Assembly (NCBI RefSeq): GCF_964355755.1
Contig: NC_092672.1
Location: 3,596,001-3,660,000 of the forward strand
Source: Antedon mediterranea
Lineage: Eukaryota > Animalia > Echinodermata
Direction of reading: 5' to 3'
DNA length: 64,000 nucleotides
This document shows, one piece after another, positions 1-64,000 of this stretch (its first letter is position 1; every line of letters begins with the position of its first letter). Below the pieces are notes generated by a model. That model had not been told where the DNA came from. It ran no database searches and worked only from the letters and a program-made list of their open reading frames with translations. Made by a program: the position numbers and the translations under genes.

Positions 1-768
1 TTGATAGACAATTAAATTTTCTTTATATAAAAAAAAAAAACTTTATATTAAATAGACATAATTCTGATAAATTCATGTGAAGTGCTTAAAATCAGCAAAT
101 ATAACACATTTTAATATTATAACAAATGCTAGTGATGTTAATAAATTATAAAGTTAGTGATCATAAATAGAATTCTTTTACATTTCTATAAAATGTTGTT
201 ATTATACAACATATAAATGTAAATTGTTCAAACCATTTCACAAAAACAACCACTTTACGGCCAATAGTTTTTGAGATTATAGAAATATGTACTACCAGTA
301 CAGGTCAAAGGTCAATAAAAATATTTCGGGTCATTTTCTTGTAAAAGTTCTTATTAGACTGAATAGAAACATATACGTTCAGATTAATTTGAGCCCTATT
401 TAAAGTTTGTCCAACTATTAGTTACGGAGTTATATGATATGTAGGTCAAAGGTCAAATATGCCAAAAATCATACTTCCAGCCATTTTTGGACAAACTTTT
501 CCATTAGAACGAATATTAATATGCATCTCCCAAATAATTTGACACTAAAATTATTTAATGTAATCTTAGCGTTGCAAAGATATGGTCATTTTGTTTTCAA
601 TGGGTCAAAACATTCAAATTGAGGTCAGAGGTCAAAGATGAATTTTAGAAATTTGACAACATGGGTTTTTATAATCAGCATGATTCAAATATTCATAAAA
701 CACAATGTTTACACTTTCCCCATGATCTGCACACGAAGGCACTTTTTTTGACATAGGGATCTGGACTA
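1..768. mobile_element. Right end of a non-autonomous DNA transposon, possibly Academ-type, in an intron of NLR copy 1; left end lies outside the window
   Basis: Ends in ...GGGATCTGGACTA (reverse complement TAGTCCAGATCCC, a TAG..CTA terminus as in Academ). Similarity to the paralogue (55824 onward) starts just after it, at ~772. No partner TIR or TSD is visible in the window. Confidence 0.4.
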
Positions 769-1029
769 TTAGTGTATTAAATTACTAATACAACATAAAT
801 ATTTACTCTGAAAATCTAACTTTTTAGTAGACCTATTTTTATTTGTATTCAGAGATTCTCAAAGAATAATAATATGTGTAATATGAGTCTTACTTATTAT
901 GAAGTTAACAAAATTTTTTTTTTTTTAAATAATGAAGCTTCCTAATTATTATTTCGTCCTACATGTGGTCAGGATTGGAATTAAATATCAAACAAGATTT
1001 TGTTTAAATATTATTCTGAAGCAACTAAC

Positions 1030-2387
1030 CTGTTTCTGATTTACCCTCTTTTCGAATTCCTTGTTTTTCATTACTACTGGTTGCCGCTTGCCCTGTTTAA
1101 ATAATAAAATAATAAGAATAAGAACAAAAAAAAAATAAAAATACTTACTTATTCTACCTTAAAAAAACTACCGATTGAGAGCAAAATTATACTTATTAGT
1201 AACTAACCTGTTTCTGATTTAACTCCTTTTCGCATTGCTTGTTCATCATTACTACTGGTTGCCACTTGACCTGTTTTAAGAATCAAATAATAAGAAAAAA
1301 AATTAGAAATCAATTATTATCATTCTACCTAAAAAACTAGCGATTGAGAGCAAAATTATACCGTACATTATTAGTAACTAACCTGTTTCTGATTTAACTT
1401 CTTTTGGCATTCCTTGTTCTTCATTACTACTGGTTGCCACGTGACCTGTTTAATAAATGACAGTATAAAACCTGAATTTATGCTACAATGATATTCTATA
1501 CTAAAAATATCAATTATTGCATTAATTCAACACAAATATTTTTCATTGTATATACAAATAATAATAATTAACATAACAAAACAACAGTTTTAACATGCAC
1601 CTTCAGTCGGCGGACATGGATTTAATGTTGTCAGACTGTTTTTTAATTTTTTTTACCAAATTAATGTTTTTTAGGCTTTTCGCACTAACATACCTTCAGT
1701 CAGAGATGTTACTCTTGCTTCCAGTCCAACTTGTCTTAAATTGTTAATGAATTCTTCAATTTTTTCTTCACAGATTATTTTTCTCTGTTCCAAATCCAGA
1801 ATCATACTCCAGGCATCTTTATAATTCTTTAACGCACTACCATTGTACAATGCATCAATTCTGTCCACATCAGCCTGTCTAAGTCCATTTCCGAAAGCTA
1901 CAATTTGTATTCGATATCGAGTGAACTTAGTAATTTCTTGGTTTTCAAGAAAAGAATGTTTGAGAAGAGCGATGACACCAAACTGTTCAGTTACTTTTAT
2001 TGTCTCGTATAGCAATATACGATTGTCTGAACTTAAACGTCCATTTGCCCTTAATTCCTGTAGTAAGTGTATTGTGTTGGTGGCGCTGTCTATGTTCGTT
2101 AATGCAATTAAATCTTGGTACAAAACTTTCAGCTTTGTGACGAGATTACGTTCATCATACCAAGTTGAAACATTTACTAAATCAAGATCAAAATCTATAA
2201 AATGGTGAAAATAGAACAATATTTAAAAAGTGTATTATTATTTAATGCAACACTAGGATTACTGTATATAATTCATATATGTAAAGCGGACCAATCTTTT
2301 TTAATGTCGGTACTTATTAACTAATATGTTTATAATATTGTATTAAATCTTTATGAGTGAATACATTATCAGTGTACCTGTTGCCAT
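1030..2387 (-). CDS. NLR paralogue 1, 5' part: ATG exon 2387-2378, tandem DED-like exon 2194-1694, three 63-bp mini-exons (1445-1383, 1270-1208, 1092-1030); NACHT exon presumably left of the window
   Basis: Canonical AG/GT junctions, all phase 1, splice to MATDFDLDLVNVSTWYDERN...LTEG followed by GxVATSSNxEQxxxKxVKSET-type repeats. About 90% amino-acid identity to the DED exon of the complete gene (56577-57077). Confidence 0.85.
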
Positions 2388-2631
2388 TTTTCAAATTTCT
2401 GTCTTCATTCCTGAAAAATAAATGTTAAATCGGATCATATTCACAAATATATTTACTTCCGATAGGCTATGACGTGATGATCGTTTGATACCAAGTTCAA
2501 TGTAACGATGATAAGATCAATGATTGAACTGTCTGCAGTTTGTTATAGTCAATAAGTGTGGAGCATCCGGGCAATTTATATAATGTTCTTTATGTCTTGC
2601 TACCCGTGCGTACTTTAGGATTGGCCAGGAC

Positions 2632-2967
2632 GCGATATTTCTTTTCGTACATAAGTTGGGGACCCCTCGTGAAACGTCACAAAATAAACATGAATATTCA
2701 TTAATCATATCCATAAGGTGTGACGTAAGAATTCAGCTAACTACAATTCGCTAATGCAAACGATTTCTGTCGAGCCGTCTGTGTAGTCGAGTGGATAAGA
2801 CTATGGACTTTACATGTCGATGTATGGGGTTCGACTTCCATGAGCTACTTCTTTTACTTTATAGTGAGAGAGAGATTATTTAGAGGGTTAGGTTTAGTTA
2901 TATTTAGGAAGTAGTTCGGCTATCTTTCACATGGGGTCCCCAACTTATGTACGAAAAAAAAAATCGC
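2632..2967. mobile_element. MULE-type MITE (336 bp)
   Basis: TIRs GCGATATTTCTTTTCGTACATAAGTTGGGGACCCC / GGGGTCCCCAACTTATGTACGAAAAAAAAAATCGC; perfect 9-bp TSD GGCCAGGAC (2623-2631, 2968-2976). Same TIR family as 6183-7426. Confidence 0.85.
2774..2848 (+). other. tRNA-derived (SINE-head-like) Pol III promoter sequence inside the MITE
   Basis: A-box-like TAGTCGAGTGG (2784-2794) and B-box-like GGTTCGACTTCC (2828-2839) at tRNA spacing; stems are too degenerate for a functional tRNA. Confidence 0.55.
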
Positions 2968-3696
2968 GGCCAGGACAGGTTGGGCATCAGTGACAAACTG
3001 AACTCAAAGTAACTTCACATTAATGGAATATTAGTCAAAACTAAACGAATTTACTGTATTACAATATAAAAACTGAAAGATAAGTATGTATCTGATTTGT
3101 TTATTGTGATGGCCACATTCTGAATTGAGAGATGAGAAAAATGTGTGCTTGTTTTTTATAGGGTGTACAGATACGTTTAATTGACAGGAACATTTTCGAT
3201 CCACAACCACATACTCGCTCCCTCCCATTAAACGTAACAATAACTATAGTAAGCCTATAAATGGGGTCCGAGTAAACTTCATATTATTGTAGTTGGCGGT
3301 GTTAGTAGGGGAGACCGGGGATGGTTGTCACATTTTTCAGTTTTTTTATATTTTTTAATTAGTGTGATATCATTTTAATTTTTTTTACTTGGTATGTTGA
3401 AGTACAACATCTTACGCATATAATTACAGAATCTTATTTATATAACTCCAATTGAAATATGATATTTTTGCGGTCAAAAAAGTACAGTCAACTGAGACAA
3501 CCTGCCCCATTCTGGGGTTGGTTGTCACGACATATGGGGCAGGTTGTCACAATGTATTTTAATGAGTATTTAACAGAAAACTATATGACTCATTTATTTT
3601 TTACATCAAAACAAACATTTATTCAGTCACTATCAACAGTGCTTCCATAAATACTACATTAACAAATGTTTTTAGTTTTTTTTCTTCTAATTTTTC

Positions 3697-5673
3697 CTAA
3701 TCGGAACCACTAGACTCACAATTGTGACAAACATACACGGCTAAGCCTGTTGTGCAATCTTCATGAGCCCACATTTTACAATCTAAGCATTGGACCCAAA
3801 CTTCTTTAGACCTACTGTTAGAATATGGCTCCATGCATACAAGACAAAAATCGTCATTATCTTCGTCAGAAGATGATTCGTTAATTATAGCCTTCACAGG
3901 CTGCTTTTTTGAGCCTTTTACTTTACTCGACACATCTTTTTTATTTTTTTTAAACAGACTTTTTTTAATCTTATTGTTTTTTACAGTATCTGCTAATTCC
4001 TTTGCTCTTTTTTTTTCCTCAACTGTTTTTTTGAAAGGTGTATCCGTTAAAATTGCAGTGTCACGTTTGCGACTGTTTTGAGCCTTTGTTGTTTTTCTTG
4101 GTCCGGCTTTTGGAAGCGGTCGTAGCTCTTCAGGGGTGTTGCTTTTGGCAGTGAAAATTACACCACTGGGTCCCGGTATGGTACTAGGTCCAGGTTGATC
4201 TTCAAGCACTACTTCAGTTACCTTTACTGGCATTGGCGGTCCATTTAACGGCACTTGCAGGTCATTTAATGGCATTGTTGGGACATTTAACGGCATTGAC
4301 GGGTCATGTAACGGCAGTGACGGTTCATCTAACGGCATTGGCGGGTCATCTAATGGCATTAGAAGGTTATCCTCTGCCCTTGGTTCATCATCTTCAGGCA
4401 CTGGAGCGTTTATTTCAGGCATTGGACGGTCAGTAACATATGATGGTGCAAAAGCTGATTCTGGAAATATATCTCTGTTGTAGGGAAATACCCCAGTTGC
4501 TTTGAAGCCAGCCTGTATGTTGTTTGGTGTTGCAGCAAGAGGATAAGCAGTTGCTACAATTCCAGGAATTTCATATATGGTCATTGTTTTTCCTGGGTGA
4601 TTGAGTATCCAACCATCACAAGCAGTGTTTATATGTTTTTTCAAAGGACCATATACAGACCTATCAAGTGGTTGAAGACGATGTGAACAATGTGGAGGAA
4701 ACGAAAGCATTGTGATACCATTGTCTTTGGCATAATTCAAACCATCGATTGATATATGTGATCCATGATTGTCCAACAACAACAAACATGGCTTCTCCTT
4801 CGAGCATTTTGAATTGTCCACAAAATGTTGTAAAAATTCTAAAAAGTTAATTTCTTTCATCCAACCAGATGGATTCGCCGTGCCCTTGCATCCTGTTGGT
4901 CCATTTGCCAAGAAATGTTCTCGAAAATGTACACGAGGGAATACAAAAAAGGGGGGAATACTGTTTCCAATAGCGGAAACTGCACATGCAATAGTCACAA
5001 GTGTTCCTCTTTCTGCAGAAGTAATGGCGCCAACTTGTTTGTAGCCTCGACGAGCTACCACTTTGTCTGGCTTTTGAACAGTGGTCACGCCAGTTTCATC
5101 CATGTTCCATATGTCTGCGGGCCCAAAGTTGTGTCGAGTTAGAACAGTTGAGAGGTGATTAAAGAACGTGGCAACATTTGTTTTATTAAAACTGCTAGCT
5201 CGTGCCAAACTTGTTGCTTGTGGTCTGCGAATTGATAGATTCGAATGTCTTTTCAAAAATCCAGTAAACCACTCGCTGCTTGCCTGGTCAACATCAGACC
5301 AATTCTGTGGTATCTTTACTTGATTAGCAATAGCTAGCTGGTAGGCAAGTTTGCGAATTTCTTTTGGGGACAGGCCATGGTAGATATCCGACGCTTTAAT
5401 GATATATTCCACTAGTTGTCGTTCCAGCTCTGGAGTAAAGATTAGTCTGTTTTTGACATAGCCAACGGTTATAGATGGCTTTTCCATATTACCTTCTATT
5501 TCTTCGGCACTAATCTTCTGGCAATACCGTGTTAAGGTCCGATAATTGATATCGAAATCTTTAGCAGTGCTTCGGATAGACTTATTCTGCAGTTTTACCT
5601 GCCGAACAGCTCGAAGCATTACATCAGATGATGTTGTACCCTTCTGGGTTTTCCGTTTAAAATTCCGAACCAT
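3697..5673 (-). CDS. pogo-type DDE transposase (658 aa): psq-like HTH, CENP-B-type HTH, DDE_1 with DD35D triad, Pro-rich linker, C-terminal PHD finger
   Basis: Uninterrupted ORF from MVRNFKRK. Motifs WNMDETG, LLLDNH-(35 aa)-LQPLD, and CLVC...[12 protein letters not shown]...CHNC (C4HC3). Confidence 0.93.
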
Positions 5674-6182
5674 GTTGAAATAACTGTAAATAAACAGAAC
5701 ATTGTCATACATTACTATTTATAACTTGGTTACATGTAATTAATCAAAGAATAAGGCATTTAGTATGTTAAAACAACAAGTGGGGTTGGTTGTCACATTT
5801 TAGTTGTGACAACCAACCCCTTAGTGAGGTCAACCATACAATCCAAGCTAGCAGCCTAGTCATTAACATATGACTGCCTATTCTATTATTCTAAGCCTGC
5901 CTATACATAGTACTATCCGACGGTACCAAATATCTGAGTGAAACTTAATACATCTAAGATTTATAGCATATATGATGAAGTATACATAAATTACTTACGA
6001 TATGAGAAAACAATGAAATTGTAATATTTTTTTTACGAGTGCTGAATCAACCTGTATATCACGATGTAGTATATCAGAAAGCAATATGGAAGCACATGTT
6101 GCATCAATATTTGACTACCGCCACCTAAAATTGATATTTTAAGCAGTGTGACAACCAACCCGTGTGACAACCAACCCCGGTC

Positions 6183-7426
6183 GCGATTTTTTTTTTCGTA
6201 CATAAGTTGGGGACCCCCTCATGAAACGTCACAAAATAAACATGAATAATTCATCAGTTAAATTTTCTTGTTCCGTGTGCACCCAAGCGTATAGCAACAA
6301 GAAGTGATTACACAAGTGCGGTACGATTCTAGGCCTATCTCCGCTGTTGAAGAATAGCGGCGTTTTGTGTGGATTGTCGAAATAATCGGCCTTTAGTTTA
6401 TGGTGTTTTTAATATAATTTATTACTAAAGAATTACGTGTTAAAATTATAGTTTCTATTAATACTATTAGGCCTAATTATTAGTCTCTAAACCCATGTCT
6501 ATTCTAGTAGTAGCTGTGTGGATGTGTGTGACGTGTGTGTGTGTTAGGTATGACCAAAGATAGTTACACTATCTTTGGTAATAGTTACACTATCTTTGGT
6601 ATGACACAATCCGAGTAATAAGTCAGCAAAATTAAACAATAAACATTACACAAAAATACATTTTTTATTCTCGTGGGTCAAATCTTCCCATCTCATGTGT
6701 TCATATACGCGCATTTTTAAAGTTCCTTTGAGTACATTGCATATTGTTTGATAATTGATAGCAGAATTAAAAAAATACAGTACACAAATTATACACATTC
6801 TTTATTCTTGTGGGTCTAAGCTTTCTTTTGGCTATGTCCAAGAACGCTTGGGTGCACACGGAACAACAACTGCGATACGATTCTTTCTACAATAATAGGC
6901 CTAGGAATAGGATTCTAGGTCAATTCACGTGATTGCCTTCGCGCACTCTTCTTCACACACACCACTATGCAAAATGTGTCGAGGCTAATCGACAGCTAGG
7001 CAAAACATTAAAAATAAGTAGTAATTGGACATAGCCCAAAGACACAAGTCACACACACCGTACCCACACAGCTACTACTAGAATATACAGGGGTTTAGAG
7101 ACTAGTAATTAGGCCTAATAGTATCAATAAAAACTATAATTTTAACACGTAATTCTTTAGTAATAAACTATATTAAAAACACCATAAACTAAAGGCTGAT
7201 TATTTCGACAATCCACACAAAACTCCGCTATTCTATTATGAAATCGCACGCGGCAACCACAGCGGAGATAGGCCTAGAATCGTACCGCACTTGTGTAATC
7301 ACTTCTTGTTGCTATACGCTTTGGGTGCACACACGGAACAAGAAAATTTAACTGATGAATTATTCATGTTTATTTTGTGACGTTTCATGATGGGGTCCCC
7401 AACTTATGTACGAAAAAAAAAATCGC
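6183..7426. mobile_element. MULE-type non-autonomous element (1244 bp) with long (~340 bp) TIRs
   Basis: GCGATTTTTT.../...AAAAAATCGC termini; perfect 9-bp TSD ACCCCGGTC (6174-6182, 7427-7435); 6183-~6520 is the reverse complement of ~7065-7426. Confidence 0.9.
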
Positions 7427-7478
7427 ACCCCGGTCTCCCCTATTGCGCAGAACGCAAGAGGAGTGAACAAACATTTAT

Positions 7479-7890
7479 GATTATGATCAGGTTCGGTAAT
7501 CATCCGAGGATTATGATCAGGTTCGGTAATCACCCGAGGATTATGATCAGGTTCGGTAATCACCCGAGGATTATGATCAGGTTCGGTAATCACCGAGGAT
7601 TATGATCAGGTTCGGCAATCACCCGAGGATTAAGATCAGGTTCGGAAATCACTCAAGGATGATCAGGTTCGGAAATCACTCGAGGATTATGATCAGGTTC
7701 GGCAATCACCCGAGGATTATAATCAGGTTCGGCAATTCACCCGAGGATTATGATCAGGTTCGGCAATCACCCGAGGATTATGATCAGGTTCGGTAATCAC
7801 CCGAGGATTATGATCAGGTTCGGCAATCACCCGAGGATTATGATCAGGTTCGGCAATAACCCGAGGATTAAGATCAGGTTCGGCAATCAC
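7479..7890. repeat. 30-bp minisatellite, ~14 copies
   Basis: Unit GATTATGATCAGGTTCGG(T/C)AATCACCCGAG repeated head-to-tail. Confidence 0.95.
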
Positions 7891-9431
7891 TGGCAAAATG
7901 AGATTGAATGTTAGCCTTGTATAGGACCGTACTTAAATATAAAAAACATACATAAGTATTATAATTATCTTATAATATGATATATTGTTTGTTGTGATGG
8001 CATTCTTTGCAAACTCGCTATTTGTTGACGATTATGTGTTGCACAAGAATAGTACGTTCAGTGATATTAACAAGATACCACAATCCACACTCTATTCCAA
8101 ATGACAATGGAAGCATATTATCGGAATTATGCCTATATTCTCATATTATTGTTTTGCAAATATATTAATGAAATATTGTAAACTTACAATTGGCTTAAGA
8201 AGACTGGACTGTAACTGGATCTCGTATCTGGACTATCAATATACCGATACAGTAAAATGTGACGATTTTTAGCATCAACTGCGGCACTCCCTTCGGCGTC
8301 AACTACTGTATAATTATTATTCATAATCCACGTATATGTATGCTATATTGACTTTGGTCCCGACGTCACAAAAGCTATTCCACGGTCCAACGGTCTTTCT
8401 GTTGAAACACAATGCACACAAATATATCGTCGACGTACGACGTCTATAATTATTCCATTCAAAAATCCCTAGAAACTATTTTTAGAAAATTACCAGCTAG
8501 ACTCTTTTTGAATAATATTTAAAAACTGCAGATTATTTTAGTAAGTATTATATTCATGGTATCTTTTATTTGCAAAAACATTAAAATACAGTGGCAGCCA
8601 AAAGCTGAAATAAAGTCCTTCTGAAATCATATGATATTTAGGTAAAAATGATGACTTTCGATTCTCTAACATTTCGATTTAAAAACTACATCGTAAAATG
8701 ATGATGATACACATGGATATCAACAATGCATAATTTGTGTTTCCACGAAAAGGCGAGTGACGAGATTGCGAAGTAAAGAGTGGACACTGACGTCACATTA
8801 AGTTTTTTAGAAACTTCAGTAAATGAAGGACCTTAGCACATGATTTGTGGCAGTTGTACAGTGTATTATTTTGATATTAACGTTTTTATTAAAGTCAAAA
8901 TATGATCATGATTGCAATCTGTATCATAGTCTACATTGTATTGGTGCAATCGTAATTGAGTTGTTTTACTTCTCGTTATACGTCACAATGGGTTCTTGTT
9001 ACTAGCACGATAAAAGGAATTTATCAAAACTTGAGGCGGATAACCAATAATTTATTGAAACTACACCTTTACAACGGTGGCACCCGTTCATACACGGTGC
9101 GTTCTATGTACAGATAGACATTCAACAGATACAAATTAATAAAAATAAACAGATACAAAATAAAACTAGTCAACCGCCGACTCGATCGCCATTATTTATG
9201 TGTAGTATAGCTCTTATGTGTTCAGCTCTTGTATAAAATAACATTAAATACAATATTGTCATGCTATGTAATAACAAATAATTGATTTCTTTGTATTCCT
9301 TATTCAGTTTGACTAAAAACTTGATAAAAGAAAAACATTTTCCCCCAAAAAATATAATTTAAAGCACATTTTTCTTAAATTACAAAGTTTATTCCAGCTA
9401 CAAAGCAAAAGTTTGGGTTGACACACACACT

Positions 9432-9608
9432 ATGAAAGAAGAATATAACAAGTTATATCATTACCTGATCAATTGTATTTATCTAGAGGGATGTTCCAAA
9501 GATGAGAAAAGGAGGATCTTAAGGAAATGCCAACATTTTATTATATACAAAGTAAACATTTACTACTTAAGCCGCACTACCCCAACAACCAAACTCTTTC
9601 TCTTTTAA
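9432..9608 (+). pseudogene. Possible N-terminal remnant of a Ginger/GIN-type integrase
   Basis: 58-aa frame MKEEYNKLYHYLINCIYLEGCSKDEKRRILRKCQHFIIYKVNIYY resembles the Y..L..YL....YP.G..K.EKR..RR....F.....LYY pattern that precedes the zinc finger in Ginger/Gypsy integrases; no downstream core found. Confidence 0.3.
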
Positions 9609-10335
9609 TAAAGGTTATAAATAATTCATAAACAAAATCTGTAATCATAAAATAGTATTTAAAGGCTAAAAGACTATATACATTTTTGTTTTTTCAATTA
9701 TCATTATTATTTGTGTTATCAATGCTGTCTCCATTTTTCGTTAGGCCACAGCTCAATCTTCTCAGTCGGAGCAGTAAAGATTGAAAAAGAAATGGAACGA
9801 ATATAAAACGAGCCATGTGGGGTCATTAAAACTGAATTGGAACGGGTCATTAGATAATGAGGAAACTGGCCAATGGGGCCTAAGAATCTAGGTTGTTTTG
9901 AATACTGGCAGACTAATAACTGTCAATTATGGGTTTATCACATGATCAATGTATTAAATAAATAAAAATATTAAATAATAAAATGTTTTGTTAAAAGTTG
10001 AAAAAGTCGGCATTTTTTTACCCAATTTTCGAAACAATCCCTGTATTATAGTACATGAATTTGAATACAATTATTAATGTTGTATTAATTGTGTATATAA
10101 TTATAAGAATTGGTGGAAAGAATTATTTGATTCACATTAAAATTAAATTGTAGTGGAATTGCTCTTGAAATAAATATAAAATATTTGAGAATTTACACTG
10201 CTAAGGAAATACTCTTGACAAGAATATAAATCACCATTTAATGTACACTCAACTGCAAAAGTTTCCTCTCTGCTTTTTTTGTAAGGGCTTGGGACCTTCA
10301 AATACAAAGTGCAATGAATGATATAATGTAAATTA

Positions 10336-11590
10336 GGCCAAATAAAAAAACATACTTGTTAAGCGTCACCGCCCGCTCCTGATTATCCAGCCGCCTCTCT
10401 TTTTATTTTTATTTTTTTTTACCCATATATAGGCCTACAACGGAAAGTTCAGCGGCCCGGCCCAGCTCCAGAGCAGGGCTCAGAATTCACGCTAGCATTT
10501 TGCTAGTAGATTCTTCATAATTGCTAGTTGAAAATTTCAAAACTAGCAAATGTTTGCTAGGCTGGTGTAATTTTTGAAAAATACGTACTTCTTAGCTTAG
10601 CCACGCTAGCTAGCCACCGATCGCTCTATGTCGACAACGGCAATTTGGTGAAAACAATTGTTTCATTTACACGCCGCCGATTTACGTCAAGGAAACGCGA
10701 ATAGCACCGCGAATCATGTAATGTGGTAAACAGCAAGCTTTTTCCCCAACACATTAAATCACGTGCATTTAGTACGTCGCTGAGGATTACATCATCAGTC
10801 ACGTGATTACAGAATACACGATTATCAATTTAGGGATTTAACGAAATAAATATTTTGCCTACACAGTGGTCGAAGCGCGTTTTTTATAGGTTTGTAAATA
10901 GGAAACACCCCATACATAATGGACTCTACCAATTTTGTTTACGATGATCTCGCGCTCGAGATCGGCACACCACGAGGTCCTGTTGGGCGATGGGTTTTCT
11001 TATGCCTGGTTTACCTGTGGAATAATTACACACACTTTTCGCATCACAACTTTAAATACTGATTTACACAGCAATTGGCAAAGGATTCATCAAAGAAGAA
11101 TGAATACGTTGAATAAAAATTCACTTAAGAAATGCCGTAAGCTGTTTTCAAAATCAGCCCACTATTTAGTATTATTGAGACCAACGTCATCTTCTCGCGA
11201 TAGGGAATTTCCTGGATAGATGAGTCGAGCGAGAAACGGCGGCCGGACCATGGCCGATGAGTGAGGCGGGGGTGGCAGCTTGGACGGATTAGCCTAGGGC
11301 CTACAATTTCGCTCGGTGGCAATTAAATGTAATGTTTTAATTACGTCTGGATATAAACAATACAAAACTCAATTTTGTCATCGGCAATAATATTTCATAC
11401 ATAGTCAATTTTGTTCTGTTTCGCATTTTAAAAGTTTTACGTTTCGTCCTAAAAAAAATTGGGCCAAAACGTCCATCGCGCAAAAATATACCTCCATAAA
11501 AAGTAAAAAAAAAAAAAAAAAAAACCGTCCCCCCGCCCCTGAAAATTTATGAGGGTGTGACGCTTAACAAGTATTTTTTTTTATTTGGCC
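10336..11590. mobile_element. Non-autonomous TIR element with 3-bp TTA TSD (Zator- or Harbinger-type)
   Basis: TTA|GGCCAAATAAAAAAACATACTTGTTAAGCGTCAC ... GTGACGCTTAACAAGTATTTTTTTTTATTTGGCC|TTA. Confidence 0.75.
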
Positions 11591-11729
11591 TTATAATGTA
11601 TTTATTCAAATTGAATGTAATTTATTCACTACATTAATAATTGCTCTTTGAATTTGGCAGCATTAAAAGACGTTCTCGGATTGTACCTTTTGATTGGTTT
11701 CCCTTCCATTTCTTTAGCCACTCGTTTTC

Positions 11730-12083
11730 TATGGGGCGCCATAAGCAGCAAAAGTGTGTAGCTGAAAAATGTATGTGTACATTTAAAATGTGTGTGTGTG
11801 TAATTGCAAAATGTATTTGTAAACCTAAAAATGTGTGTGTATTTGTAAAATTCATGTTTGTAATTGTAAAACGTAGTTGTACATTTGTAAAATGTAGTTG
11901 TACACTTTTAAAATGTAGTTGTACACTTTTAAAATGTAGTTGTACACTTTTAAAATGTAGTTGTAACAAGGAATGTATACTTGTAACGCTTGGTTAGAGA
12001 TCTCTAATCAAGCGTGAAGACCATACCATTTCTCGAGAGGGGTATACCATGGAAAATGGCTATCTGACCGGCGGCCGGCCGCC
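11730..12083 (+). repeat. Left TIR of the giant element
   Basis: Near-perfect reverse complement of the right TIR for ~310 bp, imperfect to ~350 bp; built from ~21-bp AAAATGTAGTTGTACACTTTT-like units, with one more unit than the right TIR. Confidence 0.92.
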
Positions 12084-13357
12084 GATGGTATATTTATTTC
12101 CTTTTTATCGTTATAGCATTGGCGTTTTGGGAGTTTTGATTATATTGAAAAGCGACGGCGAAACACTGTTGTCGGTCGTCTACTAAATTATATAATAACT
12201 AGGCCTAGGCGCGGCCGGACTATACTAAATCACTAAGGGTGGTAGGTATGTATAACAATACAATATTTAGGCTAGGCCTAGGCCCTAGACCTCGCGCCTA
12301 TAAATAAAGACCCAATTCCGTTATTAAAAGAAAAGAATGAAACAGCTAGCCTACTAGTAACGGGAGTAACTACTACTACTAGGCCTAGCCTAGCTAGGCT
12401 ATACTAGGCATAGAGGCCTAGCCTGTGTAGTATAGTAGAAGTAGGGCCCGGGCCTAGACCTAAACCTAGGCTAGGCTAGCTAGGCCTAAGCCTACTAGCC
12501 AGTAGGCCTAAAGCCCTGGGCCTAAATAGGGCTAGGCTTATATAGGCTAGCTCTCAATCAAGGAGCCTACTATTACTAAACTAACCAAAGACCTCTAACT
12601 AGGCTTATGGGGTGCTGGTCAACCCGTACCCAAACCAACCCGTACCCATGCCAACTCGTACCCAACTTGGCTAACCCGTACCCAAATAATTGGTCAACTC
12701 GTACCCACTTTGGCTAACCCGTACCCAAACCAACTCGTACCCATGCCAACTCATACCTAAATATTTGGCTTACTCGTACCCATTATTTGGCTTACTCGTA
12801 CCCATTATTTGGCTTACTCGTACCCATTATTTGGACTACTCGTACCCAATTTGAATAATTAGGCCTACTTGTAATGATTTGATCGGCGCAAAACTAGTGG
12901 TATGCTTTTGACGTATGAATATTTTTATATTTAAATTGTTTTTTTTTATTTTACAGGTCTCGGTGAAATGTGTGCTAATAAAAATGACCATTGATTTGAT
13001 TGTAAACTTCGTTTAATTAGGCATATATTTGTTAACATTTATTTAAATGTAGTATTATAGTTTTATAAACGTATGTTTGATGTGTCTTTTTATTTATTTA
13101 CGTAAGAACATTAATTAATAAAAAAATATTTTTACTGTTGTATAGTATTACAATTCAATTAAGCCCAGGTAAAGTACCAACAACGTATCATTTTTATACT
13201 TATCAATTTTTATTCTTATCACCTTATCTTCCCTGATTACATTCGATCATGGAGAGGTATACCTCCATGATTCGATCAAGTAATTATTGTTTCTATTGTA
13301 TTGGTATATTTAAAATTGGTTGAATTAACGACGCCCTGTTTTAATCAAAAAGCCCAC

Positions 13358-15510
13358 AGGGCTATGGAGTCGAATTACTCATAGATTTCGTGTTACGTGT
13401 TTTTGCTGACCGGGATTAACCTTTTATTATAAAAAAAAAATGACGTATGATCGTTTTCCATAATTTATTTATTAATAATTCAGTGAAATGATCATGTACA
13501 CTTACTGTAAAGTCTGCAGGGCTATGGGCGTAGATTTCGTGTTACGTGTTTTTGCTGACCGGGATTAACCTTTTATTATAAAAAAAACACGCATTTATAG
13601 GGCGTCAAAGAGATGACTCATTAATGACGTATATGATCGTTTTCCATATAATTTTATTTATTAATAATTCAGTGAAATGATCATATACACGTACTGTAAG
13701 GCCTGCAGGGCTATGGGGCGTAGATTTCGTGTTACGTGTTTTTGCTGACCGGGATTAACCTTTTATTACAAAAAAACACGCATTTATAGGGTGTCAAAGA
13801 GACGACTTAGTAATGGCGTATGATCGTTTTCCATATATTTTATTTATTAATAATTCAGTGAAATGATCATATACACGTACTGTAAGGCCTGCAGGGCTAT
13901 GGGGCGTAGATTTCGTGTTACGTGTTTTTGCTGACCGGGACTAACATTTTATTACAAAACATATGAATCTCTTGGTGCAAATTTTGCAACCAAACAGTGA
14001 TTTTTAATATGTACCTATTGAGCTGTTTATCTACTTATAAGTTCATACCAAGTTCATGCAACCCAAGTCTTGTCATCGTCCATTATATTGGGGGGTCAAC
14101 CATTATGAATACAACTAATTTCCACAATGATTTTATTATATTTTTTAACCAAAGAAATTAAAATGACATAAACTAGTATAGTATGAACATTTCCAGACTT
14201 TGTAATAATTACCATCTATTCATTAAACAAACCAAGTCACAGAAAGATAAACATAACCATTACCCGAATGAAAATGGTAGATCCCAGCTCGCTATCATTA
14301 AAACATAGGTGTCTTAATTTGGCAATTGTGAATATAAAACACGACATATAGAACTAAATAACACCTAACAATTGTTCCTTATATATCAAACATTAGAATG
14401 ATATAAAAATTAAAATGCTACTTACAATTATATAATGAAAAAATTAACCCCAAACTTCGCTACAATCCAACGGTCTGTCAAGTGAAGACTTGATAACACA
14501 GGCAAACCCTATTTGAATTTTGCCGCCTTTTTGAGCATTTTTTTAGATTTTTTCAAAATAGATTTTGCTATTTTGACACAGTCTATTTTAAGCCAATGCT
14601 CATAAGAAAAGTATGTAAGGAATCTATGAATATTCAGCTTTCTTTTAAGAAACTATCCAAAATGATTGATGGCCTACAAGTGATCTTAAATTGCAAATAA
14701 AACACTGTGGTGCTTTAGAAAATAGGTAAAAAATTGACCTCACACTGTCAGCGGGCAATGGATGGTGAGTTTTAAAACGTAAAATGACACATACTTTTTG
14801 TAACTTTACAATTTCAAACATATATCATAATGTTCAGTATTGTCTACAGTTTATTTTGAGCTACTATCCAAAAAAATCCGATTTATAATAGCCGAGATAT
14901 TTAGGTGGGAACATGAAAATCAAGTGTTTTGTAGAATATCACGATGCGAAATCAGTGGTATCCATGTCCCAGTGGAGTGTGTTGGGGCAATTTAGCTATT
15001 TCGTTGCTCAAGAGATTCATATGAACACGCATTTATAGGGTGTCAAAGAGACGACTTAGTAATGGCGTATGATCGTTTTCCATATATTTTATTTATTAAT
15101 AATTCAGTGAAATGATCATATACACGTACTGTAAGGCCTGCAGGGCTATGGGGCGTAGATTTCGTGTTACGTGTTTTTGCTGACCGGGATTAACCTTTTA
15201 TTACAAACAAACACGCATTTATATGGTGTCAAAGAGACGACTTAGTAATGGCGTATGATCGTTTTCCATATATTTTATTTATTAATAATTCAGTGAAATG
15301 ATCATATACACGTACTGTAAGGCCTGCGGGGCTATGGGGCGTAGATTTCGTGTTACGTGTTTTTGCTGACCGGGATTAACCTTTTATTACAAAAAAACAC
15401 GCATTTATAGGGCGTCAAAGAGACGACTCAGTAATGACGTATGATCGTTTTCCATATATTTTATTTATCAATAATTCAGTGAAATGATCATATACACGTA
15501 CTTTAAGGCA
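13358..15510. repeat. 186-bp tandem repeat (~6 units) split by a 1064-bp insertion
   Basis: Unit starts (C(A/G)GGGCTATGGGGCGTAGATTTCG) at 13706, 13892, 15141 and 15327: 186-bp period on both sides of the insert. Confidence 0.9.
13960..15023. mobile_element. Non-autonomous TIR element (1064 bp) inserted in an A-run of the 186-bp repeat
   Basis: Perfect 15-bp TIR CATATGAATCTCTTG / CAAGAGATTCATATG; the interrupted repeat unit resumes on the other side. TSD is absent or 2 bp (AA); superfamily unresolved. Confidence 0.8.
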
Positions 15511-16959
15511 ATTAAACATTTTTGGCAGATTTTCTTCTATAACAGCTACAGTGTGTAAAAAAAAAATAGACAACGCAATGTGGCGTACGATCGTTTTCTA
15601 TTTTTTTTTTTCTTAAATAATTCAGTAAAATTATCTGTTTGTTTACAGCAATTAAACATTTTTGGTAGATGTTTCCTCAATAACAGCTACGTGTTTTTGC
15701 TGACAAGGGATTCCCTTTTAAAAAAAAAAACGCATTCTATAATATTCTACAAATAAATGACCCACACTCGTTTTTCCATGGCAATTAACGGATGTCGTCT
15801 TATTTACTAAAATAATATAAACGTTCTGAAGGCCTACCTACACGTGTCTGTACATACGTATCTGTCAGCGATAAGATGATTTTTTTTTTAGTTTTAGTAG
15901 TATTTTATTTCGGTTTTTAGTCATAATAATACAGTAATAATCATTATAAAATGAAAACGTAATAACAGCAAATGTCGTCGTTAGTAATTAAATGTTAAAT
16001 TATTGGAGGTTACCTTTTATTATTATTCTCACATCCATCATGTCCTAGGGAATTTGTTTTAAAAACGGCAATAATCTACTTAGATTCATTATTCTAAAAT
16101 GGTCCTTAGCAGCAAAAATGAGGCTGGTATCCACTTAAATAGTTTCGTGATTTTAAAAATACGAGTGACTACTTAAAAATGTTTTCGAAATGTTAAAACA
16201 AAACTTGCAAAACAAAACAACAAAAACCATTTTTAAAACGATTTTCAAAAAGCACATTACTTCATTATCTGTAAAATAAAATGAAAAGTGTGTACAGGCT
16301 ATTCGTAGTAAATAATAGATCAATAACTATTCAAAAATGAAAAAAAAAATAGAATGCAGCACAGCCGACCACTGACATCTTCCATGTAAAACAACGCCCT
16401 CAAGTATTAATTTAACTACGACCCAAATACGATGAAAGCTGTGCTTTTTTCGTACGAGTCTGTACATAAATTATACTTAGGTAAATAGTTTTTGCCATTA
16501 TAATATCGAACATATGATCTAAAAATGTAATAAAACTGGGTTTAACTGTAATAGGCCTATATAAATATACTTTAAATAGCATTAAACTTGGGTACGGGCC
16601 AGCCAATGATGGGTACGGGTTAGCCAATGATGGGTACGGGTGAGCCAAAATTTTGGGTACGAGTAAGCCAAAATTTGGGTACGAGTTGGTGGGTACGAGT
16701 TGGCATGGGTACGGGTTGACCTGTATTCACCCGATGCCCACTAACTACTAAGCTAGCTAGGCTAGGCCTACCTCTTGCCTACCTAGCAGGCCTATAGGCT
16801 AGGTCTTTACTAGCTAGGCATTGTTAGCTATAGTAGGCAGGCCTAGACTACTAGGCCCTAGTCCTTCTACTACTAGCCTTCTAGGCTAGTAGGCTAGTAC
16901 TAGCCTATTATAATAAATATAGCCTCCCTGGAGACCATAGACTCGGGCCTAGTAGTAGG

Positions 16960-19065
16960 GGATCCATCGCAAAGTCGCCCCATACAAAGTCGCCCAATAC
17001 AAAGTCGCCCCATCGCAAAGTCGCCCCAAAACAAAGTCGCCCAGGCACAGTCGCCCCATCGCAAAGTCGCCCCATCGCAAAGTCGCCCCAGCGCAAAGTC
17101 GCCCCAGCGCAAAGTCGCCCCAGCGCAAAGTCGCCCCAACGCAAAGTCGCCCCATCGCAAAGTCGCCCCATCGCAAAGTCGCCCACGGTTTTATTTCGGT
17201 ATGATTATGAAGCGCCGCCGTAGTAGTACGCTGTTTCATATCGGTTGCGTTTGATATCGATTGCGTTTGTTACTTTGGTCGCGCTAAATGTCGTATAGGC
17301 CTACATTACAATGTTTATCCTATTATATACATAAAATTTTTATTTTACAGGTTTTAATGGAGTGATGTGCTTTTTAAAAATCATTAAAAAAATAGTCCCT
17401 TGTTTGAAAGTTCTAAAAAGATTATCCCTGATTTATAGTTTCGAAAATGTTAAATTAGTTACCAGAGCCACAATTACGAATCTTTCTTCAACCTACGCCT
17501 GGATACCAGCTCATTTTTTAGGATAATATAATAAATGTATAAATGTGTAGGCCTTCGTATAGATTTGTAAGACAATGAGTTGTAAAACAGTGTTGTAAGA
17601 CAATGAGTGTTATAGGCTACTTATTGATCATTTTGCATTTATTGACAAGTTATGTGTCTTACTTTTATAATGACTTTTCAAAATGAAGGGAAAAAAAAGG
17701 ATTTCATCGCCGATATGATTGTTTTACATGCATTACAGGTATTTTAGTAAAATTTAAAACGCTACATTTTGACCATGGAAAAACCATCGTACAGTATCGT
17801 GTGCGTGTTTTTTAAAAAGGGGAATCCCCGACGGTCAGCAGAAAGACGTAGCAGCTGTGAGGAAACAGATACCAGAAGGCGCAGCTCCGATTGGTTTCAG
17901 AGAATGTTTCAGATAGCGAGTCGCCTTTTATTCAACAGCACAATGATCATTTTACTGAAGAAATTCTTTTCAACCCTTTTGGTTTTAGAACATTCTAATT
18001 AACATGCCTAATAAATATCCTCATATCGGGTGTATATTTAATTTTAAATTAAACAAGACAGTGAAGAGGCACGGAATAATACGTACGACGAATACACACA
18101 CGCACGTCATTTACGACATATAGTGGTGATATGATGCAATTTTATAATTGATATAATGATGGGATTGCCTTTCCAGGCTTACAATCAATGTCCATTGTAA
18201 TACTATGTATAATAATAGTAAACTGAATGTTTATAAATAAATTGTTTTACGTAATTTGTTGCATATAAAATAAAAGACACAGACGCAGTCTACGTTTCCT
18301 ATAAAATATTTCACATTTAAATAATTATGTACTGTCAAATGACATTATGCTGGATAATACTATAATCTTAAACTATGTTTACAAATTGTCATTTTTTTAA
18401 CGCACACATCTTTCCCATCATACTGACCTGTAAAATAAAAACAAAAATCAATTATTAATATAGGCCTAATAATAACAATAAATATTCATCGACCAAAGCA
18501 AAAATAATCTAGATCGTATAACATCATTTTATCGCGACCAAAATTAAACGCGACCGATTTCGAACGCGACTGATATCATCGTAAAACTCCGGCGGGGTTT
18601 CCCCATCTTCAGAATGGTGCGTTGTAGTGCGACAACGGCGGAGTAATTACGGGGTTTCCCTCTGCTGGTAAGCTATAGCACGTTAGTGCGACCGCTGAGT
18701 GATTAGTCGGGGTTTCCACTCTGATGATGGGGGTGCGTGCCGATCGTGTGACCTGAGACTACATGGCGGGGCTTCCCCTTTTATGCCTACACGTTCCGTG
18801 TTATTTTGTGTATCATTGCGACATTTTACGCACTTGTAAACTATTTTTTAACGTTTTGGGCGACTTTGCGATAGGGCGACTTTGTGATGGGGCGACTTTG
18901 CGATGGGGCGACTTTGCGTTGGGGCGACTTTGCGATGGGGCGACTTTGCGATGGGGCGACTGTGTCGGGGCGACTTTGTTTTGGGGCGACTTTGCGATGG
19001 GGCGACTGTGTAAGGGGCGACTTTGTATGGGGCGACTTTGCGATGGGGCGACTTGACTAGCATCC
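16960..19065. mobile_element. Non-autonomous MULE-like element with AAAGTCGCCCC 16-bp subterminal arrays
   Basis: Array 16965-17185 is mirrored by GGGGCGACTTT array 18858-19054; GGAT../..ATCC termini; flanking duplication AGTAGTAG(G/T) at 16951-16959 and 19066-19074. Confidence 0.8.
18594..18777 (+). promoter_or_regulatory. Four regularly spaced NF-kappaB-like motifs
   Basis: GGGGTTTCCC (18594, 18651), GGGGTTTCCA (18709), GGGGCTTCCC (18768), spaced 57-59 bp; three match GGGRNWYYCC and the third differs at the last base. Function unproven. Confidence 0.4.
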
Positions 19066-19186
19066 AGTAGTAGTACTAGTAGGCCTACTAAAGGCCCTAG
19101 GCTAGCTAGCTAATAATAATTCTTATTTCAAATCAAATTTTAAGAATTAATTTGTACATATTTTTATTTCAGAACAGGCATTTACC

Positions 19187-20912
19187 ATGGATTTGCTGCA
19201 AATTTCAGAGAATTACCAGGAACTTTATGCCAGGCGCAAAGAGGTCTTATATCTGACAATATTAATGTGCTTGAAAACTGGCATCTTAGGATTGAGAAGT
19301 TAAACATTTTATTTAATATTGTTTTAAGAAGGTTACAAGAGAGTGATGTTCCTCTAGATACCATTGAACAATTTGTTATACTTTCTACTGAATTAAATTA
19401 TATTTTTGCCTCATATGATGAAAGAATAAACGGAAATCATGATCATCATAGGTGGTTTGCATCGCATCAAACTGAACAAACATCTAATGGGCGACCAAGG
19501 ATTATAGTTAATAAAGAGAATATTGAAGAACTATTTGAAATATTTCATAGTTGGAAAATTGTTGCACATCAATTAGCGATTTCTGTTGATACACTTCGAA
19601 GAAGAAGAAGATTATATGGTTTGCCCGTTTCCCAGCCTAACTCTACTAGAAACTACTATTCAAATATTTCAAGAGATCAGCTTTTAAATGAAGAATATTG
19701 ATTTTATTGCCTGATGCTGGAGAAAAATTAATTATTGGTGGATTAAGAAGAAGGCGTATACAGTACATGTTCAGAGAAGTCTAATTCGGGATGCTATAAT
19801 GGAGGTTGACCCAATCAATAGATCATTAAGGCGAACCAGATCTGTTATAAGAAGTTTACAATGTTGCAAGTCCAAATAGTTTATGGTAAGGATTACAGTA
19901 TACGGTAGATGTTTTTACTAACAATAATAAATACAGTATATTTAGCAGATTTAAAAAAAAGTATGAACTTTTTTAAGATGTGAATAATAAGTTGCCCATA
20001 ATACTTATTTGCATGAATTATTGTTGAGGTACTGTACATATAATTGATAAGAAAATATACACATGTAACATTAACAATGTACGTCAGTACAAAAAGTTTA
20101 TTATGCATGATTCAAGAGAGTAGCCAATTTGTTTTGTTTTACAGGCACATCGATGGCCATCATAAGTTAATTTGCTGGAACTTTGTCATATTAGGAGGCA
20201 TTGATGGATATTCACGCAAGATTGTTTATCTTAGATGTTGCACAAATAACAAAGCAGAGAGTGTTCTTCAGCTATTTCAAGAAGCTGTTGGACAGCATGG
20301 TTTACCATCACGAGTCAGATCTGATAAAGGAGGCGAGAATGTATTGGTGGCTCGCTTTATGTTAAGCAATAGAGGCTTAAATCGTGGCAGCCATATAACA
20401 GGTTCATCAGTTCACAATCAAAGAATTGAAAGGCTGTGGCTGGATGTCAAACAAACTGTTGTTAAACAATTTCAAGGTATATTTAACTACATGGAAAATT
20501 TGGGAATTCTTGATCCCTTAAACCAGATTCATATTTATTGCCTTCATTCGGTATTTTTAAGTCCCATTAATGATTCATTAAGAGAGATGGAAGGCAATTG
20601 GAATGACCATCCCATGAGTAGCGAACATAATCTTTCACCGAATCAACTTTGGCATATGGGATTAAATGCTTATGCATTTAACAATCCTGAAGAATATCAA
20701 GATCTAATTCACGATGGAATTGATGAAGATGGGCCACAAGCTGTTGATGACAACAATAATGAACAGATTGTTGTTCCATATATACAATTGCCATTAACCA
20801 ACAACCAAGACAATTTATTAAATCATATGCACTAGGTGCTAATAAAGCAGATGTTGACCAATGTATAGACATTTATGTCAATTTAGTTCATATAGTGGAA
20901 GGCATGATGTAA
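19187..20912 (+). pseudogene. IS3EU-type transposase (HTH + rve integrase-core DDE), two coding exons, frameshifted
   Basis: Exon 1: GRPRI..KENIEELFEIFHSWKIVAHQLAISVDTLRRR..YSNIS, then PDAGE..GL..RIHVQR..VDP..SPNSLW across frameshifts. GT-AG intron ~19886-20143. Exon 2: [37 protein letters not shown] (D-D-E intact). Confidence 0.85.
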
Positions 20913-22539
20913 ACCCCTAAACAACCATTTAGTAACTATCTCCGATCAGTGATAGTAAACAACCCTAGAAATTAACAAACATTGATTCTAATGAGACTTT
21001 TCACCGGTTTCCGTAGGACCACTAGAGTCTGGTTTTCTTTTTTGAAAAAATATAATACTACTGTAGCACAAATACAACTTTGTGCAATGGGTAATTTAAA
21101 TTTACTTTCTATGGACGAGAGAGTTAGTTTTTCTAATATTTATTATAATAATTGTCTCTGTGTATGGTAAGATATTCCAAAAGAACATTCTTTATTATTT
21201 TCAACATATTTGCGACAGCTCTCCAATGTTATATTAAGCAGGTTTTTTCTGTACACATGAAACATTTTAACTGTAAATAAATTTTTTGTTGTTGCTTTAA
21301 TCTATTGTTTAGTTTTATTTTATATTATAATTTATATTGTTTGAGGTGTAGCATACGATTGGATAGTGCTTTGCACTCATAACAATCCTCAGGTGTTTAT
21401 TTAAATAAATACAGTAACATGATTTTTAACAGTTTTTTGGTGTAAAAACTCAAATTTTTATGATAGCTATATTAATAACGTACAGTAAACACAGAGCCTT
21501 CAAACAAAAGGTAGAGCTGAGCTCATCTAAACTCAATTGTACTGTGGCTAGAAACTTATACATAAATAAATTTATATTAACAAAATTTGAATGACATGAT
21601 TTTTTTTTTAGTAAAAATTATATTTGTTGTAAATGTTACAGATTTCCCAATGCAAAACAAATACAGAGCTGATCCAAGCTATTTAAAATCGATTGTATTT
21701 TGGCTAGATTTGCAACATGCAATTTTAACAGGCAGGGGTGGTCGTAGAGGACTATTTTAAGGGTGTTGGCCAAGAAGAGTCCAGCCGCAAAACCACATAT
21801 TTGGCCCATAGAGGAGCGATGCAAATTTTTTTTAATTACACCACTAGATGGCCGGAAATTAATTAATTAAATTTAATTAGCAATTATAATGAGTACAAAT
21901 TATTTATTATCAAATCATAATTTTAAAAAGCTAAACAAAAAATAAGAGGCTGCTGCTATAAATATTTTGAGCAAAACGTTTAATTGTATTATTTTGAAAT
22001 AAATGCTAAATAAGTCAGTAAAACCACAATTAGCAAAATTTATTTTCATTTATCCACTATAAACTGTATAAACAGTGTTGCCTAAACAACACTCCAGAAA
22101 AAAATATTGAAATTTGCAGAAAGAAGGAATTGCCCAGGCAACACCCCTGCGTCTACCCCTATTACCCACAAATTGATTTTTATTGCTTCTAAACAAATTT
22201 TCAATATAGATGTAAAAAAAACTAGAAATTAATTTAACTTTGACGAAATATTGTTGATCTTTTTTATAATTTTATGGACATTAATATTTTTTAAACATGC
22301 ACGTATGCGAACATACGATCGGAAAATGTTGATGTATGCCTTCCTATTATACGCTTATAGTGCTGAGTTGTGTATATTATATGCCATATACATTAAGTAC
22401 AGTATATACTGTATATCTATATACCGTGTAGCATTGGTGAAATTACGGACAAACATCATGTTCTAATTTTTTGGCATTGATAACATTATCAAAATAAACT
22501 TGTGGATAACAATATCGAAAGATAATGAATTGAGCAATA

Positions 22540-23500
22540 AAATATAACAATTGGAAGAAAATTTGGCACGTAGAAGCGTGGTGCGCGCTCTTTAAAATTT
22601 GTATAACTTTGACGAAAGAGATGAAAAAACTACTTTTTAACTTCAACTGGCCATATGATAACGTTACAACATCTGATAGACCTAATTTTTAAATAAATTC
22701 ATATCTACATTTTACAAGCTCTCATAATAAGTTATAAAAATCAAGGTCAACTTTATTTCAGAAGAGCTGCAAGGTATTCAAATATCCGTTGTAGGTGAAA
22801 TTACGTAATCAGCGTTATTTAAATTTTTAGACATGATGAAATCATCTAAATGGAAATGTTGGCAACTCATGAGTAACATAATTGGTTGAGGTAGAATATA
22901 TTAAAAATTAAAAGAAAATCAATCACAGATAAGCGAGATGCCCTCTGTTCAATATGATTGTCTAAGATGAAACGAAAAAAATCCAATTTTTTTATTTATG
23001 TGGCCAAATGATGACATATAATTTTGTACGTCTAATATGTACATGATGCATTCATAACTCCAACTCATTGGCTTCCACAATCAGTTTAAAAAAATTGGTA
23101 GTAAGCGTCCATTCTGAAGAGTTATATTTATATATTATAAGGCCTTATTTTTTACCGTTTTTGACACTTTTGTGCAATTAATGTGCGCATTTTGTCATTT
23201 TTTAACCTGCTCGTATAATTTGGTGAATGTAATTTTGAGCTTTTTAAATTTTTAACGCGCGATTTCACTATTAATTTTTATTTTATTTGCTATTCTTTTT
23301 ACCCTTGACATGCAGTTTATGTATAGTGAATTTTATTGACATGTGATTACAAGTAATATAGAGATATGATCGATAATGTGATTTCACAAAATTGGGTATA
23401 AATTACGTCACAGATGAGTGAACTTTTTGAGATAATTGTTACACAAAATAGTGTACAGAAACAATAAAAAGAAAAAAAATAACAATAAAGATTTCATACA
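22540..23500 (+). mobile_element. Diverged fragment of the Helentron-like family found at 57978-63032
   Basis: CAACTGGCCATATGATAACGTTACAACATC (22644) and CACAGATAAGCGAGATGC (22924) match the 1.5-kb unit (e.g. ~58413, ~58692). Boundaries approximate. Confidence 0.6.
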
Positions 23501-24499
23501 ATAATAATAGATAATCATTTTATTCTAAATGATCACCTAAAAATATAATTACACACGTACATGATTCGTTTAGTATACTAATAATATTATTTGTCGCATC
23601 AACTTCCAAAATTGACCTTTGTGACATTGTTTTTGCAGCGGTATACTTTCAATAAGTTCAAACAAACAACAAAATAAGACAGACTCAAAAATACTTTTAA
23701 TGCAGTGTTTAGTTGTTTCAAATACAATCACAAACTTTAAAAAGTATGCAAAACTCCATGAAGGTACCATACTATAAATACGTTATAAAATCAGAAGCGT
23801 GTTAAGTAAAATTTCTGTGGAATTATTTAACATACCCATAAGTGCAAAGAAATAGCTTATTATAGAGGCTGTTCTTTTATTCTAAACCAAATTTTTTTTT
23901 TTAAATAGAAATGAATCCTTTGGTTTATAAGTAACCCAAACATTACCAAAGTATAGTTTATATGAATTTCAAGTATAAAAGTACAAGAAAAAAAAAATGT
24001 GGTACATGGTATTAAATGAATGAAAGTAACAAGCATTGAAGATATTTAACATGAAATTATCTTTATACATTTAAGATGTAGTAGAAAATCAATTTCTATA
24101 CATACAAATCAAGTATTGAAGTCTGACATAAATGAGCAATTCATAATATGATTTTTAGGGGAAAAAACTCTCAATATTATATAATTATTTAAATGTGATT
24201 TAAGAATAAAACCCTCCATCATTAAAACATTCATGTAACTATGTTAAAACTGGTGTTCAAAATATAACTACCACTGTATGTGATAAAAATAACTTTATGA
24301 TTGTGTTTCCCAACAATAATATTAAACAAAAATTGTAAAAAAAAAATGTAGCCACTAATTGCAAAATATTTTTTTTTAAATTGGAATTAAGACTTTGAAT
24401 TAAGCTTGATTAAAACAATAAAAACATATTAACAATAACAAAACTGAATGTCATTATTGTATTAAACATGTTAGCACTTAATTACTAACATTTTAAAGC

Positions 24500-26554
24500 T
24501 ATCATTGCTACAATAAAAACTAAACTGTCTAAAGTCTGAATGCTCAAGCATTCAAAGAAACATAACAATTGAATAAGATCAACTATCAACAACATTTTTG
24601 GTTTGAGAAAAGAACTGTGTAAAGCTGGTACAAAATTTTAGCATACATGTTAATTCTTGGCATGACATCTCATTAATTGCTTCCCGTAACCACTCTTTCT
24701 CTTTATGAACATTCTCCAGAGTATCCCACTCTCCTGTGTCTACCATCAACTCAGGTGTCATATCCACATGTTTCATTAGGAAAATAGAACACATTTCATT
24801 GCATCTTTCAATGAATGGCATAAGTTCTGTATACTGAAGGCCATCTCTTATGCTTCAGTATCACTTTCTTTTGCATCAGATGTAGGACTAAGAGGTAATA
24901 AATAGTCACTAATGTTACTGTTAGTTGTACTAACAATATCTCGGGAAGGCAACAAGTACACCCTCTTGTTTCAATATAAACGATGCAAAAGCTGTGCATT
25001 CCTTTCTTGATCATCAGTTAAACGTAGTTTAGTTAATCGTGAACCCATTCCAATCATAAACTCAAACCTAGAAGATATAATTTATAAAATGTAGATGACA
25101 AAATGTTATGTTATTTACTGAAGGGAGGTGAAAGCTGTACACAAGGCATTCTTTTTTTTCTGACTTAAAACGCTCAGCACCTAAATATCAAGCTACAGTT
25201 CATTTATTATTATAGTTATTTATTAAAAACATTCAGAATATGTACTGGTGTGTATATTGTAATGACCAATCAAAAATTATTCTGATCTTAACTGTACATC
25301 ATATCATTGCACACAGGTTAACAAACTTCTTATGTTGGTACTATCACATTATATTGAAAGCTCAAAGTTAAGATTTTGCAAGGCATTTTGTTTAATCTTT
25401 TGAAGATGAAAAGGAAGCTGGAATATTGTTTCTATGAATCAGTCATGCTTGTAACCAATCAGAATCCCACTTTGCTGAGCAAAAACTTATTCAAAATATT
25501 TTTTTGCAAATCAAACATTGCTTGTAAACTAAATTTAACATTTTAGTTTTCACTACAGTTACAGTACTTTATTTTAAATTTAAATAAATCAAAAGAACTT
25601 ACTTATTTGGATCACTTTCAATTTCCAATATATCTGAAAACATATTTTCCAATTTTTTGTAAACTTCTTTTGCTGTCATGCATTGTTCTAGTTCAACATG
25701 ATGATAAACATGACCTGTAGTGTTAAAAGTAAATTTCATGATACATAATCAGTAAATATGATTTCTCATGTAGACAAAAACAAAAATAGGCCATGTTGAA
25801 CCTTGAAAATGTTTATCAACTTTCAAAAGATTGAAAAAAAAAATCAATTTATTTTTTAGTCAAGACACTGTTCTATACTTTTTATATATTTATTCATGAA
25901 TTGAGGAATTTTGTTTAAAAAAGTTCATTACTTAAATGTTTAGACTATAAATACATTTTTTTAAGTGAATGTGCCAAAAAAGTTTCTGAAACAAAAATTG
26001 GTAAGAAACAATATTTTTAGTCGCGTGTACGCGACTCTATAGTTCACTATGTCGGTCGGTCGGTCTGTCTGTTGGTCCGGTATCACTATGCGTTTTAGCA
26101 CGCGACTTATGGCTGTTGGCCTTGTTTTTATTAGTATTGAATAAAAAAACTGAAATACATAGTAGATTAGGATAATAATCATAATAAATAACTAACCTTT
26201 TTCATCTAGTTTTCCATAGTAATTTGCCCTGGGTATTTGATCGCTTTGTGATGTATCCAATAAAATGACTTCTTTTAAGTAGAAGTAATTTTGGTTTTGC
26301 CTAGAATTAGAGCATGAACGAGACCTTGAATTATCTTGTGTTCTTCTTCTGGTGGTATTTCTTGATCTTGTTGATGGTGTGGTAAATAAACTATTCATTT
26401 CACTATTTAGATCTTGGTGTGGTCTTCTTGTAGTATTTCTATGTGCTTGAGGTTGAGCATTTGGAGTTACATTCTGAATGATTGTTAAAAAATTGTCATT
26501 TGATAGTAGGGATTTGGTTAAATTATCTATATCAGTTGTTGAAAGCGATGCCAT
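24500..26554 (-). pseudogene. Second gene of the giant element: spliced, decayed HECT-domain (G2E3-like) E3 ubiquitin ligase-like gene, convergent with the transposase
   Basis: Exons 26554-26197, 25714-25603 and 25067 onward join in frame through canonical sites (..DEKG|HVYHHVELE..DPNK|FEFMIGMG..). In-frame TGA near 24972, then HECT-like text IRDGLQYTELMPFIERC..KEKEWLREAINEMSCQELTCMLKFCTS. The exon structure is solid; the HECT call is by eye. Confidence 0.6.
26017..26128 (+). mobile_element. Short DINE-1/HINE-like (Helentron-associated) element in an intron
   Basis: 5' palindrome AGTCGCGT-GT-ACGCGACT, (GTCG/GTCT)n microsatellite, 3' repeat CACGCGACT, T-rich flanks. Confidence 0.6.
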
Positions 26555-26681
26555 GGTTTTATTTTTACAGTAGTTATCTGAAACAAAACAAATTATTATT
26601 AATAATTAAATTCATCAATACAGATACAGTACTGAATTAACTATCCTACTACACAGTACTAGTGGTGAAGCTCATATTTTG

Positions 26682-27094
26682 TTACCTCCGCCAAGGAGGT
26701 TATGTTTTCACCCCTGTATGTTTGGGTGCGTGGGTGCGCGTGTGTGGGTGTGTGTGTGTGTGTGTCTGTGAACAGCCTGAAGGCCACAGTTTTTATCCGA
26801 TTCCCACCAAATTTGGACACAATGATCTATGCCCCAAAAGCTCGGACGAAAAAAAAAATATATAAAAATAAAAAAAACTCTCAGCGGGATTTGAACCAGG
26901 GACCTTAACTGTGAGAGGCTGGATACATAACCATTACACCAAACTCTCATCCACAACTTTGTAGTGTGCAGTTAGCCTATTTACACTTTAGAACTAATAA
27001 AAAAAAAGTTAAAAAAAAAACATTTTCGGAGGGAATTTTATGTAGGGGAATTTTACAGTAGGCGGAGGTTTGTACTCTCGGAGTACCCTCTAGT
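26682..27094 (+). mobile_element. HINE-like element with (GT)n tract and an antisense tRNA-derived segment
   Basis: 5' TACCTCCGCCAAGGAGGT with 3' subterminal inverted GGCGGAGGT, 3' hairpin GTACTC-TCG-GAGTAC and CTAGTT end; minus strand 26886-26940 reads GGTGTAATGG...GGTTCAAATCCC (A/B boxes). Confidence 0.6.
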
Positions 27095-27379
27095 TTAGAT
27101 ATATTTTAAAAGATTATTCTACATTACAAGAAGAAGAATAGAATATCGCATTTTGTTATTTCAGTAGTAAAATATTGATTGTTTTACCCAGGTCTAGTAG
27201 GGCTAGCTTACAACTAGCTGGGCTACTACTACTAGGCTAGGCCATACCCTGCAGGTTTGGCTAGCCTAACACCAGCCCTACTGCTGTTATCAACTCCAAA
27301 TGTGTTATTACTAACTATATCATGAATAGCAAATCTTGGATTTAGGCTTTAAGTAGGCCTCATAAGTAGGCTCACGTCT

Positions 27380-30300
27380 AATGTAGTGCCGCTACACAGT
27401 GCTTAAGCGGAGCGCGTCGTTCTAAACACCTGGACGCGCTCCGCCGTGCGTATCTTGGAACGTCAAGTACGTTTGGGACACTTGAGAAGTCGACGACGGA
27501 AACTAAACCTATATTATTACTACTCACTCATTATTATCATACAAAGACTATTATATTATATTCCTTAACTACGATAAAAGACTACAACGTAAAATACTCA
27601 CCATTATAATAGTCTTTGTATGATAATAATGAGTGAGTAGTAATAATATAGGTTTAGTTTCCGTCGTCGACTTCTCAAGTGTCCCAAACGTACTTGACGT
27701 GATGATGGTCCGGTCCGTTGACGTAGTGGTCCAGCTGGCTTGGGAAATCGACGGCGTCTGGGCTCCGCCGAGGTAGGCCTACCATACCTCTGGCACAGCT
27801 CCACAAATGCCCCCTTATTATCCCTAGTGGCTCTCGCCACCAGGAAAAGGAGACACCGAGTGTGGAGCAGACCCAGCGGTGACACTAACGGCGATAGAGT
27901 GTTCGACTCGGGCATCTCGAGCCCCGCCGCCTCGCCCATCGACTCCATCATCTTCCTTAGAGATTTGGTGAAGAAGAATCCAGGCTGGATTCTCCCCTCG
28001 GCGTTGAAAAGTGCTACCGCCTTGGTGACACTCCCGCCGCACTCCGGAACGAGTTTCACTAACTCCTGGATGAAACTCCAGCGCCGAGATGAGGTGGTCG
28101 ACGATACCTCCGGCGATGTTTCCGTCATGAATGGCGGTATGTGGTGCGCCAGGTGTTGTTTTGGGTTTTCGGGCACCCGGCCACATCCTGCCACTGGACA
28201 CAGGAATGCCCGACGTGACCGCTTACCCGATTCCCTCTGACCGCCTTCAGGATGAGGTCGTTTGTTGTCTTTCGACCGTTTGTCGGCCTTTCCCTGAGAT
28301 TTAACTTTTGGTACCGCCCCAGCACTAGGTGGAACAGCACTGGTCGCCGTACCAACGAGACGGACGTCTCGGCACGCAAAGTCCGACTCCTTACTTCCCG
28401 GAGTTCGCCATACCTTCACGGACCGCGTTCCATAGGCGCAAACCTATTGGACTCGCCGCCAGCTCGTTCATCGAAACGCATACCATCGTCTGGATAATGA
28501 GAGTCGCGATTACGAATATCCCCGTTAGGAGTACCGTAGTTAGAATAGGAATCAAACCGCCTATCCGTGGTTACGTTTGACACAGAATTAACGTTAGGAG
28601 TAGCTCGAATTGACTGCTCCTCCTCCCCGTTAAAACTAACTGACGCATTCTTTGAAGTCACCTGATTATTAGGATTAACCTCAAGATCTGGCCCTTCAAA
28701 GACCTCGTCAGCACTGCCATTTATGATTTTCGCCGATGTCGGCGCATTACTCTTTTTAACAGAGTCAGTGCTTTTTTCGTTATGAACAAACACCGAATTT
28801 AGCACGTAGCTGATGCCATAGCTGTCTAGATCCGCAACTAATGTTGCGTCTCCGATCGCTTGCAACAACTCTTCCCAACAACGGATATTTCCTTCGGTCT
28901 CTCGATATTCGAAAACATTTTGTATAGCCCGAGAGGAAAATCCAATTGGGAAATCATTTTCGTGCTGGGCAAAGTTTATTTTGAACTTCGCCTCTTCTTG
29001 GTTTCTTTCAGTAGACATCTGCAAATGAACAAGGGTACTCGTTCAAAATACTGAGTCTCGAATTAATTAATTTTACTATCAGAATCATAATTAATTTCAG
29101 GCAACCAATGAGTAAAGTAGACAAATTATTTAGAAAGATAGTAACATACAATACAACTGTTTTTTTTTTTTTATATGATACGAAAATATAAATAATAATT
29201 GACACCACACAGAAAAATAATTTATTAAAGGAAAAGACATACAAGACATAATCATAATAAACGTCCACTTCATTGATACCTAAAACAACTACAAACCAAC
29301 AGTAAATAATCGCGTAATAATAGAATTCTGAGCATTCGCCAGCGTACCGGCGTGCGTATAACTAAAACTCACATCCACACATCCTAAAAATAGTATTCTA
29401 AAAATAGGATGTTTCCGTAAAGTAAATAGCCAATCAGAAACTATTAGTACATAGAATTCTTTCATTGCTCAACCAATCAGAGTACGCACGTAACCGCGTC
29501 ATCATCGCTTGCATTTTCATTCCCTGGATAATGCACAGCTCGCGCTGCACGACCCTCTCAGGTAGCGAGTATGCAAATGCAATGATCTGATTGGTTGCTG
29601 TAGCCTAGCCAATCGTATGATGCCCAAGAACTGCGCGGCAGTTTGTTCGAATGGAATAAGACCTGGATGAGATCTGAAACAATATCGAAAAACTATCGCC
29701 CAAGACTCGGAGGATCTAGGCCTAGGCCTACCCTAATACAATTGACCAGTATACCTTAAATACATTCTCAACCATCTTCCCTCTAATGAAAAAAAATTTA
29801 TTTTTTTTTTTTTTCAAAAAAGGCAAAGTTTTTATTTATTTTTGCGGTTCCTGATAAACTAATAAAATAAATAAATAAATTCTTCCAACACTGCCGACTT
29901 CCAGTGAAGGAACGACGTAAACAACTGGCCCACTAATATGATAACTAATACTTCCTAGCCTAACCTAATCGTATATTTTCCGAAATCGGACATGAAACAC
30001 GGGCCATGTCGTTTCGTTCTGGAATCACGAGTCCAGCGGGTTAACATACAAAACCCATTCACGTCACGAGCGTGAACATTCATGTCACGAGCATGAAATT
30101 CATGTCACGAGCATGAATAATAATATTCTTATACTACAGTTTCATCTAGTATAGGCCAATCGTTCATTCGTCGAATATTAAATATAAAAAATAAAAATAA
30201 TAAATCCTAATCTACTATTCATCCCCAACTCTCGGAGAGAACATGAACTTATAAGAAACATTCACGTTCTTATCCTCGAGACGGTGATGAATTGGCGAGG

Positions 30301-30655
30301 GCCGATACATTGAATGTAAATAAATAAACAACGCACGTCCAGATTCGCGTATTTTCGGCGTCATATTTCGCCAGAAAAATATCGCGTTTAATTTTAATCC
30401 TCGTCGCCAATAAAGAGATTGCTAGTCTCTTGGTTTAGTTCCTTAACTACGATAAAAGACTACAACGTAAAATACTCACCATTATAATAGTCTTTGTATG
30501 ATAATAATGAGTGAGTAGTAATAATATAGGTTTAGTTTCCGTCGTCGACTTCTCAAGTGTCCCAAACGTACTTGACGTTCCAAGATACGCACGGCGGAGC
30601 GCGTCCAGGTGTTTAGAACGACGCGCTCCGCTTAAGCACTGTGTAGCGGCACTAC
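27380..30655. mobile_element. Young 3.3-kb non-autonomous element with Penelope-like inverted + direct terminal repeats
   Basis: 14-15-bp TSD (A)GTAGGCTCACGTCT (27365-27379, 30656-30670); 174-bp inverted repeat 27382-27555 / 30483-30656; 140-bp direct repeat 27561-27700 / 30439-30578. No RT, endonuclease or recombinase visible. Confidence 0.75.
27604..30482 (-). CDS. Spliced unknown ORF(s) of the 3.3-kb element: ATG exon ending 30480, intron 30479-29019, ORF-A 29018-28416, overlapping ORF-B 28419-27604 with a C2H2-like zinc finger
   Basis: ATG|GTGAGT donor and TTTGCAG|ATGTCT acceptor are in frame (MMSTERNQ..). ORF-B contains CPVAGCG-x8-HLAHH after a basic low-complexity region. The two frames overlap by 4 nt, so they may be one frameshifted gene. 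Confidence 0.55.
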
Positions 30656-32499
30656 AGTAGGCTCACGTCTGACCCTTATAAAATGTATAAACAAATAAAT
30701 CCTTTTTTAAATTGATGACAGGTACAGTAAACACTGACACTTAAGCTGCGTGATGTAGGCCTAGGCATTTATTAGCTAGTTTATGCGGTTTGCCTAGTTA
30801 GGCCTAGGCGGCGCCTATATAATAGGCCTATGCCTCTTGGCCTACTAGTAGACTAGCTAGGCTAGCTAGTCCCTGTACTGTTGTAGCTGTACTAGGCTAG
30901 GCCTAGTAGTAGGCCCTATACTGGTTTACAGCTCTAAGGAATGGGCTACTTACATACTGTACTGTATACTGTACTCAACAATAGGATGACACTGACAGTT
31001 GACTATAGTATAGATAGCAGGTATAGTATGTAGTTGTTTTTTGATAACAGAGAACTATCACTTATGCCATCCTCGTATATAATTAATTTCGTACGGAAAA
31101 TACATTTAATTGATTTTATCATTAGATAGAGTATCATTCTTAGAATTAATTGTCAGTAATATATATAATTTTTTAAATGTTAGGGATATATTTTAAAATA
31201 ACTATAAATAGATATATAATTACAGAAACTCAAGATGTTCTTTTCTGCCTGAAACCTAGGCCGAGGAGGAGGCCTCCTCCTCCTCAGCTCTCTGCTCTCA
31301 CTTCGTTCGTTTCGCTACCTGATCCGTGCAGGCCTAGGCCTAGGCTAGACTGGATATTATGATTGCAAGCCAAAAAGGTAGATTTAGAAGCATATTTTAT
31401 TGATTACCCATCATCAGTGTCACCCTTAAACAGATAGTTAAGCTATATTTGTAGGTCATAGCTTATTTCAGACAATATTTTAGCCTCCAAAAAGGGCAGA
31501 TTAGGTCTAGTAGGGTAGTGGAGGGCAGGCCTATAGCCTATAGGCTAGCCTAGTCTAGGCCTAGCTAGCTAGCTAGGGCCTAGGCCTAGTTAGGCTAGCA
31601 TCTCTCTACTCTAGCTAATAGTTTAGGCCTAAAAACTAGGTAGGCCTAGTACTACTAGGCCTACTATGGCTAGCCTTGTCTAGCTAGGCCTAGGCCTACT
31701 AGAAATAGAAAGATCTAGCCTAGCTAGAGTAGTAGGCTAGGCTAGTAGGCCCACCTGGTTAGGCCCTACTAGGGAACTGGTAGGCTAGCTAGCTAGGCCT
31801 ACTTACTAGCTAATAAGTAGCTAGGCCTAGGCTGCCTAACTAGCTAGCTCTATGTATTCTAGTTAGGGCCTAGACTAGTTTATTAGGCCTTAGTTTAGGC
31901 TGATTAGGCCTGCCTAGTCCTAGTTAAATAAATAGGCATATAACCAGGCTCAGTCTAAACACTCTAGCTAGGCCTATCTATATGAGACCTGTGCTATTAA
32001 TTATAGAACTAGGCCTAGGGCCTTGCTACTGTAGCTAGCCAGCAGAATGGTCTAGAGAGGCATAGGCCTAGCTAGGGATAGGCTGGGGGGTCATAGACAG
32101 CCTATCTATATAAAATATTAGATAGGTAGGTAGGAGTATTAAGATTCATCAGTGTGTAAGTTGATTTCATTGCTAATGCCAAGGTATTAGGCCTGTTTAT
32201 TTTCAGGTTGAAAGCAATGGATAAACAGAGATTCAATTCTACAACAAAAGAGACAAAAGTCAAACTCAAACTGATAATTAACAATGTTTCCAGTTAAATT
32301 AATGTTAATTATTTTAATAGATTGTAGTGACCCTAACTACCTTACTGTTTGTGTATGGCTGTAATATTATATTAAATGTCATCACAATTAGTAAGGTTGT
32401 GAGGCTTCACAATTTCAAACAACTCTTCTTGTGTCTCTTCTTCATGTGGATGGATTAAAAAATACTGTGAGTATTGTACACTCTTTATATGAATATATC

Positions 32500-35040
32500 A
32501 TCAATCACAATATCAAATATGATCCGTGTAGTAACAATTTGATAACTTAGCATGCATCTTATAATATCTACATCATCAATAATTAATATTAATATAAATC
32601 TACATCACAATGTTGGATATGATCTTTGTAGTCAAAATTTGATAACTGAGCACACATCTTTTAATAACTACCTTATCAATAACTATTAATAATGTCCTAT
32701 ATCACAATGTAGGATATGATCAGTGTTAGTCATAATTTGATAACTGAGCACGCATCTTTTAATATCTACCTCATCAATAATTAATATTAATATCATAATA
32801 TATCACATTGTTCGATATGATCAGTGTAGTCAGAATTTGATAACTGAGCACGCATCTTTTAATATATACCTTATCAATGACTATTAATAATATCCTATAT
32901 CACAATGTTGGATATGATTAGTGTAGTCATAATTTGATAACTGAGCACACATCTTTCAATATCTATTTCCTTCATCAATAATTATTATTAATAATTTATA
33001 TCACATTGTTGGATATGATCATTGTAGTCATAATTTGATAACTGAGCACGCATCTTTTAATATCTACCTCATCAATAATTAATATTAATAATCTATATCA
33101 CATTGTTCGATATGATCAGTGTAGTCATAATTTAATAACAGCACGCATCTTTTAATATACCTTATCAATAACTATTAATAATATCCTATATCACAATGTT
33201 GGATATGATCAGTGTAGTCATAATTTTATAACTGAGCACCCATCTTTCAATATCTATTTCATCAATAATTATTATTAATAATCTATATCACATTGTTGGT
33301 TATGATCAGTGTAGTCATAATTTGATAACTGAGCAATAATCTTTTAATATCTACATCATCATTAATTAATATTAATAACCTATATCACATTGTTGGATAT
33401 GATCTGTTTAGTTTTTTAATATATACCTTATCAATAACTATTAATAATATATTATATCACGTTGGATATGATCAGTGTAGTCAGAATTTGATAACTGAGC
33501 ACGCATCTTTTAATATCTACCTCATCAATAATTATTATTAATATCTTATATCACATTGTTCGATAATGATCAGTGTAGTCAGAATTTGATAACTGAGCAC
33601 GCATCTTTTAATATCTACCTCATCAATAATTAATATTAATAATCTATATCACATTGTTCGACATGATCAGTGTAGTCATAATTTGATAACTGAGCACGCG
33701 TCTTTTAATATCTACCTTTCAATAATTATTATTAATAATCTATATCACATTGTTGGATATGATCAGTGTAGTCAGAATTTGATAACTGAGCATGCATCTT
33801 TTAATATCTACCTCATCAATAATTAATATTAATAATCTATATTGCATTGTTCAATATGATCAGTGTAGTCATAATATGATAACTGAGCATACATCTTTTA
33901 ATATCTACCTTATCAATGACTATTAATAATATCCTATATCACAATGTTGGATATGATCAGTGTAGTCATAATTTGATAACTGAGCACGCATCTTTCAATA
34001 TCTATTTCATCAATAATTATTATTAATAATTTATATCACAATGTTGGATATGATCATTGTAGTCATAATTTGATAACTGAGCATACATCTTTAGAATTAC
34101 TTTTATTTAAGTATATAAAAGAATAATCTATAATTTACAATGTTTTATATATTGTGAATTCATCAGATATTATCTATTGAACTGATATGGTTTTGTTTAT
34201 TACAGCATAGTACATACAGCACTTTATGTTATGTTATTTATTTATTATTCAACATTTTTTGTTTGGTTTTTGACGTTATCAAATTTTTATTTTCTTTTAA
34301 GTTCTGTTATTCATTTGTTAATTTCGTAGCTTAAGTTAGTTTAAGATAAAAGGTACCAAGCTTGATTAGCTTCGGCTATACCTTGGCTACCTTTTGTATT
34401 GAAATTGTTTTTGTTTGATACAATAAAAAAGAAGAATATCTACCTCATTAATAATTAATATTAATAATCTATATTACACTGTTGGATATGATCTGTTTGG
34501 TTTTTTAATATCTACCTTATCAATAACTATTAATAATATCCTATATCACAATGTTGGATATGATCAGTGTAGTCATAGTTTGATAACTGAGCATGCATCT
34601 TTTAATATCTACCTCATCAATAATTATTATTAATAATCTATATCACAATGTTGGATATGATTAGTGTAGTCATAATTTGATAACTGAGCATGCATCTTTC
34701 AATATCTATTTCATCAATAATTATTATTAATAATCTATATCACATAGTTGGATATGATCAGTGTAGTCATAAATTGATAACTGAGCAAAAATCTTTTAAT
34801 ATCTGCATCATCATTAATTAATATTAATAATCTATATCAAACTGTTGGATATGATCTGTTTAGTTTTTTAATATCTATCTTTTCCATAACTATTAATAAT
34901 ATTCTATATCACAATTTTGGATATGATCAGTGTAATCATAGTTTGAACTACCTCAACAATAATTAATATTAATTGTCTATATACCAATATCAAATATGAT
35001 CAGTGTAGGCCTAGTCATTTGATAACTGAGCATGCATCAT
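32500..35040 (+). repeat. 97-bp satellite, left array (~22 diverged units, interrupted at ~34090-34435)
   Basis: Unit GATCAGTGTAGTCATAATTTGATAACTGAGCACGCATCTTTTAATATCTACCTCATCAATAATT...; reverse complement of the 38530-42890 array. Confidence 0.93.
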
Positions 35041-35139
35041 TTTATATCTGCTTCAAATATTAATATTGTCTTAATATATAATAAGTGGTTTGAAGGATGA
35101 TTGCAGATGGCCTTTTTTGCATTGTAAAGTTCAATTTAT

Positions 35140-37850
35140 CCAAAAGGTCAAACTTTGACCTATTTCAATAAAATCATTTCATAAGTTGTCTTCTTTTATA
35201 GTTTTAGTGATAATCAATATTAAGTGGTTTTTTACCCCAAAAATGTCAAACCTAGAGCTATTTAATAATAAAATGATTTTATAAATTGTCTTCTTTTATA
35301 TTTCTAGTAATGGTATAATCAGTATTCAATTGTTTGAATGATGTTTGTGAGGTATTTTTTAATTAAGTTTACGCAGTTTAGATGGTAAAATCTGTCAATT
35401 ATCCAAAATTGACATTTTTCACTCCTAAAAAAATCTTAGAGCCATTTCAATAAAATTATTTCATAAATTGTCCTCTTTTTATGGTTCTAATAATGATATA
35501 ATCAAAGTGGTTTGGATGATGTTTGTGGGGTGTTTTTTAAAAGTTTGCACAGTTTACATGGTAAAATGTGTCAATTTATTCCTAGAGCTATTTCAATAAA
35601 ATTATTTCATAATCACCCCAAAAATGTCAAACCTAGAACTATTTTAATAAAATGATTTCATAAATTGTCTTCTTTTATAGTTCTAGTAGTGGTATAATCA
35701 GTATTCAATTGTTTGAATGATGTTTGTGGGGTATTTTTTAATTAAGTTTACGCAGTTTACATGGTAAAATCTGTCAATTATCCAAAATTGACATTTTTCA
35801 CTCCTAAAAAAATCTTAGAGCCATTTCAATAAAATTATTTCATAAATTGTCCTCTTTTATAGTTCTAATAATGATATAATCAATATTAAGTGGTTTGGAT
35901 GATGTTTGTGGGGTGTTTTTTAAAAGTTTGCACAGTTGACATGGTAAAATGTGTCAATTTATACCTAGAACTATTTTAATAAAATGATTTCATAAATTGT
36001 CCTCTTTTATAGTTCTAGTAGTGGTATAATCAATATTAAGTTGTTTGGATGATGTTTGTGGGGTGTTTTTTTTTAAGTTTGCACAGTTTACATGGTAAAA
36101 TCTGTCAATTTATCCAAAATTGACATTTTTCACCCTAAAAAGTCAAACTTCAGAGCTATTTCAATAAATTGATTTCAAAAATTCTCTTTTTTTACAGTTC
36201 TAGTAGTGATATAATCAATATTAAGTTGTTTGAATGATGTTTGTGGGGTGTTTTTGTTAAGTTAGCATTAAGTTTACGCAGTTTACATGGCAAAATCTGT
36301 AAATTTATCCAAAATTGACATTTTTTACCCTAAAAATTCAAACCAGAGCTATTTCAATAAAGTTATTTCATAAATTGTCCTCTTTTATAGTTCTAGTAGT
36401 GGTATAATCAATATTAAGTTGTTTGGATGATGTTTGTAGGTGTTTTTTAAAAGTTTGCATTAAGTTTACGCAGTTTACATGGTAAAATCTGTAAATTTAT
36501 CCAAAATTGACATTTTTTACCCTAAAAATTCAAACCTAGAGCTATTTCAATAAAATTATTTCATAAATTGTCCTCTTTTATAGTTCTAGTAGTGGTATAC
36601 TCAATATTAAGTGGTTTGGATGATGTTTGTGGGGTGTTTTTTTAAAGTTTGCACAGTTTACATGGCAAAATCTGTAAATTTATCCAAAATTGACATCTTT
36701 TACCCTAAAAATTCAAACCTAGAGCTATTTCAATAAAATTATTTCATAAATTGTCCTCTTTTATAGTTCTTGTAGTGGTATAATCAATATTAAGTGGTTT
36801 GGATGATGTTTGTGGGTGTTTTTTTTAAAGTTTGCATTAAGTTTACGCTGTTTAAATGGTAAAATCTGTAAATTTATCCAAAATTGACATTTTTCACCCT
36901 AAAAAGTCAAACTTAGAGCTATTTCAATAAATTGATTTCATAAATTGTCCTCTTTTATAGTTCTAGTAGTGGTATAATCAATATTAAGTTGTTTGGATGA
37001 TGTTTGTGGGGTGTTTTTGTTAAGTTAGCATTAAGTTTACGCAGTTTACATGGTAAAATCTGTAAATTTATCCAAAATTGACATTTTTCACCCTAAAAAG
37101 TCAAACTTAGAGCTATTTCAATAAATTGATTTCAAAAATTCTCTTCTTTTACAGTTCTAGTAGTGATATAATCAATATTAAGTTGTTTGAATGATGTTTG
37201 TGGGGTGTTTTTGTTAAGTTAGCATTAAGTTTACGCAGTTTACATGGCAAAATCTGTAAATTTATCCAAAATTGACATTTTTTACCCTAAAAATTCAAAC
37301 CAGAGCTATTTCAATAAAATTATTTCATAAATTGTCCTCTTTTATAGTTCTAGTAGTGGTATAATCAATATTAAGTTGTTTGGATGATGTTTGTGGGTTT
37401 TTTTTTAAAGTTTGCATTAAGTTTACGCAGTTTACATGGTAAAATCTGTAAATTTATCCAAAATTGACATTTTTTACCCTAAAAATTCAAACCTAGAGCT
37501 ATTTCAATAAAATTATTTCATAAATTGTCCTCTTTTATAGTTCTAGTAGTGGTATACTCAATATTAAGTGGTTTGGATGATGTTTGTGGGGTGTTTTTTT
37601 AAAGTTTGCACAGTTTACATGGCAAAATCTGTAAATTTATCCAAAATTGACATCTTTTACCCTAAAAATTCAAACCTAGAGCTATTTCAATGAAATTATT
37701 TCATAAATTGTCCTCTTTTATAGTTCTTGTAGTGGTATAATCAATATTAAGTTGTTTGGATGATGTTTGTGGGTGTTTTTTTAAAGTTAGCATTAAGTTT
37801 ACGCAGTTTAAATAGTAAAATCTGTAAATTTATCCAAAATTGACATTTTA
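35140..37850 (+). repeat. 183-194-bp satellite (~14 units) with a 5-unit, 957-bp higher-order repeat
   Basis: AGAGCTATTTCAAT at about 36152, 36345, 36538, 36721, 36915, 37109, 37302, 37495, 37678; the variant pattern starting at 36152 recurs at 37109. Confidence 0.92.
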
Positions 37851-38529
37851 AAACACAAACTAGGTTGTAAAAAGTGAAGGAAATCATTACATTTTAATAT
37901 TGTTTGGTAATAAAGATGCCTATCATAGTCAAATGGCAATAACTGATTAGCCGAGACCAATGACATTTAAAACAACTCCTACTTAAAATTCCCTACTTAT
38001 ACAGTACAGCAGCTTTTTGATTGGCTGCAAGTTTAGTTTTCTGTTCGTTCATCAGAAATGGTATAAATAATTATTAATCAATAAGATTACTGGATTTCTT
38101 TAGTATTTCTGACACATTTCAAATCTTAATTGAATTATTAATGTAATGGAAATTTGTCATAGGCCTATTATAGCAACATATCATTTCTGGAAGAGTATTA
38201 CGGTCTGAATAGATCGATGTTAAAACACACGTCCTCATTTATCAAATTATTCATTCACTGCACATTTATTCTGTTAAGAAGAACTGGGACCCTCAATAGA
38301 AGCCAAAGCATGTCTCATGATGGCCCCTACAATACATATCAAACATAAAAAGATATGGAATATTTTTATTTTTACAACGGCACACGTTCATCATAAACGA
38401 TGCGTTCTTAAAAGTATAAATTTAAACAGCAAACGGATACAAATCAATAGGGTAATTAGGAACAAAAGAATAACACATTTTCAAAATCCATCGACTCGAT
38501 CTCTTGTATACAGTAAATCTAACAAAATC

Positions 38530-41500
38530 ACACTGATCATATCCAACATTAAGTATTAATAATTATTATTGATTAGGTAGATATTAAAAGATGCGTTATA
38601 ACAAATTATGAATATACAGATCATATCCAACAATGTGACATAGATTATTAATAATAATTATTGATGAGGTAGATATTTAAAGATGCGTGCTCAGTTATCA
38701 AATTATGACTACACTGATTATATCCACCAGTGTGATGTAGAGTATTAATAATATTATTGATGAAATAGATATTAAAAGATGCGTGCTCAGTTATCAAATT
38801 CTGACTACACTGATCATATCCAACAATGTGATATAAGATATTAATAACAATTATTGATGAGGTAGATATTGAAAGATGCGTGCTCAGTTATCAAATTCTG
38901 ACTACACTGATCATATCCAACAATGTGATATAAGATATTAATAATAATTATTGATGAGGTAGATATTAAAAGATGCGTGCTCAGTTATCAAATTATGACT
39001 ACACTGATCATATCCCACAATGTGATATAGATTATTATTAATAATTATTGATGATGTAGATATTTAAAGATGCGTGCTCAGTTATCAAATTCTGACTACA
39101 CTAATCGTATCCAACATTGTGATATAAGATCTTAATAATAATTATTGATGAGGTAGATATTTAAAGATGCGTGCTCAGTTATCAAATTATGACTACACTG
39201 ATCATATCCCACAATGTGATATAGATTATTATTAATAATTATTGATGATGTAGATATTTAAAGATGCGTGCTCAGTTATCAAATTATGACTACACTGATC
39301 ATATCAAACAATGTGATATAAGATATTAATAATAATTATTGATGATGTAGATATTGAAAGATGCGTGCTCAGTTATCAAATTATGACTACACTAATCATA
39401 TCCCAAAATGTGATATAGATTATTATTAATAATTATTGATGATGTAGATATTTAAAGATGCGTGCTCAGTTATCAAATTATGACTACACTGATTATATCC
39501 AACAATGTGATATAGATTATTAATAATAATTATTGATGAGGTAGATATTTAAAGATGCGTGCTCAGTTATCAAATTATGACTACACTGATCATATCCAAC
39601 AATGTGATTTAGATTATTAACAATAATTATTGATGAGGTAGATATTAAAAGATGCGTGCTCAGTTATCAAATTATGACTACACTGATCATATCAAACAAT
39701 GTGCTATAGATTATTAATAATAATTATTGATGAGGTAGATATTAAAAGATGCGTGCTCAGTTATCAAATTCTGACTACACTGATCATATCAAACAATGTG
39801 CTATAGATTATTAATAATAATTATTGATGAGGTAGATATTTAAAGATGCGTGCTCAGTTATCAAATTATGACTACACTGATCATATCAAACAATGTGCTA
39901 TAGATTATTAATAATAATTATTGATGAGGTAGATATTAAAAGATGCGTGCTCAGTTATCAAATTCTGACTACACTGATCATATCCAACAATGTGATATAA
40001 GATATTAATAATAATTATTGATGAGGTAGATATTAAAAGATGCGTGCTCAGTTATCAAATTCTGACTACACTGATCATATCAAACAATGTGATATAAGAT
40101 ATTAATAATAATTATTGATGATGTAGATATTGAAAGATGCGTGCTCAGTTATCAAATTATGACTACACTAATCATATCCCAAAATGTGATATAGATTATT
40201 ATTAATAATTATTGATGATGTAGATATTTAAAGATGCGTGCTCAGTTATCAAATTATGACTACACTGATTATATCCAACAATGTGATATAAGATATTAAT
40301 AATAATTATTGATGAGGTAGATATTAAAAGATGCGTGCTCAGTAATCAAATTATGACTACACTGATCATATCCAACAATGTGATTTAGATTATTAACATT
40401 AATTATTGATGAGGTAGATATTAAAAGGTGCGTGCTCAGTTATCAAATTATGACTACAATGATCATATCAAACAATGTGCTATAGATTATTAATAATAAT
40501 TATTGATGAGGTAGATATTAAAAGATGCGTGCTCAGTTATCAAATTCTGACTACAATGATCATATCCAACAATGTGATATAAGATATTAATAATAATTAT
40601 TGATGAGGTAGATATTAAAAGATGCGTGCTCAGTTATCAAATTCTGACTACACTGATCATATCAAACAATGTGATATAAGATATTAATAATAATTATTGA
40701 TGATGTAGATATTGAAAGATGCGTGCTCAGTTATCAAATTATGACTACACTAATCATATCCCAAAATGTGATATAGATTATTATTAATAATTATTGATGA
40801 TGTAGATATTTAAAGATGCGTGCTCAGTTATCAAATTATGACTACACTGATTATATCCAACAATGTGATATAGATTATTAATAATAATTATTGATGAGGT
40901 AGATATTTAAAGATGCGTGCTCAGTTATCAAATTATGACTACACTGATCATATCCAACAATGTGATTTAGATTATTAACATTAATTATTGATGAGGTAGA
41001 TATTAAAAGATGCGTGCTCAGTTATCAAATTATGACTACACTGATCATATCAAACAATGTGCTATAGATTATTAATAATAATTATTGATGAGGTAGATAT
41101 TAAAGATGCATGCTCAGTTATCAAATTCTGACTACACTGATCATATCAAACAATGTGCTATAGATTATTAATAATAATTATTGATGAGGTAGATATTTAA
41201 AGATGCGTGCTCAGTTATCAAATTATGACTACACTGATCATATCAAACAATGTGCTATAGATTATTAATAATAATTATTGATGAGGTAGATATTAAAAGA
41301 TGCGTGCTCAGTTATCAAATTCTGACTACACTGATCATATCCAACAATGTGATATAAGATATTAATAATAATTATTGATGAGGTAGATATTAAAAGATGC
41401 GTGCTCAGTTATCAAATTCTGACTACACTGATCATATCGAACAATGTGATATATGATATTATTAATAATTATTGATTAGGTGGATATTTAAAGATGCGTG

Positions 41501-42890
41501 CTCAGTTATCAAATTATGACTACACTGATCATATCCAAAAATGTGATATAGATTATTATTAATAATTATTGATGATGTAGATATTTAAAGATGCGTGCTC
41601 AGTTATCAAATTATGACTACACTGATCATATCAAACAATGTGCTATAGATAATTAATAATAATTATTGATGAGGTAGATATTAAAAGATGCGTGCTCAGT
41701 TATCAAATTATGACTACACTGATTATATCCAACAATGTGATATAGATTATTAATAATAATTATTGATGAGGTAAGATATTTAAAGATGCGTGCTCAGTTA
41801 TCAAATTCTGACTACACTGATCATATCCAACAATGTGATATAAGATATTAATAATAATTATTGATGAGGTAGATATTAAAAGATGCGTGCTCAGTTATCA
41901 AATTATGACTACACTGATCATATCCCAAAATGTGATATAGATTATTATTAATAATTATTGATGATGTAGATATTTAAAGATGCGTGCTCAGTTATCAAAT
42001 TATGACTACACTGATCATATCCAACAATGTGATATAAGATATTAATAATAATTATTGATGAGGTAGATATTAAAAGATGCGTGCTCAGTAATCAAATTAT
42101 GACTACACTGATCATATCCAACCATGTGATTTAGATTATTAACATTAATTATTGATGAGGTAGATATTAAAAGGTGCGTGCTCAGTTATCAAATTATGAC
42201 TACAATGATCATATCAAACAATGTGCTATAGATTATTAATAATAATTATTGATGAGGTAAACATTTAAAGATGCGTGCTCAGTTATCAAATTATGACTAC
42301 ACTGATCATATCCAACAATGTGATATAAGATATTAATAATAATTATTGATGAGGTAGATATTAAAAGATGCGTGCTCAGTTATCAAATTCTGACTACACT
42401 GATCATATCGCACAATGTGATATATTAGTAATAATTATTGATGAGGTAGATATTAAAAGATGCGTGCTCAGTTATCAAATTTTGACTACACTGATTATAT
42501 CGAACAATGTGATATAGATTATTAATAATAATTATTGATGAGGTAGATATTAAAAGATGCGTGCTCAGTTATCAAATTCTGACTACACTGATCATATCGC
42601 ACAATGTGATATAGATTATTAGTAATAATTATTGATGAGGTAGATATTAAAAGATGCGTGCTCAGTTATCAAATTTTGACTACACTGATTATATCGAACA
42701 ATGTGATATAGATTATTAATAATAATTATTGATGAGGTAGATATTAAAAGATGCGTGCTCAGTTATCAAATTATGACTACACTGATCATATCCAACAATC
42801 TGATATATGATATCAATGCTAATTATTGATGAGGTAGATATTAAAAGATGCGTGCTCAGTTATCAAATTGTAACTACACTGATCATAATA
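38530..42890 (-). repeat. 97-bp satellite, right array (~45 homogeneous units), inverted relative to the left array
   Basis: AGATGCGTGCTCAGTTATCAAATT.. at 38681, 38777, 38874, 38971 etc.; variant ACTAATCATATCCCAAAA recurs at 39391, 40167, 40749 (8 and 6 units apart). Confidence 0.96.
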
Positions 42891-43283
42891 CTGTACATAG
42901 TCCTTTATGCATTAGACATTGATTTAGTAGTACTACATATCATTTGTTATATTAAGAATGTTGTTTTAGTGTTATTAAAATACTTATCGAATTTTTTTGA
43001 AAATAAAAATATTAGTATTGGTACCTATAAATTTATATACTATAATAACATGCTAGATGTTATAATAATGTGATCTTTATTACAACTAAGAAACAGTTAT
43101 GTACGAGGATGATACACACTGATAGTTCTCAGTTATCAAAAAACGACTACACAATATAGCTCTAGATAGCCCTAATCAACGATTAAAAGAAGTATGGGTA
43201 TGCATTCCAGATTCCATCCAAACATGTGGTGCATGCTCGTCTCACTTGCTGAATACCATGAGGGTGCGTAGAGGTTATTCGCA

Positions 43284-43619
43284 GGCGGTGGCAGGCCGCC
43301 GGTCATCTAGCCATTCTAGACGATAAACCCCTTTCGAGAAATGGTATGGTCTTCACGCTTGATTAGAGATCTCTAACCAAGCGTTACAAGTGTACATTCC
43401 TTGTTACAACTACATTTTAAAAGTGTACAACTACATTTTAAAAGTTTACAACTACATTTTACAAATGTACAACTACGTTTTACAATTACAAACATGAATT
43501 TTACAAATACACACACATTTTTAGGTTTACAAATACATTTTGCAATTACACACACACACATTTTAAATGTACACATACATTTTTCAGCTACACACTTTTG
43601 CTGCTTATGGCGCCCCATA
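43284..43619 (-). repeat. Right TIR of the giant element
   Basis: Reverse complement of 11730-12083. Confidence 0.92.
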
Positions 43620-44001
43620 GTTTTCTGTACCAGAGGGTTCTGGGAAAGTGGGCGGTGCTACCAAAACTGGCCTCAGTTATAATTATATGGCTGCTCATGT
43701 ATAAACACATAGCACAGCAGACAATACTGGTCCTCCTAGATGGCGGTAAATTTCACCGTCAAAGTCTTCATCATTAGTTGTAATCAAGCAATCTGTTCGA
43801 CTGGTTGTACAGGTACTCAACTCTGATGAGTGCTCTGGTGCTTGTTTGGGATGATAAAACTTTTGTACACTTTTTTTCCAATCATTTGCTTTGCTAGTTT
43901 GTTGAGGGCACGCTGGTGCAGCCCACTATATGTACTGGGGGATGGATGCTCCAGACTGGGTAGCATCTAGTGCCCGGTTTGCGTTCCATCGAACAAATCC
44001 A

Positions 44002-47000
44002 TTTATTTTATTTTATTTTATTTATAAACATATTTCTACTGGATGACAATATCAACGTTGTCCCACAAAGGGGACATTGTTGTTTTTCAAAAGGTCCAGT
44101 ATAAAACATAACAATATATATAATTATATAATACATAGTTTCTTTAAAAATGCTAAAATTAAACAGTCTGTAATTATTCTATAATTATAGAATAATTACA
44201 ACTGTCAAAAGTACGGTACGTTTTTAATCAATTTTTATCGTCTTTTATTAGGCATTTTGTTAATTATTTTATATATTTAAATTACTTTTTTAAAATTTAA
44301 AATAATGAATGCAACGTTTTTATTACAATTACTTTTAACATTGTAAGATATAAACGAGAGGAAAAAATATGTTTAAAAAATATAATATTTATAACATAGT
44401 TTGATAATAAAAGTGGCACGAACCCACACAAGACAAAACAAAATTAAACAGTCTAAAATAACACTAAAATGTGAGAATCAAACATTAAAAATACAAAATT
44501 ATGATTAAAAATCCAAGGTAAAAAGATGTTCATAAAATTATTTAATACATAGTTTCTTAAAAATAGTAAAAAATGTTAAAATTAAACAGTCTAAAATAGT
44601 ACTAAAATTTGAGAACCATACATTAAAAATACAACAAAAAAATGATTAAAAATCCAAGTTAACAAAGATGTTCATAAAAAAGATTACACCACATAAAAAA
44701 ATACATTGAACAGATTAAAATTTTTAAAAAAGTATTTCCCTAGATAAAAAAAGTGTTTTTATAACTTGATTTGAACGCATTAATGGAAATTGAATTTTGA
44801 ATGTCAAAATGTATGTTATTCCATATGTTTGCCCCTGCGACCCTCAGTGATTGTTCTTTCATTTTATTCGTGTTTGGTATCGGGGGAACAACATTTAATG
44901 TCTCAGAAGCTCTCGTGTTATATCTATGTCTGTCTATTACCATCTCGATTTCATTACAAAGTCTATCTGGTGCAGCACCGTGGACACACTTATACAATTG
45001 ATTGTATCAATGAATGTAGCAAGGGAGTAATTTTTTCTCTGCTCAAAACTTTGCCAAGATAATTGCTTAACTATGTTTTCACCTCTACTGTTTATGAAGT
45101 AGTGGTTCTTTGTAATTATTCTTGCCGCTGGTTGTTGAAACCTAAATATTTTACTTATAATTATTTGTTTCAGATGTATTACCCCATACAGAAATGGCAT
45201 CGTCGCTACATGGCTGTATATAGTCATTCTGTAAATTTTTTCTAGAAGGCTTTTGTTTAGAAATCTACTTACTTTGTTAAAAATTGTAATTTTGTGTCCA
45301 AGTGACTTACACAGATTACTAACATGATTATTCCACGTTAAATGTTCGTCAATTTCTACACCTAGATATCGAGTGTGCTTAGAATTTTTAAGCTTTTTAC
45401 CATTTAAGAAAATATTAATATCACGATCTGGGCTAGAACGTTGCCCTCGAATTAACATAACTTTTGTTTTACTCTAGGAGGTTTATACTGAGTTTGTTGT
45501 CCTCATACCATGTATTGACATTATCCATAATAGTTTGAAGCTTTTGATTGATTTCATTTGTTGAACTCCCATTAACAAAGATAGCAACATCGTCAGCAAA
45601 TATACTACCAGGGGAGATGTACTGTGAAATGTCATTAATAAATATTAAAAATAAAATAGGACCTAACCAACTTCCCTGCGGTATACCTATGTCAATATTG
45701 GTTGCTTTGGATTTACTACCGTTGCAAACGACAATTTGTTTTCTATTGCTTAGATAATTTCTGAACCAATCAATTTCGACGGTATTGAATCCATAAGTGT
45801 GAAAGTTTATTTATTAAAATAGAATGATTAATGGTGTCGAAACACTTTGAGATATCAAGGAAGCATACACCCACCATTTCTGATTCATCGAGAATTTCTA
45901 GCCAATCATCAATCACTCTATGGAGGCAATTTACTGCATGGAATGGTTTTTCCTAAAAGCAAATTGATCAACATTCATGAGATCATGTTCACTAAATTTT
46001 AACTATTTGTTTTTTAATTTCTTTTTACTAACTTGGCGATTTGACACACAACTTATATTGGCCTGTAATTTGACAGTATTTGTTTGCAGCCATTCTCTTT
46101 ATAGATTGATGTGGTCTTTGCTTCTTTCCAGTCATTTGGTAATTTCCCTGATGTTAAAGAGATGTTAATCATTCTGTACAGGGGTAAAGATATATGTTCT
46201 GCTGCAATCCTTAGCAATTTACTAGCAAAACCTAAAATATCATTATTGCTACTATCCGGTAGACTTGAAACAGCTTTAGTTCTTCTGTCAATTGTTCAAA
46301 TGAAAAAGAATATCTACAATTTGGATTTGTCCAATCTAGAGTCGTGTTATTCAATTTACTTGAGATGGTTTGTCTATGTTTGCAAAATAATCACTAATTG
46401 CGTCGCAGTCAATGTCGGGATGAATTGACCGTCTCTCCTTTGATTTACCAGTAATTTGATTTAGTTCGCGCCACAGCTGTTTTGGGCCGGTCATTTTTAA
46501 ATTTGTTTCCTATATTATCATAATAGGTAGATTTAGCCTTTTTAATACTCTTGTTCACTAAATTTCGAATTTTACGTGTTTTGTGCCTATCGGATAGAGG
46601 CTTACAATAATCACGTTTATATATTAACTTAATAATATCGGGTGACATCCATGGGGTATATCTTTGTTTTAATCTAGTTGTTCTGAATGGTGCATGCTTG
46701 TTACAAATAGCTAAGAATGAATTCCGCCAATTTGTCCACATTTCATTTATATCTAAGGAAATGTCGGTATTTTGTACTGACTCGCATTCCCGTATAGCAT
46801 TGATAAATACATTTTTGTCAAAGTTTTTGAAATTTCTAAAAGTAACAGTTTTATGTTTAATAGGTTCCTTAATTGACTTCAAACAAGTATAAACCATGAA
46901 ATGGTCACTGAGAGCAACTTTAGCTACGTCACTCATATAATGTTGGTCAGGCATTGAGCTGAGAATAAGGTCAATACAAGTTGACGTCGTTTGAGTAACT

Positions 47001-48250
47001 CGTGTTGGTTTGGTAATTAATTGTTGCACGGAGAACATAATTTTCGATCAAATTAATTGGGTTATTATATAGATCCTCATCAAATTTATAATCAATATTT
47101 AAATCACCCAGAATAATCATTTCTTTGTTTTCAGCTGATGCCGTTTCAATAATATCAATTATTTTATCAAAGTACTAATCACTACTATCCGGCGGACGAT
47201 ATAATCCATAGATTAAAATATTATCGGATTGTTTTCTCGTTAATTCAATCCAGACACCCTCCACAATGTCATTACTTAAGTCATGTCGATATACCGTTTT
47301 TAACATTATATGCAGACTCCCCCCTTTCTCTCTCTTCTATCGTGTCTAACTATATTAAACCCATCAATACTGACATAAGCGTCGGTAATATTCTCGTTTA
47401 GAAAAGTTTCGCTGATACTTAGAATATCAATGTTTAGTTTATTTAAGAGAAATGTAAGTTCATCCATTTTATTTACAATGCTCCATGGATTTAAATGACT
47501 AAGTTTTAGACCTCCGGCTTTTGCCATTTTCGTGTAAGAAGGTAGTCAGGATGATGTGAGGAATTGTTTATTGATGATTTGTGAATTCTCATATTTATAT
47601 AAAGTTTGCGGTACAAGTTCTGAAAGAACTGACGTGAGTTTCTTACCGTTTCGATCAATATTATGCTTTGATTGTCCCATCCATAGATATCATGATCGTC
47701 CTTAAGAGTGAGGAGCAGTGTTTTCTGATTCTCTTGAAGACGATCAAAGTATAAATTTATTTGATTGAAATGTCGAGAAACTTAACAATTCATTCATTTC
47801 AGAACTATTATTCTATACGCGTGGTGTATGTACTGCAAACTTTATATAATATTTGATTTCGTCATGAAAACCTTCAAACAATTCTCATATTCTTCCATTT
47901 TCTTTCTTTGTCAAGTCGGCATTCATCATTTTATACCTTTTACATATTTGATATTGTTTTTATGCTAAAGCTGGCATCTTTGCACAGTCCTTATTATATG
48001 ATGACTCAGCATTATCGCATCGTCACTGCGCCGACAATATTACAAAACAATTGTTGTTGTATTGTATTTAAATTCTGGGTAGAAAAAAAACGAATTTGGT
48101 TTTATTTTGATATCGACATAGTGATAAAAATTAAATTGATAAAATAAATTATTTTTCAAAAACTGGTACGGTCTCATTGTCCGTTGAAGGCGCTCTTTGA
48201 TTTTGTATTTGAAAAATGAGGAGAGAGAGCAGGTGTTTGTTGGTATCAAT
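44002..48250 (-). mobile_element. Decayed non-LTR retrotransposon, CR1/L2 group (APE endonuclease + RT)
   Basis: APE motifs LSHLN..ILSISETFL, GDLNI, PTRVT..STCIDLIL..SDH (47527-46445). RT motifs FLDISKCFDT, GIPQGSWLGPILFLIFIND, FADD, RYLGVEID, HRYNTR (45900-44740). Many frameshifts; 3' stem-loop and (TAAAA)n tail at 44002-44100. The 5' limit is approximate. Confidence 0.88.
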
Positions 48251-48621
48251 TCACACAGCGCGGCCTTTATGAATACTGTAATAAAAGGTGTAGGCCTAGC
48301 CTGTTCTAAGAGCCACAAAACTTAGGTAAGCTGGTTGTTTATAGTTTTTTTCTGTTTTGGTATTACGCTAGGCCTACTGGTGGTGCCTGCCTGGCACCTA
48401 TCTAACGTGACAATTATCACACACAGCCAGCCAGATGGGTGTAGGCCTACCACCACTCTTTTCTCTCCTACCTAGCCAGCCGAATCCGGAGAGTCGGAGG
48501 AGAGGGAAGTGTGAATTGTAATTTTAACTTAAACTAGCCTAGTTTAGTATAGTCTACTACTAGGCCTAATTAACGTAGGTGAACTCAATGTCTGATCAGA
48601 ATTGTCTTCATCTTTTTACAG

Positions 48622-50075
<1,454 letters not shown>

Positions 50076-50115
50076 CATTTATTTCTATGCAAGTAGTTAC
50101 TGTTGTTTTCTGCAC

Positions 50116-50838
50116 AGCACAGTGTTCAGGTTTAAACTATTGTTAACACCAAGTGTTATTACAAGTCAGCACAGTGTTCAGGTTTAAACTATTGTTAACA
50201 CCAAGTGTTATTACAAGTCAGTACAGTGTTCAGGTTTAAACTATTGTTAACACCAAGTGTTATTACAAGTCAGCACAGTGTTCAGGTTTAAACTATTGTT
50301 AACACCAAGTGTTATTACAAGTCAGCACAGTGTTCAGGTTTAAACTATTGTTAACACCAAGTGTTATTACAAGTTAGCACAGTGTTCAGGTTTAAGCTAA
50401 TTGTTAACACCAAGTGTTATTACAAGTCAGCACAGTGTTCAGGTTTAAACTATTGTTAACACCAAGTGTTATTACAAGTCAGCACAGTGTTCAGGTTTAA
50501 ACTATTGTTAACACCAAGTGTTATTACAAGTCAGCACAGTGTTCAGGTTTAAACTATTGTTAACACCAAGTGTTATTACAAGTCAGCACAGTGTTCAGGT
50601 TTAAACTATTGTTAACACCAAGTGTTATTACAAGTCAGCACAGTGTTCAGGTTTAAACTATTGTTAACACCAAGTGTTATTACAAGTCAGCACAGTGTTC
50701 AGGTTTAAACTATTGTTAACACCAAGTGTTATTACAAGTCAGCACAGTGTTCAGGTTTAAACTATTGTTAACACCAAGTGTTATTACAAGTCAGCACAGT
50801 GTTCAGGTTTAAACTATTGTTAACACCAAGTGTTATTA
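50116..50838. repeat. 52-bp minisatellite, ~14 near-identical copies
   Basis: Unit CAGCACAGTGTTCAGGTTTAAACTATTGTTAACACCAAGTGTTATTACAAGT. Confidence 0.96.
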
Positions 50839-51724
50839 CTCTTACAACATAAAGAAAATCAAAGACTGTACACAAATATATCTTATGTAGAACTTTTAAT
50901 ATAATACAAATAGTGATAAAAAAATGGTAATCCATAACTTATCAACTTTAAATTTATTTTATACAGAATTATATTTCACTATTTCTACATCATATAGAAA
51001 AAATATTTCAACATCAAAAAATATATTTAAAAACACACCAATGAAACTAAATGCAAAATTCATTGATGTCAAACTATATTATATAATGTCTTCATTGTTT
51101 GATTTTTGTCATTTTTAGTTTTACAAATTCTACTACAACTTTGTTCTGTTGTTGTTACTGTGCCAAAGACATCTCATTATGTGTTTATTTGTTAATATAA
51201 TTTATAATTACGTTTTCATTTAATAAAACTGCTTTTGATAACAAATTACGTTTCATCATTAATGTTCATGTTATGTTTTGTAGTTTCAAGTTGTACCACT
51301 TTTAGTATTTAACCATCCAACCTAATTATAAAGAGTTGTATTAATTACATTTAATATAATATTATCACATAATTACTTTAAAACACGCACAACCAATTCT
51401 ATACAATATATCAAGTAAAAAACATTGCATTATTATAAAAGAATAAGAAACAAACATTCTTGTTTATCTGCATGCTACAGCTGTTAATAATTATTACTTG
51501 CGTTGCTAGTGTGCCGCGTGCGGAAGTACGCGCGCGCTCCGTTGATGAAGGTAAAGTATGTGAAAATAAAATGTTTAAAAACATTTTATGTTTTAGATTA
51601 TCATATTGATTTAATCTACTATACGATTTATATATAAAAGGTCGTTTTTATATTGTATATAAATTTAATGTTAGAAATGCAATTATTTGCGATATTAAAA
51701 ATTGACACCTGCTTGCTGCGAGAT

Positions 51725-54700
51725 TTAAAAACTAATGAATGAAAATAAATGTTTATAAAATGTAATATTTCTTATTGCACACTTTTCAGACACGTGACGA
51801 ATGTCGTCAGCTGATAGATTGCAATCAATCATGCGAAGCACCCTCAGCTTAGGACACATAATGAGAAATGAAGACATTGTATTAACATCAATGTTGTGAA
51901 GGTTACTATCAAGGATATCGAGATGACGTAATGCTAATTGAACTTGTTTGAGAGAACATTCTGATACAAAGTCATGAAATACATCACGTGATAGATTCTC
52001 AATCTCAACACCGTCACATTTATCGTCAATGCCTAAAATGTGTGCAATAACTCTTCCCTTTCGCTTCAATGCCATCTTACTACAAAAGGCACTGACACTA
52101 CGATCATAATATTGCATACAATACAATTGCATAATTAGACGTATGAAATGCCCGTCACATTGTACACCTGGACTAATGTAATCAATAAACATTCTTATGG
52201 AGGTAGATATATCATCCAAATGATTATTTATTTCTAAATCTTTGCTTGTCATGTAATTAATTAATATATTTACCACAGCATCTTTATGTTCTTTTTTAAC
52301 AAAGTTTAAATTTCTCAACAGATAGCGATATTTTGACAAACTATTTGTAACCCAGTGCTTGAGGAAACCGCCAGCTTTATCACCAAGGAAACCAATTGCA
52401 AACTCTGTCGCTCTGTATAAATGCTCACTCTCTCGTATCACCTCCCACTCATCATCATTCAATGGTGTAAGTAATGTTCGTACATCTGAGCACTCATTCT
52501 CAATACCTTCACTTTCACATAATTTGCACAAGTAAAATCCCACCAATGACTCTACTATCAATTTGTGAGGAGGCATATAAATATTATCAAATTTAGATTT
52601 TGAAATTGGCGCTTCTTCGTAGACGAACCCGAGTTTTAAGGCCATATCAACCATAGCTTTGTTCGAATGTTTAGTCAAATCCGTTTTGTTTATTGAAAGT
52701 TGGTTTACTTTTAAGCTATCATACATAAATTTCCCTAATAAAATCATAGCATTTACATACTTCGCTGGTGTTTTTTCAAATTCAGAAATCTTTGGTATAT
52801 TTTCTTGTTTGTTGAACTGATTCAAAATACTACGAAAGAGTTCTTTGAAGAGGTCAGTTTTATTTTCGGGGAGACTTTGATTATCTTCCCACAATATACA
52901 GAGTGAAAGAAGTAGCATCGGGTTTTTGCACATTGCATACGCTTCAGGATGTTTTCGATCGTCCTCCTTCGACCACAACCACGTAGGCCTAACTGTTTCA
53001 AGACGCGTGTCAATATCTAATTCCTTTTTAAGGGATTTTCCCAATTGTGGTTCTTCAAAATACTCAAAATGTTTGTCAATGTATTTTCCTATGCTCTCGT
53101 CATTAAATCCCTTAACCCTTACATGTACGTTACTCTCTTTTACAAATTCGTCTATGCTTTCTGATCGTGAAGTAAGTATCACTGTACTTTTCTCTAAATA
53201 CTTATTTCTGAACAGACTAATTACGCTTGGATTATTAAATCTCAATTCATCTAACCCATCTAACAACAACACTAGGTTGTCTTCATGGGTCATTAGAACA
53301 TTTTGAAATGGCACTTTTTTAATAATTTGTGTACACCTACTGAAATCTTTCATATCAATTTCCTTTACAATCATATCCAAGATGTCGTCATCTTGTTCTA
53401 AATCTCTTAAACTTAAAAGAAATACAATTTTACCTTTAAATACTTTAATTGATTGCCCAGTAGCCCAATTGTATGATAAATGCCTTAATATGGTAGATTT
53501 ACCTATCCCACCCTCGCCCTCTATAAGAGCTCTACATCCAGGTGTGGAGCTGATAACATCTACCACTTCTGTTAATGTTGTTGGTTTACTTCCTTTATTG
53601 TTTTCACGTTTTTTCAGTAGTTCCATATCGGTAAACATCTGTGAAATGTCAACTGTGTATCTACCATGCATTGTTGCTGGTGTAAATTTACTGGCCTGTC
53701 TACACAATTTCTTTTGTCTTTGAAGCAGGTATTCTTTAATTTTTTCTAATGGAAAAAAAAAAAAAAAAAAAAAAAATGTCAAGAAAGATATTTGATTTAA
53801 GTTAATTTTAATTTAGAATGCCTACAATTTCCTCCGTGAGCGGCCACCTCCGTTAACGGCCGCACTTTCAAAGCCCGCTTGTTCTTCCTATTTAATTAGT
53901 GCATTTTGGTACCTCCCGTAAACGGCCGCGGCCACTGTTTTTTCACTAAAAATGAATTTTTTTTTTGTATGGTAAATTACCTCCCGTACACGGCCACCCG
54001 AAAAATTCCTATTTACTTTTGACAAAAATACAATTTTGATAATTATATATTGTGCCCTATATATTATTATTAGCTTTATTTCAAAGCGGTTTTTAAAAAC
54101 ATTTCTGTGAAGAACATTCCTGTGTTTTTTAGATGAGATGAGAAAACTACACAGATTTTGACCGACCATTTTCATATGATAAAAGCTTTTAAAATTTGTC
54201 TGAAAATCATAAATAATACTAAACCACCTGATTATAAACAATAAAATACAATTAATAGTTGGAGAATTTAGAGACTCGTTGCGTTAAGAACGCCGAAAAA
54301 TATCGTGCATAGCCATAATACGTGATTTTGGCCTTCTATCCGCGGCAGAACCTCTTGTAAGCGGTCACCTCCCGTAAACGGCCTCTTTTCCCGGTCCCGA
54401 GGGTGGCCTCTTCCTTACGAGAGGTTCAACTGTAATACAAATTGTCTAGTGGTTAAATTAAAGCCGAAGTACTGTACACCCAAGTAAATTATATAGAGGA
54501 CGAAAAACTCAATATATTCAATCAAAAAGGAAGAAAACTGAAACTACTGGATCCGCACCGATCTTTTATAGTCGTTATGTAGCAATCCACCGATTATAGT
54601 AAACTTCATATGTCGGTGTAAAGCGGATATTCTACATTAACGATTTCAAGACATTAGCGGTTGTGTGTGACGCATGAATTAATTTTTTTTTGTAGGTGAA

Positions 54701-57183
54701 TTAAAAGTTAAATTGTAGTATAAGAAATTAAAGATTTTTCAGGTAGGCCTATATATCAGTATTAGCCTACAACTTTTGCTTATACGACAGCAATAACAAA
54801 TAATATTGACATATATTATGCATTTAAGTTATTAGGTTAAAAGGCCATTTGTTACGGAGGACGTTTATGATTGAAACTAAACTCACAAATATCTACGTCA
54901 TAATTACATTCATTATTGATCATGATCCACAATATTGTATGCCAAATGACATAAATGTGCATTATAGGCCCTAATTATTTTAGATTATAGAGGGCGGAAA
55001 ACAAAATATATCATTAATCAGAACGAAACTTTAAAATGTGTTTGAGTTAATATGATTGTAACTACAGTACATCAGCATGAAATAGTACGGTCAATTACTA
55101 TTTTTGAATTTGATTACAAAATTGTTTTATGGAGACATTTTATTTTCAAATTAATTATGATTAAATGAGCAAAATTAAAGTAAGACAATGTGATTTTGTT
55201 TGGTAAACATTTCTTCAAACATAAATTATATATCTATCTAAACCCATCAAACTAAGTTTTACTTAATATACTTTCTAAATAGGAAATTTTTTTTTTGTGA
55301 TATTAATTTTTTAAATACTATATTATTATTAATGCGTACATATAACTGAAGTAACTCACTTGAATCTGATTTTTTCAAGCCCAATCTTTCGAGAACGATA
55401 ACAAACCAAGATTTTCTGTTTCCTCGTGAGGCAGAGTCATTATATTCTCTTCGCTTTCCTTGTTCTTCTTGAGTCGTCGACACTTCCTCATCTGTTTAAG
55501 GAAAAATAACTAATTCTATCTTTTCTGAATATATTTTTTTTGGAAAACATTATTAATATTATTACATTGCCGATTATCAATTGATCCATTAGGCATTATT
55601 TTTACTAAATTAAACTATTTATGTTTTTTCAGAGCTAGATAATATGATTGTTGTTAATGCATAAGAATGTTTTATTGTTACAGAAATTTCGTTTTTCCAT
55701 TGATTGTAGTATAGGCGGAATTATAGAGGGCGGCAAACACAATTTTTAATCCATCAGGTGTTGTCTAAATATGCTCAACAGAGGGCAGCAAACAGAAAAA
55801 TAAACATTTTCATACATAACACCGTGTATTAAAATACTAATAAAACATAAATATTTACTCTGAAAATCTAACTTTTTAGTAGACCTATTTTTATTTGTAT
55901 TCAGAGATTCTCAAAGAATAATAATATGTGTAATATGAGTCTTACTTATTATGAAGTTAACAACATTTTTTTAAATAATGAAGCTTCCTAATTATTATTT
56001 CGTCCTACATGTGGTCAGGATTGGAATTAAATATCAAACAAGATTTTGTTTAAATATTATTCTGAAGCAACTAACCTGTTTCTGATTTACCCTCTTTTCG
56101 AATTCCTTGTTTTTCATTACTACTGGTTGCCGCTTGCCCTGTTTAAATAATAAAATAATAAGAATAAGAACAAAAAAAAAATAAAAATACTTACTTATTC
56201 TACCTTAAAAAACTACCGATTGAGAGCAAAATTATACTTATTAGTAACTAACCTGTTTCTGATTTAACTCCTTTTCGCATTGCTTGTTCATCATTACTAC
56301 TGGTTGCCACTTGCCCTGTTTAATAAATGACAGTATAAAACCTGAATTTATGCTACAATGATATTCTATACCGGTACTTCTTTAAAAATATCAATTATTT
56401 CATTAATTGAACACAAATATTTTTCATTGTATATACAAAATAATAATAATTAACATAACAAAACAACAGTTTTAACATGCACTTTCAGTCGGCGGACATG
56501 GATTTAATGTTGTCAGACTGTTTTTAAATTTCTTTTTACCAAATTAATGTTGTTTAGGCTTTTCGCACTAACATACCTTCAGTCAGAGGTGTTAATTTTG
56601 ATTCCAGTCCAACTTGTCTTAAATTGTTAATGAATTCTTCAATTTTCTCTTCACAGATTATTTTTCTCTGTTCCAAATCCAGAATCATACTCCAGGCATC
56701 TTTATAATTCTTTAACGCACTACCATTGTACAATGCATCGATTCTGTCCACATCAGTCTGTCTAAGTCCATTTCCGAAAGCTACAATTTGTAGTCGATAT
56801 CGAGTGAACTTATTAATTTCTTGAACTTCGAGAAAAGATTGTTTGAGACGATCGATGACACCAAACTGTTCAGTTACTTTTATTGTATCGTATAACAATA
56901 TACGATTTTCGGAACTTAAACGTCCATTTGCCCTTAATTCCTGTAGTAAGTGTATTGTGTTGGTGGCGCTGTCTATGTTCGTTACTGCAATCAAATCTTG
57001 GTACAAAACTTTCAGCATTGTGACGAGATTACGTTCATCATACCAAGTTGAAACATTTACTAAATCTAGATCAAAATCTATAAAAAAAAAATAGTAAGAA
57101 CAGAAAAACAAATAAGACAACGATTTGAATAACTTGCCGTTACTAAAAAAACACACGCTTATTTTGTTGTTACCTGTTGCCAT
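51725..57183 (-). CDS. NLR-type receptor, tandem DED-like domains + NACHT + very short LRR (predicted 929 aa); exons 57183-57174, 57077-56577, 56315-56253, 56138-56076, 55491-55360, 53745-51725
   Basis: All introns are GT-AG phase 1; exons sum to 2790 nt in frame. Walker A GEGGIGKST, Walker B LLLLDGLDE, sensor-1 ILTSR, CKNPMLL, winged-helix PPHKLIVESL; about two LxxLxL repeats at the C-terminus. The DED call rests on two ~80-aa helical repeats. Confidence 0.9.
53825..54432. mobile_element. Tc1/mariner-pogo-type MITE in the last NLR intron
   Basis: Right end GAGAGGTTCAACTG|TA, degenerate left end TA|CAATTTCCTCC, and repeated subterminal ACCTCCCGTAAACGGCC motifs. Confidence 0.6.
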
Positions 57184-57661
57184 GTTGTCGATTTTCTGTT
57201 TTCATTTCTGAAAAATATAAATTCTAAAATTAGGATAATATAAAATGTTGTGTAATGAACAATCTAGCGTGGAATCCAAAGTCAAATATGACTTTTCAAT
57301 AATTTATTACAATCAGACATTGTAACATGTATTGCTAATCGGATTTTCATCGGGTGACGTCAAACTATACCAAAGCCTATTTAAAAGATATGAAAGAGCG
57401 AGAGAATCTGGGAAGGTACACTCTCTTTATTTAATAATACAACATAAAAATGTGCTCTCAGGATAATCAAATCATTGAAGTTAAACGTTTTTCATTCATT
57501 TAATAGTTTTATTTGTAATATTTTTAATAGAATTTTAAAATGAACATGAACTACTGACAATGTTTGTATCCAGCTTGCTGGATGGACTACTTAGATATCT
57601 TATTAACAACATTTCACAATCAGATAAAATATACCTGTTTTACATTGTGCTCCTGTCGTCT

Positions 57662-57935
57662 ACGCCTTCATCGCATCTATCAACTAATACGCCTTAATCG
57701 CATCTATCAACTAATACGCCTTAATCGCATCTATCAACGAATACGCCTTAATCGCATCTATCAACGAATACGCCTTAATCGCATCTATCAACGAATACGC
57801 CTTAATCGCATTTATCAACGAATACGCCTTAATCGCATCTATCAACTAATACGCCTTAACCGCATCTATTAACGAATACGCCTTAATCGCATCTATCAAC
57901 TAATACGCCTTAATCGCATCTATCAACTAATACGC
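57662..57935. repeat. 27-bp minisatellite, ~10 copies, upstream of the NLR start
   Basis: Unit ACGCCTTAATCGCATCTATCAAC(T/G)AAT. Confidence 0.95.
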
Positions 57936-57977
57936 TGTAACGATAAGAACCAATGCAAGTAATATACTAATGGTAAT

Positions 57978-60900
57978 ACTAGACATGAAACTCGTCACTT
58001 TGACGAGTTAGTTATCCGCACCACGACAAACGCCACGTGCACGTCTTACGTTGGAATATTGCACACAGATAAAGATTATGGCATTATGACAAGAACTGAA
58101 GAATATGATATGCTGTTAGTGCTGAATTCTGTCAATTTTGTGTCATATAGTATATACATGCAAACAGTATAATCTGTATACATATTACATACAGTGTAGA
58201 ATAGGTGAAATTACGGGACCCGCCATTTATTCCAATTTTTAACATGGCGACGGTATCAAAATGAAACACTTAGATAGCAATTTCAGAAGGAAATTATCTC
58301 AGGAACAACATATTAACGTGTAGAAGAAATTTGAATACGTAAAATATAGATGCGCACCCTTTTAAATGTGATGAACTATTACGCAAAATATGAAAATACG
58401 ACTTTTTTTATTCAACTGGCCATATGATGACGTCACAACATCCGATTGGCAAAATGTTTACATGAATTCGTATCTACAATCCAATAGCTTCCATAAAACG
58501 TTTTAATCGTGATTATCACATTTTATTCTTACGAGCTATTACAGATTAAAATTTACTGTAAAGATGAAATTAATGACCCACGTAATTAAAATTTTTAGGC
58601 ATGATGACGTCATAAAAATTAAAATATTTTTATCTCATGCTAAAGAAAGTTGATTGACCTACACAATATATAAATGTAGGAGAAAAAGAAACACAGATAA
58701 GCGTGATGCGCTCCATTGAATGTGATGAGCAATAACGAAAGAGACAAAAATCCTATATTTTACATTCGTGTGGCCATACGATGACGTCACAATGTTTTTT
58801 TAGCCTTATCGATGCATGATCCGATATCTACAACTCATCAACTTCTAGATTTTGTAATAAAAATAAACGGTTCACGGTTTACTTTAGAAACTATGACTGT
58901 TTAAAAAAAGACATAATTTTGACGATTTTTTAAGCTTTTTCATAAAAAACGCGCATGAAATGTTTAATTCAACGTGTTCGTATGGCGTTATTTAAATTGG
59001 AAAAAGTCTAAATTGTTTTCATAATTACTAGGAAAGGCTTGAAAAATATGATTCAAGGGAAAAAAATATGTTTTTAACGCTACGTGCGCACCGCGTGCGT
59101 AAAAAATTGCGCGCCCGTGGGAATTTTTGACATGCTCAAAATGACAAGAAACGCATAAAAAGTTGATTAGAAATTAATTTTGCGCATTTTGAAATTTTAA
59201 ATGCGCGTGCACGCTTAACTTCTTGTGAAACATGCCATTTTTAATCCGTAGAAAGTTTGCCCCTGATATGACTTAAATTTTGTCAAAGTGTCAATACTAA
59301 ATGACTTTTAGTTTTTAATCTATGATCAATCATTGAAATTCATAAAATTGCGCGTAAGTTACGTTGCGCAACTATGACGTCATTCAAAAATAGGAGGTGC
59401 ACAACTTCACGTAAATGCCCATATGTTGTCAAAGTTATGAAATGTTATGTTTACACATTTTAGAGAAACGCGATCCACAAAAAGGAAGGATGGAAAGAAG
59501 AACTAGACATGAAACTCGTCACTTTGACGAGTTAGTTATCCGCACGACAAACGCCACGCGCACGTCATACGTTGGAATTTTGCACACGGAAAAAGATTAT
59601 AACATTATGACCTGAACTGAAGAATATCATATGCTGTTAGTGCTGAATTCTGTCAATTTTGTGTCATATAGTATATACAGTGCAAACGGTATAATCTGTA
59701 TACATGTTACATACAGTGTAGAATAGGTGAAATTACGGGTCCCGCCGTTTATACTTATTTTTAACACGGCTTCGGTATCAAAATGAAACACTAAGATAGC
59801 AATTTCGGAAGGAAATTATCTCAGCAACAACATATTAACGTGTGGAAGAAATTTGAATACGTAAAATATAGATGCGCGCCCTTTTAAATGTGATGAACTA
59901 TTACGCAAAATATGAAAATACGACTTTTTTTATTCAACTGGCCATATGATGACGTCACAACATCCGATTGGCAAAATGTTTACATGAATTCGTATCTACA
60001 ATCCAATAGCTTCCTGAAAACGTTTTAATCATGATTATCACGTTTTATTCTGACGAGCTATAACAGATTGAAATTTACTGTAAAGATGAAAATAAGTGAC
60101 CCACGTTATTTTCATTTTTAGACATGATGACGTCATAACAATTAAAATATTTTAACTCATGCGAAAGATAGTTGATTGACCTAGATAATATAAAAATCGG
60201 GGTGAAAATGGAAAACAGATAATTGGAGATGCGCTTTATTAAATGTGATGAGCTATGATGAAAGATACAAAAATTCTATTTTTTATATTCGCATGGCCAT
60301 ACGATGTCGTCACAATGTCCGGTAAGCCGTATTGATGCATGATACATGATCAACAACTCATCATCTTCCAAAATACGTAATAAAAATAACTTTTACCGTT
60401 TAGTTTAGAAACTACGACTGTTTAAAAAAAGGTATAATTTTGACAAATTTTGACAAATTTTTGAACTTTTTCATCAAAAACGCACATAAATTATCCAATT
60501 CGACGTGCCCGTATGACGTAATTTGAAGTCGAAATTGTTTAAAAGTTGGTAAAATTACTAGAAAAGGCTGAAAAAACATAAATCACGAGAAAAAATCTGT
60601 TTTTAACGGTACGTGTGCTCCGCGCGCGTAAAAATTTGCGCGCGCCTGGGAATTTTTGACATGCTCAAAATGACATGAAACGCGTAGAAAGTTGATTAGA
60701 AATTAATTTTGAGCATTTTGAAATTTTAAATGCGCGTACGCGCGTAACTTTTGGTAAACCACGCATTTTTTTTTCAACAAAAAGTTAGCGCATGATTTAA
60801 ATTAAACTTTTGCAAAGTTTCAATTTAAAATGTTATTTGGTTTTTGACCTATGTTAAATAGGTGAAATTCATAAAATCGCGCGTAAGTCATGTTGCGCAA

Positions 60901-63032
60901 CTCTGACATAATTTAAAAATAGGAGGTGCACAACTTCACGTGAATGCCCTCATGCTGACAAAGTTATAACATGTTATGTTTACAAGTTTTTGAGATACGT
61001 GAGACACAAAAATGGGGGAGAAGGAAAGAAAAAAAAAAAGTAACAGGACAGTTACAAGGAGTTATCCGCTCAATGCGGATAACTAACTAGACATGAAACT
61101 CGTCACTTTGACGAGTTAGTTATCCGCTCGACAAACGCCACGTGCACGTCATACGTTAGAATATTGCACACAGAAAAATATTAAGGCATTATGACCTGAA
61201 CTGAAGAATATGATATGCTGTTAGTGCTGAATTCTGTCAATTTTGTGTCATATAGTATATACATGCAAACAGTATAATCTGTATACATATTACATACAGT
61301 GTAGAATAGGTGAAATTACGGGACCCGCCATTTATTCCAATTTTTAACATGGCGACGGTATCAAAATGAAACACTTAGATAGCAATTTCAGAAGGAAATT
61401 ATCTCAGGAACAACATATTAACGTGTAGAAGAAATTTGAATACGTAAAATATAGATGCGCGCCCTTTTAAATGTGATGAACTATTACGCAAAATATGAAA
61501 ATACGTCTTTTTTTATTCAACTGGCCATATGATGACGTCCCAACATCCGATTGGCAAAATGTTTACATGAATTCGTATCTACAATCCAATAGCTTCCAGA
61601 AAACGTTTTAATCGTGATTATCACATTTTATTCTGATGAGCTATAACAGATTAAAATTTACTGTAAAGATAAATATAAGTGACCCACGTTATTTATATTT
61701 TTAGACATTATGACGTCATAAAAATAAAAAAATGTTTACTCTTGCGTAAGATAGTTGATTGACCTAGAAAATTTCAAAATCTGGGTTAAAATGGAATACG
61801 GATAAGTGGAGAGGCGCTCTATTAAATGAGATGCGCTATGACGAAAGATACAAAAATCCTATATTTTATATTCGCGTGGCCATACGATGACGTCACAATG
61901 TCCGGTTTGCCATATCAATGCATGATTCCTTATCTACAACTTATCATCTTCCTGGATATGTAATTTAAACAAAGTTCACCTCGTAGTTTAGAATCTATGA
62001 TTGTTTAAAAAAAGGTATAATTTTGACAAATGTTTGAACTTTTTCCTCAAAAACGCACATAAATTATCCAATTCGACGTGCCCGTATGACGTAATTTGAA
62101 GTCGAAATTGTTTCAAAGTTGGTAAAATTACTATAAAAGGCTTGAAAACATAAATCACGAGAGAAAAATGGTTTTCAACGCTACGTTCGCACCGCGCGCG
62201 TAAAAAAAAGCGCGCGCGTGGGAATTTTTTACATGCTTAAAATGACATGAAACACGTAGAAAGTTGATTAGAAATTGATTTTTCGCATTTTGAATTTTAA
62301 ATTAGCGTGCGCGCGTAACTTTGTGTAAAACACGCAATTTTTTATCCACAGAAAGTTAGCGCATGATATAAATTAAACTTTTGCTAAGTTTCAATTTAAA
62401 TTGTTATATGGTTTTAAATCTATGTTAAATACGCGAAATTCATAAAATTGTGCGTAAGTCACGTTGCGCATTTCTGACGTCATTCACAATAGGAGGTGCA
62501 CAACTTCACGTGAATGCCCATATGTTGACAAAGTTATGAAATGTTATGTTTACACGTTTTTTAGATACGCGAGACACAAAAATAGAGGAGAAATGCGCGT
62601 GCGCGCGTAACGTCTTGTAAAACATGCCATTTTTAATCCACAAAAAGTTTTCCCTTGATGTGACTTAAATTTTCACAAAGTGTCAAAACAAATTTATGCT
62701 TGGTTTTTAGTCTATGATCAATCATAAAAAATCATAAAATCGCACGTAAGTCACGTTGCGCAACTCTGACGTCATTCAAAAATAGGAGGTGCACAACTTC
62801 ACGTAAATGCCCATATGTTGACAAAGTAATGAAATGTTATGTTTACAAGTTTTTGAGATACGCGAGACACAAAAATGAGGGAGAAAGAAATAAGAAAAAA
62901 AAAAAAAAAAAGTAACAGGACGATTACAAGCAGTTATCCGCTACTAAGCGGATAACTAATAATACAGAAAAAAACTGTTGATCTCATACAATAACAAGGA
63001 GTTATCCGCTTGGTATACCAAGCGGATAACTA
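57978..63032 (+). mobile_element. Three head-to-tail ~1.5-1.9-kb non-autonomous Helentron-like (HINE) elements
   Basis: Units start ACTAGACATGAAACTCGTCACTTTGACGAGTTAGTTATCCGC at 57978, 59502, 61086. 5' palindrome plus AGTTATCCGC subterminal repeat; 3' hairpins AGTTATCCGC-loop-GCGGATAACT at ~61060, ~62932, ~63000; no TSD. Confidence 0.75.
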
Positions 63033-63749
63033 ATTATTATTTCAATTTTTATATGCTACTCACGGTTTTTAACGGTGACGTCATCTGCTATCTGGTAGAG
63101 TGAACAGTTTCCTTAACTCAATCGTCTTGGTTCACAGCTTTGCTTTATTCTTTACAGCTTCTTCTGATTGGACAATGATAATGCAGTGTACCACTCATGC
63201 GTCGATGATATTACACTTTCGGTGTTGAGTCCCACTATTTAGGCAAAGCAAAACTTAGTCTGTAGTAAGTGATGAGCTACAGCAGCTTGCCATGAAAGCT
63301 GAGGAACGAATGAGCTAAATCACGAGTTATATCCAGGTATAGATAGACAAGGCGTTGTGCTGGTTACGAGCAAAATATGACCAAAGGTTACATTTATACC
63401 TGACGTAATATTGTTTGAATATAATAGATAATCACTCACTGAATAAATAACATGTTATCTTTTAGTAGGCCAAATGCACCATTGTATGACTGAGGCCTGC
63501 ACGCAGTCAGTTATATTGATCCCCCACTTCTATCCCATCACACAATCACAACTACAGTATATTCCTGGTGTTAGACTCAATTTGTTCAGTTTTACTTATT
63601 TGGAAGGAATAACATAGCACACATATAAGTATTTTAATCGAAAAACATCCAAATTTGTATTCATTTGTCTGCAAAACGTTGTAACAAAAGTAATAATGTA
63701 GATTGTTGTACAATAAATATATATTACTCGTACAGAAAGATGCATTTAA

Positions 63750-63924
63750 TTAGTTATCCGCTTGGTATACCAAGCGGATAACTCCTTGTGATTGTATGAG
63801 ATCAACAGTTTTTTTCTGTATTATTAGTTATCCGCTTAGTAGCGGATAACTCCTTGTAATCGTCCTGTTACTTTTTTTTTTTGGTTATCCGCTCTTGGCG
63901 GATAACCTCTTGTTATTGTCAGGA

Positions 63925-63958
<34 letters not shown>

Positions 63959-64000
63959 CTATGTTATTCTTCTTTCTTTCCCAAAATTTTGTGTCACGTG
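63750..64000 (-). mobile_element. 3' ends of oppositely oriented copies of the same Helentron-like family, running off the window
   Basis: 63750-63880 is the reverse complement of ~62900-63032 (two stacked hairpin ends), followed by a third hairpin GGTTATCCGC-TCTTG-GCGGATAACC. Confidence 0.75.

What the first reader, a model, noticed from the sequence alone, without database searches (positions are those of the whole stretch)
11724..43625. 32-kb IS3EU-like giant transposon carrying a transposase plus a HECT-like ubiquitin ligase gene, inserted in an NLR cluster
Seen: near-identical long TIRs 31.9 kb apart, a perfect 6-bp TSD, an intron-containing rve-type transposase and a convergent three-exon second gene, with at least seven nested insertions. 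Both genes are decayed, yet the TIRs and TSD are almost pristine. Inference: a non-autonomous composite mobilised recently in trans with its nested cargo, i.e. a vehicle that can move satellites and other elements as one block. IS3EU is a poorly characterised family. Best candidate for an undescribed system here.
Basis: partly seen in the sequence, partly recalled or inferred. Interest (0 to 1): 0.85.

Follow-up and report, generated by a model that had tools for sequence, protein, structure and literature searches.

The report
IS3EU transposon with own ubiquitin ligase
This is a broken copy of an ordinary-sized (about 8 kb) jumping gene, swollen to 32 kb by other elements that likely landed in it afterwards, and its family carries a ubiquitin-ligase gene that is predicted to be active and likely helps the element against host silencing.

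Summary
The anatomy is real: TATGG-ended TIRs, a perfect 6-bp TSD, a DD34E rva_4 transposase, a convergent three-exon HECT gene and eight nested insertions. It is an IS3EU/GingerRoot element, likely from a feather star (Antedon).

The 32-kb cargo vehicle is not supported. About 24 kb is nested. Other copies lack four insertions I could test (16.8 kb), and window-type variants sit at about single-locus depth. The TIRs (99.3% alike) are no fresher than the genes (99.7% to the dominant contigs).

Trans-mobilisation holds for the 8-kb backbone. Its main lesions recur in RefSeq models on at least five chromosomes, and an intact 491-aa transposase and 678-aa UBL-HECT ligase exist, probably side by side.

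The HECT gene is a standard part of animal IS3EU, not local cargo. It is convergent in 21 of 28 informative loci, lies inside three complete TSD-flanked elements, and keeps its catalytic Cys in every sequence covering it. No held paper has IS3EU with HECT. This scan noted the pairing on three other genomes. What this locus adds is a young master/defective pair for testing the ligase.

The parts
11724..11729 (+). left target-site duplication GTTTTC
11730..12085 (+). left TIR (core to 12036, three 21-bp units)
12610..16732 (.). nested element 1, 4.1 kb, GGGTG..CACCC ends, subterminal repeats, 186-bp array
   Evidence: empty-form joins at depth 854 and 902 in run X3
13960..15023 (.). nested element 1a inside element 1, 15-bp perfect TIR
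16959..19065 (.). nested element 2, 2.1 kb, 16-bp subterminal repeats, 8-bp TSD AGTAGTAG, very high copy
   Evidence: no empty-form join among the 15 of 263 joints shown
19187..20912 (+). IS3EU transposase pseudogene, exons 19187-19885 and 20145-20912; DD34E triad kept; about 5 frameshifts, 1 codon loss and 9 substitutions against intact P0122
21700..23515 (.). nested element(s) 3, high-copy, borders approximate; 22345-23484 is 63-73% like the tandem units at 58-63 kb
24612..26554 (-). ORF2 pseudogene (UBL, CUE-like motif, HECT in the intact form); stop at codon 189, residues 228-539 and 621-678 of P0131 missing, so no catalytic Cys
26019..26143 (.). nested element 4, 125 bp, in ORF2 intron 1 (Helentron-type short element by eye, label recalled)
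   Evidence: empty-form join depth 970
26681..27092 (.). nested element 5, 412 bp (Helentron-type short element by eye, label recalled)
   Evidence: empty-form join depth 1290
27380..30660 (-). nested element 6, 3.3 kb, 178-bp inverted ends, about 15-bp flanking direct repeat, two ORFs of no known family
31019..43161 (.). nested element 7, 12.1-kb foldback-like element: inverted 97-bp arrays, internal 194-bp array, 8-bp TSD TAGATAGC offset by one base
   Evidence: empty form in runs X3 and X5 (loose ends at 43163)
43286..43619 (-). right TIR (two 21-bp units)
43620..43625 (+). right target-site duplication GTTTTC

Best explanation
This is one defective copy of a young two-gene IS3EU/GingerRoot DNA transposon whose ~8-kb backbone was likely moved in trans by an intact master copy and then likely filled in place with ~24 kb of other elements. 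Shown: ends, TSD, DD34E transposase, shared lesions among copies, existence of intact proteins. Inferred: the transposase cuts at the TATGG TIRs and inserts with a 6-bp stagger. Inferred: a founder that had lost both the transposase frame and the ligase core was copied to at least five chromosomes by proteins made elsewhere. The second gene of the intact element encodes a ubiquitin-like domain, a CUE-like motif and a HECT domain with its catalytic cysteine, so it is predicted to be an active E3 working in trans. I put about 50% on its ubiquitinating host chromatin or silencing proteins to help the element be expressed or move, about 35% on its acting on the transposase, and the rest on no role. 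No substrate is shown.
For: Six >90% transposase models on six chromosome-size contigs, one full length. In the tree P0122 has branch 0 at the base of a 100/99 clade and the others, window included, radiate at 0.005-0.0095. Intact 678-aa ORF2 XP_071945650 follows transposase XP_071945648/9 in accession order on a contig of the same length. HECT by Pfam E=4e-10, E6AP alignment with C644 on the catalytic Cys, Foldseek 1e-13. N-terminal ubiquitin fold Z 7.7, rmsd 2.5 A over 80 residues. Convergent HECT in 21 of 28 loci with >=3 kb downstream, 16 of 21 clusters; same strand 1 of 28; reversed-ORF control 0 of 5,548. Three complete TATGG/TSD elements of 4.6-7.2 kb enclose both genes. Cys in 33 of 33 and 35 of 35 sequences covering it. 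Empty forms of four nested insertions and single-locus-like depth of window-type variants. HECT C-lobes diverge faster than transposase cores (27% against 55% mean identity) and track them weakly. Rust-fungal IS3EU carry an alpha-kinase opposite the transposase (PMC12730594, passage).
Against: Eight insertions in a backbone only 0.3% from the dominant contigs is a high rate, so some small ones may have been inherited from a parent copy. No empty-form join was shown for elements 2, 3 and 6 (15 of 263 joints displayed), and the empty-form depths for elements 4 and 5 account for only a third to a half of backbone depth. Contig depth is a rough measure, and X3 differs from the window in the right flank. 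Adjacency of the two intact genes rests on accession order only. The UBL Z-score is in the range the tool calls common. The CUE label is a motif read by eye. 7 of 28 loci lack a convergent HECT. No ligase activity or substrate was tested.
Confidence: 0.75

Rival explanations
1. The 32-kb composite moved as one block with its nested cargo.
For: Both TIRs and the TSD are intact, so it could still be a substrate. Eight insertions accumulated at only 0.3% backbone divergence. Both TIRs share a base (11852/43497) that most family depth lacks.
Against: Empty forms exist for 16.8 kb of the ~24 kb nested. Residual depth at 12558 is about 272 (2028 minus 854 minus 902) and the window-like contig of element 6 runs at 274, against 303 for a flank contig. 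TIRs are not younger than the genes.
Confidence: 0.1
2. Stepwise build-up: one or more small insertions (elements 2-5) were already in a parent copy and were carried to several loci, while the large ones came later.
For: Empty-form depths of 970 and 1290 are below backbone depth of 2,700-3,300; none was shown for elements 2 and 3.
Against: The joint table was cut, so missing joins say little; no shared junction was seen.
Confidence: 0.25
3. ORF2 acts on the transposase itself (turnover or disassembly after strand transfer), not on host proteins.
For: The two genes are co-inherited across the whole tree and nearest neighbours agree at shallow depth (Mantel rho 0.14, p 0.03). An earlier AI note on a sea-urchin element reports a docked model (e1-8148473, unchecked).
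Against: The correlation vanishes among the 301 pairs under 65% transposase identity (rho 0.05, p 0.37), and the ligase evolves much faster than the transposase.
Confidence: 0.35
4. The HECT gene is a host G2E3-like gene captured locally as a passenger.
For: Atlas names look-alikes G2E3-like fragments; GingerRoot elements capture gene fragments (PMC6839031, parts read).
Against: Same position and orientation in 16 of 21 transposase clusters, Cys invariant, a 57%-identical full-length relative in Anneissia japonica and a multi-copy set in Hydractinia.
Confidence: 0.04

Closest known systems
IS3EU/GingerRoot superfamily (Repbase; PMC10045372; PMC6839031)
   Same: TA..TA (here TATGG..CCATA) termini, 6-bp TSD, integrase-like DDE core, two proteins (two-protein statement cited from Kojima 2019 in PMC8232023). 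The core is about 70 of 98 positions identical to Repbase IS3EU-1_CVi, counted by hand from the supplement passage.
   Different: The second protein is identified here as UBL/HECT E3, which no held paper states. This copy is 32 kb only through nesting; GingerRoot elements are 3.9-12.9 kb.
Rust-fungal TET+ IS3EU (PMC12730594)
   Same: TAYGG..CCRTA ends, 6-bp TSD, a protein-modifying enzyme gene in opposite orientation to the transposase
   Different: alpha-kinase plus TET/JBP there; HECT ligase here
Cellular HECT E3s (E6AP, NEDD4; G2E3-like annotations)
   Same: bilobal HECT fold, catalytic Cys and C-terminal Phe in register
   Different: 15-18% identity; UBL N-terminus instead of WW, C2 or PHD domains (domain lists recalled); encoded within a transposon
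Zisupton transposons
   Same: a DNA transposon carrying a ubiquitin-system domain (F-box isoform, bioRxiv 2024.12.17.628972 passage; SUMO protease recalled)
   Different: unrelated transposase; domain fused rather than a separate convergent gene
Starship / Pack-type cargo elements
   Same: large size, foreign DNA between the ends
   Different: no evidence here that the extra DNA travels with the element

Membership tests
IS3EU/GingerRoot | TA..TA termini with TIRs | tested here: met
   TATGG..CCATA, 286-bp core
IS3EU/GingerRoot | 6-bp TSD | tested here: met
   GTTTTC on both sides
IS3EU/GingerRoot | integrase-like DDE transposase of this lineage | tested here: met
   Pfam rva_4 E=3e-71; D238, D295, E330; about 70% to IS3EU-1_CVi core by hand count
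IS3EU/GingerRoot | grouping with Repbase IS3EU in a tree that includes IS3/IS481 | not testable with these tools
   reference sequences could be read in the supplement but were not available to the alignment tools; the tree holds only session sequences
IS3EU/GingerRoot | two encoded proteins | tested here: met
IS3EU/GingerRoot | dispersed copies with different flanks | tested here: met
   loose ends at 43619 in 4 of 4 runs; models on six contigs
HECT E3 ligase (intact ORF2, P0131) | HECT domain sequence and fold | tested here: met
   Pfam 40 bits over cut-off 23.9; Foldseek 1e-13
HECT E3 ligase (intact ORF2, P0131) | catalytic Cys in the C-lobe | tested here: met
   C644 aligns to the E6AP catalytic motif; 33 of 33 and 35 of 35 relatives
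HECT E3 ligase (window copy) | complete HECT with catalytic Cys | tested here: not met
   residues 228-539 and 621-678 absent, stop at codon 189
HECT E3 ligase (intact ORF2, P0131) | thioester formation and substrate ubiquitination | not testable with these tools
   bench assay
cargo-mobilising giant transposon | same cargo at two or more insertion sites | tested here: inconclusive
   empty forms for 4 insertions and single-locus-like depth argue against; no genome was available to pair ends, and joint tables were cut

The most novel reading that the evidence does not exclude
Animal IS3EU transposons are a two-enzyme system whose second gene is an active UBL-HECT ubiquitin ligase that the element needs in trans to disarm host silencing or remodel its transposase; many multi-copy 'G2E3-like' gene models in invertebrates and fish are these ligases, and this Antedon family is a live master-plus-dependents system in which that can be tested.
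Probability: 0.55. Interest if true: 0.75.

Novelty: new variant of a known kind. Interest (0 to 1): 0.5.

Why it matters
A eukaryotic DNA transposon that keeps a separate, Cys-intact HECT ligase across cnidarians, crinoids and unnamed metagenome contigs would give a concrete function to the unexplained second IS3EU protein. It would add protein ubiquitination to the known tools of transposons. It would also mean that some expanded 'G2E3-like' ligase families in animal annotations are mobile-element genes. The 32-kb size itself matters little: it is nesting.

Tried and rejected
Complex prediction of transposase 1-400 with ORF2 82-678 gave no verdict (ipSAE 0.00 twice, alignments not used); it is not evidence either way.

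Empty site of the outer element: not seen. One organism-B contig matches the left flank up to 11730, but nothing tied it to the right flank. No reading frame crosses the site when the flanks are translated separately.

Long-read spanning: not testable, all four runs were short contigs. No whole genome was held, so TIRs could not be paired genome-wide.

Expression: no RNA holder listed. Run X5 is only guessed to be RNA; one of its contigs stops at the ORF2 exon-1 donor and another crosses the transposase intron, so I claim nothing. Organism-B runs had no cover on the transposase core at 88%, which is not proof of absence.

A word search with the HECT remnant found no candidates, and a PDB search with it gave one chance hit. 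Rfam found nothing in 11000-44000. Borders of element 3 were not resolved. Transposase-HECT co-divergence was weak.

Rejected: two independent TIR insertions (matched TSD and shared minority base), and the 97-bp array as a free satellite (its unit resembles the TIR of element 7).
Full report
Observation. The element runs 11730-43619 between two copies of GTTTTC and begins TATGG on both strands. The TIR core has 2 mismatches in 286 aligned bases plus one extra 21-bp unit on the left. Contigs from all four public runs laid on the right end leave the window at 43619 with different flanks, so this is the real family terminus. Both TIRs carry the same base at 11852/43497 where 85-100% of the laid depth has another, which fits one element rather than two chance insertions.

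Organism and context. The closest named proteins are RefSeq models of the crinoid Antedon mediterranea at 96-100% identity, so the window is likely from that species or a very close one. DED exons lie at 1.7-2.2 kb and 56.6-57.2 kb and a NACHT exon at 51.7-53.8 kb. The element is between them, inside other repeats.

Transposase. Two coding exons give a Pfam rva_4 protein with D238, D295 and E330 (DD34E, with E counted by hand). Its 90% cluster has 6 members on six contigs of different size; one, P0122 (491 aa), is full length. Against P0122 the window has about five frameshifts, one lost codon and nine substitutions. R245C is in the window and in 5 of 5 partial models; the Y426 loss is in 4 of 5, the fifth ending earlier. 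A dominant X3 contig spans the frameshift near 19690 without a gap (record 1), so that lesion is shared too. In a tree of 40 cores P0122 sits at the base of the clade with zero branch length and the others radiate from it.

Second gene. Its cluster has 10 members, 9 named. Six end at the same point as the window's frame after the internal deletion, on at least five contigs. One stops at the codon where the window has a stop. Two keep the HECT domain. P0131 (678 aa, XP_071945650) follows the full-length transposase (XP_071945648/9) in accession order on a contig of the same length; adjacency is inferred, not seen. P0131 matches Pfam HECT, aligns to E6AP with C644 on the catalytic cysteine motif and folds as HECT. 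Its N-terminal domain, modelled from P0129 with 8 sequences, is a ubiquitin-like beta-grasp (Z 7.7, rmsd 2.5 A, 80 residues; no Foldseek hit under 1e-3). A CUE-like MFP motif precedes the HECT (read by eye, label recalled). The window copy lacks residues 228-539 and 621-678, including the cysteine.

Is the ligase cargo or a part? With a profile built from P0131 and 11 Pfam-positive ORFs of these loci, 21 of the 28 loci with at least 3 kb downstream had a convergent HECT hit (15 not used as seeds). One of 28 had it on the same strand, 5 of 22 had a hit upstream, and reversed ORFs gave 0 of 5,548. After clustering at 80% the count is 16 of 21; many long loci come from one assembly. Pfam independently called HECT in 15 of 52 hand-picked ORFs and 12 of 15 C-lobe pieces. 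Of 28 loci scanned, three (L022, L034, L046; 6.8, 4.6, 7.2 kb) have TATGG TIRs and a perfect 6-bp TSD around both genes, and L063 has TIRs without a matching TSD. The cysteine is present in 33 of 33 locus hits and 35 of 35 of 149 representatives that cover it. Named relatives include a 57%-identical full-length protein of Anneissia japonica and a multi-copy set in Hydractinia; their genomic context was not seen. HECT-less loci are scattered on the tree, two being near-identical to HECT-bearing ones, as deletion derivatives would be.

Why 32 kb? Six nested blocks sum to 22.2 kb, and a seventh of about 1.8 kb leaves a backbone near 7.9 kb; element 1a is counted inside element 1. Run X3 holds contigs that join across element 1 (depth 854 and 902), element 4 (970) and element 5 (1290). 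X3 and X5 hold contigs in which the sequence left of 31019 directly precedes 43163, the empty form of the 12.1-kb element. Backbone contigs run at 2,700-3,300. Window-type residuals run at about 272 (position 12558), 274 (element 6) and 298 (TIR variant), close to a 1.2-kb flank contig at 303. The tool warns that summed contig depth is not copy number, only 15 of 263 joints were shown, and X3 differs from the window in the right flank, so this is rough. Backbone contigs differ from the window at 6 of 2,214 bases, matching the TIR-TIR difference, so there is no age gap between ends and genes. Against my reading, eight insertions at that divergence is many, and no empty form was displayed for elements 2, 3 and 6.

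Mechanism. Shown: ends, TSD, triad, shared lesions, intact proteins. Inferred: cut-and-paste by an intact master; trans-amplification of a founder lacking both activities, so neither gene is needed in cis; later nesting in place. The four large insertions sit in AGGCCT/CTAG-rich tracts upstream of the two start codons, which may be open promoter DNA (inference). The ligase is predicted active. I favour a host-facing role because it diverges faster than the transposase (27% against 55%) and tracks it weakly (rho 0.14; 0.05 among distant pairs), and because rust-fungal IS3EU hold a kinase in the same slot. Action on the transposase remains a strong rival.

Literature seen. PMC10045372: passages and supplement passages. 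PMC6839031: parts 2-4 of 7 and a term search. PMC12730594, PMC11934779, PMC8232023, bioRxiv 2021.09.26.461848 and 2024.12.17.628972: passages. Kojima's 2019 review was not held and is cited second-hand. Searches for IS3EU with HECT gave 0 papers; IS3EU with ubiquitin gave 2 unrelated listings; searches listed nothing on point by title and abstract start. Repbase Reports, subscription journals and bioRxiv supplements were not searchable and may already name this ORF. This scan noted the same pairing on three other genomes; my reading was recorded before I saw those notes.

Verdict. A real IS3EU copy of ordinary backbone size, not a demonstrated giant vehicle. The lasting interest is the family's ligase and a young master/defective pair in which to test it.

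Noticed in passing
window 27380-30660: Unclassified 3.3-kb element: 178-bp inverted ends (177 identical), an internal direct copy of one end, about 15-bp flanking direct repeat, two minus-strand ORFs without a significant Pfam hit; an X5 contig has about 1 kb more at 28421, and relatives occur in both organisms laid.
   Followed up: partly
window 31019-43161: Foldback-like element whose 97-bp arm repeat resembles its own TIR and has expanded to 45 copies on one side; encloses a 194-bp array.
   Followed up: partly
window 12180-12600, 16735-16960, 27180-27377, 30675-32100: AGGCCT/CTAG-rich tracts (CTAG about 30-70 per kb against 3.6 window-wide) upstream of both genes host the large insertions; a similar tract lies near 48280-48570.
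   Followed up: partly
window 43432-43619: An X3 contig of 579 bases at depth 1651 continues 391 bases past the TIR end; either many copies share one flank or the mean mixes a deep TIR with a single flank.
   Followed up: no
window 3700-5718: Uninterrupted 673-aa pogo-like transposase ORF (DDE_1, HTH_Tnp_Tc5) on the minus strand.
   Followed up: no
window 49230-50075: Broken exons resembling the C-terminal lobe of a SNF2-type helicase (read by eye), next to a 52-bp array.
   Followed up: no
window 44940-47600: Decayed LINE with endonuclease and reverse-transcriptase pieces, minus strand.
   Followed up: no
window 57978-62959: Three tandem 1.5-kb units, 86% alike, related at 63-73% to nested element 3.
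   Followed up: partly
window 24851-26554; P0126, P0127, P0133: Several defective copies keep an open 229-aa ORF2 holding the ubiquitin-like domain without the ligase; it could interfere with the intact protein or simply be young.
   Followed up: no
L077:13670-14774, L056:6911-8777, L026:1280-3067: HECT-like ORFs on the same strand as the transposase, an alternative arrangement or neighbouring elements.
   Followed up: no
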